DNA from: Candidatus Poribacteria bacterium
GTDB taxonomy: Bacteria > Poribacteria > WGA-4E > WGA-3G
Length of the DNA: 64,000 bases
Reading direction: 5' to 3'
Assembly (NCBI GenBank): GCA_965242965.1
Contig: OZ251518.1
Location: forward strand, 2,816,001 to 2,880,000
The notes under the pieces were generated by a model. It had not been told where the DNA came from and searched no databases. It worked only from the letters and a program-made list of their open reading frames with translations. This document shows, piece after piece, positions 1 to 64,000 of this stretch. Positions within the stretch are counted from its first letter, which is position 1; each line of letters starts with the position of its first letter. Both the position numbers and the translations under genes were made by a program.

Positions 1-450
1 GACGCGCCACTGCGCGATGCAGCCACGCGTCTCCTCAACACCCTCGGTTACCACAGCGAGAGAACCGGGTATCCCGCCTTGGACGCGGACAGGTGGAACC
101 GCCTCCGCGCCGTCGCAACCGACAAAATCCGTATGGACGACTGGGAGGCATTCCATCTCCTCTTTCAGATTACCGATACGGAAATCAACCGGCAAGAGCT
201 GCTGTTTGAGCCAGCGCAACTTGAGAAAGACCTGATGCACTCCTACATCTTCGCCGCCGTGAAACTCGCCGGTGAAAACTGGACGCGCACACAACTCGCT
301 GACATCACCCGATTTATCAACACCCAAATCGTGCAACCTATCATGGTAATGTTCCACTACAGCGACAAACTGACGCTGGCGATTATCAACAGGCGATGGG
401 ATAGGCGAACAACCCCTGCGGCTGTAGGGGGGGGTCAAGGCAGATTCTAG
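1..450 (+). CDS. N-terminal part of a Type IIG restriction-modification enzyme (5' end outside the window; frameshifted at G8)
   Basis: Frame is open from base 1 (DAPLRDAATRLLNTLGY...LAIINRR). It joins the next ORF (SRQILEKVTLIKDINL) if the G8 run at 427-434 becomes G9. Confidence 0.75.
   Translation, partial: DAPLRDAATRLLNTLGYHSERTGYPALDADRWNRLRAVATDKIRMDDWEAFHLLFQITDTEINRQELLFEPAQLEKDLMHSYIFAAVKLAGENWTRTQLADITRFINTQIVQPIMVMFHYSDKLTLAIINRRWDRRTTPAAVGGGQGRF
427..434 (+). repeat. Poly-G tract (G8) at the frameshift of the Type IIG RM gene
   Basis: Sequence gctgta-GGGGGGGG-tcaagg; G9 or G6 restores the frame. Confidence 0.85.
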
Positions 451-479
451 AGAAAGTCACGCTCATCAAGGACATCAAC

Positions 480-3400
480 TTGCGCGCACCGCACCGCGCG
501 CATCTGGACATCCTCGCCGAACTCTCGCTAGATAGCCTCATCCAAACCGAAGAAGTGCACAGTTTTGACACGCTGCACGAAGCGTGGGAAGGCGTTCTGA
601 ACACCGAGGCACTCAACCGAAAATTCTATGGCGAGTTGCATGCGTGGTATCAGTGGACAGTTGCGGAATGCCGCTTTCCCGACGATGCACTGCAATTGCA
701 GGTGATCCGTCTCATCACGCGCCTGCTCTTCATCTGGTTCTTGAAAGAGAAGAAGTTGGTGCCTGAGGAACTCTTTGACGAAGAACCCGCGGCGAACGCT
801 CTGAATCGGTTTTCACCGGAAACCTCGGACTATTATCAGGCGGTGCTGCAGAACCTCTTCTTCGCGACGCTCAACACGCCGATAAGCGAGCGCGCTTTTA
901 GCCCGCGCAATTACCAAGGGCATCGCGATGCCAGCAAGTATCGTTACGAAGACTTGCTCGACAATCCCCAGGCGTTTCTAGAACACCTCAAGCAGGTGCC
1001 GTTTGTCAACGGTGGGCTGTTTGACTGCTTGGATACGTTTGAGGGAACGCGTGCCGGTGGAAATCGCGCCGATTGCTTCACCGATGACATAAACGCCCGG
1101 CGGAAACTGCACGTTCCCGCGAAATTGTTCTTTGACAAAAAAGCAGGACTTTTCCCGCTCTTCGCGCACTATAAATTTACGGTTGAGGAAAACACCCCCA
1201 TTGAACAGGAAGTAGCACTTGACCCGGAATTGCTCGGACAGGTGTTCGAGAACCTGCTCGGTGTCTATAACCCGGAAACGCAATCGACGGCTAGGAAAGC
1301 CACCGGCTCTTACTACACGCCGCGCCAGATTGTAGATTACATGGTAGATGAGGCACTCATCGCCTACTTTCTGCAGAAAGTGGAGCCTTTTGATGGGGAC
1401 AGGCGGTTTTTGGAAGAGCGGCTCCGCGACGATTTGCTCGCTTACGAGGCACAAGGCAACGCCGATGAACCGAACACGCATCTCATTCACGAGGCAGAGC
1501 TTGAACCGATGATTGCGGCGATAGATGCGCTCAAAATCATCGATCCAGCCGTCGGTTCCGGTGCATTTCCGATGGGCATCCTAAATAAACTGGTGCTAAT
1601 CCTTCAGAAACTGGATCCGCAGAATGCACATTGGAAGGAGTTGCAGCTGCGGCAGGCGGCAACCATCCCCGATTTGCATAGCCGAGAGGAAGCGAACAAG
1701 GGTATTGAAAACGTCTTCTCGGCGGCGAACCGCTATAACAATTACGGCAGGAAGCTTTATCTAATCCAGAATTGCATTTACGGCGTGGATATCCAGCCGG
1801 TGGCATGCCAGATTGCGAAACTCCGCTTTTTCATATCCCTCGCCATTGAGCAAGAACCAGATAGCGAGGCGGAGAATTTCGGCATCCGTCCTTTGCCTAA
1901 TCTGGAGACACGCTTCCTTGCTGCGAATACGTTACTCGGATTGAAAGGCGCGCCGACACTCACAAGTCCGAAAACGCAGGAACTTGAGAGCGAACTAATT
2001 CTGAACGGCGCACGGCATTTTCACGCCATCACGCGTCAACAAAAACATGAGTGCAAGACGAAAGACGAGGAGTTGCGTCAGGGGTTAGCCGCGGAATTAC
2101 GTGAAGTCGGCATGCCCGCTGAAGATGCTGAGAAAATCGCATCGTGGGACCGCTATGATGCGAATGCGACAACCGATTGGTTTGCACCGGAGCGGATGTT
2201 TGGAATTCGGGATGGGTTTGACATTGTCATCGGCAATCCGCCTTACATTCGGAATCATAACCTTTCTGTCCGCGAGCGCGCTGCCTTGAAAAACCAATTC
2301 GGCAACTTCTACACTGGCGGCGCGGACATCAGCGTCCATTTCTACAAACGCGCTGCTGAACTGCTCCGACGAGGGGGAATTGCTACCTATATTTCCACCA
2401 ACAAGTTTCTGCGAGTTGCTTACGGAAAAAAACTGCGTCATTTCCTTACCACGGAGATGTCGCTGAAGGCACTTTTGGATTTCGGGAGTATCGCTGTTTT
2501 TGATGCAGCCGTGGATACGTGCATCGTTCTGCTTGAAAATCAGAAGCCGTCGCCAACGCACACCTTCCACGCGGCAACTCTCAGAAAAGCGTTAGAAACA
2601 TTTATCGTGCAGGAAGAGTTTCAAACGCAATCTTTCCCGATGAAGGTATCTCATTTATCTGACGCGGGATGGACGCTGGCACAGCCTGAGACACTCGCGC
2701 TGCTAGAAAAATTGCAGAACGTTGGCACGCCGTTGGGAGAATTAGGTAACGCGCCGATTCACGTCGGTATTGTGACAGGATGCAACGATGCATTCGCTAT
2801 AGACAGTGCCACGCTCGCGCGTCTCCTTGCTGAAGACTCGAAAAGCGGTGAACTCATCAAACCTATGTTTCGCGGGAAGCACCTCCAAAGATGGAAAACA
2901 GAGCCCGCGAGTGAATATCTGATAGTGATAGCCAGCAGCACAAACTGGACGTGGCCCTGGTCAAATGCCGGTGACGAGTCGGAAGCAGAGCGAATTTGTG
3001 CTGAGACTTATCCGGCAATTCATCGCCATCTTCAGAGTTATCGGGCGCGCCTTATCGCCCGCGATTCCAAAGGAAAGTTTTATTGGGAGCTGGGTTCGGC
3101 TACCTACCACTCAGCATTTGAACAGCCGAAAATTGTCTATCGCGAGATTAGCACTTTGATGCGGTCGTGCTTTGACACAACCGGGACTTATGGTTTAGAC
3201 TCAATCTATTTCATCCCCTCGGATGACTTCTCCTTGCTTGCGATTTTGAACAGTAGGCTCTTTGATTGGTACGCGCGGCACACCTTCACTACGCTAAACG
3301 ATGCATGGGCAGGCGGCAGTTTGCGGTGCAAGAAAGGGAACATGAAGCATGTCCCGATAGCGAATCGAACAGCGGCGCAAAAGGCGGAACTCGCTCGTCT

Positions 3401-3551
3401 CGTGGCACAGATTTTGGCAGAGCCTGACAGCGACAACGTGCGCGCGCTGGAAAAGGAAATCGATGCTGTAGTCTATCGGCTATACGGATTGTCGGAGGAA
3501 GAGGTAGCGTTGATAGAGCAAACGTATCAGGAGGCGGGAATGGAAGTGTAG
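480..3551 (+). CDS. Type IIG (Eco57I/TaqI-like) N6-adenine methyltransferase with C-terminal target recognition domain, main body
   Basis: Motifs GSYYTP, IIDPAVGSGAF (motif I), YGVDIQ and VIGNPPY (motif IV); TaqI_C-like tail (FEQPKIVY...LAILNS...EIDAVVYRLYGL). Frame is open upstream through the poly-G tract. Confidence 0.9.
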   Translation: MRAPHRAHLDILAELSLDSLIQTEEVHSFDTLHEAWEGVLNTEALNRKFYGELHAWYQWTVAECRFPDDALQLQVIRLITRLLFIWFLKEKKLVPEELFDEEPAANALNRFSPETSDYYQAVLQNLFFATLNTPISERAFSPRNYQGHRDASKYRYEDLLDNPQAFLEHLKQVPFVNGGLFDCLDTFEGTRAGGNRADCFTDDINARRKLHVPAKLFFDKKAGLFPLFAHYKFTVEENTPIEQEVALDPELLGQVFENLLGVYNPETQSTARKATGSYYTPRQIVDYMVDEALIAYFLQKVEPFDGDRRFLEERLRDDLLAYEAQGNADEPNTHLIHEAELEPMIAAIDALKIIDPAVGSGAFPMGILNKLVLILQKLDPQNAHWKELQLRQAATIPDLHSREEANKGIENVFSAANRYNNYGRKLYLIQNCIYGVDIQPVACQIAKLRFFISLAIEQEPDSEAENFGIRPLPNLETRFLAANTLLGLKGAPTLTSPKTQELESELILNGARHFHAITRQQKHECKTKDEELRQGLAAELREVGMPAEDAEKIASWDRYDANATTDWFAPERMFGIRDGFDIVIGNPPYIRNHNLSVRERAALKNQFGNFYTGGADISVHFYKRAAELLRRGGIATYISTNKFLRVAYGKKLRHFLTTEMSLKALLDFGSIAVFDAAVDTCIVLLENQKPSPTHTFHAATLRKALETFIVQEEFQTQSFPMKVSHLSDAGWTLAQPETLALLEKLQNVGTPLGELGNAPIHVGIVTGCNDAFAIDSATLARLLAEDSKSGELIKPMFRGKHLQRWKTEPASEYLIVIASSTNWTWPWSNAGDESEAERICAETYPAIHRHLQSYRARLIARDSKGKFYWELGSATYHSAFEQPKIVYREISTLMRSCFDTTGTYGLDSIYFIPSDDFSLLAILNSRLFDWYARHTFTTLNDAWAGGSLRCKKGNMKHVPIANRTAAQKAELARLVAQILAEPDSDNVRALEKEIDAVVYRLYGLSEEEVALIEQTYQEAGMEV

Positions 3552-3580
3552 CGGGGTTCTTGCGGTGTCCATTCGTCTGA

Positions 3581-3619
3581 AGCAGGATTTACAAGATTAA
3601 AGGATTTTCAGGATTAGGG
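3581..3619 (+). repeat. Four ~9-bp CARGATT units
   Basis: agcaggatttacaagattaaaggattttcaggattaggg; sister copies at 24298-24338 (-) and 27727-27767 (+). Confidence 0.7.
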
Positions 3620-3730
3620 AATCTGTGCAACCAACATTCTCTGGCATTCCGTTGGCATCTCGGATATTCCCGATCTCCGCAAAATGCCCTTTAGGTCCGT
3701 TAGGTTCTTAATGTGAAGATGTGTTTTTTC

Positions 3731-3759
3731 TTGACAAACGGGATTTTATATCCTATAAT
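3731..3759 (+). promoter_or_regulatory. Consensus sigma-70 promoter
   Basis: TTGACA-N17-TATAAT, exact match. Confidence 0.75.
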
Positions 3760-3824
3760 CCTTGTTAGGAATATGCAGGAATGTCCAATTAACGGGAGAT
3801 ATGCGATTTGCGGATAAATTTAAG

Positions 3825-4646
3825 TGAGAGTGTTTCATATTTCAATACGTTCGGTAGGAGAGACTTCCTAGTCCCAATTTCTTCCGGTAGGAGAGACCTC
3901 CTGGTCTCGATGTGCCCGTAGCGCGGGGGCCTGTCCCCCACATTGTCCATCGTCAAGCGGTGGCGTTTTAGGTCCGTAGGACCTACATGTCTATAGAAAA
4001 ACGTATCCGTCCTTAGGATTCTTCGCAGACGCGCCGGCTATAGACATTCAGGTCCTACGGACCTGAAGAGAACAAGAGACGTTTTTTCCGTAGTGAGAAC
4101 GATGGCGAGGGAAACCCTCTCGCCTGCGCGGGTGGCATCCGAGGGCCCTCGCCCTACGGTGAGGGGGGGCGTTTTTTTCGCAGCGCGGGGGCCTGTCCCC
4201 CGCAAACTCCATCGTCACGATGTGTGTTTCCGCCTCTGTAGTTTGTGATCGCCTGATCACAAACAGGTCAAGATCAGGCGATCTTGACCTACAGAGGGGA
4301 GGGAGTCTGGGGTACGCGAAACGCTGGCGAGGGACAGGCCCTCGCCCTACGGTAACGCACGCCGTTTTTTCGGACGCATCGTTTTAGGTGCTTTAGCACC
4401 TACATGTCTATAGCAGCATGTGTCGTCCCGTTTTCAAGGGCCTTTAGGTCCTTAATAAAACACGCGCGGACCTGTCGAAATCTATTAAGGACCTAAAGGA
4501 CCTTAGAGCTCTTCGGTTGCCAAGTGCTATAGACATTAAGGTCCTACGGACCTAAGAGACATCGAGACCAGAGGTCTTTCCTATAGGAACATCGCTTGCA
4601 TCGAGACTGGAAGGGCTCTCTGGCACGGATTTATGAAACACCCTCA
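3825..4646. mobile_element. TIR-bounded composite REP cassette (MITE-like)
   Basis: Left end TGAGAGTGTTTCATA, right end TTTATGAAACACCCTCA; interior made of hairpin modules A, B, C, D and E; no target duplication. Confidence 0.75.
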
Positions 4647-4706
4647 ACTACATAGGGAACCTCTCTGAATTTTCATCGGTTATCAATTCAGGAAAACCGC
4701 GAATTT

Positions 4707-4735
4707 TTGACAAACACAGCGAAATGTGTTAAACT
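4707..4735 (+). promoter_or_regulatory. Sigma-70 promoter
   Basis: TTGACA-N17-TAAACT with an extended TG. Confidence 0.6.
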
Positions 4736-4780
4736 GCATCTCAAAACGCAAGCACAATCTGCATAAGATACCCAAAACCG

Positions 4781-6076
4781 ATGCGCTATCCAAAACGCCT
4801 CACCTCATCGCGAAGAAGACCGAAACGCCAGCGGTGCCGCACCTGCCGCTCCGATAACGGGAAACGCATCTGTCCCGCGCTCAACGGGATGCTTATCTGT
4901 CCAGAATGCTGCCGCACCAAACGCGCCAAGATTCCAGGTTGCGACGAAAGATGCCAATACTACTCGCCGCTCATCCTGAAAAGCAGGATGCGTGAAACTC
5001 CCGAATTCCCGATACATCGATGTCTTGTCAGTCGCTCGCGGGACACCGGCATGCTCATCGTTGTCGGCACGCGGAAGCGGCCCGATGGCAACCTGAAAGC
5101 GATGTTTATCTTGCTCGATCTTTGGAAAAAGGGCATCCGCGACTGCTTTTTTGACGCGAACCTCTCCGAAAAGCAGTTTGAGCGCGTCGCGCAAAAAATC
5201 GGGAAAAGCCAGAACCTCATGGCACCGCCAGATCCAGACGAAACGGATGAACCCGATGGCGAAATAGACGTTCGCCTCCCGAAACATACCCTCGTCATTG
5301 AGGCGGATACGGCGATACATAGCGATAAAGGCGTGAGAATCGTTCAGCACGACGAGGCATCCGGTGGACAAGCGATTGACAGTCTGCCCGGCGCGCGGGC
5401 TATCCACGAAATTTATATCCCGAAAACCGGGAAATGGTATGTCTGGCTGCGTGTCCTGTTTGAATACAGCAAAGATTCCTACTGGATCGGCATGGATGAC
5501 GCAACGCCGCACCCCTGGAACAGCGAAGGCGGAACGGGGGCAATCAAAATTTATGCCGAACCGGACGATACATCCAAATGGGGACGCTGGCTTTGGGATT
5601 CCGGCGTAGACAACGCGCACGGCATCAGCCCCTGCTTTTTTGAGGTGAAGCGGACAGGATACTATCAACTCTGGTCAAAGGGGAGAGAGGCCGGGTCGCG
5701 CTTGGATCAGATTTTGTTGACGCGCTCGCGGGATTTCAATCCGCAGACCGAGACAGAAGGACAACCGCTGCCAACGATGCTCGCGCAGCACCCTTATGAA
5801 CCCATCGCACTGCACGAATGCCAAAAACTCATTCGGCACGCTGTTGACATCGCAACCGCCGCGAAGACAGAGTTACCGTGGGAATTCAAATATTGGCTGC
5901 AAGATATGTGGGGCGACATCAGGGAATTTCCGGAAACGGAAGGCTCCCTCTACAAATGCCCCAAGTGTGGTGCAGAACTGCCGCAGCAGGCAGTCGAACT
6001 TATGATTCAGCATGCGCAATCCGATGACATTCAATTTTACATCTTATGCCGAAAGTGCGGCGGCGAATTCGATTAA
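4781..6076 (+). CDS. Hypothetical protein: Cys-rich N-terminal zinc finger, inserted carbohydrate-binding-like jelly-roll domain, C-terminal zinc ribbon
   Basis: CRTC..CP..CPECC..C..C at the N-terminus; VIEAD...WYVWLR...REAGSRLDQILLT in the middle; CPKC/CRKC at the C-terminus. Confidence 0.65.
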   Translation: MRYPKRLTSSRRRPKRQRCRTCRSDNGKRICPALNGMLICPECCRTKRAKIPGCDERCQYYSPLILKSRMRETPEFPIHRCLVSRSRDTGMLIVVGTRKRPDGNLKAMFILLDLWKKGIRDCFFDANLSEKQFERVAQKIGKSQNLMAPPDPDETDEPDGEIDVRLPKHTLVIEADTAIHSDKGVRIVQHDEASGGQAIDSLPGARAIHEIYIPKTGKWYVWLRVLFEYSKDSYWIGMDDATPHPWNSEGGTGAIKIYAEPDDTSKWGRWLWDSGVDNAHGISPCFFEVKRTGYYQLWSKGREAGSRLDQILLTRSRDFNPQTETEGQPLPTMLAQHPYEPIALHECQKLIRHAVDIATAAKTELPWEFKYWLQDMWGDIREFPETEGSLYKCPKCGAELPQQAVELMIQHAQSDDIQFYILCRKCGGEFD

Positions 6077-6128
6077 TTTCGTTGTTCGCAAGGCGTTGTT
6101 CAGCAATAATGGCGAGAACGACGTTGTC

Positions 6129-8309
6129 TTGCCAGGCCGCAGAGACGTTGTCTCTGCTTACGTTTCTGCTTTAAGGAAAACATCCTCGCTGATAGCGACG
6201 CTCTACCTTCTGTTATTTGCCTCGGTTTGCATCGCCGCGCCGCCGAACCCGTATCGCTTTTTTAACGTAGACCCGGGGACAGGCGAATTCGTTGCCAAAT
6301 CGCCGCAAAGCACGGCACAATTTCTGGAGGCATTAGATGGATGTTGCCTCGCGAGAGAGCAAAGCGTCCTGCAACCCGATGGCATCGAATATGTGCTTGC
6401 ACTCAAAGTCGATTTCGTTGACATGCCGGGACGCAGGAGCGGCGCGGAATTCAATCAATACCTATTTGCGCCTACCGGCGTTTCCCTGAAAACCTACTAT
6501 CGTGAAAATTCTTACGGGCAAATGGATATCCAGCCGGGACCGGCGGGCGGCGTTCTGCCTGCAGGAAACGAGTGGGTGCGTGCCAAGCATCCGATGTCCT
6601 ATTACGGCGCGGGGCCCGGGCAGTTTAACCTCACACGCTATCGGGAACTCATCCGAGAGGCATGTCAGGCAGTGGATGCCAACGTCGATTTCTCGCAATA
6701 TGACCGGAACGGGGACGGTATCGTCGATCACGTCTTCCTTATTCACGCTGGAAATGACCAGGCAACCTCTGGTGTAGCCGATGACCTCTGGTCTAACCTC
6801 ACCCCGAACGTGAACCTCGTGCTTGATGGTGTGCTGATTGACGCTGCCGTTGTCGTCGGGGAAGAGCCCGATTTTGCGAAACCGCATTTAGGCATCTATT
6901 TCCACGAGTTTTTCCACGACTTCGGCGCGCCCGATGTTTACGGGTTCAACTGGCCCGATGCCCGCGACCACAAGTGGGGACTGATGGGGGCTTACGGGCC
7001 CTATCAGGGCCCCGAATCCGCCGGCACCGCAAGTGGGAATGGGTTGGCACCGAGTCATATCATGGGTTATCTCAAGTGGGATTTTGACGCGCGCCCAGAA
7101 AATGGCCGCCTCGGTTGGATCGAACCGGTGACGATTACGCAGAATGGACACCTCACTGTTCCGAGTTTTGAACTCGGGCCAGAAACCGATAAGGTTTTCA
7201 AAATTGACATTCCATCTAATACTGATGGCTCGCGAGGGACAGGCACTCGCGCTACAGGAAGTAGTCGGGAATTCTTCTTGATAGAAAACCGCTACAAAGC
7301 CTCCGGCGCGATGTATGATACCCATCTGCCGGAATCCGGCATCTTGATTTGGCATATTGATGAAACAGAGGTGCGTCCCCTCGGCAGTTACGATGCCTCC
7401 CAACAGATTTGGCTGGAAGATCCGTCAGACCCGCAGCACATCGGGCTCGCCGGCGGTGAGTTGGACTTTATTGACATAGACACGATTACCGACGGCGCGG
7501 CTTACTCCGCTGACGATGGGCAAACCGCCTTTACATCCGGCACTTTGCCCAACAGCAACGCCAACGATGGCACGGTGACAGGCATCTCCATTACCAATAT
7601 CGGCCCCGAAGGATTTGATATTCCCCTGCAAATCTGGTTTGGCGACAGATCAGAACCGAATGACACACTCGCAACCGCTTTTCCAATCCGATATGAGGAG
7701 CTTTACGAATCTTTCCTGCTTGATGTAGACGATACGCGCGATGTCTATCAACTTGAGGTGTTCAGAGGTGTCACGATTCAGGTGATGTTGATGGGGATTT
7801 CGCCTGAACGTGAGTATCGCCTATTCTTTGTCACAGGAACAGATGAAACGCCGCTCGGCACGGTGCGCCAGGTCCCGACAGGCTTGCAACTCCTCTATCA
7901 ACCGGAGACGACAGGCACGTTTTACCTCGTCGTTGAATCTGATGACGGTTTTCGGGGTGCGGATGGCTACCGTTTGCAGGTGGTGCAAGTGGTGTCAGAA
8001 AGTTTCACGTTCGCGGAGACGCGGGTGTATCCCAATCCAATGCGCGTCGGCGATGCACCGATGAAGTTTGATTATCAGTTGGCGGCTTCACAAACCGCGG
8101 AGACTGTCACGCTTGAAATTTTCACGTCGACTGGAAACAAAATCTACGACGAAGTGCATCGGAACGTCTTTGTGCCGGGGACGTTCGCGTGGCATGGTGT
8201 GAACAGCGCAGGCGCGCCGATTGCCCCCGGTATCTACATTTACCGTCTTTCTGCCACGCAATCCGATGTGAACGTGCAGGAAATTGGAAGGTTGAGCGTG
8301 AAGAAATAA
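6129..8309 (+). CDS. Secreted M6 family (immune inhibitor A-like) zinc metalloprotease with PPC-like and FlgD-Ig-like C-terminal domains (start uncertain)
   Basis: Signal peptide; SLKTYYRENSYG; VDFSQYDRNGDGIVD; HAG; HEFFHDFGAPDVY (HExxH); EFFLIENR; GILIWHID; YPNP...WHG...GIYIYRL. Confidence 0.85.
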   Translation: MPGRRDVVSAYVSALRKTSSLIATLYLLLFASVCIAAPPNPYRFFNVDPGTGEFVAKSPQSTAQFLEALDGCCLAREQSVLQPDGIEYVLALKVDFVDMPGRRSGAEFNQYLFAPTGVSLKTYYRENSYGQMDIQPGPAGGVLPAGNEWVRAKHPMSYYGAGPGQFNLTRYRELIREACQAVDANVDFSQYDRNGDGIVDHVFLIHAGNDQATSGVADDLWSNLTPNVNLVLDGVLIDAAVVVGEEPDFAKPHLGIYFHEFFHDFGAPDVYGFNWPDARDHKWGLMGAYGPYQGPESAGTASGNGLAPSHIMGYLKWDFDARPENGRLGWIEPVTITQNGHLTVPSFELGPETDKVFKIDIPSNTDGSRGTGTRATGSSREFFLIENRYKASGAMYDTHLPESGILIWHIDETEVRPLGSYDASQQIWLEDPSDPQHIGLAGGELDFIDIDTITDGAAYSADDGQTAFTSGTLPNSNANDGTVTGISITNIGPEGFDIPLQIWFGDRSEPNDTLATAFPIRYEELYESFLLDVDDTRDVYQLEVFRGVTIQVMLMGISPEREYRLFFVTGTDETPLGTVRQVPTGLQLLYQPETTGTFYLVVESDDGFRGADGYRLQVVQVVSESFTFAETRVYPNPMRVGDAPMKFDYQLAASQTAETVTLEIFTSTGNKIYDEVHRNVFVPGTFAWHGVNSAGAPIAPGIYIYRLSATQSDVNVQEIGRLSVKK

Positions 8310-8311
8310 AA

Positions 8312-8612
8312 TGAGGGTGTTTCATAAATCGTTCAACGTCGCGGGGGAAACCCGCTCGGATGCGCGTGTGGCATCCGAGGGGCCCCGCGCTACGGTTGTC
8401 GAGGCCGCCTCCCTTCACCGTAGGGCGAGGGCCTGTCCCTCGCCATGCGTCTTGCTGTCAGACTGCATCCTCCCTGTAGTTCAGGATCGCCTGATCCTGA
8501 ACTGTTTGTGATCAGGCGATCACAAACTACAGAGGTGGGCCCAATGCCTGCCGGTATTCGCCCGCCTTCCAAGGCGGGATAAATACCGAAACAGAATTAT
8601 GAAACACCCTGA
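8312..8612. mobile_element. TIR-bounded composite REP cassette with 7-bp target duplication AATAAAA
   Basis: TGAGGGTGTTTCATAA...TTATGAAACACCCTGA, flanked by AATAAAA at 8305-8311 and 8613-8619. Confidence 0.9.
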
Positions 8613-8721
8613 AATAAAATTTTGTTGATTAAAAAATTGGATTATGATATGCTGTATTTTAGAATGAAGAGGTGGGCAAACGTTGTCCGCACGAAACATA
8701 ACCAAGGAGGCACTAGTATCA

Positions 8722-9777
8722 ATGAAATTGTTCAATAAACTGACCTGGCTCAACGTCGGCACGCTGTTGGTGCTTGCATTCGGCGTTGCGGGGTGTGGCA
8801 CATCCCTTAGCAGCCTATCACCGATCCAACCCGTGCAGAATATCGCCGATGCGCAACTGTTACAGATCGAGAAGCCGAACGAAGAGGTGGTGGTCCCGGC
8901 CGTCCCCTCGGAGGCAGTCGCGAAGCCGGTCCTCGATAAACACGGGTTGAAGACAGCGGGATTCCGCATTGGGAAAGCGCGCGACGCGAACATGGATGCG
9001 TTAACCTATATCTTCGCGTTCAACGAATACATGCACGCCGAAACCGAATGGGAGAATTTCCTCAGCGAGTGGGCAGAAACGCAAACCGTAATTGAAAGAG
9101 GCAGCAGCGATGACGACAGGAAGGTGGTAGATGTCGTCCTGATTTCAGATCAGCCGCAGCTGTTTGACATTCAGACAAGGCAACCCATTCTCACTAAAAC
9201 GGTGGATGGCATCACCGTATCCATCTCCTATTGGCGGCGCCCAGATTTGGACAGGAAATACAACCGCGGCAACGCTTTTTCCCCGTTTTACGAGACCGAG
9301 GCGCTCCATCAAGGCGACAAAACGGATGTGTTTTACGTGAAGATTACCAACAATCGGAGCGAAAACGTCATCTTTGATGTCAAAAAGTGCCGTATCATCG
9401 ACCAGGGTGATAATATCTACCACGGCTTGAGCTACGATGATCTGAAGGAACGGTTCACGTACATGGCGCGCGCGACGGGCCTCTACGTGAAAAACGGACT
9501 CGACAAGGCGCGACAGATTCTCATTGAGAAGCGGATGCCTATCGTCGAAAAACAGGTCGGCACACGGCGCACCGGCGTTCCACCCGGCGAAAGTAAGGAG
9601 GGATTTGTCCCCTTCGCGCAGACGAAACTAAACGCACTTGAACTGAACGTCGTGCTGCCGATTGAAAAGGCACCGCCACCGGGCGGCGCACAGCGTTACC
9701 AAACCGTTGAGTTTGAGTTCCCCTTTACGCACGATAGAGGAATTCGGGTCGCGCAGCCATCACCGAAGCGTTATTAA
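8722..9777 (+). CDS. Hypothetical lipoprotein
   Basis: AGGAGG RBS; lipobox VAG-C; upstream TTGATT-N17-TATGCT at 8625-8653. Confidence 0.75.
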   Translation: MKLFNKLTWLNVGTLLVLAFGVAGCGTSLSSLSPIQPVQNIADAQLLQIEKPNEEVVVPAVPSEAVAKPVLDKHGLKTAGFRIGKARDANMDALTYIFAFNEYMHAETEWENFLSEWAETQTVIERGSSDDDRKVVDVVLISDQPQLFDIQTRQPILTKTVDGITVSISYWRRPDLDRKYNRGNAFSPFYETEALHQGDKTDVFYVKITNNRSENVIFDVKKCRIIDQGDNIYHGLSYDDLKERFTYMARATGLYVKNGLDKARQILIEKRMPIVEKQVGTRRTGVPPGESKEGFVPFAQTKLNALELNVVLPIEKAPPPGGAQRYQTVEFEFPFTHDRGIRVAQPSPKRY

Positions 9778-9789
9778 CCTATAGACCGG

Positions 9790-9814
9790 AGGCGCGGTTT
9801 GACACCGCGCCTAC
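9790..9814. repeat. REP-like hairpin (class F) between convergent genes; possible terminator
   Basis: aggcgcggt-ttgac-accgcgcct-ac, with GTAG on the minus strand; related copies near 26577 and 43281. Confidence 0.6.
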
Positions 9815-9846
9815 CGCATCCTACCCCTGCCTTTTCTATGCCTCTT

Positions 9847-11808
9847 CTATCCATTCACAATGTTGCACGCGGGAAGGGAGGCTAAAAACTGCTTGCCGTA
9901 ACTTCCCGTTTTAAGCCTCGGGTCAAGGATAACAACAATCCCTTTGTCCGTTTGTGTCCGGATGAGTCTACCAAATCCCTGTTTGAGCCGCAGGATTGCT
10001 TCTGGCAGGCTGAATTCAAAAAACTCGTTCCCGCCGCGCTCTTTAATCTGTTTGACGCGCGCCTCCATCACCGGATGCGTCGGCACTTCAAACGGCAGTC
10101 GCGTGATAATGACGTTACTCAACGCCGCGCCGCGCACATCAACCCCCTCCCAAAAAGTGGAAGTCCCGAACAGCACCGAATTCGTATTTTCGCGGAACGC
10201 TTGTAGCATCGCCGTGCGCGAGAGTTCGCCGCCCTGTTTAAAAGCGTCAATACCGAGGCGTTCTAAGTAAGGCGCGACCTCGGCGTAACTCTCGTCCATC
10301 ATCTTGTAACTGGTAAAGAGGACGAACGCTTTCCCTTCTGTCAACTTGAGGTAGCGTTTCATCTCCCGAATCGCCGCCGGTGTAAACTCCGGGCTGTTGG
10401 GATGCGGCATGGCACGCGGCAGATGAATCTGCACCTGTTGCTTAAAGTCAAACGGCGAATCGACAAGGAGTTCCCGAGAGCCGCTTATCCCCACCCGTTT
10501 TTTGAAATAGTCAAAATTTCGGTTGGTGGCAAGTGTCGCGCTTGTCATCACAACGCTACTTTTCGCCGTGAACAGGTTCTCCTGAAGCATTTTATTGACA
10601 TTCGCCGGCGTGGCATTGAGGAGAATGCGGGAAAATCTGCCTCGGTGCGTGAGCTCTGCCCAATAGACATAGTCCCCATCGGTTTGTCGGATGATGGTGT
10701 CCAATTCGTCACGGAGGCGTTCGCATTGCCGGTGATGCGCCGTAATTTCTTGCTTATCGTCGTCGTTTTGTGCATCGCCGTGGAGCCGATTCAGCGTTCG
10801 TTCGATTTCGGCAAGCGGGGCATCCAACACGTTAGTAATAAAATTGCTTTTCTCAATCCGCTTCGTGAGCGTATCGCCGCGCGCCTCACCGATTGCTGCG
10901 ATGATGTCGCCGAAAAGGATGTTCGCCTGCTTCCGCGCCTCAACAACCTGCACGCCCAATTCCATTGAATTTAACTGCTTTGCGAGTCCCCCTTCGCTGC
11001 GTTCGTTATAGAGCGAATCCAAGAGCCATTTGACTTGAGTGTTGCTGAATTCAAGACTCGCGTGTTTGGTGGCAGTTGCCTCCAGATGGTGCGCTTCGTC
11101 AATGATGAGGTAGTCGTAGTCAGGCAAAATCCCTGCGCCATCGTTGTTCTTGCGAATGGCAAGATCGCTGAAAAGCAGGTGGTGGTTGACTATCAGCAGG
11201 TCAGCCTCGCGCATCTCTCTACGCGCGTTGAAATAGAAGCAGGCATTGTAGGTGGGACACTGCCGGCCGAGGCAATTATCCCGGTCGGACGCGACTTTGT
11301 TCCAGACTTGGGGGAAGGGTTGCCACGGCAAATCGGCGCGGCTGCCATCGTGGGTGTGCTCCGCCCATTCCTCAATTTCGGCTACTTGTTCTACTTCTTC
11401 CATTGTATCAAACAGCCCGCGTTGCGCCATGAGTAGCGTGCTGAGCCGTCTTCGGGAGAGATAGTTGCTGCGTCCCTTTGCAAGGACGGCATTGAAATCG
11501 CGCGGGAGGATGCGCTGCAGGAACGGGATATCCTTCGTTATGAGTTGTTCCTGCAGGCTGATGGTATTCGTTGAAATCACCACAGTCTCCTCTGCTTTGA
11601 GAGCGAGGGAGACAGCCGGGATGAGATACGCGAAACTTTTGCCTACGCCGGTGCCGGCTTCAACGATGAGATGTTCAGATGCCGTGAAAGCGCGGGAGAT
11701 CTCGTGCGCCATTTGCAACTGCTCTTCGCGAAATTCATACCCGTCCAGGTGCTGCGCGATAAGCCCGCCGGGGCTAAAAATGTCTCTCAAGGTAATCGGT
11801 TTCTTCAT
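9847..11808 (-). CDS. dinG: DinG/YoaA family Fe-S ATP-dependent DNA helicase
   Basis: EAGTGVGKS, KGRSNY, Cys cluster, NHHLL, IDEAH, TSATL, FWEGVD, QGFGRLIR. Confidence 0.92.
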   Translation of the reverse strand: MKKPITLRDIFSPGGLIAQHLDGYEFREEQLQMAHEISRAFTASEHLIVEAGTGVGKSFAYLIPAVSLALKAEETVVISTNTISLQEQLITKDIPFLQRILPRDFNAVLAKGRSNYLSRRRLSTLLMAQRGLFDTMEEVEQVAEIEEWAEHTHDGSRADLPWQPFPQVWNKVASDRDNCLGRQCPTYNACFYFNARREMREADLLIVNHHLLFSDLAIRKNNDGAGILPDYDYLIIDEAHHLEATATKHASLEFSNTQVKWLLDSLYNERSEGGLAKQLNSMELGVQVVEARKQANILFGDIIAAIGEARGDTLTKRIEKSNFITNVLDAPLAEIERTLNRLHGDAQNDDDKQEITAHHRQCERLRDELDTIIRQTDGDYVYWAELTHRGRFSRILLNATPANVNKMLQENLFTAKSSVVMTSATLATNRNFDYFKKRVGISGSRELLVDSPFDFKQQVQIHLPRAMPHPNSPEFTPAAIREMKRYLKLTEGKAFVLFTSYKMMDESYAEVAPYLERLGIDAFKQGGELSRTAMLQAFRENTNSVLFGTSTFWEGVDVRGAALSNVIITRLPFEVPTHPVMEARVKQIKERGGNEFFEFSLPEAILRLKQGFGRLIRTQTDKGIVVILDPRLKTGSYGKQFLASLPACNIVNG

Positions 11809-11817
11809 ATTTCTCGT

Positions 11818-13155
11818 TCATCTGAGCGGGACAGTGATTGTTTCTGCGCCGTGACTACTCTTGATTTGGAGGACGAGTGATGACTGATTCTGTCTCTCCA
11901 AAAGAAACGCGTCAAAGGCGCGCGCGTCGGAAATCTGCTTGCCGTTGAGCGTCAGAATCAGCGTGCCTTTCGGAATTCTGGCTTTGAATCCCGGGCCATT
12001 CAACTTCACATCGGTAACGATAACCCCGTTATCCTGTTCAGTGAGGTAGGTGTATCTCTCGAAATCCCTTTTTTCCAATTTTCTCACCGTGAGTCCGAGC
12101 ATATTCCATGCGACAGAGTTATTCTCAACGGTTCTCCCGGCGAATTGGGGTGGCATTTCCGCGATGGTAACAGTGAGCCGCCGTTCCACGCCGTTGCGCA
12201 GGAGCGTAATTTTCGATGCCTCTCCGACTTGTGAATCGGCTATCAACATTTTAAATTCGCTGAGCTCTTGAACCTTCTTTCCGTTGTATTTGATGATAAT
12301 GTCGCCGCGCCGCAAACCGCCGCGGGCAGCTGGGGTATTCCGTCTAACGCTACGCACGTAAATTCCCTCCTCCACTTTTAGCATGCCGATGCCGAGGAAG
12401 CCGCGGATGATCCTGCCGTTGGCAACTAACTGATTCCCAATTTTCCGGACGAGGTTGCTCGGAATGGCGAAGCCTGCACCGGCTCTGAGTGAGTTGGGGA
12501 CAGCCGAGTCCGCCGCTCTCCGAATGAGCGAGTTAATGCCGATGACCTCACCGTGGATATTCAATAGCGGGCCGCCGCTGTTGCCGGTGTTAATCCATGC
12601 GTCTGTCTGGATGAAATCTTCGTAGCGGATGATTGCGGTGTCATCGTCGAGAATTGTGCGTCCTTTGCCGCTGACGATGCCGGTAGTCACCGTGTAGTCC
12701 AATTGAAACGGGTTGCCGATGGCGATGGCGAATTGTCCCACGCGCACCTTATCGGAATCGGCGAGCGGGAGCACCGGGAGCTCTTCTTTCGCGTCAATTT
12801 TCAGCACAGCGAGATCGGTGTTGAGGTCCGTCCCGACAACTTTAGCATCGAATTCGTTTCCATCTCGTCGCTGAATTGTGATGCGTCGTGAGTCCATCAA
12901 TACATGCGCGTTGGTGAGAATATAGCCATCTTTGCGAAAGATGAACCCTGAACCTTCTGACCTTTGTCCGAGCCCCAAGTGCGCACTCACGCCGACAATA
13001 GCGGGAGTGCTCCGCGCGGCGACGCTGACGAAGGCGTTTTCAATGGAGGATAACAGTTCCACATCTGTGGGTTGGGCACGCCCACACGAAGCGAGCATCG
13101 CGCTTGTGACGACGAGGTGGATGCATAAGAGATAGATAACGTAGACATTTTTCAT
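11818..13155 (-). CDS. htrA: HtrA/DegP serine protease with two PDZ domains (lipoprotein-like)
   Basis: TNAHV, DLAVLK, QTDAWINTGNSGGPL; start moved to MKNVYV after a GGGAGG RBS. Confidence 0.9.
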   Translation of the reverse strand: MKNVYVIYLLCIHLVVTSAMLASCGRAQPTDVELLSSIENAFVSVAARSTPAIVGVSAHLGLGQRSEGSGFIFRKDGYILTNAHVLMDSRRITIQRRDGNEFDAKVVGTDLNTDLAVLKIDAKEELPVLPLADSDKVRVGQFAIAIGNPFQLDYTVTTGIVSGKGRTILDDDTAIIRYEDFIQTDAWINTGNSGGPLLNIHGEVIGINSLIRRAADSAVPNSLRAGAGFAIPSNLVRKIGNQLVANGRIIRGFLGIGMLKVEEGIYVRSVRRNTPAARGGLRRGDIIIKYNGKKVQELSEFKMLIADSQVGEASKITLLRNGVERRLTVTIAEMPPQFAGRTVENNSVAWNMLGLTVRKLEKRDFERYTYLTEQDNGVIVTDVKLNGPGFKARIPKGTLILTLNGKQISDARAFDAFLLERQNQSSLVLQIKSSHGAETITVPLR

Positions 13156-13235
13156 TTTCGGAATGTCCCTCCCGAGCGGTAGAAAGGTATGCAAGCCTGT
13201 CTATCGCTTGCACACAAGTTTTTCTTTCGTAAGAA

Positions 13236-13501
13236 GGCGAGGGACAGGCCCTCGCCCTACGTTCTTTTACAAGGTCTAGGCACGGCGAGGGACAGGCCCT
13301 CGCCCTACGGGAACCCGCGGCGTTTTTTCCACCGTAGCGCGGGGGCCTGTCCCCCGCGATCGTTGGGGCCCTCTGTAGTTCAAGATCGCCTGATCTTGAC
13401 CCGTTCGGGAGCAGGCGCTCCCGAACTACGGTCTCGCTTCATCGTAGCGCGGGGGCCTGTCCCCCGCGCTTGTTACATACCGAAACGGCGTTATGAAACA
13501 C
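13236..13501. repeat. REP cluster (A, A, B, D doublet, B) ending in a partial TIR
   Basis: Two copies of ggcgagggacaggccctcgccctac, further modules, then TTATGAAACAC abutting a stop codon. Confidence 0.8.
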
Positions 13502-15271
13502 TTAATCCACCGCTTCGTCCGGGTCATCGGCGGAAAGATCATCGCCGCGGTGGAGGCGGAGTGCCAAATTCGCTGTTTGACGACGTGCCCGCGCTGTCGG
13601 TGCATGCGCCGCCAAATAGCGCGCCGCCGCAACCAACGCAATTCGCGCGCGTGCTTCATCCAACTCATCTGCCTGCTGGAAAGCCGCCTCCAACATCTGG
13701 AACGAGTGGAATTCCGCATCCTCCCGCAACAGAATATGTCCGAGCCGCGCCAACAATGCCTCACGGGGATGCCCAAGCAACAGATAGCGATAGATATACA
13801 TCCCACCCCGGTCTGCCTGCGCCTGCGTATCCAACAACTCAACGAACCCATCAAGCAGTTCATCGGCATCCGTTGGTAACGTATCGGTTTCTCGACGGTT
13901 TTGCGGGAGTCTTGCGGCAGGCATGTTGAACCACCTGTCAAAGTAGATAGCCATTGCGCCGTGGAAAATCCCGCGCGCAATCTCCACTGACGGTGCACGC
14001 TTGGCACATTGATGCAACGCGTTCGCATAAGTGTAGGTATGCAACACCGCAATCCAGTCGCCGAATTCGTTTTTGGTATGGAATCGTGCGATGCGGAGCG
14101 CGGCGGCAGATGCGAGCGTTTGCGTCAACTCGGTTAACGTCGCACCTTCCTGAAACGCGGATTTCAGTGCATCAATCGTTCCCAGCGGATCTTCGCCGAG
14201 CAACGTTTCGGTGAGTGCCTCGCTTCCGTGCCACTGCTTCCCCTTACCGCTCTCAATAACCGCTTCAAGTTCGTCAAAAATGCCGCGTAGCACGGGGACG
14301 AAATCGATCGGACTGCGCCACCGGTTCTGTTCTTCTGCACGGGAAGAACTCGCCAGCATGCCGACGAGCGTTGGGATAACCTCATCCGCCTTCTCCCACC
14401 CGATGCGTTCAAGCAGTTCAAACGCTTTATTGATAAAATCAAGCGTATGTCCGCCATCGCGATAGAAATGGTCTGTGGCGGCGGCTACCATCATATCACA
14501 AATCTGCGCCGGTGTTGCGCCTTGGGAAATCGCCGTCAAAATCGTGCGTTCCGCGCCATCGGCGTTCCGCACCTCAATGAAATAACGGAACCACGTCTTC
14601 AGTTGTTCCAGAGAGTGCGTATCTGTCTCAAGCCGCGTCAACGGAATGCGGGGTGCCGATGAAGAGGTTTCACTTGAAACGTGGAGCAACCCTTGATAGA
14701 GTGCGAGCACCTTATCGGCATCTGTCAGTTTTTCGGCGACGTTCGCCATGCAGGTGAGAATCGTCATGGCGGGGCCCCAGCCGGCGCGTCTGCCGCGTGC
14801 GCCGTAAAGCGCGCCGACTTCAACGATGGCATCGGGTGCAGTCTTCAACGAACGGAGCGCGATAACCGATTTCGCGAGGATGAGGTTGATACTCTGCTCC
14901 AACCCTTCACGCAGCCGAATCTTCCATCGTGCCACTGCATCGGCACCGTTCGCGCCGACGTTGACGTAGACGCTCCCCTCCCGAACATCGATGGGGTAAG
15001 CTTGCACGTCATCGGCGAACGGGTGGAAGGTGCAGCCACTCGCCAGATCGAACATGGCGTGATGCCAATGGCAGATGAGGATGCCATCCTGCACACTCCC
15101 GCGATTGAGCGGATACCCCATGTGCGGGCAGCGGTTGTCAACTGCGAAAATCTTGCCGTTGCTTTTTGCCAAGGCGATGGAGTGTCCCGCCACGTTCACG
15201 GCGATGACATCCTCTTCGGGAATATCGGCAACCTCGGCACACTTGATGAATTCTGAAATGCGTTCAGCCAT
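13502..15271 (-). CDS. Rieske [2Fe-2S] domain protein with long helical C-terminal region
   Basis: NRCPHMG...ICHWHHAMFDL Rieske motifs; GGAG RBS; TTGACA-N18-TAAAAT at 15311-15340. Confidence 0.85.
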   Translation of the reverse strand: MAERISEFIKCAEVADIPEEDVIAVNVAGHSIALAKSNGKIFAVDNRCPHMGYPLNRGSVQDGILICHWHHAMFDLASGCTFHPFADDVQAYPIDVREGSVYVNVGANGADAVARWKIRLREGLEQSINLILAKSVIALRSLKTAPDAIVEVGALYGARGRRAGWGPAMTILTCMANVAEKLTDADKVLALYQGLLHVSSETSSSAPRIPLTRLETDTHSLEQLKTWFRYFIEVRNADGAERTILTAISQGATPAQICDMMVAAATDHFYRDGGHTLDFINKAFELLERIGWEKADEVIPTLVGMLASSSRAEEQNRWRSPIDFVPVLRGIFDELEAVIESGKGKQWHGSEALTETLLGEDPLGTIDALKSAFQEGATLTELTQTLASAAALRIARFHTKNEFGDWIAVLHTYTYANALHQCAKRAPSVEIARGIFHGAMAIYFDRWFNMPAARLPQNRRETDTLPTDADELLDGFVELLDTQAQADRGGMYIYRYLLLGHPREALLARLGHILLREDAEFHSFQMLEAAFQQADELDEARARIALVAAARYLAAHAPTARARRQTANLALRLHRGDDLSADDPDEAVD

Positions 15272-15595
15272 TTTTTATTCTCCTTTGTGCTCATTTTTTG
15301 TATTATGGATATTTTAACGTAGGTTGCGTTAACATGTCAAGGTATTTTTTTCTGCAGAGTGCTTCGGTTTTCGATTTTGATCTTAAACGAAGGAGGTAGA
15401 TACCACTATTGTTGTTTATTTCTTGATTTTAATGCAGTGGATGTGTTATTATCAATGTAGCGAAAGCAGCGACGCGCGAGGATATATCTCATCGCCTGCC
15501 GATTGCAACCACTTCGGCGTAAACAGCACACCGCTTGAGACGGGAGTGCGGCGCGCTGTTTCTAATAATCCTGAAACGAACAAGGGGAAGAAAAG

Positions 15596-16408
15596 ATGCG
15601 TTTTTTCAAGAAAGCCTGGCCCTTTATTATTACGGGACTCGTTGTCATCGGCATCTTTGCTTTCACGTACTGGCATTCAAATAAGCCTGTTGCCCCGATT
15701 AAAATCTATAAGGCGACAGTAGCAGAACCAGTACGGACAGGGAAAAGTAAAGCGAAACCCACGACTCATCAAGGGGCACAAGGCGTTGAAACGAACGAGA
15801 GCCAATCTTCTGTAACGAGCGAGAGCCCTATGGTGTCAGATATGCATCAAACCACCGATGAATCTCTAGACACCACCGATGAGTCTCTTGCGACAGAAGA
15901 GGTTGTGAGCGGCAGAGATGAGCACGGGGATGTTGATTCGGACACCCGTGATCCGGAAAAGCCCAGTGCAAATCCGCAACTTTCCGCTGAAGAATTATGG
16001 AGACAAATGCTCTTACAGCGAAAGGCGGAAATCCACGAACAAATGCAGGCAATAATGCCTGAAGGCGGAACCGTCCACAGTTCCGAAAATCCGGAAGCTA
16101 TGCGTCAGTTATTACAGTTGTTCAAAGAACTCAGTGCTGTTGAACAAGAACTCAGTAATAACCCGCAGGACCCTAGTTTTGAGGATGCCCAGACCCTGTA
16201 TAAGATGGCAATGTTTCACGTTGAGCATGTCGCCCCGGACCTCACGCCGGAGGGTAACATGCCTATTTCTACTGCCGAGAAATTGATTCAAAGGTGGGAA
16301 CAAGACGGTAATTTTGACGCAGCAAACCGTATCCGTCAAGTGATCCAGCATGCGGTAGAAAACGGAGACGAGCTCATTGAACGCAAGCATGTAGAGCGAC
16401 TTCGATAA
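15596..16408 (+). CDS. Hypothetical membrane-anchored protein (TM helix, acidic linker, helical domain)
   Basis: N-terminal hydrophobic helix; short internal repeat TTDESL x2. Confidence 0.7.
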   Translation: MRFFKKAWPFIITGLVVIGIFAFTYWHSNKPVAPIKIYKATVAEPVRTGKSKAKPTTHQGAQGVETNESQSSVTSESPMVSDMHQTTDESLDTTDESLATEEVVSGRDEHGDVDSDTRDPEKPSANPQLSAEELWRQMLLQRKAEIHEQMQAIMPEGGTVHSSENPEAMRQLLQLFKELSAVEQELSNNPQDPSFEDAQTLYKMAMFHVEHVAPDLTPEGNMPISTAEKLIQRWEQDGNFDAANRIRQVIQHAVENGDELIERKHVERLR

Positions 16409-16463
16409 AAACGAGTATTTGAACCCACTGACAAACTGGGAAGTTTCGTTAAGGAGAATTCGG

Positions 16464-17150
16464 ATGAAAACAGTCATTGTCACTTTCGGCGTTTTAATCG
16501 TTTTGGCCACGGTCTGGACGCTGTTCCTTGAGCATGAGAAAAGACGCTTTGTGGAGAGCCTCCCGAAACCGCCACCCACCGTTACGCAACCTGTTAATAC
16601 CGCAGACATGTCCACAGCGTCTGAAACAGGCGAATCCGCTGACGCAGCAGGCTCCCTGCCGGATGCATCGGCGGTTGTTGAGGCGGCACCGGCGGAAGTA
16701 GAGCACGCGCCACTGCATCCGCATCCGCATGCAGACAGTCTAGTCCTGTCGGAAGAAGCAGAAGTCGCTTTTGAAGAACTTCCGGCTGCAGATGAGACAC
16801 CATCTGACTCTGACACCAAAGATTCCTTCCCGGAACCCGCAGCGGCTAGCCAACTTCACTTCTCAAAAATGTCTCCAAACCAACAAGCCGATTTTCTCCG
16901 TGATTCATGGATAGAAATGTTTGGTGACATTCCAGAAGTCCATACCGCTGCTGAATACATGCGAAAAGTCCTACTCAAGGAACGGATGACGGTTGATGAA
17001 GTGATAGCGGGCTTAGAAGCCTCACACCATCTTTTCCCAGGAAGCGGCTTCAATATGCGGCTTAAGCATTATAGAAGCATGAAAGAAATGGGGATTCCTC
17101 TTTTCCATCCAGAAGATTTGGAAAATCCATCAGGAGTTAATGAAAGATGA
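16464..17150 (+). CDS. Hypothetical membrane-anchored protein, distant paralog of 48292-49044 and 50889-51629
   Basis: AAGGAG RBS; TM helix then EKRRFVESLPKPP; FGDIPEV...TVDEVIA motif; the stop codon is the TGA of a TIR. Confidence 0.7.
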   Translation: MKTVIVTFGVLIVLATVWTLFLEHEKRRFVESLPKPPPTVTQPVNTADMSTASETGESADAAGSLPDASAVVEAAPAEVEHAPLHPHPHADSLVLSEEAEVAFEELPAADETPSDSDTKDSFPEPAAASQLHFSKMSPNQQADFLRDSWIEMFGDIPEVHTAAEYMRKVLLKERMTVDEVIAGLEASHHLFPGSGFNMRLKHYRSMKEMGIPLFHPEDLENPSGVNER

Positions 17151-17605
17151 GGGTATTCATAACATTTATCCCCCTTGGCGGGGCGGGCGAATACCAAAAG
17201 GCATCGGGCCCACCTCTGTAGTTCGGGAGCACCCGATCCCGAACGGATCAGGAGCAGGCGAGCACAAACTACAGAGGGGAAACACACATCATGACGATGG
17301 AGATCGCGGGGGACAGGCCCCCGCGCTGCGAAAAAAACGCCATCCCCGCAACGTAGGGCGAGGGCCTGTCCCTCGCCATGCGTTTGGCTGCCAGAGCTCA
17401 TCACCTCTGTAGGTCAGGATCGTCTGATCCTGACCCGTTTGTGATCAGGCGATCACAAACTACAGAAGGGAAACACACATCATGACGATGGAGATCGCGG
17501 GGGACAGGCCCCCGCGCTACGATAAAAACGCCACCCCCCTCACCGTAGCGCGAGGGCCCTCGGATGCCACACGCGCATCCGAGCGGGTTCCCCGCGCCAT
17601 CGCTC
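17148..17605. mobile_element. Composite REP cassette, left TIR only, internally duplicated
   Basis: TGAGGGTATTCATAA followed by two D-doublet/B/A blocks. Confidence 0.7.
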
Positions 17606-17684
17606 GCGTAAATTGAATCGTTCCTCTCTTGACATCTCCTCCTCAAAATGCTAAAATAATTGTCAAACAGAGGAGGAAGACAAC

Positions 17685-19403
17685 ATGAAATTGGCACACG
17701 CACTACTGATTTTTATTTTCGCAATTGGAAACTATGCTGCCGCTGAAAATGGCACGCCGCCGTGGAGAGCGGTGGGAAGATACACGCATCCGCCTATCCG
17801 AGAGAGCTCCGGCATCGTCAAAAGCCGGCAGTTTGATGATGTCTATTGGACGCTCAACGACTCTGGCAACCCCGCGACACTTTACGCAACAAAGCGCACA
17901 GGTGAACTCATCGGGGAAGTCGCCGTGAAAGGCGCAGGGAACATCGACTGGGAAGCACTCGGCATTGACGATAAAAACCAACTCTGGATCGGCGAGATTG
18001 GGAATAACAGTCGAATGCGCATCGATCTGAAGGTGGTTGTCGTACAAGAACCGAATCCGTTCACCGAAAACGAGGTGGAAGTCACGGCGAGTTATCCGTA
18101 TCGGTATCCGGAAGAAAACGTGGACGCGGAGGGACTGTTTATCGCCGATGGAATGCCTTACATCGTCTCAAAGGAACGCGAGCGCGCCGTGCTTTACCGG
18201 TTTCCAGAGCTGCAAGCGGACAAAAAGCAGGTTTTGGAACGCGTCGGCGAATTTGCAGGGGCAAAGTGGGTGACAGGCGCGGGGTTATCCGCAGATGGAA
18301 AGCGGCTCGCTGTTTGCACTTATGATAGGCTTTGGGTATATCACAGAAACCCGGCAACCAGTTTCACGCAATTTATTCAGGACGTCCCGTGGGAGTTGCC
18401 TCACAATTTTAGCGGTGAAGCGGTCTGCTTTGAAGGTTATGACTTAGTCTTAACGAACGAAGCGCGCGACATCTACGCATTGCCGCAACTTTGGTATGAG
18501 GCCGGTTGGGAGTTGCCGCCAAATGATACGGTGCCGGTGACAGGAGGCGAAAGCCTTCAGGTAGAAAGTTATAGAGACGCAGGCATCGCCATTGATGGAC
18601 AGCATGTCGTTTTGAAGTCTGCATCGACAGATACCTTAACGTTTTCAATTGAGGCACCGCACAAAAACGTTTATGAAATCAGCACGATTTTAACCCGAGG
18701 ACCGGAATATGGCACCGTTGCATTAACAGTCAACGGCACGGTTATCGGCGAACCTTACGATTGCTATCATCGCGCGCCTCTTGCAGGCACGTTCGTGACG
18801 TTCGGCACGGCGGTGTTGAACGCTGGCACAAATCACCTCACGTTAAACAGCGTTGGAAAGGCGACAGATAAAATCGGGGTTGATTCGTATTATATCCGTC
18901 ATGCCTCTCCTTTCGTAAAGCGTTATCTCGTCCTCGGTCCGTTTCCGAAGGCAGCTGTCAACAGCATCGCCGAACCGCTTCCACCGGAAAGCGAGGTAGG
19001 CGCGCTCTCAAAAGGCACCTACCAAGGCATCGATGGCAAAACGATTCACTGGCAAGCGGCGGAAGCAGAGGCAAGCGGCGTGCTGGATCTGCTCAAGCAC
19101 CTCGGTAACGAACTGATTGCGGTAGGGTATGCGCTGTGCTACGTCTACGCGCCGAAGGACATGGATACGGTGCTACTCCTCGGCAGCGATGACCAGGTTG
19201 CGGTGTGGTTAAATGGCACGGAGATCCATCGACTTGATGTCAATCGTCCCGCTGTTCCCGATGAAGACGCTGTCCCCTGCCAATTGAAAGCGGGTTGGAA
19301 CGAGGTTTTGTGCAAAATCGGGCAAAACGGTTGGGGATGGGAGTTGTATCTGCGGTGGACGGATGCAGAAAAGGTCCTTAAGTATGGGACATCTCCCCAG
19401 TAG
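17685..19403 (+). CDS. Secreted multidomain protein (beta-propeller-like plus carbohydrate-binding/PA14-like domains)
   Basis: Signal peptide; ESSG, NDSG, DWEA, IGNN, DAEGL motifs; GSDD.VAVWLNG at the C-terminus; promoter TTGACA-N17-TAAAAT at 17629-17657; GGAGG RBS. Confidence 0.75.
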   Translation: MKLAHALLIFIFAIGNYAAAENGTPPWRAVGRYTHPPIRESSGIVKSRQFDDVYWTLNDSGNPATLYATKRTGELIGEVAVKGAGNIDWEALGIDDKNQLWIGEIGNNSRMRIDLKVVVVQEPNPFTENEVEVTASYPYRYPEENVDAEGLFIADGMPYIVSKERERAVLYRFPELQADKKQVLERVGEFAGAKWVTGAGLSADGKRLAVCTYDRLWVYHRNPATSFTQFIQDVPWELPHNFSGEAVCFEGYDLVLTNEARDIYALPQLWYEAGWELPPNDTVPVTGGESLQVESYRDAGIAIDGQHVVLKSASTDTLTFSIEAPHKNVYEISTILTRGPEYGTVALTVNGTVIGEPYDCYHRAPLAGTFVTFGTAVLNAGTNHLTLNSVGKATDKIGVDSYYIRHASPFVKRYLVLGPFPKAAVNSIAEPLPPESEVGALSKGTYQGIDGKTIHWQAAEAEASGVLDLLKHLGNELIAVGYALCYVYAPKDMDTVLLLGSDDQVAVWLNGTEIHRLDVNRPAVPDEDAVPCQLKAGWNEVLCKIGQNGWGWELYLRWTDAEKVLKYGTSPQ

Positions 19404-19684
19404 GCGAGACCTCGGGGCTCAATGCACGTTATATGCGGTAAAAAAACGCCGCTCCTTCACCGTAGGGCGAGGGCCTGTCCCTCGCCATGCTGCGATCGCG
19501 GGGGAAACCCGCTCGGATGCGCGTATGGCATCCGAGGGCCCCCGCGCTACGGGAAAAACGCCACCCCCTCACCGTAGGGCGAGGGCCTGTCCCTCGCCAT
19601 GCGTTTTGGTGTCAGACTGCATCACCCCTGTAGGGCAGGATCGCCTGATCCTGACCCGTTCGGGAGCGGGCGCTCCCGAACTAC
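19400..19684. repeat. REP cluster (C, A, branched B, A, D doublet) between convergent genes
   Basis: GTAG-anchored hairpins; both flanking TAG stop codons lie inside terminal GTAG motifs. Confidence 0.8.
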
Positions 19685-20466
19685 AGTGGTGAATCGGGCA
19701 CCGGTGCATACACATCCAACAGCCTTCTCAATTCCTCCGCCTTTCCCAAAATCTCACGGCTTTCAAAATGCTGGAGCTCAAACAGGCGCGGCAACTGCTG
19801 ATAGAGCTCCGGCAAACCTAAAATCTCCACAATCTGCTCTCGCACCCATTTGTCGTAGGCGATAGGATAGGTGCGCCGGGCAATGAAGAGTGCCTGCAAA
19901 AATTCACGGAAGGCATCGTAGAATCGGGTGAAGCACTGAAAATGGAGCCCCCGCGGCACGTAAAGCGGAATGTGCTCAAGGTTGTTGAGGCAGTAGTTGC
20001 GTGCCATGGAGAGTCGTTGTTGGCGCAGTTGTTCATCGTAATAGGGCAGCCACTTCTCTCGGAGCGCGTCAAAATAGTCGCCGTTTTGATGCAGGACAAC
20101 GCTGTAAACGAGGTAATTCCCGATGACGAGTTCAAATTCATCGGGCCCGCCTGTCCATCCACGCGGCGTTGGTGCGAAGTGTCCATCGCTGAATTCTAAA
20201 TCGACATGCGCGTATTTTCCGACAGCGGCGAGTTTTTGAAAGACAGGCGCGGTCGCGTAGAATTCTTCCCACGCCTTCTCAAGGTTCGCCGTTTCGGTTT
20301 GCCCTAGCACCAGCATATCAAGGCAGCTGTCGCGGCTCGCCTTGCCGCGGGCACAGGAACAGGTGAGGCAGATGGTGTCAACTTCGGGGAGCGGCGCGAA
20401 GAAGTCAACGATGGCTTCAGCGGCGTTTTGATGTTCAATTGTTGGGTAGTTTGGTTGCAAATTCAT
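19681..20466 (-). CDS. Nucleotidyltransferase-fold (Pol beta-like) protein
   Basis: LTCSCARGKASRDSCLDMLV resembles GSxARG..SDxD; start reset to MNLQPNY because the upstream extension is translated REP. Confidence 0.65.
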   Translation of the reverse strand: MNLQPNYPTIEHQNAAEAIVDFFAPLPEVDTICLTCSCARGKASRDSCLDMLVLGQTETANLEKAWEEFYATAPVFQKLAAVGKYAHVDLEFSDGHFAPTPRGWTGGPDEFELVIGNYLVYSVVLHQNGDYFDALREKWLPYYDEQLRQQRLSMARNYCLNNLEHIPLYVPRGLHFQCFTRFYDAFREFLQALFIARRTYPIAYDKWVREQIVEILGLPELYQQLPRLFELQHFESREILGKAEELRRLLDVYAPVPDSPL

Positions 20467-20496
20467 ATTCCCGACATGTAGCGCGGATGCCCGACG

Positions 20497-20894
20497 CGGT
20501 AGGAGAGACCTCCCGGTCTCGATGCACGTTATATGAGGGATACCGCGTTGCGGTGAAAAAAACGCCTCTCCTTCACGTAGGGCGAGGGCCTGTCCCTCGC
20601 CATGCAACGATCGCGGGGGACAGGCCCCCGCGCTACGGAAAAAAAACAGTCCCCTTCACCGTAGGGCGAGGGCCTGTCCCTCGCCATCCGTTTTGCTGTC
20701 AGACCGCGTCACCTCTGTAGGTCAAGATCGCCTGATCTTGACCCGTTCGGGAGCGGGCGCTCCCGAACTACAGAGGTGGGCCCGATGCCTTCCGGTAGGG
20801 GAGACATCGAGACCAGGAGGTCTCTCCTACGGGGGAATCGAGACCAGGAGGTCTCTCCTACCGGGAGGTTCCATCAAGATATGAAACACCCCCA
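20497..20894. mobile_element. Composite REP cassette, right TIR only
   Basis: Modules C, A, B, A, D doublet, C, C, then TATGAAACACCCCCA. Confidence 0.7.
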
Positions 20895-20901
20895 GTTAAG
20901 G

Positions 20902-23775
20902 CTAATAACTATTCGTGTGTTCGTGAATCGGTTGACGTTCGCGGTTGGCGTTGGCATCGGCGCGGCGCGGGGTGCCGGTAATCGCATCGACAGATTCATC
21001 CGCCTTGAACCGCAGGTACAATTTCTGTGACTTCGCCGCCATCGACGGATTCTTCAACGCGCGATAACACCGCATCATGTTGTAATGCGCATCCAAATCT
21101 TCCGCATCGACTTCAAGCGTTTTCTGAAACGCCGCTAAGGCGGTTTCATAGTCGCGTTTGAGGAAATGCATCCGTCCTAATTGATTCCGAACACGGGTAT
21201 CGCGTGGGAATTGTGCGGCAGCGCGTTGCAGATGTTCAATCGCCGTGTCGTAGTTCCCGTAAGTTTCTTGGACAAGCGCGTAAAAGTAGTGAACCTTCGC
21301 GCGGTGCGGGTTTTCTGGTGGCAGCGTCTGCTGAATTTCAAACGCTTTGTCAAGCATCGCTTCGGCACCTCGCATGTCGCCTTCCTTAATGCGGCAGCGC
21401 GCCACGTTCACCCATCCATCAAGGTATGTCGGTTCTATCTGGGTGACTTTCAGGAAGGCGGTTTCCGCGGCTTTCAGATCGCCTTGGAGGAGTAAACCGA
21501 TGCCGTAGTCGTTCCACCTTTCACGGACATTTTCAACCGAAGAATCGAGACCGGAAGAATCGAGACCCGAGGTCTCGCCTACTGGGATGTCGGAGCCCGA
21601 GGTCTCTCCTACCGGGACATCGGGAACAGAGGGGCCGCCTACTGCGAGCGTCGCTGTGGCGGATGCCATGACGACAATCGGCAGATTCGGAATCGCCTTG
21701 ATTTTGCCGGCGACATCCGAGGTATCGCCTGTCCATACCCACCTGCCATCGTCATACCCTTTATCCACCTGAAAATCGGTATCCTCCGGATCGCGCACGC
21801 CAGCATAAGCCCACTGCGTATGCCACCAGTTGAATTTGCGATAGTTCAACTTCGCGGTGAGGGTGAGCGTATCGCCGCAGTCGGGTGGGATTTCTAGCCG
21901 ATAACGGACAGTATCGGCGGCACCCGGCGGAATGGTGTGGCTATAAAGCACTGTCCGCATTGCCCATGCATTCCGTTTGTTAATGCGGTTTCCGTGCGCG
22001 TCAAGCATATAACTATGATAGAAATGCGCGCCTGCATCGACAGGGCCGTCTCCATCAGGCGCGGCGATCTGTCCATTCCAGAAAATCACCTTGCCGTTTT
22101 CATCGGTGGCTTTCACCTCCAGCCAAATGTCAAAAGCGTCAATTGTGCCAGCCGGGAAGGGGTGCCCGACATTTCGGGTGCGAACGACGACATCGACGCG
22201 CGGGTTTTCGCCGCGCGCGATTTTTGTTGTTCGCGAGGCGTTCGGTAAGGGTTGTCCGGACAATGCCGTTCTTCTACGTAATCCGTCATTGACGTTGTCA
22301 ATGCCTACGTTTCCTGGGTTATTTTTGTTCGTGCTGCCTACAGGAGAAAGCGAAATCGGCATTCCATCAACGAACAAATCCAAGGTGACTACATCATCTT
22401 GCAAAAATTCCGTTACGATTCTGAGCTGTTCTTCGTGCTGATTGACGAAAGGGAGCGCGGTGTTCGCCGCCGGGAAACGGTGGCTATGCACCTTTCCATC
22501 AATATTCGCCGCATCCGTGGACGCAACCAACGGCATGTGGCAATCCACGCACTTCTTCGCCGTTTCGGGATAGTAGAAAGACAGCGCGCCTTGATGAGAA
22601 ACACCGCTCTTCTGCCAGCCATCGTAATCGTTAAAGCCGCGCACCCATCGGAAATTGTTCACGGGTTCATCGAGGTGCGCCTTGTGACAAGTCGAACAGA
22701 ATTCCGCCGTGTTTTCGCGATGAAACGGCTTGAGGAAACTTTTCTTGTGCGGCTCCGGATCCAGGCGAATGAGGTAGTTATGCAGATTGCGCACAATGGG
22801 ATTTTCGCTGGCGGCGATGTCGTGGAGCGGCGGATACTTGATGATATACCCGCTGTTGCCCATCGTATCTTTGACCTTTTCGATGGAGTGGCATGCCGTG
22901 CAGGCGAGCCCGGCTTGCGCTGCAGGCGTATGGAGGTTCTCCCGAATGGGTAAATCCATGACACCGTTGAGTAAGATACCCGGGTCGTGGCATCCGCCGC
23001 ACCATTTGGAGGGCTGAATGCCGTTCACTTCCTGCATATAGATAATCGATTTGCGATACCACTGATTATTGAAGGACGAGAAGTGATGCGCCGATTCGTT
23101 CCACTGCTCGTAAATATCGGGGTGGCAGCCTTTTGCAGCGCAAGTCTCCGATGTGAGGAAGAAATCGGTGGGGATGAGATCGCCTGTCGCGGTTTCAACG
23201 GATGCAGGGAAAAAGTGCCCGGTTGTGCCGCCGCCTTCCTCATACATGCTCGTCGGCGGAAGCGCGGGGTTTTTGACGAGATAGTCCTCGTTGGGCAGAT
23301 AGTGTTGCGCTACTTTCGCGCCTAGCGGAAAGAGGACAAAAACGCTGAGTAAGGCTAGCATTGCGTGTTTGAAACGCGCGATTGTTGTCCTTTTGACGGG
23401 AGAAGACTGCCTTCCCGGTAGGAGAGAACCCGGCTCTCGAAAAATCAGATGGATGGCAAACAGCAGCGCGCCTACCGTTACGGTGACGATATGAAAAATC
23501 AGCAGCCACCGATAAGGGCGCGTCGCGCCGACTATCATGAGAAACCCACCGCTCAGGATGCCCAAGATTAAACCGACGATGCCGATTTGCCCAAACCCCG
23601 GGATGCGCATGAAATGCCGATAGACATAGATGCCGAACGGAATAATGAGCAGTATCCCAAGCCCGATGTGCAACAGCACGTTAGCGATATAAAAGAGCGT
23701 CGGTTCGCCGAAACTGAACAGGTACGCGCTGTTGAGTAGTAGAATGAGAAAGGTGTAGAAAGAAAGTTTTCGCAT
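20902..23775 (-). CDS. Membrane-anchored multiheme c-type cytochrome with C-terminal TPR repeats
   Basis: Several N-terminal TM helices; CAAKGCH, CGGCH, CTACH, CSTCH, CVDCH; TPR helices; start MRKLSFY. Confidence 0.85.
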   Translation of the reverse strand: MRKLSFYTFLILLLNSAYLFSFGEPTLFYIANVLLHIGLGILLIIPFGIYVYRHFMRIPGFGQIGIVGLILGILSGGFLMIVGATRPYRWLLIFHIVTVTVGALLFAIHLIFREPGSLLPGRQSSPVKRTTIARFKHAMLALLSVFVLFPLGAKVAQHYLPNEDYLVKNPALPPTSMYEEGGGTTGHFFPASVETATGDLIPTDFFLTSETCAAKGCHPDIYEQWNESAHHFSSFNNQWYRKSIIYMQEVNGIQPSKWCGGCHDPGILLNGVMDLPIRENLHTPAAQAGLACTACHSIEKVKDTMGNSGYIIKYPPLHDIAASENPIVRNLHNYLIRLDPEPHKKSFLKPFHRENTAEFCSTCHKAHLDEPVNNFRWVRGFNDYDGWQKSGVSHQGALSFYYPETAKKCVDCHMPLVASTDAANIDGKVHSHRFPAANTALPFVNQHEEQLRIVTEFLQDDVVTLDLFVDGMPISLSPVGSTNKNNPGNVGIDNVNDGLRRRTALSGQPLPNASRTTKIARGENPRVDVVVRTRNVGHPFPAGTIDAFDIWLEVKATDENGKVIFWNGQIAAPDGDGPVDAGAHFYHSYMLDAHGNRINKRNAWAMRTVLYSHTIPPGAADTVRYRLEIPPDCGDTLTLTAKLNYRKFNWWHTQWAYAGVRDPEDTDFQVDKGYDDGRWVWTGDTSDVAGKIKAIPNLPIVVMASATATLAVGGPSVPDVPVGETSGSDIPVGETSGLDSSGLDSSVENVRERWNDYGIGLLLQGDLKAAETAFLKVTQIEPTYLDGWVNVARCRIKEGDMRGAEAMLDKAFEIQQTLPPENPHRAKVHYFYALVQETYGNYDTAIEHLQRAAAQFPRDTRVRNQLGRMHFLKRDYETALAAFQKTLEVDAEDLDAHYNMMRCYRALKNPSMAAKSQKLYLRFKADESVDAITGTPRRADANANRERQPIHEHTNSY

Positions 23776-23782
23776 GTTTTCC

Positions 23783-23920
23783 TTAGTCGTCTTTGTTCGC
23801 TTGTCCAAACGCGCCAGCCACCCAAACCAGGTCTTGAATATTGACAACGCCATCTCGGTTCACATCGGTCTCCTCAGTTGCCTTCTTCCCCATTTGCGAA
23901 GAAACCGAGACAAGATCGAG
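23783..23920 (-). pseudogene. Orphan dockerin type I fragment
   Basis: Translates as LDLVSVSSQMGKKATEETDVNRDGVVNIQDLVWVAGAFGQANKDD-stop; the first Ca-binding loop is missing; not in the ORF track. Confidence 0.7.
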
Positions 23921-23997
23921 GCGGTGGTGATAAAGCCTTGGGCAGGCTGGTTGGCACGGTAGAGGATAACACTGCCTACAATGACGAAGAAGATGCT

Positions 23998-24258
23998 TGA
24001 GGGTGTTTCATAAATCGTTGTTGTCAAAATGGTTTCGTGAAGGTATTAGCCCAGCAAACTGGGTTAAACACCTGGTCCCCCGAACGATTCCGTTTTCCCG
24101 GTAGGAGGGACATCCTTGTCCCGATACGGTAGGCATTGAGACCGGGAGGTCTCTCCTACGGGAATGTATGGAGACTCAGCTCACCTATCGACAATTCCTT
24201 TTTTTCCCTATCGCGGGGGCTGTCACCGCGACGTTGAGCGATTTATGAAACACCCTCA
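23998..24258. mobile_element. TIR-bounded cassette with C-type modules
   Basis: TGAGGGTGTTTCATAAATCG...CGATTTATGAAACACCCTCA; flanks do not match. Confidence 0.8.
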
Positions 24259-24297
24259 TATTAACGAAGGAAAAAGGGACCTGGGTGTCAACGAAAT

Positions 24298-24338
24298 CCC
24301 TCATCCTGGAAATCTTGGACATCTTGGAAATCCTGCTC
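24298..24338 (-). repeat. Four 9-bp CARGAT units directly after the MTase-nuclease stop
   Basis: Minus strand reads gagcaggatttccaagatgtccaagatttccaggatgaggg. Confidence 0.7.
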
Positions 24339-25787
24339 AAAAATACGTCTGTTCGCCGCCGTAATGCGGTTCCGCTTTCGGACGCTCATTTACCTGCCAC
24401 GGTAAATTGACAGGAACGGTTCTCCCCTCAAAATAGGCATCGGTTATCTGCCAAAATTGCAGTCGTGGATACCGCTTGCCGTTATGTTCAATTGCGCCCT
24501 CTGCTTCGGCGAGATTGCGCATGCCGCGCGTCACAGGATGCAAGGTGATGAAAATCCCGATGGCGGCGTTGGCATCCTGCATCGCTGTCCGGAAGGCGCG
24601 CACCTGATTTAGGTTTAGACTCCTCCCCGATTTCACCTCCGCAATCACGGGGAGTTTCGTTTCCGACCCGGGTTTTTCCCAAAGCACGACTTTCCCGGTG
24701 CCATCAAACCCGCCATCGTTGCTATTCGGCGTTGGTGTCAGTCCCAATCTCGTGACTGCCCAATTGGCGAAATCGTGCGGATTTTGTTCGGCGAGGAGAA
24801 GCGCGTCCTCAGAGGTTGTCGGATACCCCGCAATTTGGTAATCCACGTTCGGCTGGAGGTGATGGCGTTCGCGGAGCCGCCGCTCCATCGGTTCCAACGC
24901 GAGGACAGTCAGATCGATGCCTACCCAGTTGCGTTTCAGCCCGTGGGCGGCATCTAACGCCGTGCCACATCCACAAAACGGATCGAAGACGATGTCACCG
25001 GGTTTGGAGGACGCGCGGATAATCCGTTCCAACAACGCGAGGGGCTTTTGCGTCGGATAGCCGAGCCGCTCTTTGGAGACATTAATCAGCGGTTTGATGT
25101 CCTCCCATACATCGCGGACAAAGACATCGGCATAGTAACGTCCCTGCTCATCTTGGTTCGCCGTGAAGAACGGCTTATCGTAGTAAACGCGCTCTTGCAA
25201 CGGCGTGTGTTGATAAGCCTCCGATTTGACATAGAATAGCAGTGTATCATGTTTTCGGGGCCAGTGCCTTTTGCTCACACCGCCGGTCCGATATCCCCAC
25301 ACGATTTCGTTGCGGAAATGCTGCGCGCCAAAAATCGCATCCAGCATGCATTTCAGATAGTGACTGGCGTGCGCATCACAGTGCAAATAGATGCTTCCCT
25401 CCGGCCTCAGCAGCCGCCAAATCTCTGCCAAACGGGGTGCCATGAAGGCGAGGTAGGCACGCATCGATTCCGCGTTTTTGCCCTTAAACCCCCCCCCTTC
25501 AAAATATTGTCAAAACCTATTAAACAGTCTGACAAATTGTCCATGGTTTCAACGAGTTCGGGATGCCGTTCATCGTAGTGAAGGACAGCGGCTTGGTTTT
25601 CGCGCGCCGCGTCGTCCCATCGCCAGATGTCATCAAACGCCTTGCGTTGCGCTTTGGAGCCGGCGAGGAAGATGTTGTAGTTGCGGCCGCTGTTAAACGG
25701 CGGATCGAGATAGCAGATATGGTAACTGCCGGCTTTCATCTCGCGCATGACGTTGAGGTTATCTCCGAAATAGAGTGCGTTTTTCAT
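24337..25787 (-). CDS. Beta-class N6/N4 DNA methyltransferase fused to an Mrr-like endonuclease, split by a G9 frameshift
   Basis: 5' ORF has LYFGDNL and YLDPPFNSGRNY; 3' ORF has RNEIVW, YPTQKP, VFDPFCGCGT and DGGFDG...AEVKSG. G10 or G7 joins them as LKG(n)FKGKNAESMRAYL. Confidence 0.88.
25489..25497 (-). repeat. Poly-G tract (G9 on the coding strand) at the frameshift
   Basis: Plus strand reads ttaaa-CCCCCCCCC-ttc. Confidence 0.85.
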
Positions 25788-25828
25788 ATTTTTTTACTGA
25801 CGCAAGGCGTTCGATTCTGGAGCGGACT

Positions 25829-26614
25829 TTATCCCGCGGTATATCCACCATCAATGGGCAAGGCGATGCCTGTTACAAAGGCGGATTCGTCGGAGGCGAG
25901 GTAGAGTGCGCCGTAGGCAATTTCCTCTGGTTTGCCGAGTCGCCGCATCGGATGCTTATCGGCGAGTTTTTGATACTCCTCAGGCGTTTTGACGACACCG
26001 GCAACTAACGGCGTTTCAACGAAACCGGGACAGATGCAGTTGACGCGGATGTTGTCTTTGGCGTAGTCAAGTGCCATCCCGCGGGTGAGGTTGGTGACTC
26101 CGCCTTTGGAGGCGACATACGCTGCGCGGACATCCGCACCGACAATCCCATAGATAGAGGACATGTTGATGATAGAGCCGCCGCCGTTTTTCTGCATTTC
26201 GGGAATTGCGGCTTTGGCGCAGAGATACACCCCGGTCAGGTTGACTGCCAAGCAGCGGTGCCAGTCTGCTTCTGGCAGTTCGGCGACAGGCAGACGCATG
26301 GCGATGCCGGCGTTGTTGAACAGGATGTCCAATTTGCCGTAGGTGCGGACGGTTTCCTGAACGAGCCATTCGGTATCGCGTGCTATTGTGACATCGGTTG
26401 GGATGTAAATGGCTTCGCCGGCGGCGTTGCGGATGTCCTCGGCAGTCTGGTTGCCGCCATTCCTGTCGATGTCGGCGACAACGATGCTTGCGCCGTGTTG
26501 GGCGAAGAGGATGGCGGTGGATTTTCCGATGCCGGATGCTGCGCCGGTGATGATGGCGATTTTGTCCTGGAGACGTGGGCGGTTGGAAACCGCGCCGACC
26601 GGAGTGTATTGCAT
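25829..26614 (-). CDS. SDR family NAD(P)-dependent oxidoreductase
   Basis: TGAASGIG, NNAG, YVASK, RVNCICPG. Confidence 0.92.
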   Translation of the reverse strand: MQYTPVGAVSNRPRLQDKIAIITGAASGIGKSTAILFAQHGASIVVADIDRNGGNQTAEDIRNAAGEAIYIPTDVTIARDTEWLVQETVRTYGKLDILFNNAGIAMRLPVAELPEADWHRCLAVNLTGVYLCAKAAIPEMQKNGGGSIINMSSIYGIVGADVRAAYVASKGGVTNLTRGMALDYAKDNIRVNCICPGFVETPLVAGVVKTPEEYQKLADKHPMRRLGKPEEIAYGALYLASDESAFVTGIALPIDGGYTAG

Positions 26615-26615
26615 C

Positions 26616-27524
26616 TTACGTTTTTTCCTGCCATGCGGCGGGGTTGACTTCCGGTTCGCCGATGCGGTTTCTGAGGATGCCGATGTTTTCGATTTCTAGT
26701 TCGATCACGTCGCCGGGTTGAATCCACCTGTCAAGTTCCCAGCCGCAGCCTTTGCCGACGGTGCCGGAGCCGAGGAAATCGCCGGGATAGAGTGTCTCGG
26801 ACTGGGAAACGAAGGAGATCATCTCCTCAAAAGTGTAATACATATCGGAGGTATTTCCATCTGCCCAGACTTCGCCGTTGACTCTGGCAATCATGCGGAG
26901 ATTGTACGGGTTGCCGATGTCATCAGGGGTGACGAGGCACGGCCCCATGATGTTGCTATTGTCAAAATCTTTGCCTTTGGCGGGGCCGAGGGCAAGCGTC
27001 ATGTGGCGGAATTGGATGTCACGCGCGCTGATGTCGTTATAGATGGTGTAGCCGGCGATGTAGTCGGCTGCATCGGCAACGGGGATGTTTTTTCCGATTT
27101 TGCCGATGTAGACACCCCATTCCAACTCAAAATCGAGTTTTTCGGTGTAGTTAGGCCAGGTGACGACTGCCTCATGTCCGGCGATGGAGGCGGGACTGGT
27201 GCTGCCGCGGTAATAGTTGGGCAGCTTGAACCATTCGGGAGAGATTTCCTTGCCGGTGATGCGTGCGGCGGCATCCATGTGTGTTTTGAATACGCCGAAA
27301 TCGCGCAGGCTTGCGGGTTGCGGGAAGGGGGCAAGTAACTGAACTTCGGCAACGGGGATTTGGTTCGTCGCGTCCTGAAGAGCGCGTTTACTGATGTCGG
27401 CGATGCGATTTTGGGCGAAGCATTCCTGCATGCTAGCGGGTTCAAGCGACACGATGGTGTCGCCATTAATCCACGCGCCGAGGCGGGGATTTGTATTGGG
27501 GGTTTTGAAGGTAACGAGTTTCAT
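26616..27524 (-). CDS. Fumarylacetoacetate hydrolase family protein
   Basis: LDFELE, YTIYNDISARD, KGKDFD, GPCLVT, PGDFLGSGT. Confidence 0.9.
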   Translation of the reverse strand: MKLVTFKTPNTNPRLGAWINGDTIVSLEPASMQECFAQNRIADISKRALQDATNQIPVAEVQLLAPFPQPASLRDFGVFKTHMDAAARITGKEISPEWFKLPNYYRGSTSPASIAGHEAVVTWPNYTEKLDFELEWGVYIGKIGKNIPVADAADYIAGYTIYNDISARDIQFRHMTLALGPAKGKDFDNSNIMGPCLVTPDDIGNPYNLRMIARVNGEVWADGNTSDMYYTFEEMISFVSQSETLYPGDFLGSGTVGKGCGWELDRWIQPGDVIELEIENIGILRNRIGEPEVNPAAWQEKT

Positions 27525-27538
27525 TTTTTGTTGTTCCT

Positions 27539-27712
27539 ATCTGAAATCCGGCACGGCGAGGGACAGGCCCTCGCCCTACGATGGAATATGTGTTGATTTT
27601 ATACCACAGCGGGACAGCCCTCACCCTACGGGGAATCTGAAATCTGGCACGGCGAGGGACAGGCCCTCGCCCTACGATGGTATGTGCATTAATTTTATAC
27701 CACAAGTGTGTT
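27539..27712. repeat. Tandem REP-A units with aatctgaaatc(c/t)ggcac linker
   Basis: Two near-identical direct units plus one partial hairpin. Confidence 0.75.
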
Positions 27713-27726
27713 TAAAAGTCAACACG

Positions 27727-27767
27727 GAGCAGGATTTTCAAGATTTTCAAGATTTGCAGGATTAGGG
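27727..27767 (+). repeat. Four 9-bp CARGATT units
   Basis: gagcaggattttcaagattttcaagatttgcaggattaggg. Confidence 0.7.
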
Positions 27768-27815
27768 GCACTGGCTCGCTGAAAGTTGCTTGTTGCTCCT
27801 GCCACGCCTGTTTTT

Positions 27816-28748
27816 TTATTTTGTTAAGGAGAGGAACACCTCTTCCAACGTCATCTCCACGGTGCGCATTTCTAGCAACTGCCACCTGCGTCCGACAATC
27901 GTCTCGGCAACGGCTGCACGGATGTCTGTCTCAATAGCGGATTGAATATGGAACGTCTCCGCGTCAACTTGCTCAGCGGCAATTACGTCGGGAATATCTG
28001 TCAAGGTTGCCAAAATTTCATCGGCTGCGGCACCGGCTATTTCAAGCCGAACCATTTTTTTAGTGGTGTCGTCTCCTTCTCGTGCAACGGCGCGGCCATT
28101 GAATAAAGGCACATCGCCGGTGATTTGTCCTCTGCTGATGATGAGGAGCCGTTGGCACGTTAGACTGGCCTCGGAGAGGATGTGCGTGCTGAAAAGGATT
28201 GTCCGTTCGGTGCCGAGTGACTTAATCAACTGGCGGATTTCGACGATTTGCCTCGGGTCCAACCCAGAAGTGGGTTCATCGAGGATTAAGACATCGGGAT
28301 TGTGGATGAGTGCCTGCGCCAAGCCGACGCGCTGCCGATACCCACGGGAGAGCTGCCCGATAATCTGATGCCGACGTTCTGTTAATCCGCACGCCTCCAC
28401 GGTGCTATCCAACTGCTTCTTTCGCTGCGGCGATGGGACACCGCGAATCTTCGCCATGTAGGTGAGATATTTGGATACCGTCATTTCGGGATAGAGGGGA
28501 ACGTTCTCGGGCAAATACCCGATGCGTTTGCGCACCTCGCGTGACTGCTTGAAAACGTCGTAGCCTGCGATGGTGACGTGCCCACTGCTCGCTGGCATGA
28601 AGCAGGTGAGGATGCGCATCGTCGTCGTCTTCCCCGCGCCGTTCGGGCCGAGGAATCCGACGACTTGTCCCTTATCAACACGAAAGGAGATGTCTTTGAG
28701 TGCCTGAAAAAGCCCGTAGTTTTTACAGAGGGATTGGACTTCTATCAT
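27816..28748 (-). CDS. ABC-2 type transporter ATP-binding protein (GldA-like); no adjacent permease
   Basis: GPNGAGKTT, LSRGYRQR, ILDEPT, STH. Confidence 0.9.
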   Translation of the reverse strand: MIEVQSLCKNYGLFQALKDISFRVDKGQVVGFLGPNGAGKTTTMRILTCFMPASSGHVTIAGYDVFKQSREVRKRIGYLPENVPLYPEMTVSKYLTYMAKIRGVPSPQRKKQLDSTVEACGLTERRHQIIGQLSRGYRQRVGLAQALIHNPDVLILDEPTSGLDPRQIVEIRQLIKSLGTERTILFSTHILSEASLTCQRLLIISRGQITGDVPLFNGRAVAREGDDTTKKMVRLEIAGAAADEILATLTDIPDVIAAEQVDAETFHIQSAIETDIRAAVAETIVGRRWQLLEMRTVEMTLEEVFLSLTK

Positions 28749-28854
28749 TTTTTGTTGTTCCTAGCGGTTGTTCGGGTGCGTCTGGGTAGAGGGGCCTTGT
28801 CTTGTCAGGCCGTCTTGACGTTGTCAAGACTTGCAATCTCTCGCTAAAACAACC

Positions 28855-29002
28855 CCCTCGCCCTACGGGAATCTGAAATCCGGCACGGCGAGGGACAGGC
28901 CCTCGCCCCACGGAAATTTGAAATCCGGCACGGCGAGGGACAGGCCCTCGCCCTACGAGAATTTGAAATCCATCACGGCGAGGGACAGGCCCTCGCCCTA
29001 CG
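28855..29002. repeat. Tandem array of ~45-bp REP-A units
   Basis: Three full units and one partial unit of aat(c/t)tgaaatccggcacggcgagggacaggccctcgccc(t/c)acg. Confidence 0.85.
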
Positions 29003-29038
29003 TTCCATTTTGCCAAACCGTGCGTGCCGGCATTCGTT

Positions 29039-29926
29039 CTATCCACGAAGAACGCTAAACTCCTGGTCCCGCGGGCGGCCAGAGAGATACATATTGTTAT
29101 CCGGGTTCGCCGCTTCAGAGCCGGCGAACGAGTCCGGCAGTTCAATTTGCTCGGTGCGGCCCTCAAATTTATCGGAGGAGACATGGATTTGCCGATACGT
29201 CATCGGGTAACAGATGGGCCCTGCACTGACGATGCAGAGAAGGCCTTGTTCCCGGAAGATGCGGTTGAGATGGAGATGGCCACAGAAACATGCCAAGACG
29301 TTGCGTGCAAACGGTGCGATGACTTCCAGCACCTCGGCGGAATTGGCGATTCTTGAACCGAGCCCCTGAAACTCAACACTCGGCAATAGGAGTTGGTGCG
29401 AGAATATGAAAATCTCTTCACCTTTGTCCGAGGCACATTTCAGTTCGGATTCTAGCCATGTGAGTTGCTCCGTGCCGATGTAGCCGTGTGTCAAGTCTTC
29501 CGGCACCTCCTGCGCGTCCAGCAGGATAAACCGAATCTGCTCATGGACAAAACTATGATACGTCCTGTCGTTGATACCGAACAGCGCGCAATAGGAGGCC
29601 TTCGATCCGGTTTCGGGATCCAAGTCGTGGTTACCGGGGATGTAGTAGCAGGGTGCATTGAACTGTTCGCCGAACCGTTTTGCGCGATGCAGCGCGTATT
29701 CATAGTCGTCCGCGCTCATGTCAAAACTTTTGCCGCCGCAGACGATGTCGCCGCCGTGAATCACAAACGCCGGATCGAAGGCGTTCAGTTGTTCTACCAA
29801 TTTTTTATAGAGTTCCGGACTCTCTTTCTGTCTTTGCAACCCGCTGGCGAAGTTTTTCGGGGCATTCAGATAGAGATGTGTGTCGGTAATAAAAGCGAAT
29901 TTAAAAAGTGTCATTCCTTGTCTCAT
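29039..29926 (-). CDS. Calcineurin-like metallophosphoesterase
   Basis: TDTH, HGGD, PGNHD, SH, GHLH. Confidence 0.88.
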   Translation of the reverse strand: MRQGMTLFKFAFITDTHLYLNAPKNFASGLQRQKESPELYKKLVEQLNAFDPAFVIHGGDIVCGGKSFDMSADDYEYALHRAKRFGEQFNAPCYYIPGNHDLDPETGSKASYCALFGINDRTYHSFVHEQIRFILLDAQEVPEDLTHGYIGTEQLTWLESELKCASDKGEEIFIFSHQLLLPSVEFQGLGSRIANSAEVLEVIAPFARNVLACFCGHLHLNRIFREQGLLCIVSAGPICYPMTYRQIHVSSDKFEGRTEQIELPDSFAGSEAANPDNNMYLSGRPRDQEFSVLRG

Positions 29927-30032
29927 TTCTGGGGAGCTGCGTCAAAATACCCAGGTCTGCCGTTTGAGATTCCCTGACTCAAACCGCGCGGCATCAAGCG
30001 ATGCCGCGCTACGAGAGTAGGCTCGCGCAGCC

Positions 30033-30770
30033 TCACCCCAATTTTTTTAGAATTACGATGTAGACAGGTGAGTCGCCATCAAGATAGCGTTCAACTGTCC
30101 AGCCGGTGCCGTGGAGAATCTCTGCCATCTCTGATTTGGAGACGAACAGATAGTCAAACCACGGTGTCGCATACTGCCGATAACGCACGCGGATGCGAAT
30201 CTGGCCGCCCATCCGGCCCCGCTCTCGGTTCCACTGATGATAGGCGAGATGGCTCGCATCCGCTGTCGCATACGGATCTCGTGTTTCTGCGATGATTGTC
30301 CCCGTAGCCGGTGTCAATGAACCGAATCGCTTCAACAGCCATCGGGCCCGTTTGAAGGTGCCGCAGAGCCCGAAATTGCTCCCCATCAGGAGAAGCGTGT
30401 CAAACACGCCCAGGGCGGCACTGACCCGGGTAATCGGCAGCACCTCTGCCTGCTGTAGGCCGCGCCGCCGGCAGAGGTGGATAGCCAAAGGTGAATTGTC
30501 AATGCCTAGCACCTCGTGGCCGCGTGTCTGAAGATAGAGGGCATGCCGCCCTGCACCACTGCCGATATCCAATACACGGCCGGTGGCAGATGCCAACGCG
30601 CGCTGCTGGTGCGCCGGCCAGTCCGGATATTCTGCAAAATAGATTTGCGGATGCACGGGACTGGCCGTGATGAATCCATCCTCGCGCTCAACGATTTCCA
30701 GTGCGTCTGTCTTACCGTCGTAATAGTCGGCGATGAGGTGGCCGTAGGCATCTTGGTTCTCGGTTAGCAC
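30033..30770 (-). CDS. Class I SAM-dependent methyltransferase (copy 2)
   Basis: VLDIGSGAGRH, GIDNS, FDTLLLMG; GGAG RBS with GTG start. Confidence 0.88.
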   Translation of the reverse strand: MLTENQDAYGHLIADYYDGKTDALEIVEREDGFITASPVHPQIYFAEYPDWPAHQQRALASATGRVLDIGSGAGRHALYLQTRGHEVLGIDNSPLAIHLCRRRGLQQAEVLPITRVSAALGVFDTLLLMGSNFGLCGTFKRARWLLKRFGSLTPATGTIIAETRDPYATADASHLAYHQWNRERGRMGGQIRIRVRYRQYATPWFDYLFVSKSEMAEILHGTGWTVERYLDGDSPVYIVILKKLG

Positions 30771-30779
30771 AGTTTGCTC

Positions 30780-31436
30780 CTAGCACGCGATTTGCTTCGC
30801 GACGATAAACTTCAGCAGTTGCACAATTTCCTCTGCCCCCCAGATGCAGCTGTAGGCAGGCCCGAATTCAACGGCGAAGGTTGGTTTGTCGCTCTCCATA
30901 TCGCCGACGATGCCGCGGACGAATGCCCATGTCTCATTGACTGTGTAGCATCCGAAGATTTCCTGTTCGGTAGTGGCATCTCGTTCGGCGTTAATCCGCG
31001 CGGCGGCGAGCATCTCGCCGTAGAGTTGATAGAGCGGATCTGGGGCGTTCAGCCCGCGCTTCGCCTCATGCACAATGAGATAAGGCGGACGAATTCTTCC
31101 ACCGGTAGCAGGCGCAAGGGCCCCATCTACCTCTCCTTCCAAAGCGAACGTGGAATAAGCGGCTTTCAGTGAAACGCCGCTCCACGCTTGGACACGTCCT
31201 TGTTCCGCGAGCATCAATATCGGATAAATCGCGCGGGCCCAGAGCGTGGCCTCGTTCATTACAACGATGTGGCGGTGACGCAAGACAGATTTGATCTCCT
31301 CAAGCCGGCGGCGTTCATCGTCGGTGAGAGACATTTGTCTATTCTGCCACTCCTCCAAAGTCCCGTCTTCTTCGTCAAGCGTGACGAGTTGATGAATGAC
31401 CTTTTCTGTGAGTTGTGAGAAGGTATACGTGCACAT
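30780..31436 (-). CDS. Hypothetical PD-(D/E)XK nuclease-like protein (copy 2)
   Basis: NEATL, GEVDGALA, IVHEAKRG, QLYGEMLAA; GGAGG RBS. Confidence 0.65.
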   Translation of the reverse strand: MCTYTFSQLTEKVIHQLVTLDEEDGTLEEWQNRQMSLTDDERRRLEEIKSVLRHRHIVVMNEATLWARAIYPILMLAEQGRVQAWSGVSLKAAYSTFALEGEVDGALAPATGGRIRPPYLIVHEAKRGLNAPDPLYQLYGEMLAAARINAERDATTEQEIFGCYTVNETWAFVRGIVGDMESDKPTFAVEFGPAYSCIWGAEEIVQLLKFIVAKQIAC

Positions 31437-31543
31437 CACTCAAAACCTCCGTTATCCCTAAAATCTTGGATTTTGAACCCGCCCGAACTGAAAAAATGGC
31501 GAGCTCAGGTGATTCCACACTACGAGGGGAGGTTCGCGCAGCC

Positions 31544-32275
31544 TCACCCCAATTTTTTCAAAATTGCGATGTAACCCGACGAGCCACTGTCAAGATAGCG
31601 TTCAACTGTCCAGCCGGTGCCGTGGAGAATCTCTGCCATCTCCGATTTGGAGACGCACAAATAGTCAAACCACGGTGTCGCATACTGCCGGTAGCGCACG
31701 CGGATGCGGATCTGGCCGCCCATTCGGCCCCGCTCCCGGTTCCACTGATGATAGGCGAGATGGCTCGCATCTACTGTGGGATACGGATCCCGTGTTTCTG
31801 CGATAATTGTCCCCGTAGCCGGTGTCAATGAACCAAATCGCTTTAACAACCATCGGGCCCGTTTGAAGTTGCCGCAGAGTCCGAAATTGCTCCCCATCAG
31901 CAGAAGCGTGTCAAACAAACCGAGGGCACTACTGACCCGGGTAATCGGCAGCACCGCTGCCTGCTGGAGGCCGCGCCGCCGGCAGAGGTGGATAGCCAAC
32001 GGCGAATTGTCAATGCCGAGCACCTCGTGACCGCGTTCCTGAAGATAGAGAGCATGCCGGCCCGCACCACTGCCGATATCCAATACACGGCCGGTAGTGG
32101 CGGCCAGCGCGCGCTGCTGATGTTCTGGCCAGTCGGAATAGTCAGCGAAGTAAGCACCAGGATGATGCGCATCAATTAAACCATCCTCTCGCTCAACGAT
32201 TACCAGCGCGTCTGCCTTGCCATCGTAATAATCCGAAAGGATGTGCCCGTAAGCATCTTGGTTATCGGCTAGCAC
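31544..32275 (-). CDS. Class I SAM-dependent methyltransferase (copy 1)
   Basis: Near-identical paralog of 30033-30770. Confidence 0.88.
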   Translation of the reverse strand: MLADNQDAYGHILSDYYDGKADALVIVEREDGLIDAHHPGAYFADYSDWPEHQQRALAATTGRVLDIGSGAGRHALYLQERGHEVLGIDNSPLAIHLCRRRGLQQAAVLPITRVSSALGLFDTLLLMGSNFGLCGNFKRARWLLKRFGSLTPATGTIIAETRDPYPTVDASHLAYHQWNRERGRMGGQIRIRVRYRQYATPWFDYLCVSKSEMAEILHGTGWTVERYLDSGSSGYIAILKKLG

Positions 32276-32284
32276 AACTTCCTC

Positions 32285-32941
32285 CTAGCACGCGATTTGC
32301 TTCGCGACGATAAACTTTAACAGTTGCACAATCTGCTCCGCATCCGAGATGCAACTGTAGGCAGGCGCGAATTCAACGGCGAAGGTTGGTTTGTCGCTCT
32401 CCATATCAATGACACTGCCGCGGACGAATACCCACGTCTCATTGACGGTGTAACATCCGAAGATTTCCTGTTCGGCGGCGGCATCTCGTTCGGCGTTGAT
32501 CCGTGCGGCGGCGAGCATCTCGCCGTAGAGTTGATAGAACGGATCTGGGGCATTCAGCCCGCGCTTCGCTTCATGCACAATCAGATAAGGCGGCCGAATT
32601 CTCCATCCGATACTCGGAGCAAGGGCACCATCTACCTCTCCCTCCAACGCAAATTTCGGGTAAGCGGCTTTCAGCGAAACGCCGCTCCACGCTCTAACAT
32701 GTCCTTGTTCTGCCAGCACTAACAGCGGATAGATGGCACGCGACCAGAGCGTGGCCTCGTTCATCGCGAGGAGTTGGTGGTAACGCAAGGTAGCTGTGAT
32801 ATCCTCAAGCCGGCGATGTTCGTCCTCGGTGAGAGGTATCTGCATCTTTTGCCATTCTTCCAAGGCCCCTTCAGATTCGTGCAGCGTGATGAGGCTATGA
32901 ATTACCTCTTCCGTAAGTTGTGAGAAGGTATACGTGCACAT
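32285..32941 (-). CDS. Hypothetical PD-(D/E)XK nuclease-like protein (copy 1)
   Basis: Paralog of 30780-31436; GGAGG RBS. Confidence 0.65.
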   Translation of the reverse strand: MCTYTFSQLTEEVIHSLITLHESEGALEEWQKMQIPLTEDEHRRLEDITATLRYHQLLAMNEATLWSRAIYPLLVLAEQGHVRAWSGVSLKAAYPKFALEGEVDGALAPSIGWRIRPPYLIVHEAKRGLNAPDPFYQLYGEMLAAARINAERDAAAEQEIFGCYTVNETWVFVRGSVIDMESDKPTFAVEFAPAYSCISDAEQIVQLLKFIVAKQIAC

Positions 32942-32956
32942 CGTCCAGAACCTCCA

Positions 32957-34336
32957 TCACGATGATTTGACATACCCCGTTGTGCCGTTGGGATTTACCC
33001 ACTTCGTCTTCCAATGCGTCTCAATGCCTTCGCGCCACGTTTGCGCCGCTTCCGTTAACGCCGCCGTGAGCTCCGGATGCGTCGCTTTCAGATTCTCTGT
33101 CTCACCCATGTCGGTTTCCAAGTCGGCGAGATGGACATCGTCTTCGGGTGGCGCGCCTTCAACTAGCTGCCCATTCAGCACCAACTTCCATTTGCCGCTG
33201 CGAACAGCCGTCTGTTTTCCCATCTCCCAGAAGATTTCCCTGTCAGGCATTGGCGAGACGTTGTTGTCCGCGGCTTTGTTGTCCATGGAGGCAACCATCG
33301 GGAGGACATTCAAACCATCAAGTTCGTATTCCGCCGTATTTCCGCCTGCGGCGTTCAGGAACGTCGGGAATACGTCCATCGCCGCGCCGACTTCGCTGAT
33401 AACTTGTCCAGCGGGAATCTTTTCAGGCCAGTGCATGATGCCGGGCGAACGGATGCCGCCTTCGTAGAGGCTGAACTTATGTCCCTTCAGTTTACCGGCG
33501 GTGCCGCCGTAGTAAGGATCTTGCGTCCCATCAAGCCAATTGCGAGTTTCGCGTGAGGGCCCGTTATCGCTCTGGAAATAGGAGAAGGTGTTCTCAGCGA
33601 GCCCTTGCCGTTCCAGTTCTGCGAAAATCTCACCGACGCTATCGTCAACCGCGCTGAGCATCGCCGCCATGATCTGCCTATCCCAAGGTAGGTTCGGAAA
33701 CCTGTCGATGTATTTTTGCGGCGCGTGCATGGGATAATGCGGGGCGTTGTAAGGCACATAGAGAAAAAACGGTTTGCCGAGTTCTACAGACTTGCGAATG
33801 TAGCGCACGGCATATTCGGTGATGAGTTCCGTGAAGTATTCGCCGTTCCGATAAATCTCCTCGCCGTTTTCCCAGAGATCGTGCGTCTGATCGATGCCTT
33901 TCTGTCCGAGTCCCCAGTAAAAAATATGCGAGAAGAAATCGATGCACCCTGCCATGAATCCGAACCAGTCATCAAACCCGTGGTCTTCCGGACGTGAACC
34001 TTTTGCAAGCCCCAAGTGCCACTTCCCGGACATGGCGGTGTAGTAACCGCGTTGTTTGAGCGCAGACGCGAGTGTCGGCACGGAAGGTGGTAACCCTGTC
34101 GCCGTGCGATGCCCCGCCAAAATGGCACGCACACCGGCATGACACGGATACCGGCCGGTGAGCAACGCAGCGCGGGAAGGCGAGCAGACCGGGGAGTTGG
34201 AATACCAGTCGGTGAAACGCGCCCCCTCGGCGGCCATTCTGTCCAAGTAGGGCGTTTTGAAATCAGGCGCGCCCATGCAGGAAAGATCGCCGTAACCCTG
34301 GTCGTCTGTCAAAAAGATGATGAAGTTCGGTTGCAT
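32957..34336 (-). CDS. Formylglycine-dependent sulfatase (arylsulfatase A-like)
   Basis: TDDQG, CSPSRAALLTG, GKWHLG, SDNG, LYEGGIR. Confidence 0.93.
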   Translation of the reverse strand: MQPNFIIFLTDDQGYGDLSCMGAPDFKTPYLDRMAAEGARFTDWYSNSPVCSPSRAALLTGRYPCHAGVRAILAGHRTATGLPPSVPTLASALKQRGYYTAMSGKWHLGLAKGSRPEDHGFDDWFGFMAGCIDFFSHIFYWGLGQKGIDQTHDLWENGEEIYRNGEYFTELITEYAVRYIRKSVELGKPFFLYVPYNAPHYPMHAPQKYIDRFPNLPWDRQIMAAMLSAVDDSVGEIFAELERQGLAENTFSYFQSDNGPSRETRNWLDGTQDPYYGGTAGKLKGHKFSLYEGGIRSPGIMHWPEKIPAGQVISEVGAAMDVFPTFLNAAGGNTAEYELDGLNVLPMVASMDNKAADNNVSPMPDREIFWEMGKQTAVRSGKWKLVLNGQLVEGAPPEDDVHLADLETDMGETENLKATHPELTAALTEAAQTWREGIETHWKTKWVNPNGTTGYVKSS

Positions 34337-34367
34337 TTTTTCCTCTTTTCTGTTATTCGCGAGGTGT

Positions 34368-34520
34368 GCATCGAGACCAGGAGGTCTCTCCTACCAGGAT
34401 GCATCGAGCCGGAGGGCATCGAGACCGGGAGGTCTCTCCTACCGGAAATCGAGCCGAGGGGCATCGAGACCGGGGGGCATCGAGCCGAGGGGCATCGAGA
34501 CCAGGAGGTCTCTCCTACCG
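34368..34520. repeat. Tandem REP-C units with truncated derivatives
   Basis: Three copies of gcatcgagacc(a/g)ggaggtctctcctacc interspersed with gcatcgagcc partial units. Confidence 0.85.
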
Positions 34521-34534
34521 GTGTGCGTTCTGCC

Positions 34535-36076
34535 TCACTTCCTCCAGAAACGCCTATCCAAACTCCGATATTGGATAGCTTCGGAGACATGCACTGCCTC
34601 AATATCGGGGTTTTGCTCCAGATCGGCGATGGTGCGCGAAACTTTCAAGATTCTGTCGTAGGCGCGGGCACTGAGCCCTAACTGATTAATGGCGACGCGG
34701 AGCAAATCCTGTGCGTGCGCGTCAACCTTGCAGTAGTCTCGAATCTGCTTGGATTCCATGTCGGCGTTGGCGTGGATTTTCGGGTTGTCTGCAAACCGCT
34801 GGTGTTGCGTTTGGCGTGCCATCTCCACGCGTTCTTGGACGTTCCGCGACGGCTCCCCGGTCGTCTCATCGGCGAGTTCGGCATATTTTACCGCAGGCAC
34901 TTCAACTTGGATGTCAATCCTATCCAACAGCGGACCGGAGATGCGCGAGACATAGCTCTGGATTTGGTTTTGCGTGCATTTGCAGTCTCGGCCCGGGTCG
35001 CTGAAGAAGCCGCACGGACAGGGGTTCATGGCGGCGACGAGCATGAAATTCGCGGGATACGTGAGGGATGCAGCCGCTCGCGAGATAGTGACGTGTCCAT
35101 CTTCCAACGGTTGCCGCATGACTTCCAGCACGTTTCTGCGGAATTCAGGGAGTTCGTCTAAAAATAGCACGCCGTTATGCGCGAGGCTCACTTCACCGGG
35201 GCGAGGCACCTGTCCGCCGCCGATGAGCCCCGCATCCGAAATCGTGTGATGCGGTGAACGATAAGGACGTGTCACGACTAAAGGCGTATCACTGGGCAAA
35301 ATGCCGACGATGCTCTGAATCTTCGTCGTCTCCAAGGATTCGTCCATGGACAATTTCGGCAGCAGCGAGGGGATGCGCTTCGCAATCATGGTTTTGCCGG
35401 AACCCGGCGGACCGAGCATGATGAGGTTATGTCCCCCGGCGGCAGCGACTTCAATGGCACGCTTGACATGTTCTTGTCCCTTTACATCGGCAAGATCGAG
35501 CACGGTCTGCGGTATTCTTTCCTGTTCATCGGAACTGAGCATGTGGGGTTCCGGTGCTATCTCTTTCGTTCCGCTGAGGAAGGCTGCGGCTTCCGCCAAA
35601 TGTGAGACAGGATAGACGTTCACTTCCTCAACAATCGCCGCCTCTTTTGCGTTTTCAGCGGGGATGAGGATGTCTTCTATGCCGTTCTCTTTTGCGGCGA
35701 GCGCCATGGGGAGGCCGCCCTGTATGCTGCGAATGCTTCCATCAAGTGCGACTTCGCCGAGCACCATAGCGTTTTCAAGCCGTTCAATACCTACTTGATT
35801 CGTGGCGGCGAGGATGCCGATGGCAATCGGCAAGTCAAACGCGGAACCGGCTTTTCGGATGTCGGCAGGCGCGAGGTTGGCAGTGATGCGGCCGGGTGGA
35901 AAATAGAAACCGGCGTTTTTAATCGCTGCGGTAACCCGGTCTTTGCTCTCGCGGATGGCACTATCGGGCAAACCGACGGTGCTGAACGCGGGGAGCCCCT
36001 CGGAGACATCCACCTCGACTTTGACGATATAGGCATCAATTCCTAGCATTGCGCTGCTGAGGACTCTTGCAAGCAT
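34535..36076 (-). CDS. comM: YifB/ComM Mg-chelatase-like AAA+ ATPase
   Basis: VGLPD, NLAPAD, FDLPIA, GPPGSGKT, PHHT, GEVSLAHNGVLFLDE, NPCPCG, SGPLLDRID. Confidence 0.93.
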   Translation of the reverse strand: MLARVLSSAMLGIDAYIVKVEVDVSEGLPAFSTVGLPDSAIRESKDRVTAAIKNAGFYFPPGRITANLAPADIRKAGSAFDLPIAIGILAATNQVGIERLENAMVLGEVALDGSIRSIQGGLPMALAAKENGIEDILIPAENAKEAAIVEEVNVYPVSHLAEAAAFLSGTKEIAPEPHMLSSDEQERIPQTVLDLADVKGQEHVKRAIEVAAAGGHNLIMLGPPGSGKTMIAKRIPSLLPKLSMDESLETTKIQSIVGILPSDTPLVVTRPYRSPHHTISDAGLIGGGQVPRPGEVSLAHNGVLFLDELPEFRRNVLEVMRQPLEDGHVTISRAAASLTYPANFMLVAAMNPCPCGFFSDPGRDCKCTQNQIQSYVSRISGPLLDRIDIQVEVPAVKYAELADETTGEPSRNVQERVEMARQTQHQRFADNPKIHANADMESKQIRDYCKVDAHAQDLLRVAINQLGLSARAYDRILKVSRTIADLEQNPDIEAVHVSEAIQYRSLDRRFWRK

Positions 36077-36150
36077 ACCTGTTTTTCCTTTGGAGCAAAC
36101 TGCGATGCTCCTGAAACGGGTTAATTTTCACTAGATGAAGACGTGTATCT

Positions 36151-36179
36151 ATTATACCGTCCAATCCCATTTTTGTCAA
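36151..36179 (-). promoter_or_regulatory. Consensus sigma-70 promoter of comM
   Basis: TTGACA-N17-TATAAT on the minus strand. Confidence 0.75.
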
Positions 36180-36205
36180 GTTTTTTTATTTTTTTGCATT
36201 TTAAT

Positions 36206-36234
36206 TTGACAAACGAACAAAAATGTGGTACTTA
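36206..36234 (+). promoter_or_regulatory. Divergent sigma-70-like promoter pointing into a REP cassette
   Basis: TTGACA-N17-TACTTA with extended TG; the TIR starts 3 bp later. Confidence 0.5.
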
Positions 36235-36236
36235 AG

Positions 36237-36950
36237 TGAGGGGTTTCATAAATCCGTTTCGGTAGTTATTCCCCCTTGGGGGAGGGCGAATACCGAAAGG
36301 CATCGGGCCCACCTCTGTAGTTCGGGATCGCCTGATCCCGAACAGGTCAGGATCAGGCGATCCTGACCTACAGGGGTGATGAGGTTTGATAGCAAAACGC
36401 ATGGCGAGGGCCTGTCCCTCGCCCTACGGAAGGGGCGGAGTTTTTTCCACCGTAGCGCGGGGGCCTGTCCCCCGCGTTGGCCATCGTCAAGTTATGTTCT
36501 TAGGTCCTTTAGGACCTACATGTCTATAGAAACACATGCCGGTCCCATGTCAAGGTCCTTTAGGTGCTTAATAAAAAAAACACGCGCTGCGCGTCAAAGA
36601 ATATTAAGGACCTAAAGGACCTTAGCGTTCTTCGCAGCCTCACGTGCTATAGACATTAACGTCCTAAAGGACCTAAGATACGTTTTTTATCGTAGCGCGG
36701 GGGCCTGTCCCCCGCGAGCGTTCGATCGCGCGAGGCATAGCGAGGGACAGGCCCTCGCCCTACGGTACCGCACGCCGTTTTTTTCGGACGCATCGTTTTA
36801 GGGCCTTTAGGACCGAAGAGACGTTTTTTTCATCGTAGCGCGGGGGCCTGTCCCCCGCGAGCGTTGGAGTGCGCCGACGATGGCGAGGGACAGGCCCCGG
36901 GAGGCGCGCCGACGGTATTGCATCGAGACCAGGAGGTCTCTCCTACCGGC
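36237..36950. mobile_element. Composite REP cassette, left TIR only
   Basis: TGAGGGGTTTCATAAATCC followed by D, A, B, E, B, A, B and C modules. Confidence 0.75.
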
Positions 36951-37013
36951 AGAAATCAAGACCCGGCGTGCCTATCAACACTTCCCTTTTTTTAATTTGT
37001 CCCATGAGGCGGT

Positions 37014-40000
37014 TCAAGGCGTTATTTCCCACAGAAGCACCGTGCCATCCCAACTGCCAGATGCGAGTGTGCGCCCATCCGGGGTGAAGGTGAGGCTTGA
37101 GATAGGGTCGGTATGGCCGGTGAGGAGCTGCAGCGGTGTGCCGGAGGCAACATCCCACAACCTAATGACGTGCCAACTGCTGCTCGCGAGGGTGCCGCCA
37201 TCGGGACTGAAAACGAGATCCCCGGGCACTGGCGTGTGTAGTGTTTTTGTGGGCACCCCACTCGCTGTATCCCACAGCCTGATGGTGTTATCCCAGAATC
37301 TCGCGCTTGCGAAGGTGCTACCGTCGGGGCTGAAGGCAATAGAACTGATAGTTTGCGCGTGTTCATTGAGCACCTTTATGTTGAGCGTTTTTACGTTTTC
37401 TCGGGTAATCACATCCCAAAGTCGGATAGTGTTGTCGACACCTCCACTCGCCAAGGTGCTGCCATCGGGACTGAAAGCAACGTTCCTAACACCGTCGGTA
37501 TGTCCCGTGAGCACCTTTATATCTTTGCCGTTGCGTGCATTCCACAAGCGGATAGTGCTGTCCGAACTTGCACTCGCTAACAGGGCACCACTAGGGTTGA
37601 AGGCGACACTCGTAACCCCGTGCGTATGTCCGCTGAGCACTTTGTTGCGTTTGCCGAACAAACTTTCCCACAGCGAGTTTTTCCCTATGCTTGCATCCCA
37701 CAGTCGAACGGTTTTATCTTTACTTGCACTCGCCAGAGTGCGGCCATCAGGACTGAAAGCAACGTTCCTAACACCGTCCGTGTGTCCCGTGAGCGTCTTT
37801 GTGTTTCTCCATGCGTGTCCATTCCAGAGATAAATGTTACCACTCGACCCCGCGCTGGCGATGGTGAGGCCATCGGGACTGAAAGCAACGCTACCAACCC
37901 TGCTCGTATGTCCCTCAATCGTTTTTGTGTGTTTGCCGGTATGCGCATTCCACAGGCGGATTTCTTCGCTAGTTGCGCTGGCGATGGTGTTACCGTCGGA
38001 ACTGAAGGCAATGCTATTGACACTATTTCTGTGTCCCTTGAGCGTTTTTGGCCACCTGCCGATAATTGTTTCCCAAAAAGCGCGTTTTCCGGTGCGCTCA
38101 TCCCACAGCCGGACGATGTTGTTATCGTTATCCGAACCTGCGATTGTCAAAGTCCTTCCATCGGAACTGAAGGCAATGCTACGGATACTAGCCTTACGTC
38201 TCTTGAAGGATTTTACCTTCGTTCCGGTGGCGACATCCCACAAGTAGATTTCGTTTGAGTTCGCGCTTGCCAGAGTGTCTCCATTGGGACTGAAGGCAAC
38301 ACGACGGTGGTACGTATGCCCAGTCTGGGCAAGTGTCTTTAGGTGTTTGCCGGTGGGAACGTCCCAGAGATGGATGACAGGGTCCGCACTTGCTGCTAGG
38401 ATGCTCCCATTGTGATTGAAAGCGACGCACAAGACCTGATATATTCCATCTGCGCTGAGTGTCAGGGTGTTTTCGCCTGTGGCAACATCCCACAGTTGGA
38501 CATCATCGTGACTGGCAATCGCCAAGGTGCCACCGTCGGGGCTGAAGGTGATGTCCCTTTCCCAACCGGACATTCTAGCGAACGTCTTGATGTGGGTGCC
38601 GGTGTCCACATCCCATAAGCGGATCGTTCTATCCGAACTTGCGCTGGCGAGGGTGCTACTATCCGGACTGAAGACGACATTATGAACACCGGCCGTATGG
38701 CCAGTGAGCATCGCGACTTCTTGACATGTCTCGGCATCATATAGCCAAATGCCCACGGAACTTGCTACGGCGAGACGCGTGTTATCTGCGGAAAACTGGA
38801 TATCATGTATCGTGCCTTTGCCAAGGCGCGCTTTGGGCCCTTCGTGTATAGGGATTACCTTCGACAGCAGCACCGTGCCATCGCCACTCGCGCTAGCGAG
38901 TGTGCTCCCATCAGGCGTAAAGGCGACGCTATTGACCCCGGATGTATGGCCACGGAATACTTGTGCACGGCTACCGGTGGCTATATCCAACACAACGCTC
39001 TTATCGTGATATCCGACTGCGAGGGAACCGGCATCGGGACTGAAGACGACGCTCTCCACGCCAATATAGACTGTGAACGTCTGTATGTTTTTTCCGGTGG
39101 CAACATCCCACAGCCGGACGGTTCTGTCAGGCATTCGATTATTGGATTTGAAGTAGTCTTCCTGCCCACCACTCGCGAGGATGCCGCCATCCGGACTAAA
39201 ATCCAAACTCGTAACGACACCTGTGTGGCCCGTGAGTGTCTTTACGCTTTTTCCGGTCGTCAGATTCCAGAAACGAATAGTTTTATCTTCACTCGCACTT
39301 GCCAAGATGCCGCCATCCGGACTAAAATCCAAACTCGTAACGAAGTCTGTGTGTCCCACGAGCGTCTTTGTGTTCTTTCCTGTCTCCAGATCCCAGAGGT
39401 GGATTTCTTTATCCCCCGCGCCTGCCAGGGTGCCACCATCCGGGCTGATGGCCACGCTAGTCCTATAGAACTCGTCCGCAGGTCTGTCCGTATATCCCCT
39501 GAACGTCAAGGTGTTTTCGCCGGTGGGGACATCCCAGATACGGATAGTTCTGTCGTGTCCCGCACTCGCCAATCTACTTCCATCGGAACTGAAGACGATG
39601 TTCCCTTGGCGCGAATGTCCTCTCAGCGATTTTTTCTTCCGTCCAGTATTAGTATCCCAGAGAGAAATGGTGCCACCCCATGCCGAGCTTGCCAAGGTGT
39701 CCCCATCGGGACTGAAAGCGACGCTCTTCACCGAGACCGTGTGTCCATGAACCGTGTCTGTATTTTTTCCGCTGGCAACGTCCCAGAGGCGGATGACACC
39801 ATACCCACTCGCGATTGCCAAGGTATCCCCATCGGGACTGAAGATGACGCTCTCAACCCAACTTGTAGGTCCCTTGAGTATTTTCGTCTGTTTTCCGGTG
39901 CCTGCGTCCCAGAGGCGGATGGTTTCATCCGAACTTGCACTCGCGAGGATTTCCCCATCCGGACTGAAAGCAATGCCGTCGACAGTTTCCGTATGTCCCG

Positions 40001-40757
40001 TGAGGGTCCTTATGTTTTCGCCGGTAGTCACATCCCACAAACGGAGAGTTTTATCCCAACCGATTGCAAGGATGTCCCTATTCGGGCTGAAAGAAAAGCA
40101 CTCAACATCGCTCGTCTGTCCGTGAATCGTTCTTGTGTTTTCACCGGTGGCCACATCCCACAAACGGAGTGTATTGTCCAAACACACACTTGCTAGAAGC
40201 CTGCCATCGTGATTGAAGGCTATGCTCTCCACACTAGCCGTATGTCCCGTGAAGGTCTTTATGTTTTCGCCGGTGGCCACATCCCATAAATGGAGAGTAC
40301 TCCTACGTGAACTTGCCAAGGTAGCCCCATCCGGACTGAACACAATGTTAGTGTTATAGCCGGCATTCGTACGACTCGTGAATTTTTGCAGTGGTGTGCC
40401 GGTGGCGACATCCCACAACTGAATAGAGTGAATAGAGCTCTCACTCGCGCCTGCCAGAGTGCTACCATCAGGACTGAAGGCCACGCTGTCACAAGCTACC
40501 TGTTCACCGGAGTGATTCTCTTGAGTCAGTAGAGCGACTTCCTGATATGTCTCGGTATCATACAGCCAAATCCCCACGGCACTCGCTACCGCAAGCCGCG
40601 TGCCATCCGGTGAAAACTGAATATCATTGGCTCTGCCTTTGCCTAGCCGCGCGATGGCCCCTTCGGGTAACTGCCATTGGGATACATCCTGGGCGAAAAC
40701 ACCGGTGGCCAGGATAAGCATCAGCGTCAAAATGGACAAGAATAAACTGTGTTTCAT
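37014..40757 (-). CDS. Secreted WD40-repeat protein built from two tandem blocks
   Basis: Signal peptide; more than 20 GH..V.SVAFSPDG.TLAS...D.TIRLWD repeats; both blocks start with ARLGKG..DIQFS. Confidence 0.93.
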   Translation of the reverse strand: MKHSLFLSILTLMLILATGVFAQDVSQWQLPEGAIARLGKGRANDIQFSPDGTRLAVASAVGIWLYDTETYQEVALLTQENHSGEQVACDSVAFSPDGSTLAGASESSIHSIQLWDVATGTPLQKFTSRTNAGYNTNIVFSPDGATLASSRRSTLHLWDVATGENIKTFTGHTASVESIAFNHDGRLLASVCLDNTLRLWDVATGENTRTIHGQTSDVECFSFSPNRDILAIGWDKTLRLWDVTTGENIRTLTGHTETVDGIAFSPDGEILASASSDETIRLWDAGTGKQTKILKGPTSWVESVIFSPDGDTLAIASGYGVIRLWDVASGKNTDTVHGHTVSVKSVAFSPDGDTLASSAWGGTISLWDTNTGRKKKSLRGHSRQGNIVFSSDGSRLASAGHDRTIRIWDVPTGENTLTFRGYTDRPADEFYRTSVAISPDGGTLAGAGDKEIHLWDLETGKNTKTLVGHTDFVTSLDFSPDGGILASASEDKTIRFWNLTTGKSVKTLTGHTGVVTSLDFSPDGGILASGGQEDYFKSNNRMPDRTVRLWDVATGKNIQTFTVYIGVESVVFSPDAGSLAVGYHDKSVVLDIATGSRAQVFRGHTSGVNSVAFTPDGSTLASASGDGTVLLSKVIPIHEGPKARLGKGTIHDIQFSADNTRLAVASSVGIWLYDAETCQEVAMLTGHTAGVHNVVFSPDSSTLASASSDRTIRLWDVDTGTHIKTFARMSGWERDITFSPDGGTLAIASHDDVQLWDVATGENTLTLSADGIYQVLCVAFNHNGSILAASADPVIHLWDVPTGKHLKTLAQTGHTYHRRVAFSPNGDTLASANSNEIYLWDVATGTKVKSFKRRKASIRSIAFSSDGRTLTIAGSDNDNNIVRLWDERTGKRAFWETIIGRWPKTLKGHRNSVNSIAFSSDGNTIASATSEEIRLWNAHTGKHTKTIEGHTSRVGSVAFSPDGLTIASAGSSGNIYLWNGHAWRNTKTLTGHTDGVRNVAFSPDGRTLASASKDKTVRLWDASIGKNSLWESLFGKRNKVLSGHTHGVTSVAFNPSGALLASASSDSTIRLWNARNGKDIKVLTGHTDGVRNVAFSPDGSTLASGGVDNTIRLWDVITRENVKTLNIKVLNEHAQTISSIAFSPDGSTFASARFWDNTIRLWDTASGVPTKTLHTPVPGDLVFSPDGGTLASSSWHVIRLWDVASGTPLQLLTGHTDPISSLTFTPDGRTLASGSWDGTVLLWEITP

Positions 40758-40794
40758 GTGTCAAATTCCTCTTTTGGAACCGGGTTGCAGAATG

Positions 40795-41190
40795 CCCCCC
40801 TTCCTCGTAGGGCGAGGGCCTGTCCCTCGCCATGCTCCGGTCTACGGAACGATCGCGGGGGACAGGCCCCCGCGCTACGATAAAAAAAACGCCCCCCTCA
40901 CCGTAGGGCGAGGGACAGGCCCTCGCCAACGCTCGCGCACCAGGCACTGTAGGTCAGGATCGCCTGATCCTGACCTGTTTGTGATCAGGCGATCACAAAC
41001 TACAGAAGGGGAAACACATCTCGTGACGATGGAGATCGCGGGGGACAGGCCCCCGCGCTACGAAAAAAAACGCCACCCCGCACCGTAGGGCGAGGGACAG
41101 GCCCTCGCCATCGTCCGCGCACCAGGCACTGTAGGTCAGGATCGCCTGATCCTGACCTGTTTGTGATCAGGCGATCACAAACTACAGTGG
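40795..41190. repeat. REP cluster containing a direct duplication with ~180 bp period
   Basis: The B, A-variant and D-doublet block occurs twice. Confidence 0.85.
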
Positions 41191-41206
41191 AGGAACCTTT
41201 CTGTTC

Positions 41207-42232
41207 CTACGAAAGACTCGTATCCCCAGTCAATTTATGCAACGCCTGCAACTGCTCCCTATTCGCAATGACTAACAGCGCATCGCCGACATCTAACTTC
41301 CGATTATAGGGTGGGTTATAGATGAACACCCCTTCTCGACTCCGGATAGCAATGACGACGAGGCCGCTCTGCTGCCGAATGCGGGCATTGGAGAGCGTCA
41401 ACCCGACGAGCGCGGAATGTTCCTGAACAATAGATTCGGTAAATCGCGTCCCCTGTTGGCTTTGCGTGATGTTTGTCAAGAAATCGACGAGCTGCGGATG
41501 AAGCATCCCCGAAGCAAGCCGCATGCCGCCGATCTGGTCTGGGAGAACAACCTCGTCTGCGCCAGCGGTGATGAGTTTCGCGGGCGAATTATTCTCAACC
41601 GCTTTGGACGCAATTCGGAGCTGCGGGTTCAGTTTCTTCGCCGAAATGACGACGAAGAGGTTATCCTGGTCACGGCTGAGGCAGGTGACGAGCCCGCGTG
41701 CGCGTTCTATACCGGCGCGCATCAGCAATTCGTCATCGGTTGCATCGCCGTGGATGTGGAGGAAATCACGGGTATCGGCGAGTTGCAGAAGGCGTTCTTC
41801 ATCCCTGTCAATGCTGACAAAGGGTTCTTCGGCTTTGAGCAGTTCGTCAAGGACATGCACACCGGTATCGCCGAGACCGCAAAGGATATAGTGATTTGAA
41901 AGTTTATCGACAGTGCGCACCATTTTTCTCAATCGGAAGAAGTTTTGGAGTTGTCCCTCAATAAAAAAGGCGGTGGCGATACCGACGCTGTAGGTAAACA
42001 CGCCAAACCCACCGATGAGGAGAAACAGGGTGAAGATGCGTCCTTCATCGCTCATATCTAACTGACTATACCCAACTGTTGTCAAGGTAATCACAGTCAT
42101 CCAGACTGCGTCAAGGAGCGTCCATGAACCTGCCGGATTATCTCTTTCCAGCACGGCATACCCGATTGTTCCGACAACAAGCAATCCAACTAGCAGTGTG
42201 AAAGCGATGATGATGTTGCGTTGGTAGTTCAT
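41207..42232 (-). CDS. Potassium channel family protein (pore plus TrkA-N/TrkA-C RCK domains)
   Basis: TLTTVGYS pore loop, LCGLGDTG, HGDATDD; start MNYQRN because the upstream extension is translated REP. Confidence 0.88.
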   Translation of the reverse strand: MNYQRNIIIAFTLLVGLLVVGTIGYAVLERDNPAGSWTLLDAVWMTVITLTTVGYSQLDMSDEGRIFTLFLLIGGFGVFTYSVGIATAFFIEGQLQNFFRLRKMVRTVDKLSNHYILCGLGDTGVHVLDELLKAEEPFVSIDRDEERLLQLADTRDFLHIHGDATDDELLMRAGIERARGLVTCLSRDQDNLFVVISAKKLNPQLRIASKAVENNSPAKLITAGADEVVLPDQIGGMRLASGMLHPQLVDFLTNITQSQQGTRFTESIVQEHSALVGLTLSNARIRQQSGLVVIAIRSREGVFIYNPPYNRKLDVGDALLVIANREQLQALHKLTGDTSLS

Positions 42233-42244
42233 CCGCGAACCAGC

Positions 42245-42532
42245 CCATACCGGAAACCGTAGCGCGAGGGCCTGTCCCTCGCGATTTTTCAATAGGCCCA
42301 GGCACGGCGGGGGACAGGCCCCCGCCCTACGGTGAAAAAACGGCCCAGGGCCCGTAGCGCGAGGGCCTGTCCCTCGCGATCTATCCCATTCCGGAAACCG
42401 TAGCGCGAGGGCCTGTCCCTCGCGAGCTTTCAATAGGCCCAGGCACGGCGGGAGACAGGCCCCCGCCCTACGGTGAAAAAGCGGCGAAAAAACGGCCCAG
42501 AAACCGTAGCGCGAGGGCCTGTCCCTCGCGAT
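42245..42532. repeat. REP cluster of B variants with direct duplication
   Basis: Four copies of gtagcgcgagggcctgtccctcgcg and two of ggcggg(g/a)gacaggcccccgccctac. Confidence 0.85.
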
Positions 42533-42552
42533 CCTTGCACAGCGGGGGACAG

Positions 42553-42864
42553 TTATTCTTCCTCTTCCGCCTCGGCTTCTTCCGCACTACTGACAAGGCG
42601 GACGTAACCCATGCGGAGTTGATAGAGAGAATTTGCTAAGAAATTCGCCTCCGGCGCGACGAGGTTACCCTTCGTCTTCTCCTCAAGGAGTTCAAGACTA
42701 TCAATGATACGTTTGACTAAAGGGAGACTGATGACAACTTCGTCTGTCTCTGGGTTGTGGACACCCTCCATGTAGAGTTGCGCCGTGGTCACCAGGTCAT
42801 TGACAAACGTGATAAAGTTCATCGGTGGAAGTGCGTTTATATCTTGATCTCGCGGTGTATCCAT
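42553..42864 (-). CDS. DUF1844-like protein
   Basis: F..L...A...G..NP, IDSLELLEEKTKGNL, LYQLRMGYV; GGAGGAG RBS. Confidence 0.8.
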   Translation of the reverse strand: MDTPRDQDINALPPMNFITFVNDLVTTAQLYMEGVHNPETDEVVISLPLVKRIIDSLELLEEKTKGNLVAPEANFLANSLYQLRMGYVRLVSSAEEAEAEEEE

Positions 42865-42878
42865 GTCGCTGCTCCTCC

Positions 42879-43256
42879 CTAGTCGTCATCGTCATCAAAG
42901 AGAATGATTTGCGCGAGCAAACTTCCCGCTTGATTGTTGTTGTGCGGTGTCTCGTTCATGGCGAGGAAGATAACACCGTCATCGGGTGCGGGGTTGTCGT
43001 AACGCGAGCCGACAGCGAAGACGGTATCTCCGATTTTCGCGATGAGGGCCCCGATGTTTGTGCCGGGGAGCAGATAGGCGGCACTGCCGGGCGTATTCGC
43101 AACACCGTCGCCGCCACACCAGCCTATCCGATTTTGTAAATCGGGAGACCAGGCACCTTCCGCGTCAATAACGAGTCGTTGTCCCTTTTTGACGCGAACG
43201 TAACTCTCCTGCCAGATGGGGCTTGGGCGGGCTGTGCGGATAACTGTTAATGCCAT
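42879..43256 (-). CDS. LecA/PA-IL-like lectin-fold protein
   Basis: KGQRLVIDAEGAW, GALIAKIG, GVIFLAMNE, NQAGSL resemble PA-IL; start MALTVI after GGAG. Confidence 0.6.
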   Translation of the reverse strand: MALTVIRTARPSPIWQESYVRVKKGQRLVIDAEGAWSPDLQNRIGWCGGDGVANTPGSAAYLLPGTNIGALIAKIGDTVFAVGSRYDNPAPDDGVIFLAMNETPHNNNQAGSLLAQIILFDDDDD

Positions 43257-43308
43257 TCTGTTTCTCCATTTCGTTTTGGGAGGCGCGGTCAGAAACCGCG
43301 CCTTTCGG

Positions 43309-43911
43309 TTACTCTGTCTTATCACGAATCGTGATATTCGTAATCGCGTCGTCCATGACGATGCTGTCAACTACCTCCATCCCGCTGATGACGGTGCCGA
43401 AGACGGTATAATCGCTATCAATAAGCGTTGTATCGCGGCAGATGAAGAATTCGGAGGCATCGGCTACGCTGGCCCCCACCTCCTTCGCCATGGCGACAAC
43501 GCCGCGCGACATCTTCTGCGAGCCGTTTTCTATGGGGATGGTTTCGTTCCTCACAAAGCGCGAACCGGCTTGGATGAGCAGCGGTTCCACGCGGTGGAAT
43601 TTCTCATCCTTGTAGTTGTTGAGGTTCGCGTTTTTGATGAAATTCCGCGCGGTTTCGGGTGCCGCCGCGAGGAATTCAAACTCTATCTTGCCCTTCGCTG
43701 TCTCAATAACAGCGATGACACTGGTTGGGTCGATCGCGGGTTTCGCGGTGGTTTGCACGGTGCCGGTGCTAGCCCGTCTCGCGCGCGGCGCGGGTGCCTT
43801 CTTCTCCTCCTGCGTGCAACTCATCAAGAGCGGCAAAAACGAGCCCGCCACAATGAGCAGCGCGGCCAGGACGAGGCTATGGCATCGGTGATACTGCTGT
43901 CGCTTGAACAT
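43309..43911 (-). CDS. Cyclophilin-type PPIase-like lipoprotein (divergent)
   Basis: Lipobox LMSC; ETAKGKI, APETARNF, FHRV, VAMA, FFI, YTVFGTVISGMEVVD. Confidence 0.8.
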   Translation of the reverse strand: MFKRQQYHRCHSLVLAALLIVAGSFLPLLMSCTQEEKKAPAPRARRASTGTVQTTAKPAIDPTSVIAVIETAKGKIEFEFLAAAPETARNFIKNANLNNYKDEKFHRVEPLLIQAGSRFVRNETIPIENGSQKMSRGVVAMAKEVGASVADASEFFICRDTTLIDSDYTVFGTVISGMEVVDSIVMDDAITNITIRDKTE

Positions 43912-44461
43912 ATTTTGACTTCGCCTCCAATCGGATGGTTGTCATGACATCGCCCATCTCCAATAGATCGACGATATCCATGCCGTGGATTACACTCCCG
44001 AATGTGGTGTAATTTCCATCAAGGTGAGGTTGCGGTTTCAGACAGATGTAGAACTGACTCCCGGCAGAATTCGGCATGTTCGCCCGCGCCATCGCCACGG
44101 TGCCTCTCAGGTGGGGACGCTGGTTCGGGTTCGTATACTCGTCAACAATGTTCCAACCGGGTCCGCCTGTTCCATCGCCTTCCGGGCACCCACCTTGAAT
44201 GATATTCAGCCCAGTTTCGTCGACTTTACGGTGGAACGTCAATCCATCGTAAAATTTCTGGCTGATGAGTTTTGTGAAGTTCTCAACTGCCACGGGTGCG
44301 GCATCGGGATAAAACTCAATGACGAATTGACCTTTGTCGGTTGTGACGACTGCTACTTGCTCTTCCGGCTCTTCCGGCAGTTGAGTGCCGCCGGGGAGCA
44401 GTGCGCAGCCGACTAGCGTTTGCAAAACAAGAAACAGTAGAAAATACGCAGTTGTTTTCAT
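43877..44461 (-). CDS. Cyclophilin-type peptidyl-prolyl isomerase (lipoprotein)
   Basis: Lipobox LVGC; FYDGLTFHR, QGGCP.GDGTGGPG, AMAR, SAGSQFYI, LDGNYTTFG. Confidence 0.92.
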   Translation of the reverse strand: MKTTAYFLLFLVLQTLVGCALLPGGTQLPEEPEEQVAVVTTDKGQFVIEFYPDAAPVAVENFTKLISQKFYDGLTFHRKVDETGLNIIQGGCPEGDGTGGPGWNIVDEYTNPNQRPHLRGTVAMARANMPNSAGSQFYICLKPQPHLDGNYTTFGSVIHGMDIVDLLEMGDVMTTIRLEAKSKYVQATAVSPMP

Positions 44462-44489
44462 GAAAGTTCCTTACAATTGAATGCTGTCT

Positions 44490-44646
44490 TGGTAGGCGAG
44501 ACCTCCTGGTCTCGATGCGTTCGGTAAAAGCAAGCCTACCAAGGCAAGTGGACTAAGGTAGGCGAAACCTCCCGGTCTCAACTCCCCCGGTAGGCGAGAC
44601 CTCCCGGTCTCGATGCGTTCGGTAAAAGCACACCTACCAAGGCAGT
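44490..44646. repeat. Tandem REP-C units
   Basis: Two copies of ggtaggcgagacctcc(t/c)ggtctcgatgcgttcggtaaaagca plus one partial copy. Confidence 0.8.
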
Positions 44647-44650
44647 TGAA

Positions 44651-45400
44651 CTAACGGGATTTCAAGCGTGCCCAAGTAGTTGCCAACTTATCGCGTGCAT
44701 TAACCGCCAGCGCGAAAGGTTGCTCCATGTCCGCTAGCAACTCTTCCTTCGTCAAAGCGTAGTTATACATTTTGATTTCATCAAGCGCGCCGGTGAGAAA
44801 GCGTCCACTTCCGCCGCGTGCGCCGATGAAAAGCGCGTCATCGTTCGGGCTCAACTTGCCTTTACAGTCCATCTCTGCTTCAAGTTCACCGTCGATGTAA
44901 AGCCGAATGGTATCGCCGTCCCATGTGCCAGCGAGGAAATGCCACTCGCCATCTTGAATACTGGGTCCGATGTTTTCGTCGTTGCATGCATCTGGCAGAT
45001 CGAAGAATTGCAAGATGGTGCCGCCGTTATAGAGCGCGGCGAGGTTATACAAACCCGATACCCAAGCGTTCCCCTTTTCAACGCCGCTCTGGATTGCTTC
45101 GCCGCCTTCGATAAACACCCAGAATTCAATGGTGAGTTCTTCGACAATGTCAAGGCTCCCGTGGTCTGGGATTTGCGCAGAGGTTTTTCCATCAAACGCC
45201 ACGGCTTTCCCGAAAACGCCATCAATCAACTCGGGTTTGCCCTTGAAAGTTGCGTCGTTGCCGAATTCGGACACGTCGGCGGCAACGTCGCCGCTCAGTT
45301 CATCAAGCGGCAGGTGCAGCACGAGTTCTTGCGCGTTGCACACCGTCACTACGCCGATGAACAGCAGCCCGCATAGGCATAAAATAGCTAGTTGTTTCAT
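44651..45400 (-). CDS. Secreted LamG/concanavalin A-like protein with C-terminal KLATTWxxLK tail
   Basis: GVFGKAVAFDG, TIEFW, WHFLAGTWDG, LYIDG, LDEIKMYNYAL, AVNARDKLATTWARLKSR; GGAGG RBS. Confidence 0.88.
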   Translation of the reverse strand: MKQLAILCLCGLLFIGVVTVCNAQELVLHLPLDELSGDVAADVSEFGNDATFKGKPELIDGVFGKAVAFDGKTSAQIPDHGSLDIVEELTIEFWVFIEGGEAIQSGVEKGNAWVSGLYNLAALYNGGTILQFFDLPDACNDENIGPSIQDGEWHFLAGTWDGDTIRLYIDGELEAEMDCKGKLSPNDDALFIGARGGSGRFLTGALDEIKMYNYALTKEELLADMEQPFALAVNARDKLATTWARLKSR

Positions 45401-45529
45401 ATTGAATCCTCCGTCAAATCATCGATAAAAGTGCTGTTTGGATGTCAACAAGATTAAAATAGCAAAAATGTTAAAAAAAGTCAAGGGTTTATTTTGTGGT
45501 TTCGTGAGATTCCGAACGATGCCGTTTCC

Positions 45530-45785
45530 CCGGTAGGAGAGACCTCCTGGTCTCGATGCAATACTATAAACGTTATTAAGGTCCTACGGACCTTGATAGG
45601 GTGAAACACGTTTTTCTATAGACATTAAGGTCCTACGGACCTAAAAGAGGTTTTTGATAGATCGCAGCATGGCGAGGGACAGGCCCTCGCCCTACGGTGA
45701 GGGAGCGTTTTTCAGTCAAGAAGATGCGGGGGCCTGTCCCCCGCGAACGTTGCATGGCGAGGGACAGGCCCTCGCCCTACGCGGA
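45530..45785. repeat. REP cluster (C, E, E, A, B, A)
   Basis: Closely resembles 47048-47200. Confidence 0.8.
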
Positions 45786-45812
45786 GGGGAGGCGTTTTTC
45801 GACGAGGCGCGT

Positions 45813-46832
45813 CTATTCCGCATCGTAAATCGCAAGCTTCCTACGCAACGTCTTGCGGGCAATGCCCAAAACCGCCGCGGTCCGCGCCTGATTCCTACCC
45901 AGGCTCTCGTAAGTCTCTAGGATATACCGCTTTTCTACTTCCGCCAACGTGAACCCAATCGGGGCAATTGGCTGAAATTGCTTTTGAGAGAACTGAGTTT
46001 CTGACGAAGTGCCGACAGGTTGGAGCTCCGGTTTCCGAATTCTAACGGGGAGGTGCATCGGTAAGATAACGTCTCCTTGTGCGAAGACGATTGCACAAAC
46101 GACGACTTTTCTCAACTCGCGGACATTCCCCGGCCATGCGTAATTTTCGAGGCGTGCTAAAGTTTCGGGAGCGATGCCGCCGACATCTCGCCCCAAGCGT
46201 TGGCTTTCTTCTGCCAGAAAGTAGTCTACCAACAACGGGATGTCCCCTACCCGTTCCCGGAGCGGCGGCAAATCGATAGTAAACCCCTCCACCCGATAAT
46301 AGAGATCTTGGCGAAAGGTGCCAGCACTCACCTCGGCCTCAAGGTTGCGGTTGGTGGCAGCCACCAGTCGGACATCAACGTAAATCTTTTTTGTGCCGCC
46401 GAGGTGTTCAATCTCGCCGTTCTCTAACGCTCGAAGCAATTTGGGTTGAAGGAGTAGGGACAGTTCCGCGATTTCATCTAGGAATAATGTGCCCTTGTCT
46501 GCCAATTCAAACTTACCGGGCTTCTCTTCGTATGCGTCCGTATACGCGCCCCTCTCATGCCCGAACATTTCGTCCTCCATGAGCGTCGCCGGAATTGCAG
46601 CACAATTGACCGTAATCTTCTTTTTTTCGGCGCGACGGCTATTCGTGTGCAAGGCTTCTGCGACGAGCTCCTTGCCGGTGCCCGTTTCACCTTGAATCAG
46701 CACGGAGATGGGGACATCCGCGAACAGATCGATTTGCTTGAGGACTTCAAGCATCTGTGGGCTCTTGCCAATGATGCCGGCATAATTGCCCTTCAAGGTA
46801 TCTCTGGCATTTTTCCCGGTGTCGTTTTTCAC
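45813..46832 (-). CDS. Sigma-54-dependent activator (AAA+ plus Fis HTH) with no N-terminal sensor domain
   Basis: GETGTGKE, GHERGAYTDA, LFLDEI, FRQDLYYR, WPGNVREL, NQARTAAVLGI. Confidence 0.92.
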   Translation of the reverse strand: MKNDTGKNARDTLKGNYAGIIGKSPQMLEVLKQIDLFADVPISVLIQGETGTGKELVAEALHTNSRRAEKKKITVNCAAIPATLMEDEMFGHERGAYTDAYEEKPGKFELADKGTLFLDEIAELSLLLQPKLLRALENGEIEHLGGTKKIYVDVRLVAATNRNLEAEVSAGTFRQDLYYRVEGFTIDLPPLRERVGDIPLLVDYFLAEESQRLGRDVGGIAPETLARLENYAWPGNVRELRKVVVCAIVFAQGDVILPMHLPVRIRKPELQPVGTSSETQFSQKQFQPIAPIGFTLAEVEKRYILETYESLGRNQARTAAVLGIARKTLRRKLAIYDAE

Positions 46833-46994
46833 CGCTTTTCCTCTCTTTTTAAGGCAGCTGCTATGCTAGTGTGGTTTGACTCAAGTGCGCTCTTTTTCGG
46901 GAGCGTTGGCCACATTTGGGGAATATGATAACAGAATTTCTTAAAATGTCAAGGAAAATACGAAAAAAGTTTCGGCTAGTGTCAAGAGACAATA

Positions 46995-47344
46995 CCGGTA
47001 GGAGAGACCTCCTGGTCTCGATTCCTCCGCGAACGGGCGATGGCGCGCCGTAGGAGAGACCTCCTGGTCTCGATGCAACATTAAGGTCCTACGGACCTTG
47101 ATAGGGTAAGTCACGTGTTTCTATAGACATTAAGGTCCTACGGACCTAAAAGAGCGGTTTGATGGACCGCAGCATGGCGAGGGACAGGCCCTCGCCCTAC
47201 GATAAAGGGGGCCGTTCTGCTACCAAGAGACCCTCCCCATACCGGAGCGCGGGAGTGCATCGAGACCGGGAGGTCTCTCCTACCGGGGGCATCGCTCGCA
47301 GCGAGACCGGGACGGCGCACAAACAGATTTATGAAACACCCTCA
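46995..47344. mobile_element. Composite REP cassette, right TIR only
   Basis: Modules C, C, E, E, A, C, then GATTTATGAAACACCCTCA. Confidence 0.75.
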
Positions 47345-47349
47345 CTTAG

Positions 47350-48120
47350 CTACGGTAAGTCCAGAAACGTATAAGGGTCAATCCCATCAGAAAAATCCAG
47401 AATGCGAATCCCTGGTGGGGTTTCACCATTGAGCATTTGTTCTGTCTCGGCTTCGGAAACGCCGGAGCCGACAAGTATCGCGCTATCAACAGAATGAGCG
47501 TCACCATTTTCTATCTCTTCCCACCTCTCTTCATAGCGGAGATACACGGTGTTCGGATAGAGTGGCAGCACCAAGCCGTTTTCAAAAGTGCCGCCCTCCA
47601 GCTCGGTGTGGCCCTGGTTCCAGAGTTTAATGAAAACACGGGTCATCAACTCAAACTTGATGCGGATATCTTCATTAAACCGCGCCATCACTTCTTCGGG
47701 CCGGTGCCACGACACATGGAGTGGCGGGAAATCGGATGGCACTTCGGGATATGGACCGAAACCAAAGGGTGAAACGCGCACCGCCTCGACAGGTGCCTCT
47801 TCAGGCGGTGTCTCCAGCCATGAGATGCCCTCGGTTTCACCGATGTCCCTCTCCGCCGGCACCGCCGCGGTGATTTCGGGTAACCTTTCTTCACCATCAT
47901 TAGTGACAGCAACTGTCTCGGTGTGTGCGTCAAGACGCATATCACCGTTTGTTGGATGCTGTGGTTCAGTGTCGGAGTTTTCCTTCTCCTGCACCGCAAC
48001 GGGTGGCGTGGGGAGTGAGGCGTTGAACCGCTTCAGTTCCCACTGCGCATAGAAGGAGATACTCCCGATTATCGCGAGCGCAAGGATGACCGCACTGACG
48101 ATGACGTTACGGGGTTTCAT
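47350..48120 (-). CDS. Hypothetical membrane-anchored protein (WELKRFNASLP N-terminus, distinct C-terminal domain)
   Basis: AGGAGG RBS; TM helix; VSPFGFGPYPEVP domain. Confidence 0.75.
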   Translation of the reverse strand: MKPRNVIVSAVILALAIIGSISFYAQWELKRFNASLPTPPVAVQEKENSDTEPQHPTNGDMRLDAHTETVAVTNDGEERLPEITAAVPAERDIGETEGISWLETPPEEAPVEAVRVSPFGFGPYPEVPSDFPPLHVSWHRPEEVMARFNEDIRIKFELMTRVFIKLWNQGHTELEGGTFENGLVLPLYPNTVYLRYEERWEEIENGDAHSVDSAILVGSGVSEAETEQMLNGETPPGIRILDFSDGIDPYTFLDLP

Positions 48121-48291
48121 GACTTGACTACCTCCTTTCTGTAGGGCAAACGGATATGAAAATTCAGATCGAAATCGGCGGAGAGGAACAGGCACTCGCA
48201 ATGCCGCGGCGCACGCGGGGGACAAACCTCCGGTAGGAGAGACCTCCCGGTCTCGATTCCCCCGCACTGTGTGCCAAGCAGTTATCGCATG

Positions 48292-49044
48292 TCACTCTCC
48301 AATCCGCGGTGTCCAATTGAATTGGTCGAGAGTCCCTTCTTCCAGAGCCAATTGCTTAGATTCCTTGAGATATTCAAGGTGATCTGCCACGACTTGAATC
48401 CCTTCTGGAATTACAAGCCCGGGCATGAGCCGCAAAAGGGCTTCTGTGCTGGCAATGGCATCGTCAATTGTTGCCGTTCCCGCATTGCCGCGTCGGACTG
48501 TCTCAACGAGGATATCCACATCCGGAGAATCCCCCCATTGTTCACGCCAGGCTTCGTCAAGGCGTTGGTAAGCATACGCCGGATTGGTAGCAAGATAAGC
48601 ATTGTAATCCGCAAATCCTGCTTCGACTTTCGCCATGTCGTAAGGCACTTCTGGCTGCCCTTGCGTGAATTCTTCTTCCGATTCAACCGGCACCGTTTCG
48701 GTTTCTTCCAGAAACAGGTCGAGCGCGCTTCCAGTAAACTCCGACGGCGGTTCTTCAACAACTGAAAAGGTTTCTGCGCTTCTCGCCGAATCGGTGCCCT
48801 GTCCCTCTGGTGCTGCTTTCAGCAGTGGGCTTTCGGAAACCGAGGCGGTTGGCGGTTGTGGGACTTCCTGGTGAGTGTTCTCCGACAGTGCGGCAGCATT
48901 CGGTGCCGTGTCTACTGAGGGAACTTCGGGCAGCGATGCGTCAAACCGCTTTATTTCCCACTCGACGTAGATGAAAAGGCCGGCACAGACAAGGATAACC
49001 AGGATAGAAATTCCCGCAATCCGTTTCAAGTCTGCTGAGTTCAT
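48292..49044 (-). CDS. Hypothetical membrane-anchored acidic protein (family B)
   Basis: AAGGAG RBS; paralog of 50889-51629 (EVPYDMAKV...GDSPDVDILVET). Confidence 0.8.
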   Translation of the reverse strand: MNSADLKRIAGISILVILVCAGLFIYVEWEIKRFDASLPEVPSVDTAPNAAALSENTHQEVPQPPTASVSESPLLKAAPEGQGTDSARSAETFSVVEEPPSEFTGSALDLFLEETETVPVESEEEFTQGQPEVPYDMAKVEAGFADYNAYLATNPAYAYQRLDEAWREQWGDSPDVDILVETVRRGNAGTATIDDAIASTEALLRLMPGLVIPEGIQVVADHLEYLKESKQLALEEGTLDQFNWTPRIGE

Positions 49045-49098
49045 AATGTTTCTCCTTCCCTACTGGGTTGAGGTTGCGTCTGTCCTAATCCACTTAGG

Positions 49099-49368
49099 TC
49101 AGGGTGTTTCATAAATCCGTGTCGGTAGTTATCCCCCCTTGGAGGACGGGCGAATACCGAAAGGCATCGGGTCCACCTCTGTAGTTCGGGAGCGGGCGCT
49201 CCCGAACAGGTCAGGATCAGGCGATCCTGACCTACAGGGGTGAGGCGGTCTGCTAGCCAAACGCATGGCGAGGGACAGGCCCTCGCCCTACGATAAAGGG
49301 CGGCGTTTTTTTCACCGCAGCGCGGGGGCCTGTCCCCGCGACGTTGAACGATTTATGAAACACCCTCA
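49099..49368. mobile_element. TIR-bounded core REP cassette (270 bp)
   Basis: TCAGGGTGTTTCATAAATC...GATTTATGAAACACCCTCA; imperfect flanks CTTAGG/ATTAGA. Confidence 0.85.
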
Positions 49369-49403
49369 ATTAGATCTGGACAGTTTTGCGATGCCAAGAC
49401 AGG

Positions 49404-50336
49404 CTACTCTTTCTCTGGCAGCAAGAAAGCTTCTACGCTAAAGTGGAAGCGTATTGTCTCCGTTTCAAGAGAGCCTTGCTTCCGGAGCAAATTGCTGATG
49501 TTTTTGAGCCTTTCAAGCGAACGTTCCGCTGTTTGAATCATTTCAGCATACTTTTGGGCATCCGTCTCTTTCATTACCTGAAGTTGCAGTTCTGTCAACT
49601 CAATCACCTCGGGATAGGTGGCTTTCTTCTTCGGTGCGAGAGCGAGCACGGTGTCAACTATTTTTTCAACGAGCGGATGTTCACCATATTGCAAGGCGAG
49701 TAGCGCGACCAGTTCAGCCCGTGCCGCTTCTGCATCCGTGTCGCGAAGTTTTTCAAAAGCCGCTGCATGCTTGCGCCCTAACCGAAGCACCTCTGCATCT
49801 GTGCCGTGAAGTTTTTCAAAAGCCGCTACATGCTTGCGCGCCAACCGAAGCACCTCGCTCTTGCTCGCCGGGACAGGTTTTTCCACGTCGGTTTTCGGCG
49901 CGTGACTGTGGTGATGCAACGCTTTTTCCATAGCGGCGAACCGTTGGAATGCCTCTTGGTGACGATGTATCTGGACCGAATACTTTTTGACATTGATCTT
50001 CGTTAGCATTCGGATTTCTAATTCAGACACCCGTTTCACATCCGAAGGATGCTCCGTTCCGTTCTGGCTAATGCGGAAGTAGAGCGGCACCCATTCTTCG
50101 GCGAGGCGATGTCCGCCAAACAAGGTGTTGGCAACCTGTTGAAGTTCGGCGCGTGCCGCTTTCGCATCCGTAGCGAGGAGTTCTTGAAAGCGTGTCAGTT
50201 CCTCACCCCAAAGCGTATTGCTGACGAGGCTGAGTTGCGGGGGCACAGTTTCTGAGGTGTCTTCTAACTCACCAAAAGAAAACGTTCCGAGCGTGCAAAG
50301 GACCAGGCATAGCAGGTTCATGATTCCAAATCGCAT
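49404..50336 (-). CDS. Hypothetical secreted helical-repeat protein (family A)
   Basis: AAGGAGG RBS; signal peptide; paralog of 51664-52518; 63-bp tandem duplication at 49731-49856. Confidence 0.8.
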   Translation of the reverse strand: MRFGIMNLLCLVLCTLGTFSFGELEDTSETVPPQLSLVSNTLWGEELTRFQELLATDAKAARAELQQVANTLFGGHRLAEEWVPLYFRISQNGTEHPSDVKRVSELEIRMLTKINVKKYSVQIHRHQEAFQRFAAMEKALHHHSHAPKTDVEKPVPASKSEVLRLARKHVAAFEKLHGTDAEVLRLGRKHAAAFEKLRDTDAEAARAELVALLALQYGEHPLVEKIVDTVLALAPKKKATYPEVIELTELQLQVMKETDAQKYAEMIQTAERSLERLKNISNLLRKQGSLETETIRFHFSVEAFLLPEKE

Positions 50337-50713
50337 GAGAAACCTCCTTGTGAAAAGGCAGGGCGCGCTTTTCGGCGTTAAAGGCACCCCGCTACTCCTC
50401 ACGATTTTTCAGATACCCCAGTCTAAAGACTGGGGATTGTATTCCTTTTAGAGGACACGTTCTCCAGCGACTGGCGGCTTTGCGTTTCGTAGAGGTTGGC
50501 AACCCAACGCTCTCCACGCGACCCCTCAGCAGGGTCAAGAGTGTTATTTGTATCTGGTAGGTGTTTTTGAACAGCGATTATCTCCCTCGCATCAGGTCCC
50601 GTTTCGTCGGTATTGGCTTGCGTATTATTTCACGTCGCACCAAGCAGCGACGGTGGACTGCGTTGTTCACTCGAACGCAGCATTCACACTCAAACCTAGC
50701 AGACTGGTATAGA

Positions 50714-50742
50714 TTATACCACATTTTTCAACCGAATGCAAA
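50714..50742 (-). promoter_or_regulatory. Sigma-70 promoter followed by a ~370 nt leader
   Basis: TTGCAT-N17-TATAAT with extended TG. Confidence 0.6.
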
Positions 50743-50888
50743 TCTTTTTTTCTCATGTTTGCACTGACAAAAGAGGGCGGACTTTCCTCCCCAGACCCGT
50801 ATGGGGTTTCCAGTCCGTAAATTTAGATGAAGATGGACACACGTATCCACAAGACCGCGGGTGGCCGTGAAATACGATGGCACAATCT

Positions 50889-51629
50889 TCATCTGATATC
50901 GCGTCCGTAATTGAGTTGGATAGTAGCCCCCTCTTCAAGGGCTAATTGTTTGATTTCGTGGAGATATGCCAGATGATCAGCGACTATCTGCACCCCTTCA
51001 GGGGCAACAAGCCCGTGCATGAGCCGCAAAAACGCGCTTGTGTTGTCAATAGCATCGTCAATTGTGGCGGTGCCATCATTGAAACGGCTAAAGGTTTCAA
51101 CGAGAATATCGACATCCGGCGAATCCCCATATTGCTCCCGAAATGCCTCGTCTAAGCGTTGATAGGCATAACCCGGGTCTGTTTCCAGATAGGCATTGTA
51201 ATCATCAAATCCCGCTTGGACCTTCGCCATGTCGTAGGGAACCTCCGGTTCGCTCTCCATGAAGTCTTCGGGTTCAAGTAAATCCCCATCTGTTTCTTCG
51301 ATAAACAGGTAGGGGGGCTCATCAAGCGGTGCCGATGGCGGTTCTTCGGCAACCGAGGCAATTTCTGCAAGTCCGGCGGCATCGGTTTCGGTGTTGTCCG
51401 ATTCGGCTGTCCACCGCGATGTTTCGGAAACCGATAAGGCGGCGGTCTGGGTGCGCTCCTGGCGTGTCCGTTCGGAAGGGCCGGCGGTGTCTACCGGGGG
51501 AACTTCGGGCAGCGATGCGTTAAACCGCTTTAATTCCCATCGTTCGTAAACAAAAAAGCCAGCACAGATAAGGACGGCTAGGAGGAGCGCGCCGCCGATA
51601 ATACCGAGATTCTGTCGTCGCAATTTCAT
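50889..51629 (-). CDS. Hypothetical membrane-anchored acidic protein (family B)
   Basis: AAGGAG RBS; TM helix; WELKRFNASLPEVP. Confidence 0.8.
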   Translation of the reverse strand: MKLRRQNLGIIGGALLLAVLICAGFFVYERWELKRFNASLPEVPPVDTAGPSERTRQERTQTAALSVSETSRWTAESDNTETDAAGLAEIASVAEEPPSAPLDEPPYLFIEETDGDLLEPEDFMESEPEVPYDMAKVQAGFDDYNAYLETDPGYAYQRLDEAFREQYGDSPDVDILVETFSRFNDGTATIDDAIDNTSAFLRLMHGLVAPEGVQIVADHLAYLHEIKQLALEEGATIQLNYGRDIR

Positions 51630-51663
51630 GTCGTTCTCCTTTCAGATTGGGGCGGCCCCTGTA

Positions 51664-52518
51664 TTATTTCCCAGATAAAGAAATATTGAACGGCGTTTTC
51701 TGCGCCAGTTTGCCTTGGCGTTCCAGCAGTTTGCTCAGTGCCTTGAGCTGCTTCAAGCCGGACGTAAGTCCTGCAATCTGCTCTGCCTCCCTTTCAGGTG
51801 CCGTGTCTTTCAGCATCTGTATGTGCCACTCCGTCAACTGGATGAGCTCTGGAAAAGTGGCTTCCTTCTCACGAGACAGGCGGAAAAACAGTTCAATCCA
51901 CCCTTCTTTGAGCGGGTGCTCGCCAAACATGAGCGACGCGAATGCAGCCAACTCCGTGCGTGCGGATTTCATATCCGTGAAGAGGTATTCCTCAAAGGCA
52001 GCGGCATGGGCGTTCATCTGCTCAATACGCAAGGCAGTCGCTGCATCTCGCATTTTTGTCCGTTCGCCGGGGGAGTGTTTTTCAAGGAGTAACTCTCCAG
52101 TGTCACCGACTTTCGCCAGAGTGTCAAGGCGTTCAAGTGCTTCTCGGTGGCGTTGTATCTGTTTCGCATATTTCGCCGCATTGATAGCTGTCAGCATGCG
52201 GATTTCCAATTCAGATACACGTTTGACATCCGAAAGATGTTCGCTCCCCTCACGGGAGATGCGGAAATAGAGGGGCACCCATTCTTCCGCGAGCGGATGT
52301 CCACCGAACAGCGTTCCTGCAACGCTTTGGAGTTCAGCGCGCGCCGTTTCCGGTTCGGTGCGGAGCAGTTCCCAAAACGTTTGGAGCGGCTCCGTCCAAA
52401 TCGTCTTGTTTATCCGGTAAGTGGGTGCGTGCCGGTGCGACTCGGGGGCAGCGGCACTTTCCGTTAAGAAACTGACTATTAGCAGCGCGATTATCGCACT
52501 AAAAACGGTCCCTTTCAT
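51664..52518 (-). CDS. Hypothetical secreted helical-repeat protein (family A)
   Basis: AAGGAG RBS; start MKGTVF; two ARxEL...FGxHPL..W..L(Y/F)FR(I/L)SRE repeats. Confidence 0.8.
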   Translation of the reverse strand: MKGTVFSAIIALLIVSFLTESAAAPESHRHAPTYRINKTIWTEPLQTFWELLRTEPETARAELQSVAGTLFGGHPLAEEWVPLYFRISREGSEHLSDVKRVSELEIRMLTAINAAKYAKQIQRHREALERLDTLAKVGDTGELLLEKHSPGERTKMRDAATALRIEQMNAHAAAFEEYLFTDMKSARTELAAFASLMFGEHPLKEGWIELFFRLSREKEATFPELIQLTEWHIQMLKDTAPEREAEQIAGLTSGLKQLKALSKLLERQGKLAQKTPFNISLSGK

Positions 52519-52775
52519 TTTTTCTCTCCTTTGACACCTTAAGGGTGCCTTGATTTTCTTCTCGCACGCCGGATTCCTTTCTGTCTCGCGTGTTTTGAGG
52601 TGAGCATACTTGCATCGAGACCAGGAGGTCTCTCCTACCGGCATGCACTTGGTAACAAAGCGTGGAGGTGAGCATGCCCCCCTGCCGAGCTGTATATCCT
52701 GTGAGTGTGCTGTCTTTCCTTGAGAAGGCAGCAGTCACACGGGACAGACCGGCACGCTTTTCTATAAACTATTGT

Positions 52776-52791
52776 AGCAAGTTCCGTGCCA
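52776..52791 (-). promoter_or_regulatory. Sigma-54 (-24/-12) promoter
   Basis: TGGCACGGAACTTGCT matches TGGCACG-N4-TTGCW exactly. Confidence 0.85.
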
Positions 52792-52834
52792 AAACCGACA
52801 TATCGCTTAGATACGGGCGCCTTGCCATTTGCGC

Positions 52835-52893
52835 ACTGGGACAAAATGACACTATTGATACCTTTTTGCCCATAACTGGGTAAAAATGACCTA
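52835..52893. promoter_or_regulatory. Candidate upstream activator sequences
   Basis: ACTGGGACAAAATGAC and ACTGGGTAAAAATGAC 40 bp apart, with an inverted-like copy between them. Confidence 0.6.
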
Positions 52894-52953
52894 GTGCCAA
52901 CTCAGCATCGCGCACCGTTTCGCCGCGCCGCGTGGCTCAGCAGAAAACTTACT

Positions 52954-53305
52954 TGAGGGTGTTTCATAAATTTATCCCCCTTGGGAGGCGAGCGAATACC
53001 GATAGAAAAGCGAGGGCGTGCATCGGGCCCACCTCTGTAGTTCGGGAGCGCCCGCTCCCGAACGGTCAAGATCGCTTGGCAAACATGCCAGAACTTCAGA
53101 CGATCTTGCCCTACAGGGGTGATGCAGTCTGACAGCCAAACGCATGGTGAGGGAAACCCGCTCGGATGCGCGGGTGGCATCCGAGGGCCCTCGCCCTACG
53201 GGGAAGGGGACTGTTTTTTACCGTAGCGCGGGGGCCTGTCCCCCGCGATCGCAGCATGGCGAGGGGGTTTCACCGCAACGTTGAGTGATTTATGAAACAC
53301 CCTCA
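52954..53305. mobile_element. TIR-bounded core REP cassette (352 bp)
   Basis: TGAGGGTGTTTCATAAAT...ATTTATGAAACACCCTCA; its end supplies the TGA stop of the neighbouring gene. Confidence 0.85.
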
Positions 53306-55315
53306 ATTAAATGCCCGGATAACCTTCACTAACAATCTTTGTCTGAATTCAATAGCGTTCGGATCTCCGAGGATGATGAAAAAGTCGGTGCCGGCATAAC
53401 CGGAACGCCGGAGTGCGAAATAGATGTTCACCCCTTCCGCTTGCCATATCAGCCGACTGCCAAGGCTTAACGCCGGGCTGAAGTCATACGTCAGTGTTAA
53501 AATCTGTTGATACCGCTGCTCAAAATGCCACTGGATTTGGGTGGTAAAGCCCGCCGTGAACCCGTAAGCGCGGAGATTGAGATTTCCGCTGATGCGATGA
53601 AGCCGTTCACCAGCCTGCTCTCCACCTGCATAATTGATACTGACATTGTTAAACCGGTCTGAAGTCCGGATGCCCAAACCGATTGTGAAAACGCTATCGG
53701 TGAATTCTTCAAATCGGCCACCGTTCCAATGGACAGAAAGGGAGTAATCGCTGTGCGTCAAAAGGCTCGCGTATGCCGAAACGCTCCGCCGGAAAACCTC
53801 CCCTTCGTCAGTGTTCGATGCTTCGGACAGGACAGAGAGAAGTGCATTGCGTAGAAATCCTTCGCGCCATTCGTTACGGAGCCATCCACCGAGACTTGCG
53901 CCGCGATACCCGGTAAACGGATGATAGCCGAGATGATTGACGAAATCCGCGGCGGTAAAAAAGGCGGAAAGGTAGGCAAACCCCACCCCGCCGTTGTAAC
54001 TGAAAGCGGCATATCCCGAACTGCCATCGGATTCGCCTGCCCAACTTTGTGCAAAGTTTCCTTGTAGAGAAAACTTCCCCTGGCGCACGTTCCCCGAGAA
54101 ATAGCCAACGTTGTTTGATGACACTTCTCGCTGGTTGTATGACAGCAACGCCGCGCTGATAGTGGATGTAGCCGAAAACGACTGGGACGCGCGGAGAATC
54201 ACGTTCTGGTTATTTCGATGATAGGTGCCTAATGTCCCCACGGATGTGTTTTTACCGATTTTCCCGAAGAGGTTCAGCCCGCCATCCATGTCTACTATCC
54301 GCCGCGAATGGAAATAACTACCGAGACGATAGACATTGCCCCCTTCCAAAAAGAAGGGCCGCCGGTCTGACACGTAGCGTTCACCGTAGGAGAAGTCTAT
54401 CCCTTCCACAGCCTGCTCAAGGTTCTCAAAATCGGGGTTGGCAGTGCCGATGAGCCGGAGCTGCGGTGTTACTTCAAAGCGAAGATTGCCGCCGGCACGC
54501 GCCGTGTATGTCCGTTCTTCTGTCTCGCTGATGCCGCCGATGAGATACGGCAAGAACTTCACCTCCCGTTTGCGCGGCGGCGGCAGCACGTCTATCCAAT
54601 GTCCATCGTTTTCACGGAACTCCTGTAGCCCTAGGTTGCACCACCACGAACGTTCGCCGGTGCGCTGTTGCAACCTGTCAACGTTAATCCCCATCCGAAT
54701 AGGCTTCGTTGTATTCGGATAATCCAACATCTGCCAGGGGATTTCCATTTCAACAACCCATCCATCTGCTACGATTTGCGCGGCGACGTTCCAAAGTCCG
54801 ATCCACTCGCTTTTCTCAGCGCGCCCGGTGGCGAGGTGTGCATATTTCGTGCCGAGGGGATTCGCCATGAAGAAGTTCCTATCGCCGAATTGGTGCGTAT
54901 GGAACGCATCAATGCTGAACGACACCCAGTCTTCGTCGCGGATGCGCGCCTGGTCCTTCGTCTGGCGTGCCACGATTTTATCAGGCATCTCGTCAGAGAG
55001 ATGGAGCCCGACGTAGATGGCTTTGTCCGTGTAAACGAGCCGGAAGACGGACTGATTTCTCGCTGGTTTTTCGGTGCGTTCATCGGTGAAACCCACGCCT
55101 CGCGGTGCATCTTGCCAACAGGTATCGTCAAGAATCCCATCTATCATCGGTGGCTGTGCGGTTTTGTGTGCAGGAAGTTGTTTTTGAACCGTTTGTTCTC
55201 TATCGGGACGCGAGAGCCCACCTACCGGTTCGGGACTAGAACCCTCTCCTACAGCTGCAATGGCGGTGAGGTGGCATAGAGAAAGCCCGATGAGCAGGGG
55301 CATCATGAATCTCAT
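53303..55315 (-). CDS. CBM9-like sugar-binding domain plus DUF5916-like outer-membrane beta-barrel protein
   Basis: Signal peptide; PMIDGILDD.CW, WVVEMEIPW, NPDF..., RRPFFLEG, FHSRRI; alternating beta-strand C-terminus; ATGA overlap with the activator gene. Confidence 0.75.
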   Translation of the reverse strand: MRFMMPLLIGLSLCHLTAIAAVGEGSSPEPVGGLSRPDREQTVQKQLPAHKTAQPPMIDGILDDTCWQDAPRGVGFTDERTEKPARNQSVFRLVYTDKAIYVGLHLSDEMPDKIVARQTKDQARIRDEDWVSFSIDAFHTHQFGDRNFFMANPLGTKYAHLATGRAEKSEWIGLWNVAAQIVADGWVVEMEIPWQMLDYPNTTKPIRMGINVDRLQQRTGERSWWCNLGLQEFRENDGHWIDVLPPPRKREVKFLPYLIGGISETEERTYTARAGGNLRFEVTPQLRLIGTANPDFENLEQAVEGIDFSYGERYVSDRRPFFLEGGNVYRLGSYFHSRRIVDMDGGLNLFGKIGKNTSVGTLGTYHRNNQNVILRASQSFSATSTISAALLSYNQREVSSNNVGYFSGNVRQGKFSLQGNFAQSWAGESDGSSGYAAFSYNGGVGFAYLSAFFTAADFVNHLGYHPFTGYRGASLGGWLRNEWREGFLRNALLSVLSEASNTDEGEVFRRSVSAYASLLTHSDYSLSVHWNGGRFEEFTDSVFTIGLGIRTSDRFNNVSINYAGGEQAGERLHRISGNLNLRAYGFTAGFTTQIQWHFEQRYQQILTLTYDFSPALSLGSRLIWQAEGVNIYFALRRSGYAGTDFFIILGDPNAIEFRQRLLVKVIRAFN

Positions 55316-56388
55316 GCATCTTCCTCCTGAAACATTCTCAATTTGCTGCGCAAAGTCGGACGGCTCACGTCTAAAACCGCGGCGGTTTGCGCCTGATTGC
55401 CATCCAGCCGCGCGAGGGTTTCTAAAATGTATATCTTCTCTACCTGCTTCAAGGTTAACCCCACCGGGATGGCCACGGTAGGTTGGTTTTGCGATGTAAG
55501 CATTGACTGGCCCGGGTCAGGTGCATAAAGTTTTTTCGGTAAATGCTCCGGTAAGATAAGGTTCCCTTCCGAAAGGATGAGTGCGTAAGTGACGCTCTTT
55601 TTGAGTTCTCGGATATTTCCGGGCCAGGCGTAATCTTGAAGGAGCTGGAACGTTTGTGCGGCGAATCTGCCTACCGGTTCATCGGTAGTCGGATGGGGCG
55701 CGTGCGCCTTTAACCGTTCGCTTAGTGGTGGCAGCCGCATAGAAAACCGCGTGAGTTGCGGCGGCTCTTGTGAGAAGTGTTCCACGAGCTCACGGATATC
55801 CTCTTTCCGTTCGCGCAGCGGCGGCAGCGAAATAGAAAACCCCTCAAGTCGATGATAGAGGTCCTCCCGAAATTCGCCTTCGTGAACGGCTTGTTCTAAG
55901 TTGCGGTTGGTTGCGGCGAGAATTCGGACATCCACCGGAATCGGTGCTTTGCCGCCGAGGCGTTCCACCTCGCCTTCCTCCAGCGCGCGCAGCAACTTCG
56001 GTTGGAGTGACAGGGGCAAATCGCCGATTTCATCAAGGAACAGTGTCCCCTTGTCGGCGCGTTCAAACTTCCCAATCCGCTGCTGCTTCGCATCGGTAAA
56101 GGCACCCTGTTCATACCCAAACAGTTCGCTCTCAACGAGGCTCTCCTGAAGCGTCGTGCAGTTGACGACGACGAGCGGCCCCGTTGCGCGGGGGCTGTTG
56201 GTATGTAGGGCGCGTGCTACTAACTCCTTGCCTGTCCCTGTTTCACCGTAAATCATCACGGGGACATCGTGTCTTGCTAGCAACTCAATCTTTTTTAGGA
56301 CTTCAAGAATCTGTGGGCTGCTGCCGATGATGGCACTGTAATCTCCATCTAATGAATCTCTTGTCCTCTCGGCTGTTTTGCGCTGCAT
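55312..56388 (-). CDS. Sigma-54-dependent activator (AAA+ plus Fis HTH) with no N-terminal sensor domain
   Basis: GETGTGKE, ESELFGYEQGAFTDA, LFLDEI, FREDLYHRL, WPGNIREL, GNQAQTAAVL. Confidence 0.92.
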   Translation of the reverse strand: MQRKTAERTRDSLDGDYSAIIGSSPQILEVLKKIELLARHDVPVMIYGETGTGKELVARALHTNSPRATGPLVVVNCTTLQESLVESELFGYEQGAFTDAKQQRIGKFERADKGTLFLDEIGDLPLSLQPKLLRALEEGEVERLGGKAPIPVDVRILAATNRNLEQAVHEGEFREDLYHRLEGFSISLPPLRERKEDIRELVEHFSQEPPQLTRFSMRLPPLSERLKAHAPHPTTDEPVGRFAAQTFQLLQDYAWPGNIRELKKSVTYALILSEGNLILPEHLPKKLYAPDPGQSMLTSQNQPTVAIPVGLTLKQVEKIYILETLARLDGNQAQTAAVLDVSRPTLRSKLRMFQEEDA

Positions 56389-56433
56389 GTTATCGTCCTT
56401 TCATGCCTAACGGCACTGTTATATCAAATTACG

Positions 56434-57005
56434 TCAGGGTGTTTCATAAATCGCTCAATGTTGCGGTGAAACCCGCTCGGATGCGCGTGTGGCATCCGAG
56501 GGCCCCGCGCTACGGTAAAAAAACGCTTTCCCTTCACGTAGGGCGAGGGCCTGTCCCTCGCCATGCTTGATTGCCGCTTTCACCGTAGGGCGAGGGCCTG
56601 TCCCTCGCCATGCACCGGGCTGAGCCGCAAACATCCGGGGTCTCTGGGCTGCGGACGTTTTCCACAGCGGTTGAGAGATCGCGGGGGACAGGCCCCCGCG
56701 CTACGGTAACAAATAAGAAATCGTCACCGTTTACCGTAGGGCGAGGGCCCTCGCATGCCACACGCGCATGCGAGAGGGTTTCCCTCGCCATGCCGAAGGT
56801 CTGTAAGACCTTAATGTCTATAGCATCCTGCACCGCAGCGCACCCTAAGGTCCTTTAGGTCCTTAATGTGCCTTGACTCCCTTGGCTGCCGCTTGATTAA
56901 GGTCCTAGCGGACCTTGAAAACAGTGGCATGTCTGTTTTTCTATAGACATTTAGGTCTTAAAAGACCTAAAGAGGCATCCATAACGGATTTATGAAACAC
57001 CCTCA
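56434..57005. mobile_element. TIR-bounded composite REP cassette (572 bp) with 7-bp target duplication AATTACG
   Basis: TCAGGGTGTTTCATAAATC...GATTTATGAAACACCCTCA, flanked by AATTACG at 56427-56433 and 57006-57012. Confidence 0.9.
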
Positions 57006-57064
57006 AATTACGTTGAACGAACCCGCCGGCAGACTCCTGGCATTTGCATCTGGCCTGTTTCGTC

Positions 57065-59185
57065 TCAATCCAAACCGGTTGCAACCAGAGTGATGCGCAC
57101 CAACTCTTCGGTTTGCAATTCATCGTTGTAGGAAAGCCCGAAGATAACTTGGGCATCCGATGCGGCATTCTGGATAACCTGCATCGCGCTATCCAATTCC
57201 GCCATCATGAAATCCTGTGGCGCGACAACTTCTACCAGCAGACCGGAGGCTTTGGCGAGATTCGCGCCTTCGAGAAGCGGCGAAGAAACGGCGGATTCAG
57301 CCGCGATGCGCCCGCGCTCCTCTCCCACCGCCTGTCCGATGCCCATCGCCGTCCGCCCTGGAACCCGTAAGACAGATTCAACATCGGCGAAGCCAACGCT
57401 AACCTCATGCTCGGCATTTACGATGTTCCCGGTGATGAGTTGAACGCCTCGGATGAGGAGTTCATCGCTAACGCGGAAAACCTCCTGAGTCCGTTTGACA
57501 CTTGTGCCAGAACTTTCGGCAATCGCGTCCCCTTCGTCAATCAGGTGTTGGTTGCCGACAACGATGAGGGAATCTGCAGCGGTTCGGAGTGCTTTCACGC
57601 CGTTTTCGGCTTGCGCCGCGCGCTGCTCTCCCTCAGCATGGAAAGGCAAGGTTACCATCGCAACGGTTAATACGCCGTATCTGCGAGCGAGCGATGCGAT
57701 ACGCGGTGCTGCAACGGTGCCGGTGCCGCCGCCCATGCCAGCAACGATGATAACCATGTCCGCATCCGAGACGAGGGTTTCCAATGCCACGCTATCTTCC
57801 TCCGCTGCCTCTCGTCCAACTTCCGAATTGCCTCTGGCACCAACCCCTTTGGTGGCTTTCTGCCCAATCTGGATTGGTGTGATATCGTCGTAGGCATCCA
57901 AGGCACCGCTGTCGGTGTCAACCGCATAAAATTCAAGTCCGGTTAACCCGGCTTCACGCATGCGATTGACAGCCTTTCCGCCGCCGCCTCCGACACCGAT
58001 AATCTTCACGGTGACAGGTGTCGCCTTCAATTTCATCGGCATGATGAGATAAGTCTGTCCCGATTCACCTACCGGTTCCGCAACTGCCGGATTTAATTCC
58101 CCAGAGCACTTCAGTTGGATACTTTCGGTATCCAGATGCGAGAGTGCCTCCATCAACAACCGCGCATCAAACCCAATCCGCAGGTTTTTCGTGCAAGAAT
58201 CGACAGAGACGGTTTCGTGTGCTCTGCCGAGCCCCGGGGTCTTCGCCGAAAGCCGAATGTTCTTTTCCGGCTCGTTGATTTCCAAGCAGATGGCACAGCC
58301 TTTTTTCAGTTCCGATAACAGGGAGATGCGGCGCACCGCCTGCAGCATCGTCTCGCGCTTGAATACGGTGCGGACTTGCATCGCCCCGGGTTTCGGGATA
58401 ATCTTCTCGTAGTCCGGGTATTCATCATCTATCAAGCGCGCTGTCAGCGTGGTGCGCTCATCGGCGATGCTCAGACACCGCGTCGGGTTAAACGGTTCGC
58501 TGCTCTGGAAGAACGAAACGTTCACCGAGTCCGCATCGGCGAAAATTTGGGGGATGGCTTGCACCGCCTTGAGCGGCACAATGAACCCTGTCACCCCTTC
58601 CGGCGGTGTCAGCGCATCACAGCGCACCAGCGCGAGCTGCCGGCCATCAGTTGCAACTACCTCCGTCCTATCGCCAAGGAAGTTAAAATAGAGCCCGCAC
58701 AGCATTTTCCGCTTTTCTTCCTCGGTGGATGCTGCGAATGCGGTTTTGTGGATAACCTCACGCAGCGTCTGGAGGTGGATGTCCAAAGGCTCTCCCTCAA
58801 ACACGGGGAGCTGTGGGAACTCTGTCGCCGGTAGCCCCACAATGATGAACGTTGGGATGAACGTTGAGGTATCAACGCTGTTCTCACACGTCAACTTCAC
58901 TTGGTTGTTCGCCGGTGTGGTGAGGCGGAGCTCCGAGTCTGGCAGCACCTTGACGATGTCCGTCAGTTTCTTAGCGGGGACGGCAATCGCGCCTTCTTCC
59001 AGAATAGTCCCATCCACCTTAGTGCGAATGCCTACCTCCATGTCCGTGGCGGAGCACTCAATTTTCCCTTCATCCGCCTTGATAAGGACGTTTGAAAGCA
59101 TTGATGAAGGACTGTGCCCATTTGCAACACCCTGCACTATCTGCAGCGAGTGCAAAAGGGGTTCTTTTTGAAACGTTAATTCCAT
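57065..59185 (-). CDS. dnaN-ftsZ: DNA polymerase III beta clamp - FtsZ fusion protein
   Basis: Residues 1 to ~387 are DnaN (SATDMEVG, VATDGRQLAL, ARLIDDEYPDY, IGFDA, YLIMPMKL). The rest is an FtsZ core (IIGVGGGGG, AGMGGGTGT, PFHAEG, FADV, LVATG). No internal stop; AGGAG RBS. Confidence 0.92.
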   Translation of the reverse strand: MELTFQKEPLLHSLQIVQGVANGHSPSSMLSNVLIKADEGKIECSATDMEVGIRTKVDGTILEEGAIAVPAKKLTDIVKVLPDSELRLTTPANNQVKLTCENSVDTSTFIPTFIIVGLPATEFPQLPVFEGEPLDIHLQTLREVIHKTAFAASTEEEKRKMLCGLYFNFLGDRTEVVATDGRQLALVRCDALTPPEGVTGFIVPLKAVQAIPQIFADADSVNVSFFQSSEPFNPTRCLSIADERTTLTARLIDDEYPDYEKIIPKPGAMQVRTVFKRETMLQAVRRISLLSELKKGCAICLEINEPEKNIRLSAKTPGLGRAHETVSVDSCTKNLRIGFDARLLMEALSHLDTESIQLKCSGELNPAVAEPVGESGQTYLIMPMKLKATPVTVKIIGVGGGGGKAVNRMREAGLTGLEFYAVDTDSGALDAYDDITPIQIGQKATKGVGARGNSEVGREAAEEDSVALETLVSDADMVIIVAGMGGGTGTVAAPRIASLARRYGVLTVAMVTLPFHAEGEQRAAQAENGVKALRTAADSLIVVGNQHLIDEGDAIAESSGTSVKRTQEVFRVSDELLIRGVQLITGNIVNAEHEVSVGFADVESVLRVPGRTAMGIGQAVGEERGRIAAESAVSSPLLEGANLAKASGLLVEVVAPQDFMMAELDSAMQVIQNAASDAQVIFGLSYNDELQTEELVRITLVATGLD

Positions 59186-59280
59186 TTTGCAAATCTCCTA
59201 TCTCTCTCAAGAGTTATCAACAGAACAATTCTGCTGAGTCCGGCTCAGCAGATGTGCTGTTAGGTTTTACTGAATAGTGT

Positions 59281-59296
59281 TGCAATTTCCGTGCCA
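59281..59296 (-). promoter_or_regulatory. Sigma-54 (-24/-12) promoter of dnaN-ftsZ
   Basis: TGGCACGGAAATTGCA, exact consensus; 5' UTR hairpin CTGCTGAG-N5-CTCAGCAG at 59231-59251. Confidence 0.85.
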
Positions 59297-59409
59297 ACTT
59301 CAAAACCTGCGTAGTTACGGGAGTTTCGCAATTGCGTAACGTAAAATTTTTGTCCCTAGTGGAAAGAATATTGCCATAGCGGCGTTCATTGTGCGCTGTC
59401 CCGTTCTTG

Positions 59410-59970
59410 CCGTAGGAGAGCCCTCCTGGTCTCGATGAGGTTCGTATCGGGACAAGGATGTCCTTCCTACCGGAATCCCTCGGGCCCACCTCTGTAGTTC
59501 GGGAGCGCCCGCTCCCGAACGGGTTAAGCGCGCGGCCGCCTCATCTACCGTAGCGCGGGGGCCTGTCCCCCGCGAGCGTTCGACCCGCGCGAAAAACACA
59601 CGCAAACCAACGCCGTTTCCCCAACCGACGCACGGCGAGGGACAGGCCCTCGCCCTACGGGGAAACGGAAACGGCCTTGCATACCGTAGCGCGGGGGCCT
59701 GTCCCCCGCGAGCGTTCACGTGCCCAGGACTGTAGTTCGGGAGCGCCTGCTCCCGAACGGTTCAGGAGCAGGTGCTCCTGAACTACAGGAGGGATGAGCG
59801 CGCGGCCGCCTCATCTACCGTAGCGCGGGGGCCTGTCCCCCGCGAGCGTTGGGGTGCGCGGGCATGAACGATGGCGAGGGACAGGCCCTCGCCCTACGGT
59901 GAAGTACCGTTTTTTATCGCAGCGCGGGAGCCTGTCACCGCAACGTTGAGCGAGTTATGAAACACCCTAA
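59410..59970. mobile_element. Composite REP cassette, right TIR only
   Basis: C, C-variant, D, B and A modules, then TTATGAAACACCCTAA followed by AATAAAA. Confidence 0.75.
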
Positions 59971-60053
59971 AATAAAATGCCTCTGGACAAATTCCGCGTT
60001 TGATGGTATCGTATCATGAAGACACGAAAATGAGAAAGGAGAAATGGCAAACC

Positions 60054-62108
60054 GTGCAAACACTCGCAATTCAGGACAAAACCTACACCAATTCAATAGG
60101 CATGCAGTTCGTGAGAATTGAGCCCGGCAGTTTTCTCATGGGCTCCGAGAACGCGCAACTCCCCGATGAATTAACCGATGGCAAGGCGCACCTCCGCGAT
60201 GGCGATTGGGACGAACATCCCGTGCATCAGGTGACACTCAGCACGCCGTTCTACATGGGCATCTTTCAGGTGACGAACGCGCAATATGAAGCGTTTGACC
60301 CGGGGCACCGGCACCTACGCGGGCTTCCCAATATAGGTTCGCAAACTGCGCCTGACATCGGTTTTTCACGAGAAGATGACGAGGCTGTCGTGTTTGTCAA
60401 CTGGCACGATGCTGTCCGCTTCTGCGAATGGCTCTCCAAACGCGAAGGGAAACCTTACCGGCTTCCGACAGAGGCGGAATGGGAATACGCCTGTCGCGCC
60501 GGCACAACGACGCACTTTTCTACCGGCGATACGCTTCCCGATGCCTTCCATAAAAACGTCGGGGAGAGTTGGTATCCCGATGCCGATAGGAGCCGCGGTG
60601 TTGAAGAAGTGGTGCCGCTGCACGTCGGGCAAACCCCACCGAATCCCTGGGGCCTCTACGATATGCACGGCAATGTAGAGGAATGGTGCCACGATTGGTA
60701 TGGTGCTTATGAAGCGCAGCCGCAGGAAAATCCCGTCGGCAGGGAGGATGGGCTCTATCGTGTCACGCGCGGGGGCAGTCATTCCACGCTGCTTTGCTAT
60801 CTCCGTTCGGCGAATCGGATGGGCGCGGTGCCAGAAGATAAGCATTGGTATATCGGGTTTCGCGTCGTCTGTGGCGCGATGCCGGACACGCCACCGCGCC
60901 GCGTGCCGAAAGTGGCGTTATGGGGACGGAATGTCAATCAAGAGGCACGTGTGGAAGCCGCGCCGCCGGTAGAAACCCCTTTCTTCGCCGAACCGCTCAC
61001 TTATGTGAAAATCCCTGCAGGTTCAAACGGCCCGCTTTTTTCAGCGCACAATCACGTGCCTTCAATCGTGGCGTGCCCGAACGGCGATATGTTCACAGCG
61101 TGGTATTCATGCGTGACAGAACGGGGACGCGAATTGACAGTGGCGGCGAGCCGGTTGCGCCACGGACAAAACGAATGGGAACCAGCAGAACCGTTTTGGG
61201 GAGCCCTCGACAGGAACAATCACGCCACGGCACTCTGGTGCAATGAAAATGGGCGCATCTATCATTTCAACGGGCTATCCGCAGCAGCGACGTGGGGGCC
61301 ACTAGCGTTAGTCATGCGCTATTCCGACGACAACAGCGCGACGTGGACGCGCCCGCGGCTCATCTCACCGGAACATCAGTTGCGGCAGATGCCGATTACG
61401 TCCGTTTTCCGCAGACAAGACAACTCCATCCTGCTCGCATGTGATGCTGTCAGCGGGGGCAACGGCGGCACCGCCATCTGGCTCAGCGAGGACGATGGTG
61501 AAACGTGGCGTGACCCGGGCGCAGGACAGCCTATCCCCGAATTTGCCGCAGGCAAGTGCGGCGCATGGATAGCCGGCATCCACGCCGCTGTCGTTGAATT
61601 GTCAGATGGCCGATTAATGGCTTACGGACGCGGCGATACGATTGGCGGCCGGATGCCGAAGAGTGTCTCTGCCGATGGCGGCAAGACGTGGCGTTATAGC
61701 GCGAGCCCTTTCCCGCCGCTCTCTGGGGGACAACGGTGCGTGCTACTCAGATTGAAGGAAGGCCCGGTCTTCCTCGCCTCTTTTACGGGAGAGCGGGGGA
61801 ACCCGGCGGCGATGCCGATTGTCGATGCATCGGGAAATGAACGTCCGGTGAAAGGGCTATTTGGCGCGCTATCTTTTGACGATGGCGAAACCTGGCCGCA
61901 CATCCGGCTCATCAGCGACGACGGGCCAGACAGGGGACTTGAAACGATGGATGGCAGGCCCTTTACGATGGGATTTAGCAGTGCTGAACTGGGCGGCTAC
62001 CTCGCCGTGTGCCAAGGCAAGGACGGCACTATTCACCTTATCAGCAGCCGACAACATTATCGGTTTAATCTGCCGTGGTTGCAGGAGTTGCCGCCAGCAG
62101 TCGTGTGA
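60054..62108 (+). CDS. FGE-sulfatase (SUMF1-fold) domain fused to a BNR/sialidase-like propeller (start 60030 or 60054)
   Basis: YRLPTEAEWEYACRAG, NPWGLYDMHGNVEEW, RGGS, IGFRV; Asp-boxes SDDNSATW, SEDDGETW, SADGGKTW, SFDDGETW. Confidence 0.88.
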   Translation: MQTLAIQDKTYTNSIGMQFVRIEPGSFLMGSENAQLPDELTDGKAHLRDGDWDEHPVHQVTLSTPFYMGIFQVTNAQYEAFDPGHRHLRGLPNIGSQTAPDIGFSREDDEAVVFVNWHDAVRFCEWLSKREGKPYRLPTEAEWEYACRAGTTTHFSTGDTLPDAFHKNVGESWYPDADRSRGVEEVVPLHVGQTPPNPWGLYDMHGNVEEWCHDWYGAYEAQPQENPVGREDGLYRVTRGGSHSTLLCYLRSANRMGAVPEDKHWYIGFRVVCGAMPDTPPRRVPKVALWGRNVNQEARVEAAPPVETPFFAEPLTYVKIPAGSNGPLFSAHNHVPSIVACPNGDMFTAWYSCVTERGRELTVAASRLRHGQNEWEPAEPFWGALDRNNHATALWCNENGRIYHFNGLSAAATWGPLALVMRYSDDNSATWTRPRLISPEHQLRQMPITSVFRRQDNSILLACDAVSGGNGGTAIWLSEDDGETWRDPGAGQPIPEFAAGKCGAWIAGIHAAVVELSDGRLMAYGRGDTIGGRMPKSVSADGGKTWRYSASPFPPLSGGQRCVLLRLKEGPVFLASFTGERGNPAAMPIVDASGNERPVKGLFGALSFDDGETWPHIRLISDDGPDRGLETMDGRPFTMGFSSAELGGYLAVCQGKDGTIHLISSRQHYRFNLPWLQELPPAVV

Positions 62109-62175
62109 TGCGCACGCGCGCTTGCACAAAAATCTGAAACGTGGTATCCTATGTGCATCAATCAAGGAGGAAAAA

Positions 62176-63270
62176 ATGAGAACGTTTGGGACGCGGGGCC
62201 CCGTGACACCTGAGCGGCACTACGTTGTCCCGCGCACAAGGGAGCTCGCCGATTTTATCTATCGCCTTAAAGACGGCCGTTACGTTGTCATCTTCGCACC
62301 GAGGCAGACAGGCAAGACAACGTTCTTCCGAACGGCACTAAAGAAGTTGACACTTGAAGAGCCCAGTTATTGTCCAATTGAGCTCAATTTTCAGGTTTAC
62401 AAAAACGTCGCGCCGGCTGCGTTCTATGCCCACCTCTGCCAAAACATGCGGGAGGAAATCGAGAAAGTTTTCCAAAAACGTCAAGAGGCTCTGCCGGACC
62501 CGTTACGCCGTTATTTAGAGGCGGTAAAACTGGCAGACCATCTGGCTATGTTAGATTTCTTTAAACGGCTTGGAGTTCTGCTCGCTCCTCGGCGGTTTGT
62601 CATTATCATTGACGAATTTGACGGCATCCCCTCTGCGATAGTGAGCGATTTTCTGTATTCGCTCCGCCAAACGTATCATATTGCCGAGGAGTCTCGCTGT
62701 CCCTTCAGCGTGGGCATCGTCGGGGTAAAGAATCTGACGCAACTCAACTACGATAGGAGTATCTCGCCGTTCAACATCCAAGATGAGTTCCACTTGCCGA
62801 ACTTCACCCTTGCCCAAGTGACAGAACTCCTTGGACAGTATACGGTGGAAGTCGGACAAACTTTTGCCGCCGAAGTCATTGAGACGCTATATCGGCAGAC
62901 AGCAGGACAGCCGTTCCTCGTCAACCGCCTCGCGCAGATACTCACCGAGGAGATGGACATTCCGAAAACGGAGCCGATTACCTTGGAGGACTTTGCCAAG
63001 GCTCACAAGGCGATTCTGGCGGAAGAGAACGTCAACTTTCACCATGTCACCACCAATATCCGCAAAGACTCGCGATTTGAGAGACTCCTGATGAAAGTTG
63101 CCACCTCTGAGCACGGTATCGACTTCAATCCCCACGATGAACTGATGCGGGAACTTCAAACCTACGGTGTCCTCACACGAGGGGCTGACGGGAAGTGTGA
63201 GATTGTCAACCCGATTTATCAGTATTGCATCATGCAGGCGTTCAAGCCTCCGATAAAGGGTGTTTCATAA
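62176..63270 (+). pseudogene. AAA-like (AAA_35-type) P-loop ATPase, probably 3'-truncated by a TIR cassette
   Basis: Promoter TTGCAC-N17-TATCCT at 62122-62150; AGGAGG RBS; APRQTGKTT, IIDEFD, SPFNI, GQPFLV; the stop TAA lies inside the TIR. Confidence 0.7.
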
Positions 63271-64000
63271 ATCGCTCAACGTCGCGGTGAAAAATGGGGA
63301 ATTGCCGTTAGGAGAGACCTCCTGGTCTCGATGTGCGTATCGGGACAAGGATGTCCCTCCTACCCGAAACGACGCACACCCGTAGGAGAGACCTCCTGGT
63401 CTCGATGCATTAGGTAGGAAAGCCCTCCCGGTCTTGATGCAATAGGGCGGCGCGCCTACCGAGGGCGCGGCGGCAGAAAGCCCCTTGAAAAAACGGTTCT
63501 TAGGTCCGTAGGCCCTTAATGTCTATAGCACGCACACCGCCAAGAACCCTAAGGTCCTTTAGGTCCTTAATAGATTTTGACACGCCGCGCGTGTTTTATT
63601 AAGGTGAGGGTGTTTCATAAATCTATCCCCCTTGGGGGCGGGCGAATGCCGAGCCCTCTGGCTCACCTCTGTAGTTCGGGATCGCCTGATCCCGAACAGG
63701 TCAAGATCAGGCGATCTTGACCTACAGGGGTGATGAACTCTGGCAGCAACACGCATGGCGAGGGACAGGCCCTCACCCTACGTGAAGGGGCGGCGTTTTT
63801 CCACCGTAGCGCGGGGACCTGTCCCCGCGACGTTGAACGATTTATGAAACATCCTCATTAAGGACCTAAAGGACCTTGAAAACGGCACGACACGTATTGC
63901 TATAGACATGTAGGTCCTAAAGGACCTAAAAACATAACTTGACGATGGATATCGCGGGGGACAGACAACCGTGCTACGGGAACATCGAGACCAGGAGGTC
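63255..64000. mobile_element. Composite REP cassette running off the window end
   Basis: AAAGGGTGTTTCATAAATCG followed by C-type, F-like, E and B modules. Confidence 0.75.
63605..63857. mobile_element. Core TIR cassette (253 bp) nested in an E module, with 6-bp target duplication TTAAGG
   Basis: TTAAGG-TGAGGGTGTTTCATAAATC...GATTTATGAAACATCCTCA-TTAAGG. Confidence 0.9.

Follow-up and report, generated by a model that had tools for sequence, protein, structure and literature searches.

Within a 64-kb stretch of a Candidatus Poribacteria genome (the window, analysed over its whole length), we identified short units bounded by a common pair of inverted ends and carrying clusters of REP hairpins. 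These end-bounded units are likely to be MITEs, that is, non-coding derivatives of an ~1.11-kb insertion sequence (IS), mobilized in trans by a DDE transposase and with the REP clusters as passengers. We observed the ends and their target duplications, found the parent IS in relatives and conserved layouts in the interiors, and recovered one insertion event through a paralogous empty site.

Ends and complete units in the window

The 17-nt end AGGGTGTTTCATAAATC was matched 16 times in the 64-kb window with two or fewer mismatches, far beyond chance (0 expected; 0 matches in 100 dinucleotide shuffles). Allowing up to four mismatches gave 19 ends, the newly gained ones being 3827+, 20876- and 36238+. 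These grouped into 12 loci, where an earlier note on this DNA had counted about 14: seven complete units, listed with their lengths below, and five single ends (20876-, 36238+, 47326-, 59952- and 63257+). The complete units ranged from 253 to 822 bp, as that note had stated, and their outermost bases were TG...CA in most and TC or GA at times. Recombination, put forward in that note as the cause of single ends and unmatched flanks, is conjectural. For at least one of the single ends, 47326, a decayed partner seems to be present, and 63257 may have its partner past the end of the window. All units were small and non-coding, the ORFs that overlap them having no Pfam match, and they folded strongly (z = -9.8 as single-stranded DNA). 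No DDE or Y1 transposase was seen by Pfam in the 41 long ORFs of the window and 32 others of at least 90 aa, in agreement with the earlier reading. The loci with ends, under the class proposed for each, are as follows.

3825..4646 (no strand assigned): long-form MITE, 822 bp; left end with 3 mismatches (CATATTTC variant); no target duplication; interior of C hairpins, B, short and full second inverted-repeat element, A with loop insert, B, D doublet, A; ends and modules like those of the 865-bp unit L019:3325-4189
8312..8612 (-): canonical short MITE in inverted orientation, 301 bp, between AAATAAAA copies at 8304-8311 and 8612-8619; the TAA stop of ORF 6012-8309 sits within the duplication
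20496..20892 (-): REP array of C, A, B, A, D doublet, C, C; decayed end at 20876-20892 (4 mismatches)
23998..24258 (+): MITE, 261 bp, with interior C-type hairpins; no target duplication; IS sequence retained over 32 bp at the left end (90.6%) and 20 bp at the right
36236..36950 (+): canonical MITE start (end with 3 mismatches, D doublet, A, B), then second inverted-repeat element (36497-36680) and more B/A/C hairpins; right end not found
46967..47344 (+): intact right end at 47326-47344, apparent decayed left end near 46969-46990 judged by eye; interior of C, C, short second inverted-repeat element, A, C
49099..49368 (+): canonical short MITE, 270 bp, the reference copy; flanks agree at only 5/7 positions
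52954..53305 (+): canonical MITE, 352 bp, with additional insertions in D2 and the A loop; its last three bases, TCA (53303-53305), form the TGA stop codon of minus-strand ORF 53303-55315
56434..57005 (+): MITE of another subfamily, 572 bp, between AAATTACG copies at 56426-56433 and 57005-57012; interior of B with loop insert, A, A, B, A, second inverted-repeat element (56797-56971)
59400..59970 (+): REP array of C, D, B, A, B, D doublet, B, A, B, terminating in an alpha-type end at 59952-59968 (1 mismatch); left end not found
63255..63273 (+): single alpha-type end, containing the TAA stop of ORF 61861-63270
63605..63857 (+): canonical short MITE, 253 bp, within a copy of the second inverted-repeat element; ATTAAGG at 63598-63604 and 63857-63863

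An insertion sequence with the same ends

In a scan of genome contigs, the same ends occurred in at least 30 Candidatus Poribacteria loci, among at least 41 loci. In six loci (L013, L021, L024, L027, L035 and L038), two ends lay 1103-1110 bp apart and enclosed an IS 1107-1114 bp long whose one ORF encodes 332-353 aa; the autonomous IS for which the earlier note had recommended a search is present in other Poribacteria as these six ~1.11-kb copies. A 685-bp unit at L006 is the same IS with an internal deletion. The similarity between the window units and the six IS copies is limited to the terminal 18-32 bp, at 90-100% identity. Since only these 18-32 bp are common to both, the units are best described as MITEs.

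The ORF at L027:6733-7794 (353 aa) matched the Pfam domain DDE_Tnp_1_3 (E = 4e-6; 27.4 bits, cut-off 27). Among NCBIfam models, IS982 (NF033520) was nearest (E = 5e-12; 45.9 bits versus a cut-off of 130), followed by IS5 (NF033579; E = 7e-5; 22.5 bits versus 140), so that neither family cut-off was reached; a DDE_Tnp_1-type domain, a length of ~1 kb and a single ORF were all found. No IS1182 model appeared among transposase matches at E <= 0.01. This corrects the earlier guess of "IS5/IS1182-like ends": IS982 ranked first, far below its cut-off, and IS5 second. At E <= 1e-5 the transposase had 966 relatives. Precomputed Pfam annotation assigned PF13612 to 118 of the best 120 of these 966, some also carrying PF01609; public sources name the protein just "hypothetical protein," and the sole plasmid-borne relative was 31% identical across half the length. 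The element shares with IS982 and the wider IS4/IS5 DDE_Tnp_1 group a length of ~1.1 kb, one ORF, short inverted termini and a DDE_Tnp_1_3 domain. IS982 makes target duplications of 3-9 bp, a range that includes the 7-8 bp described below. Unlike IS982, whose ends start with AC, the ends here begin TGAGGG, and the bit score falls short as given above. Judged by these profile matches, the transposase appears to be a distant relative of IS982/IS5-type DDE enzymes; the parent IS is an unnamed family common in Poribacteria.

Target duplications and a reconstructed insertion

With the element read as T(G/C)AGGG...CCCT(C/G), the three target duplications claimed earlier proved exact, at 8 (AAATAAAA), 8 (AAATTACG) and 7 bp (ATTAAGG). 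Exact duplications were missing at the other four of the seven complete window units and at 7 of 10 complete units in the fetched loci. Overall, 6 of 17 complete units had exact 7-8-bp flank duplications (three window MITEs, two full IS copies and one L019 MITE, the 865-bp unit, with AGTTAAT), and in the control 2/272 non-self flank pairs matched as well. Duplication length was the same, 7-8 bp, in window MITEs (3/7) and full IS copies (2/6), and IS and MITEs alike were flanked on both sides by the consensus A-(A/T)-T-T-A-A-N, representing A/T-rich ANTTAAN sites. The argument that inverted ends plus target duplication imply a DDE transposase is thus strengthened by an IS with equal ends and equal duplication length in other Poribacteria.

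The unit at 63605 allowed an insertion event to be reconstructed. Once 63605-63856 and one ATTAAGG were deleted, the remainder ran colinear with three further copies of the second inverted-repeat element and so constitutes a paralogous empty site. Because an intact second element was restored, the REP-filled unit must have been inserted whole. Together with the exact duplication around the 865-bp L019 unit, this bears out the proposal that REP-filled units moved as such. None of the fetched loci was syntenic with the window, as an orthologous empty site would require.

The ends might instead be one more BIME-like mosaic module, disseminated through recombination, tandem duplication or an enzyme acting on single strands (HUH/RAYT or TIRYT), with the DDE IS merely sharing their sequence. 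D-A-B clusters without ends are indeed duplicated in tandem (40848-41197, 182-bp period), 5/12 loci have single ends, the duplication is missing as noted at 4/7 complete units, and a passage of PMC3733652 describes long TIRs flanking known tyrosine transposase genes. However, six loci have a DDE transposase gene enclosed by these very ends, a deletion derivative of that IS exists, and 7-8-bp duplications at a target motif common to IS and MITEs are the mark of a staggered DDE cut. The 73 window ORFs likewise gave no Y1_Tnp match, and neither did the locus ORFs in the 110-330-aa range (100 ORFs from 31 loci; 62 further ORFs are longer). We therefore regard the mosaic-module explanation as very improbable and retain descent from the IS.

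Interior hairpins and their layouts

The window contained 80 GTAG hairpins, compared to 0-7 in 20 shuffles. Since 63 of the 80 lie outside complete units, the MITE is not the main means of REP spread. GTAG-anchored REPs are substrates of RAYT enzymes. Neither the window nor the fetched loci showed a RAYT among the ORFs scanned, and the RAYT "tier" of the earlier note is a textbook expectation. The recurring core layout that it had described (end, TATCCCC..TTGG, D doublet, A, B, end) aligned in five window copies, and the same layout was present at L019:6121-6385, in another species. The description of this cargo as "shuffled" was overstated: there are few subfamilies, order and non-hairpin linkers are conserved, and two subfamilies extend across species. 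Likewise, much of the reported "swapping" of hairpins is compensatory change within the same hairpins. In the D doublet, in inverted orientation and aligned in 13 copies, 8 of 21 predicted pairs had compensatory changes. The long units are explained by a second inverted-repeat element, which is not a REP.

The D-A-B cluster was also found without ends and with the same linkers. These loci and the copies of the second element are listed here.

13227..13483 (no strand assigned): REP array of A, A, B, D doublet, B; no IS ends
17166..17571 (no strand assigned): two partial D-A-B clusters in opposite orientation; no IS ends; linkers as within MITEs
19423..19691 (-): A, B with loop insert, A, D doublet; no IS ends
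40768..41197 (-): two D-A-B clusters in tandem, repeating every 182 bp; no IS ends
63497..63935 (no strand assigned): second inverted-repeat element, ~185 bp, ends TTAGGTCC.TAGGACCT.AATGTCTATAGCA; split by MITE 63605..63857
4384-4556, 36497-36680 and 56797-56971: uninterrupted copies of the second inverted-repeat element

D-A-B identity was 79% among copies inside ends, 81% among copies outside and 77% between the two groups; inside and outside copies were intermingled, with no tree resolution. Transfer may have run either way, through capture of the cluster by a MITE or through loss of the ends.

A different order of events would have the shells come first, with empty or near-empty MITEs as preferred landing sites into which a RAYT or other process inserted hairpins singly as later tenants. 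Local insertions do differ among copies (a ~30-nt hairpin in the A or B loop; additional pieces in 52954-53305), the same REP families are abundant outside units, and part of Di Nocera et al. 2013 (PMC3733652) describes REP dimers "inserted within long palindromic sequences." In contrast, another species shares order, orientation and non-hairpin linkers with the five window copies, the unit at 63605 carries the full set within its reconstructed empty site, and the 865-bp L019 unit with all modules has its exact duplication. Because hairpins inserted independently would not re-create these linkers, we consider stepwise filling of shells unlikely, and favor transposition of units already filled.

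A further question is whether the units move at present. They could be relics without present mobility, retained because their hairpin clusters are of use to the host, perhaps in termination or mRNA stabilization between genes. Canonical copies are 72-89% alike in the D-A-B part and are therefore old, the A-B linker contains a terminator-like hairpin and T run (49283-49303), the hairpins keep pairing through compensatory changes, and units lie at gene ends, where two supply or contain stop codons. Terminator-like sites were not, however, clearly enriched (33 versus 25.1 +/- 5.3 in shuffles, positions 44001-64000), and three window copies have perfect duplications. Loss of mobility is thus possible, though on the doubtful side; it concerns the present state and does not conflict with the proposed MITE origin.

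Discussion

Under the MITE explanation, a DDE transposase acting in trans would bind the ~19-bp ends and excise or copy the element, which would be inserted at A/T-rich ANTTAAN sites after a cut staggered by 7-8 bp. MITEs of the REP-rich lineage to which the window belongs retain just 18-32 bp of the IS. Between the ends lies a REP/BIME-like composite, in which a REPIN-like D doublet is joined by an A hairpin, a T-rich linker and a B hairpin; in other subfamilies there are C hairpins and the second small inverted-repeat element. Mobilization in trans, the route by which the REP cluster came between the ends and any part for a RAYT are inferences. Since the composites moved with the ends as one piece, the DDE enzyme would have spread REP clusters as passengers, and since composites also exist and duplicate without ends, the MITE is one vehicle among others. 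With no transposase of the IS family in the window, activity in this lineage may be past, not present. More tentatively, whole REP/BIME clusters in this lineage may have been captured between DDE-type IS ends, then multiplied through the genome as MITE cargo and preserved from species to species.

IS-derived bacterial MITEs include RUP, Correia/NEMIS, Nezha and ERIC, according to part of PMC3733652. The units described here are like bacterial MITEs in being short, non-coding, gene-adjoining and strongly folding, with duplications and with inverted ends of 15-30 bp matched by a full-length IS. They are unlike them in that the interior is a GTAG-tagged REP hairpin cluster also found free in the genome, not leftover IS, and in that several subfamilies share one pair of ends, with a small inverted-repeat element nested in or hosting them. 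The hairpins resemble GTAG REPs, REPINs and BIMEs, as portrayed by Nunvar 2010 (PMC2817692) and Di Nocera 2013 (PMC3733652), in their GTAG tag beside a G+C-rich hairpin, head-to-head doublets, conserved spacers, compensatory stem variants and intergenic position. In contrast to the GTAG REP/RAYT system, some clusters lie between DDE-type IS ends with DDE-type duplications. A similar arrangement is that of Anabaena variabilis (GTAG-15) and Halothiobacillus neapolitanus (CGTC-1), where REP dimers lie within long palindromes, so that REP doublets are regularly enclosed by long inverted sequences as they are here; however, the passage of PMC3733652 on these palindromes treats them as insertion targets and reports no transposase, parent IS or duplication, whereas the ends that enclose the clusters here belong to a DDE IS and come with duplications.

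Poribacteria are a phylum of uncultured sponge symbionts, and our literature search for small repeats (MITE, REP) in the phylum found no such work. The repeats occupy most intergenic regions where we looked for them and create or replace stop codons. Several end matches, among those listed, were located at contig ends or within ~220 bp of them, and the repeats probably break short-read assemblies. Given their placement at contig ends and their stop codons, these repeats matter for annotation and assembly of these genomes.

REPs and MITEs are usually seen as separate classes of small repeats, served by different enzymes. One reconstructed insertion and several exact duplications show that a REP cluster can ride in a DDE-mobilized MITE. 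If capture between IS ends did take place, a DDE transposase would provide a second route of REP spread, independent of RAYT; members would pass between the shell-borne and the free clusters, and the MITEs would both contain and lie within a second small inverted-repeat element.

Inverted ends bound seven complete units

The terminal sequence AGGGTGTTTCATAAATC occurred 16 times in the window with two or fewer mismatches and was matched in none of 100 dinucleotide shuffles. With up to four mismatches allowed, 19 ends were detected and grouped into 12 loci: seven complete inward-facing pairs, spanning 253 to 822 bp, and five single ends. The earlier note had counted about 14 such loci; the recurrence of the ends held, the number did not, and the size range of complete units was recovered unchanged. 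The outermost two bases beyond the end core are TG...CA in most copies and TC or GA in some.

Units and single ends in the window
3825-4646, complete unit of 822 bp, inward-facing end pair
8312-8612, complete unit, inward-facing end pair
23998-24258, complete unit, inward-facing end pair
49099-49368, complete unit, inward-facing end pair
52954-53305, complete unit, inward-facing end pair
56434-57005, complete unit, inward-facing end pair
63605-63857, complete unit, inward-facing end pair
20876, minus strand, single end from the end search
36238, plus strand, single end from the end search
47326, minus strand, single end from the end search
59952, minus strand, single end from the end search
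63257, plus strand, single end from the end search

Among the single ends, the one at 20876 is itself decayed, that at 47326 seems, by eye, to be partnered by a decayed end around 46969-46990, and the partner of that at 63257 may lie beyond base 64000. Recombination, as put forward in the earlier note, is a possible cause of single ends. Pairwise comparison of all end flanks, direct and inverted, revealed no convincing swapped flanks; the sole notable cross-match, AAATAAAA at 8314 and 59968, was discounted as evidence of recombination because it is a low-complexity target.

Insertions of these units, which we read as miniature elements (MITEs), touch stop codons at three places. The AAATAAAA duplication (8304-8311) includes the TAA of the ORF at 6012-8309, the TGA stop of the minus-strand ORF at 53303-55315 is the terminal TCA of unit 52954-53305 (53303-53305), and the ORF at 61861-63270 stops at a TAA (63268-63270) that lies within the single end 63257. 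In Rfam, no family scored up to its gathering threshold in any part of the window.

The ends belong to a predicted DDE insertion sequence

In agreement with the earlier note, no transposase was found in the window: neither a DDE nor a Y1 match came from 73 ORFs (41 long ones plus 32 others of at least 90 aa). One scan of genome contigs (596 Gb) with the 17-mer end detected at least 41 loci, of which at least 30, drawn from many MAGs, were labelled Candidatus Poribacteria. Eleven of the 41 loci listed come from unrelated phyla, with one match each except L005, which has a pair; since we estimate about 70 chance matches for a 17-mer in 596 Gb, the single matches are treated as noise. The L005 pair (147-305; an uncultured bacterium of G+C 0.62, in a MAG without a Poribacteria label) consists of the same ends, one of them with three mismatches; the unit that they bound measures about 155 bp, and GTAG/CTAC-tagged sequence flanks it. 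In short-read MAGs, several matches fell at a contig end or no more than about 220 bp from one, which we interpret as the assembly having broken at a multi-copy repeat.

Among the matches listed, six Poribacteria loci had facing ends 1103 to 1110 bp apart with one ORF between them. The search proposed in the earlier note thus recovered an autonomous insertion sequence (IS), and the DDE transposase deduced there from ends plus target duplication is encoded between the same ends. In locus L027, the ORF is 353 aa from the first GTG, while its relatives are mostly 332 aa. It matched Pfam DDE_Tnp_1_3 at 27.4 bits (cut-off 27; E 4e-6), NCBIfam IS982 at 45.9 bits (cut-off 130), and NCBIfam IS5 at 22.5 bits (cut-off 140). 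Judged from these matches, the element is a DDE IS of the IS4/IS5/IS982 group, with IS982 the nearest family, yet by curated score it lies outside that family. The earlier guess of IS5/IS1182-like ends is corrected to IS982 as the nearest family model, with IS5 second; both were below their cut-offs, and no IS1182 model matched at E ≤ 0.01. There were 966 relatives of the ORF at E ≤ 1e-5; identity was 72% or higher for the best 120 of the 966, and the few names among those 120 were only "hypothetical protein," two with "[Candidatus Poribacteria bacterium]." The plasmid collection provided no named IS relative, since it contained just one weak match to the transposase, 31% identical across half its length.

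A 685-bp IS copy in locus L006 carries an internal deletion joining IS positions 1-113 to 550-1113, and is a classical intermediate on the way to a MITE. The window units share with the IS only 18 to 24 bp of the right end and, in 23998-24258, 32 bp of the left end; the rest consists of hairpins. Other transposase genes were observed near IS copies in relatives: a split but strong DDE_Tnp_1_3/DDE_Tnp_1 gene at L035:1362-2355 (E 2.7e-45) and an IS1595-type fragment at L012:502-1017.

Target duplications are exact in a subset of units

Element boundaries were taken as T(G/C)AGGG...CCCT(C/G). Because the A after CCCT(C/G) also begins the duplicated word, duplications can be read as 6-7 or 7-8 bp; on the chosen boundaries, those in the window are AAATAAAA, AAATTACG, and ATTAAGG. 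All three duplications named in the earlier note (at 8312-8612, 56434-57005, and 63605-63857) were exact. Across 17 complete units (seven from the window, six full IS copies, the L006 copy, two from locus L019, and one from L005), an exact 7-8-bp duplication was found in six: window units w8314, w56436, and w63607, the IS loci L027 and L038, and the 865-bp unit of L019, where it is AGTTAAT. An equally good match was seen in just 2 of 272 pairs of flanks that are not partners. Since the flanks on both sides have the consensus A-(A/T)-T-T-A-A-N, matches at 4 to 6 of 7 positions in the remaining units may stem from a preference for certain targets and not from duplications that have decayed. The AATT core is palindromic and could pass for an extension of the inverted repeat; because AATTACG, AATAAAA, and TTAAGG are direct and not inverted repeats, the duplications are real.

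Unit interiors follow a few layouts

With a search that required GTAG and, next to it, a stem of 7 bp or more, we detected 80 hairpins in the window, compared with 0 to 7 (mean, ~2) in 20 block shuffles. Hairpins of family C were mostly missed by this search because their stem is 6 bp.

The four main families of hairpins
A, GGCGAGGG...CCCTCGCC
B, CGCGGGGG...CCCCCGCG
C, GAGACC...GGTCTC
D, head-to-head doublet of two related hairpins, REPIN-like

In 13 copies of the D doublet, two-sided changes preserve pairing in 8 of 21 predicted pairs. The canonical unit runs end, TATCCCCCTTGG..GGGCGAATACCG, D doublet, A, T-rich linker, B, ACGTTGAACG, end, and as single-stranded DNA it folds much more strongly than shuffles (z = -9.8). 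It aligned over its full length in five window copies, as expected from the recurring core layout described earlier, and in L019:6121-6385 from another species. The 822-bp unit 3825-4646 and the 865-bp unit of L019 have in common a variant left end (CATATTTC), the right sub-terminal sequence, and modules. From these alignments and this likeness, the units form a few subfamilies of stable layout, not freely shuffled cargo; the earlier idea of shuffled hairpins gives way to an order that is stable within subfamilies and, for two of them, also present in another species. Copies differ in three ways: compensatory stem variants, hairpins of about 30 nt in loops, and nested copies of a second inverted-repeat (IR) element. 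For a possible terminator role, terminator-like sites showed no clear excess in 44001-64000 (33, compared with 25.1 ± 5.3 in shuffles).

In some copies, the loop of an A or a B hairpin contains the ~30-nt hairpin (CTCGGATGC..GCATCCGAG), which resembles either an insertion targeted to loops or the outcome of conversion among variants of the REPs.

Loop hairpins of about 30 nt
Window 8383-8415
Window 53150-53185
Window 56455-56500
Window 4105-4145
Window 19505-19540
L019:6300-6350

One insertion can be reconstructed

The second IR element, which lacks the GTAG tag, is about 185 bp long; besides its outer inverted ends TTAGGTCC.TAGGACCT.AATGTCTATAGCA, it has an inverted pair further in. Copies are nested in the long MITEs, and one copy has itself received a MITE. 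The element is also present in L019; neither a parent element nor a duplication was identified for it.

Copies of the second IR element
4384-4556, uninterrupted
36497-36680, uninterrupted
56797-56971, uninterrupted
63497-63935, interrupted by MITE 63605-63857
3969-4068 and 47075-47150, short forms

The flanks of unit 63605-63857 are second IR element sequence. When 63605-63856 and one ATTAAGG were excised in script, the junction aligned unbroken with the three uninterrupted copies (TTTTATTAAGGACCTAAAGG). The restored sequence is a paralogous empty site, and the 252-bp unit was inserted in one piece with the D doublet, A, and B already inside. All 41 loci were also compared with the window by blastn in search of empty sites at orthologous positions; the matches were confined to shared repeats and WD40 repeats, and no stretch was syntenic. 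Relatives with genomes about 95% identical to this one are known.

The hairpin composite also occurs without ends

Of the 80 GTAG hairpins, 17 are within the seven complete units and 63 outside. The D-A-B composite, together with its non-hairpin linkers, is also present with no end nearby.

Examples of end-free D-A-B copies
17166-17571, two partial copies
19537-19691
13289-13429
40848-41012 and 41036-41197, tandem, 182-bp period

D-A-B likeness was equal inside and outside units (79% in-in, 81% out-out, and 77% in-out). From these end-free and equally similar copies, we conclude that the composite, of which the MITE carries one unit, also spreads or persists in other ways. A D-A-B tree did not separate shell-borne from free copies (7 of 10 inner branches open; two changes of the "in" label) and gave no signal on direction, whether MITE capture or end loss by free copies. 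GTAG hairpin density was 0 to 1 per kb in other Poribacteria loci, 1.25 in the window, and 2.5 in L019, and the families in other Poribacteria loci differ from those of the window. Given these hairpins, the Poribacteria loci sampled here seem commonly to contain GTAG REPs, whose families are specific to lineages.

The movement of GTAG REPs is attributed to tyrosine transposases of the RAYT type (PMC2817692; PMC3733652). As with the 73 window ORFs, no Y1 transposase was found among the 100 ORFs of 110-330 aa in a set of 162 from 31 loci (the other 62 are longer), a sample far too small for the exclusion of a RAYT in 5-Mb genomes.

Neighboring genes

A 706-aa ORF (57065-59185, minus strand) joins a full three-domain DnaN sliding clamp (aa 1-384) to an FtsZ/tubulin GTPase with FtsZ_C (aa 393-706). 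This fusion is no artifact, because its five domains recur together in 13 protein clusters (687-710 aa, 60-100% identity); in relatives, the DnaN or the FtsZ part is joined to sigma-70 regions 2 and 4.

Other genes observed in the window
480-3551, plus strand, 1023-aa Eco57I/MmeI-type restriction-modification fusion
24337-25464, minus strand, 375-aa fusion of N6/N4 DNA methylase and Mrr-like nuclease domain
37014-40757, minus strand, 1247-aa protein, nearly all WD40 repeats, source of several direct-repeat families
20902-23853, minus strand, 983-aa protein, cytochrome-c-type domains (c554, MtrC/MtrF-like) and a TPR region

Relation to known systems

Precedents exist for MITEs, REPs, REPINs, BIMEs, and the nesting of small repeats. 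Literature searches for Poribacteria with MITE or REP terms found no work on small repeats in the phylum, the one paper listed having neither term in its title or abstract; those for Poribacteria with transposase and insertion sequence listed none with Poribacteria in the title, and those for IS982 with MITE and target site duplication found none. The closest precedent is the REP dimers within long palindromes of Anabaena variabilis and Halothiobacillus neapolitanus, the subject of a short remark that itself names neither transposase nor duplication (PMC3733652). Unlike the enclosure in that remark, that of the Poribacteria units is tied to a DDE IS, to duplications, and to a reconstructed insertion. 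The mobilizing mechanism is ordinary DDE transposition, and of the two tiers in the earlier note, the one moved by a RAYT is putative. What is new is the IS family, nameless in the sources listing its relatives ("hypothetical protein" only), and the link of REP enclosure to a DDE IS, with duplications and one reconstructed insertion.

What the first reader, a model, noticed from the sequence alone, without database searches (positions are those of the whole stretch)
57065..59296. Sliding clamp (DnaN) fused to a tail-less, T7-altered FtsZ behind a sigma-54 promoter
Seen: one 706-aa ORF in which a complete beta clamp (ending YLIMPMKLK near 58026) continues without stop or RBS into an FtsZ globular core. 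The FtsZ part stops right after LVATGLD, so it has no C-terminal linker or FtsA/ZipA/SepF-binding peptide. The T7 loop NxDFAD reads SVGFAD, GGGTGTG reads GGGTGTV, GGGGGNA reads GGGGGKA and NTD reads DTD. The gene is neither next to dnaA nor in a dcw cluster. Known: the T7 loop completes the GTPase site of the neighbouring subunit, and the clamp C-terminus lines the pocket used by clamp-binding partners. Inference: this is an inducible accessory protein that could place FtsZ domains on DNA. Possible roles are a filament-capping division inhibitor, a replication-division checkpoint, or a TubZ-like DNA-moving system. I do not know of a described DnaN-FtsZ fusion.
Basis: partly seen in the sequence, partly recalled or inferred. 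Interest (0 to 1): 0.92.

Follow-up and report, generated by a model that had tools for sequence, protein, structure and literature searches.

The report
Sliding clamp fused to tail-less FtsZ
An uncultured sponge-associated bacterium keeps, besides its normal replication clamp and division protein FtsZ, a selectively maintained extra gene that welds a copy of the clamp to a tail-less FtsZ copy under sigma-54 control, an architecture not described before and whose role is still unknown.

Summary
Window 57065..59185 (-) is one 706-aa ORF: a complete three-domain beta clamp, a roughly 5-residue hinge, then an FtsZ globular core with no linker or tail peptide. An exact sigma-54 -24/-12 element lies upstream at 59281-59296.

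It is not a misassembly. The same fusion occurs in 13 protein clusters at 60-100% identity and in 3 of 3 genomes of the genus, and contigs from other studies bridge the junction.

It is accessory, because canonical dnaN and ftsZ exist elsewhere in the genome. Both halves are under purifying selection (dN/dS about 0.23-0.36, against 0.06-0.07 for the canonical genes).

New context: the FtsZ half belongs to an older tail-less paralogue clade. In a sister genus that paralogue stands alone at the same locus, next to the same sensor-less sigma-54 activator. In other genera it is fused to ECF sigma factors and to a Pol III alpha core. The clamp half is a recent, genus-lineage duplicate of dnaN.

The GGGTGTV change is peculiar to this strain; the DTD and T7 changes are family-wide.

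Best reading (about 0.35): an inducible regulator/effector of its own sigma-54 circuit that links division and replication proteins to transcription. Function is untested.

The parts
59340..59377 (-). A/T-rich block with imperfect inverted repeat about 45-95 nt upstream of the -24 element; candidate activator or IHF site (inferred)
   Evidence: Conserved between G000 and G066 in the promoter alignment; function not tested
59281..59296 (-). sigma-54 -24/-12 promoter element TGGCACggaaaTTGCA
   Evidence: Exact consensus match; 18 in genome vs 5.7 expected; conserved upstream of the G066 orthologue; 1-mismatch versions upstream of the g3 stand-alone core; rpoN present
59230..59252 (-). leader hairpin (9-bp stem) between promoter and start codon, terminator-like
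   Evidence: G066 has a different hairpin at the same place
59195..59199 (-). ribosome-binding site AGGAG, 9 nt before ATG
   Evidence: TAGGAGATTTG-AAAATG conserved in G066
57065..59185 (-). CDS of the 706-aa DnaN-FtsZ-core fusion (stop included)
58028..59185 (-). beta-clamp half, residues 1-386 (domains I 1-127, II 137-258, III 269-386). Lineage insertions sit at about 104-112 (shallow clade only) and 228-240 (all fusions)
   Evidence: Pfam/NCBIfam; 63% identical to own DnaN; fold TM 0.82-0.85 to solved clamps; insertions
58010..58027 (-). junction or hinge, residues 387-392 (KATPVT)
   Evidence: pLDDT <50 at 386-389; bridged by independent contigs
57068..58009 (-). tail-less FtsZ core, residues 393-706 (Tubulin 393-550, variable insert about 551-565, FtsZ_C 610-706)
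   Evidence: fold TM up to 0.95 to solved FtsZ
57713..57715 (-). codon of Val491: GGGTGTG read as GGGTGTV, strain-specific
   Evidence: 1 of 9 aligned fusions
57383..57406 (-). T7 loop region, residues 594-601 (EVSVGFAD instead of EINVDFAD)
56389..57064 (.). 676-bp spacer filled with short palindromic repeats present in about 200 to >1500 copies in the genome; only 163 bp in G066
   Evidence: extreme depth
55312..56388 (-). sensor-less sigma-54 enhancer-binding protein (AAA+ plus HTH_8, 358 aa, GAFTDA loop), syntenic partner of the fusion
   Evidence: Pfam; same neighbour in G066, G065 and g3 genome G069; only 2 of 8 full EBPs in the genome lack a sensor; RtcR/PspF-type profile without CARF
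52776..52791 (-). second exact sigma-54 promoter, downstream of the EBP operon
   Evidence: equivalent promoter after the EBP in G066 and G065; downstream cargo differs between species

Best explanation
A real, selectively maintained, lineage-restricted accessory gene. It was built in two steps. First, an old duplication of ftsZ in this bacterial family produced a tail-less FtsZ-core paralogue. That paralogue sits behind a sigma-54 promoter, next to a sensor-less (PspF/RtcR-type) enhancer-binding protein; genus g3 still shows this state. Second, in the lineage of the window's genus, a fresh duplicate of the housekeeping dnaN was fused in frame to its 5' end through a hinge of about 5 residues.

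The product is not a part of the replisome or the Z ring. The FtsZ core has no membrane-tether peptide and has changed T7, T1 and NTD residues. The clamp evolves several-fold faster than the housekeeping clamp.

Most likely (inferred) it acts like PspA does for PspF, as both the main product and the feedback partner of its own sigma-54/EBP circuit. The FtsZ core docks on the neighbouring activator and/or on housekeeping FtsZ. The clamp half adds dimerisation and access to clamp partners. The circuit, and probably cell division, thereby becomes sensitive to the state of replication and division proteins.

Shown: architecture, origin of both halves, purifying selection, conserved promoter and synteny. 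Inferred: all binding steps and the physiological output.
For: - Architecture and reality of the gene.
- Accessory status: canonical ftsZ and dnaN lie elsewhere.
- Selection: NG86 dN/dS is 0.235, 0.357 and 0.264 for the clamp half and 0.242, 0.225 and 0.229 for the FtsZ half in three species pairs. The canonical values are 0.071 (dnaN) and 0.062 (ftsZ core).
- Origin: the tail-less cores form one clade (95/96), with the g3 stand-alone core sister to the fusions (90/88). The fused clamps are sister to the genus's own DnaN (100/99), on a long branch.
- Synteny FGE-sulfatase gene <- -> [DnaN-]FtsZ core -> EBP holds in G000, G066 and G069. The fusion-to-EBP part also holds on the short G065 contig.
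- Sigma-54 promoters are conserved and rpoN is present.
- This EBP is one of only 2 sensor-less EBPs among 8 full-length ones in the genome. By established knowledge of PspF and HrpS, such EBPs are controlled by a protein partner in trans.
- In other genera the same FtsZ-core paralogue is covalently joined to a transcription factor: ECF sigma in G067, G070 and P0167, and in 25 clusters that also carry a Pol III alpha core.
- Complex prediction of the EBP with the FtsZ core gave weak support: score 0.33, best of 3 controls 0.00. That mark was reached by 58 of 80 solved complexes and 2 of 110 mismatched pairs. At 0.60 or under it was reached by only 7 of those 80, and by both mismatches that passed. 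The runs agree in at least 78% of contacts and the partner pLDDT is at least 78.
- Tail-less FtsZ paralogues that depend on and co-polymerise with the full-length FtsZ are documented in A. tumefaciens (10.1101/412759, passages read).
Against: - The interaction score is in the range the tool itself calls more often wrong than right. It used small alignments of my own (4 and 10 rows).
- No expression data exist.
- Neighbourhood could reflect co-regulation only.
- In G000 a 676-bp repeat-filled spacer separates the fusion from the EBP.
- The cargo behind the second sigma-54 promoter is not conserved.
- There is no PspA-like domain.
- The clamp half is unexplained by a pure EBP-partner model, because g3 does without it.
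- 32 canonical-invariant FtsZ positions are changed, many at the T7/bottom face and nucleotide loops. Docking on housekeeping FtsZ is therefore not assured.
- The window's own G491V in the tubulin signature could mean functional decay in this strain.
Confidence: 0.35

Rival explanations
1. Inducible division inhibitor or checkpoint. After sigma-54 induction, the clamp-scaffolded, tail-less, T7-altered FtsZ heads co-assemble with or cap housekeeping FtsZ filaments. They may do so from DNA-loaded clamps, blocking division while replication is perturbed. The EBP is only the upstream switch.
For: No CTL or CTP, and T7 Asn->Ser/Thr (9 of 9) and Asp->Gly (8 of 9) with the last Asp kept. PMC3684127 states that T7-loop mutations disrupt polymerisation but not GTP binding, and shows that D209A forms aggregates (passages). 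Tail-less FtsZ1 joins FtsZ polymers (10.1101/412759). The sigma-54 promoter is conserved. The clamp C-terminal MPMKL and TDGRQL motifs are retained. The core is 54% identical to own FtsZ.
Against: R24, invariant in 13 of 13 canonical clamps, is H or L in 7 of 9 fusions. From memory, this is a DNA-contact residue of E. coli beta. An 8-12-residue insertion sits in the domain-I edge strand region in the window's clade. Top-face nucleotide loops are also changed. This model does not explain why the same core is fused to ECF sigma factors in sister genera. The A. tumefaciens tail-less paralogue has no division phenotype when deleted.
Confidence: 0.2
2. Target mimic (decoy or sensor). The duplicated clamp and FtsZ core do not work on DNA or in the Z ring. 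Instead they bind whatever attacks the real proteins, such as phage-encoded inhibitors or natural products. They either soak these up or report them to the transcription activator.
For: Across the family, trimmed copies of three well-known inhibitor targets are wired to transcription factors: beta clamp, FtsZ core without its tail, and Pol III alpha without its C-terminal domains. Second dnaN copies acting as self-resistance to DnaN-binding antibiotics are documented (mypR and griR, PMC10817943, passages). Phage proteins that target FtsZ exist (PMC11897509, listing/abstract only). Evolution is faster but still constrained. Another ECF sigma in the window's own genome carries a large C-terminal extension of TM plus propeller-like domains.
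Against: No biosynthetic cluster or defence genes were found next to the locus. PADLOC gave nothing for the fusion (0 families). No ligand or inhibitor is known. The idea rests on analogy.
Confidence: 0.15
3. Clamp-coupled transcription. The clamp half is loaded on DNA and the FtsZ core carries the activator along. Sigma-54 promoters are then fired in step with replication, as the T4 clamp gp45 does for gp55/gp33.
For: Sliding clamps activating transcription are established for T4 (PMC7892883) and reported for Mu (PMC12867686); both seen as listing/abstract only. ECF sigma-DnaN fusions are common in sister genera: 83 of the 120 listed hits, with Pfam confirmation for P0019. There is weak predicted EBP-core contact.
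Against: The EBP keeps its own HTH_8 DNA-binding domain. R24 is lost in the window's clade. g3 has the circuit without any clamp.
Confidence: 0.08
4. Recent neutral fusion on its way to decay, with no function of its own.
For: Restricted to one genus-level lineage. Constraint is 3-4 times more relaxed than in the parents. There is a strain-specific G491V in the GTP signature. Indel-rich segments are present.
Against: dN/dS is well below 1 in both halves in all 3 pairs. The frame is intact in 13 clusters down to 60% identity. The promoter and RBS are conserved.
Confidence: 0.05
5. TubZ/PhuZ-like DNA-moving filament anchored to DNA by the clamp.
For: Only the idea that a clamp could tie a tubulin-like polymer to DNA.
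Against: The core is FtsZ proper (TIGR00065 275 bits; nearest relatives are the phylum's FtsZs). There is no plasmid or phage context and no TubR-like neighbour. The T7 and interface changes argue against autonomous polymerisation.
Confidence: 0.02

Closest known systems
Tail-less accessory FtsZ paralogues (A. tumefaciens FtsZ1 / Atu_4673; truncated FtsZ of R. meliloti and M. gryphiswaldense)
   Same: A complete GTPase core that lacks the C-terminal linker and peptide and coexists with an essential full-length FtsZ (10.1101/412759, passages read; window).
   Different: Independent origin inside this phylum. Altered T7/NTD/T1 residues. Sigma-54/EBP control. Covalently joined to a beta clamp. 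Co-polymerisation not tested.
Housekeeping beta sliding clamp DnaN and extra dnaN copies (e.g. griR and mypR self-resistance clamps)
   Same: Full three-domain clamp scoring above the NCBIfam dnan cut-off. A recent duplicate of the host's dnaN, present as an additional clamp gene in the genome (PMC10817943).
   Different: The C-terminus is not free but runs into FtsZ. R24 is lost in most members. There are two lineage insertions. It is not in a biosynthetic cluster. No resistance role has been shown.
PspF-PspA type circuits (a sensor-less sigma-54 activator controlled in trans by the main product of its own regulon)
   Same: The activator has only AAA+ and HTH domains, and a sigma-54 promoter drives the adjacent gene. 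The PspF/PspA logic itself is recalled textbook knowledge.
   Different: The partner is a DnaN-FtsZ protein, not a PspA/IM30 protein. Binding has only weak in-silico support.
T4 gp45-gp55-gp33 and Mu MuC-beta clamp late transcription
   Same: A sliding clamp physically coupled to the transcription apparatus (PMC7892883, PMC12867686; abstracts only). The sister-genus ECF sigma-DnaN fusions are the nearest analogue.
   Different: Phage systems use non-covalent contacts and sigma-70-family factors. Here the clamp is fused to FtsZ and the link to transcription is through a sigma-54 activator gene next door.

Membership tests
Beta sliding clamp (DnaN, TIGR00663 / Pfam DNA_pol3_beta 1-3) | Three tandem clamp domains with a family score above the curated cut-off | tested here: met
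   Pfam 67.0, 72.8 and 69.7 bits; TIGR00663 235.0 vs 137.65
Beta sliding clamp (DnaN, TIGR00663 / Pfam DNA_pol3_beta 1-3) | Clamp protomer fold | tested here: met
   AF2 model pLDDT 80.3; Foldseek TM(target) 0.82-0.85 over 386-391 columns to 7ybd, 3t0p and 6ams
Beta sliding clamp (DnaN, TIGR00663 / Pfam DNA_pol3_beta 1-3) | Partner-pocket motifs and free C-terminal MPM(R/K)L end | tested here: inconclusive
   TDGRQL, EYPDYEKIIP and YLIMPMKL are retained, but the chain continues into FtsZ after about 5 residues. The motif-to-pocket assignment is recalled, not computed.
Beta sliding clamp (DnaN, TIGR00663 / Pfam DNA_pol3_beta 1-3) | Channel arginine (E. coli R24, recalled as DNA contact) | tested here: not met
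   R in 13 of 13 canonical clamps; H or L in 7 of 9 fusions including the window; R kept in P0012 and P0013
Beta sliding clamp (DnaN, TIGR00663 / Pfam DNA_pol3_beta 1-3) | Head-to-tail dimer ring loaded on DNA by the clamp loader | not testable with these tools
   The full dimer (1412 residues) exceeds the 1000-residue limit of complex prediction, and no coordinates are returned by structure prediction
FtsZ (TIGR00065 equivalog) | Score above the equivalog cut-off | tested here: not met
   275.1 < 295.2 bits; own canonical ftsZ scores 394.8
FtsZ (TIGR00065 equivalog) | Tubulin GTPase plus FtsZ_C domains and FtsZ fold | tested here: met
   135.3 and 71.8 bits; TM(target) up to 0.95 (2rho_B), rmsd 1.6-2.8
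FtsZ (TIGR00065 equivalog) | GGGTGTG signature and T7 NxDFAD | tested here: not met
   Window reads GGGTGTV (8 other fusions read GGGTGTG). T7 reads S/T-x-G/D-F-A-D: Asn lost in 9 of 9, first Asp lost in 8 of 9, last Asp kept in 9 of 9. Motif definitions as in PMC3684127.
FtsZ (TIGR00065 equivalog) | C-terminal linker and conserved membrane-tether peptide | tested here: not met
   Ends at ATGLD, whereas canonical copies continue to DIPAFLR
Tail-less accessory FtsZ paralogues (FtsZ1/FtsZm type) | Full core, no CTL or CTP, beside a full-length FtsZ | tested here: met
Tail-less accessory FtsZ paralogues (FtsZ1/FtsZm type) | Co-polymerisation with, and dependence on, the full-length FtsZ | not testable with these tools
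   Needs biochemistry or localisation; an in-silico FtsZ-FtsZ pair would pass by likeness to solved filaments
Tail-less accessory FtsZ paralogues (FtsZ1/FtsZm type) | Common descent with the alphaproteobacterial examples | not tested
   The tree holds only this phylum's sequences. The paralogue clade lies next to the phylum's own FtsZ, so an independent origin is likely.
PspF/PspA-like sigma-54 circuit | Sensor-less EBP, with a sigma-54 promoter on the adjacent gene | tested here: met
PspF/PspA-like sigma-54 circuit | The product binds and restrains the EBP | tested here: inconclusive
   Complex prediction gave weak support: 0.33 vs best control 0.00, with the calibration caveats
TubZ/PhuZ DNA-segregation tubulins | TubZ-type sequence, with a TubR/centromere partner and plasmid or phage context | tested here: not met
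   Nearest relatives are FtsZ proper; neighbours are an EBP, an FGE-sulfatase/BNR protein and a CBM9/DUF5916 protein

The most novel reading that the evidence does not exclude
This bacterial family has evolved a class of integrated target-mimic sensors. Trimmed duplicates of three essential hub proteins that phages and antibiotics commonly attack are wired to transcription activators. The hubs are the beta clamp, the FtsZ core without its tail, and Pol III alpha without its C-terminal domains. The wiring is covalent to ECF sigma factors in most genera, and in the window's genus is as a clamp-FtsZ double mimic working with a sensor-less sigma-54 activator. An attack on replication or division proteins would then be read out directly as gene expression. 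This would be a bacterial counterpart of the integrated decoys of plant immune receptors.
Probability: 0.15. Interest if true: 0.9.

Novelty: new variant of a known kind. Interest (0 to 1): 0.76.

Why it matters
Clamp and FtsZ are the central hubs of replication and division, and no natural protein joining them has been described in the literature I could search. This fusion is conserved, under selection and tightly regulated. It also sits within a wider, apparently undescribed habit of one bacterial family: fusing copies of DnaN, FtsZ and DnaE to each other and to sigma factors. Whatever the mechanism turns out to be (feedback regulator, division brake, target mimic or clamp-coupled transcription), it offers a natural handle on how bacteria couple replication, division and transcription. 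It also gives cloneable proteins with which to test that coupling.

Tried and rejected
- RNA evidence: the look-up of sequencing runs listed no RNA holder, so expression could not be examined.
- First AF2 run: with a 10-row alignment of close relatives it gave a poor model (mean pLDDT 45.1, clamp half about 25-30) and was discarded. A 76-row alignment was used instead.
- Inter-domain geometry: no model coordinates are exposed. Whether the FtsZ head covers the clamp pocket could therefore not be measured. pTM 0.51 and the low pLDDT at 386-389 only suggest a flexible hinge.
- Full-length dimer: it exceeds the complex prediction size limit and was not attempted.
- PADLOC: nothing for the fusion, the ECF-FtsZ protein or most neighbours. 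It found only the generic RtcR/PspF-type match of the EBP and two marginal hits.
- Sigma-70 promoter scan: no site in 56200-59700.
- Odd long hits considered and rejected as relatives. P0121, P0125, P0132 and P0192 are tandem FtsZ-FtsZ proteins that score high by having two cores. P0295 is an unrelated low-GC 1720-aa protein with a tailed FtsZ.
- IncA (10.1101/2025.01.13.632716): it is a RarA-type AAA+, not an EBP, so it offers no parallel to the neighbouring activator.
- The listing of cluster members returned no public names for the fusion proteins.
- Misassembly, a stop at the junction, and "only copy in the genome" were each tested and rejected.
- Window-wide count of sigma-54-like sites with up to 1 mismatch: 5 found vs 2.5 expected, and 12 of 100 shuffles reach 5. 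This is not significant on its own. The argument rests on the two exact, conserved sites.
Full report
**1. The observation**

The minus strand of the window carries one uninterrupted ORF, 57065..59185, of 706 codons. Pfam finds the three beta-clamp domains (1-127, 137-258, 269-384) followed by the Tubulin/FtsZ GTPase domain (393-550) and FtsZ_C (610-706), all above their gathering scores.

NCBIfam's dnan equivalog is passed (235.0 against 137.65 bits). The ftsZ equivalog is narrowly missed (275.1 against 295.2).

The clamp ends YLIMPMKLK, and six residues later the first FtsZ strand VKIIGVGG begins. The protein stops at LVATGLD. This is exactly where the genome's canonical FtsZ goes on into a roughly 120-residue linker and a DIPAFLR peptide.

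An exact TGGCAC-N5-TTGCA sigma-54 element lies at 59281-59296 (-), 96 nt before the ATG. An AGGAG ribosome site lies 9 nt before the ATG.

**2. It is real and it is an extra copy**

The same five-domain protein is present in 13 clusters (P0001-P0013, 60-100% identical, 687-710 aa) from separate contigs. Among 176 genomes of the phylum, a match spanning both halves was found in all 3 genomes of the window's genus: G000, G066, and G065, where it is cut by a contig end. It was found in none of the other 173.

Only the best 150 of 702 rows are listed. A full-length match would rank at the top of that list, so it is unlikely to have been missed.

In an exhaustive HMMER scan of 1.84 billion representatives, only the window's own cluster stands for this architecture among the 150 best hits. 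No longer form was found.

Logan contigs from other studies bridge the junction: X10 record 13 (57738-58701) and X5 record 28 (57904-58099). Several holders are labelled sponge metagenome. Related proteins carry the source name Candidatus Poribacteria.

The genome has a canonical ftsZ (394.8 bits, with tail) and a canonical dnaN (273.7 bits, 372 aa) elsewhere on the same contig. The condition that would have refuted the accessory reading is therefore not met.

**3. Where the two halves come from**

The clamp half is 63% identical to the genome's own DnaN. In a tree of 27 clamps (a subset of those found), the fused clamps are sister to the genus's canonical DnaN (support 100/99), on a several-fold longer branch. 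This is a recent, lineage-specific duplication.

The FtsZ half is 54% identical to the genome's FtsZ but has a different history. In a tree of 22 cores, all tail-less cores of the family form one clade (95/96). That clade contains:
- a stand-alone 308-aa core in genus g3 (G069), which is sister to the fusions (90/88);
- an ECF sigma-FtsZ core protein in g2 (G067, 551 aa);
- a 1486-aa ECF sigma-FtsZ core-Pol III alpha protein in g4 (G070).

These architectures are confirmed by Pfam.

The g3 stand-alone gene lies at the syntenic locus. It is divergent from the same FGE-sulfatase/BNR gene, is followed by the orthologous sensor-less activator (60% identical), and is preceded by two one-mismatch sigma-54 elements.

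So the circuit "sigma-54 promoter - tail-less FtsZ core - activator" is older than the fusion. The genus of the window then added a dnaN duplicate in frame.

**4. Is it functional?**

Nei-Gojobori dN/dS between the three species is 0.24-0.36 for the clamp half and 0.23-0.24 for the FtsZ half. The canonical values are 0.07 (dnaN) and 0.06 (ftsZ core). This is purifying selection, three to four times relaxed, and equal on both halves.

With a 76-row alignment, AlphaFold2 folds both halves confidently (mean pLDDT 80.3). The low-confidence spots are the two lineage insertions, the junction (386-389) and a variable insert (558-564). pTM 0.51 suggests no fixed pose between the halves.

Foldseek matches the model's FtsZ half to solved FtsZ with TM up to 0.95. 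It matches the clamp half to solved clamps with TM 0.82-0.85. No solved chain covers both halves.

**5. What has changed**

I compared 9 of the 13 fusion clusters with canonical proteins of the phylum. P0005-P0008, about 94% identical to the others, were left out.

Of the positions invariant in 13 canonical clamps, 15 differ in at least 7 of the 9 fusions. These include R24->H/L in 7 of 9; I recall R24 as the DNA-contacting arginine of E. coli beta. A D94N/R95Q/E97K/G103S cluster lies beside an 8-12-residue insertion found only in the window's shallow clade. An 8-residue insertion in domain II is common to all fusions. Motifs that I recall as lining the partner pocket (TDGRQL, PDYEKIIP, MPMKL) are kept.

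In the FtsZ half, 32 positions invariant in 11 canonical FtsZs are changed. They are concentrated at the T7/bottom face (583-598) and in nucleotide loops (404, 423, 513, 517, 544, 547). N423D is shared by every tail-less paralogue.

The T7 loop reads S/T-V-G/D-F-A-D. The Asn is lost in 9 of 9 and the first Asp in 8 of 9, while the last Asp is always kept.

GGGTGTV is found only in the window's protein; the other 8 read GGGTGTG. It is a strain peculiarity and may even be mildly deleterious.

Two papers frame these changes. PMC3684127 (passages read) defines GGGTGTG and NVDFAD as the GTP-binding and hydrolysis motifs. It also states that T7 mutations disturb polymerisation but not GTP binding.

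10.1101/412759 (passages read) shows that a natural tail-less FtsZ of A. tumefaciens cannot polymerise alone. That protein co-polymerises with, and depends on, the full-length FtsZ, and it is dispensable.

**6. The regulatory setting**

The gene downstream (55312-56388) is a sigma-54 enhancer-binding protein made only of the AAA+ and HTH_8 domains. Of 8 full-length EBPs in the genome, only 2 lack a sensor domain, and both lie in this window. It matches an RtcR/PspF-type profile from position 160 on, that is, without the CARF sensor.

rpoN is present. Exact sigma-54 elements are rare in the genome (18, against 5.7 expected). Two of them flank this activator, one before the fusion and one (52776-52791) after the activator's operon.

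The same layout holds in G066, and the second promoter is also present in G065. The -24/-12 element, an upstream A/T-rich block and the ribosome site are conserved between G000 and G066, and both leaders carry a hairpin of different sequence.

The genes behind the second promoter are not conserved. In G000 the fusion and the activator are separated by 676 bp of high-copy palindromic repeats, against 163 bp in G066.

**7. How it most likely works**

Sensor-less EBPs such as PspF or HrpS are, by textbook knowledge, held in check by a protein partner, often the main product of their own regulon. Across the family, the tail-less FtsZ core is always tied to a transcription activator. In g1 and g3 it sits next to this EBP. 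In g2, g4, g5 and g6 it is fused to an ECF sigma factor.

A direct test of EBP against FtsZ core gave weak support. The score was 0.33 with the best control at 0.00. That mark was reached by 58 of 80 solved complexes and 2 of 110 mismatches. In the range at or below 0.60 it was reached by only 7 of those 80 and by both mismatches that passed. The runs agree in at least 78% of contacts and the partner pLDDT is at least 78.

My preferred reading (about 0.35) is therefore that the fusion is both product and feedback partner of its sigma-54 circuit. Its FtsZ core would be able to dock on the activator and/or on housekeeping FtsZ. Its clamp half would add dimerisation and access to clamp partners.

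The binding steps and the output are inferred. The architecture, ancestry, selection and synteny are shown.

**8. Rivals**

It fits the missing tail and the T7 changes. It does not explain the sigma-factor fusions, and the DNA-anchoring part is weakened by the loss of R24.
- Target mimic or decoy (0.15). It is suggested by the family-wide pattern of trimmed DnaN, FtsZ and DnaE copies wired to transcription factors. It is also suggested by documented second dnaN genes that confer self-resistance (PMC10817943).
- Clamp-coupled transcription in the manner of T4 gp45 (0.08).
- Neutral decay (0.05).
- A TubZ-like mover (0.02).

**9. Comparison with what is known, and novelty**

The protein passes the tests for a clamp fold and family. 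It fails several FtsZ equivalog features (score, T7, tail), so it is best called a DnaN fused to an FtsZ-core paralogue rather than an FtsZ. It works most like the tail-less accessory FtsZs of Alphaproteobacteria, but it is of independent origin.

Four literature searches found no natural DnaN-FtsZ fusion and no ECF sigma-DnaN or ECF sigma-FtsZ protein. The library holds only open-access papers and preprints, and supplements were not consulted. Public sources give the fusion proteins no name.

I class it as a new variant of known kinds (accessory clamp, accessory tail-less FtsZ) with an undescribed architecture. It sits inside a wider, apparently undescribed family-level phenomenon.

Noticed in passing
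sister genera; proteins P0014-P0120, e.g. P0019; frames of 582-588 aa in G154, G147, G090: ECF sigma factor fused N-terminally to a complete beta clamp (about 572-590 aa). 83 of the 120 listed hits carry DnaN plus sigma-70 domains. Their clamps form their own clade. I found no description in the literature searched.
   Followed up: partly
L058:5832-10292 (+) (G070); P0270-P0294; 1435-aa frame in G077: Triple fusion of ECF sigma, tail-less FtsZ core and Pol III alpha core (PHP, polymerase, fingers, HhH; no OB or C-terminal domain), 1346-1486 aa, in 25 clusters. Each genome also keeps a canonical dnaE of about 1180 aa. In G067 the protein stops 15 residues into the DnaE-like part (L049:1387-3042).
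   Followed up: partly
G068 C1:2707218-2709480; G069 C1:2762690-2764973; many g5/g6 genomes: Tandem pairs and further extra copies of dnaN are common in the family, with up to 3 clamp genes per genome.
   Followed up: partly
G077 C1:1599988-1600563; G154 C1:3685226-3685792; G147 C1:172523-173143: FtsZ GTPase-domain-only matches (query 387-586) inside 412-417-aa frames. The partner domains were not examined.
   Followed up: no
window 56464-56985 and many other intergenic regions: Short GC-rich palindromic repeats (e.g. GGGCGAGGGCC-N-CCCTCGCC) occur in hundreds to more than 1500 copies in the genome, plus a roughly 200-copy element at 56790-56985. They create spurious ORFs with a recurring RSRGTGPRATV peptide and extreme depth in metagenome contigs.
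   Followed up: partly
window 45813-46832 (-) and 44651-45400 (-): A second sensor-less sigma-54 activator (339 aa, 52% identical to the first) lies next to a Laminin_G_3 protein and two cyclophilins. It is conserved in G066.
   Followed up: partly
window 47350-52644 (-): Behind the second sigma-54 promoter lie five ORFs without Pfam matches. They include two paralogous pairs (326/332 aa at 46% identity; 246/250 aa at 59% identity). They are absent from the G066 locus, which has a Laminin_G_3 gene there.
   Followed up: partly
window 59230-59252 (-); L025 leader: A terminator-like hairpin sits in the 5' leader between the sigma-54 promoter and the start codon. G066 has a hairpin of unrelated sequence at the same place, which could be an attenuator or an inserted repeat.
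   Followed up: no
G000 C1:403566-406490 and C1:4679793-4680374: The genome's closest homologue of the DnaN-type ECF sigma is fused to a transmembrane segment and a large propeller-like domain (975-aa frame). The closest homologue of the FtsZ-type ECF sigma is a stand-alone 194-aa frame. The two sigma lineages are only 28-31% identical.
   Followed up: partly
window 37014-40757 (-): A 1247-aa protein made almost entirely of WD40 beta-propellers.
   Followed up: no
G066 contig C2: 87316-88086 and 107004-108074: A second contig of the sister genome carries an extra dnaE (1156-aa frame) and a divergent dnaN (36% identical). This could be a plasmid-like replicon or contamination.
   Followed up: no
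proteins P0121, P0125, P0132, P0192, P0295: Tandem FtsZ-FtsZ proteins (731-840 aa) and a 1720-aa protein with two FGE-sulfatase domains and a tailed FtsZ exist in unrelated organisms. They are not relatives of the fusion.
   Followed up: partly
window 55312-56388 (-), residues about 205-240 of the activator: The activator and its g3 orthologue carry an insertion that repeats the LPPL-x-ERL motif of the AAA+ lid region, and they read GAFTDA instead of the usual GAFTGA (the usual motif is recalled).
   Followed up: no
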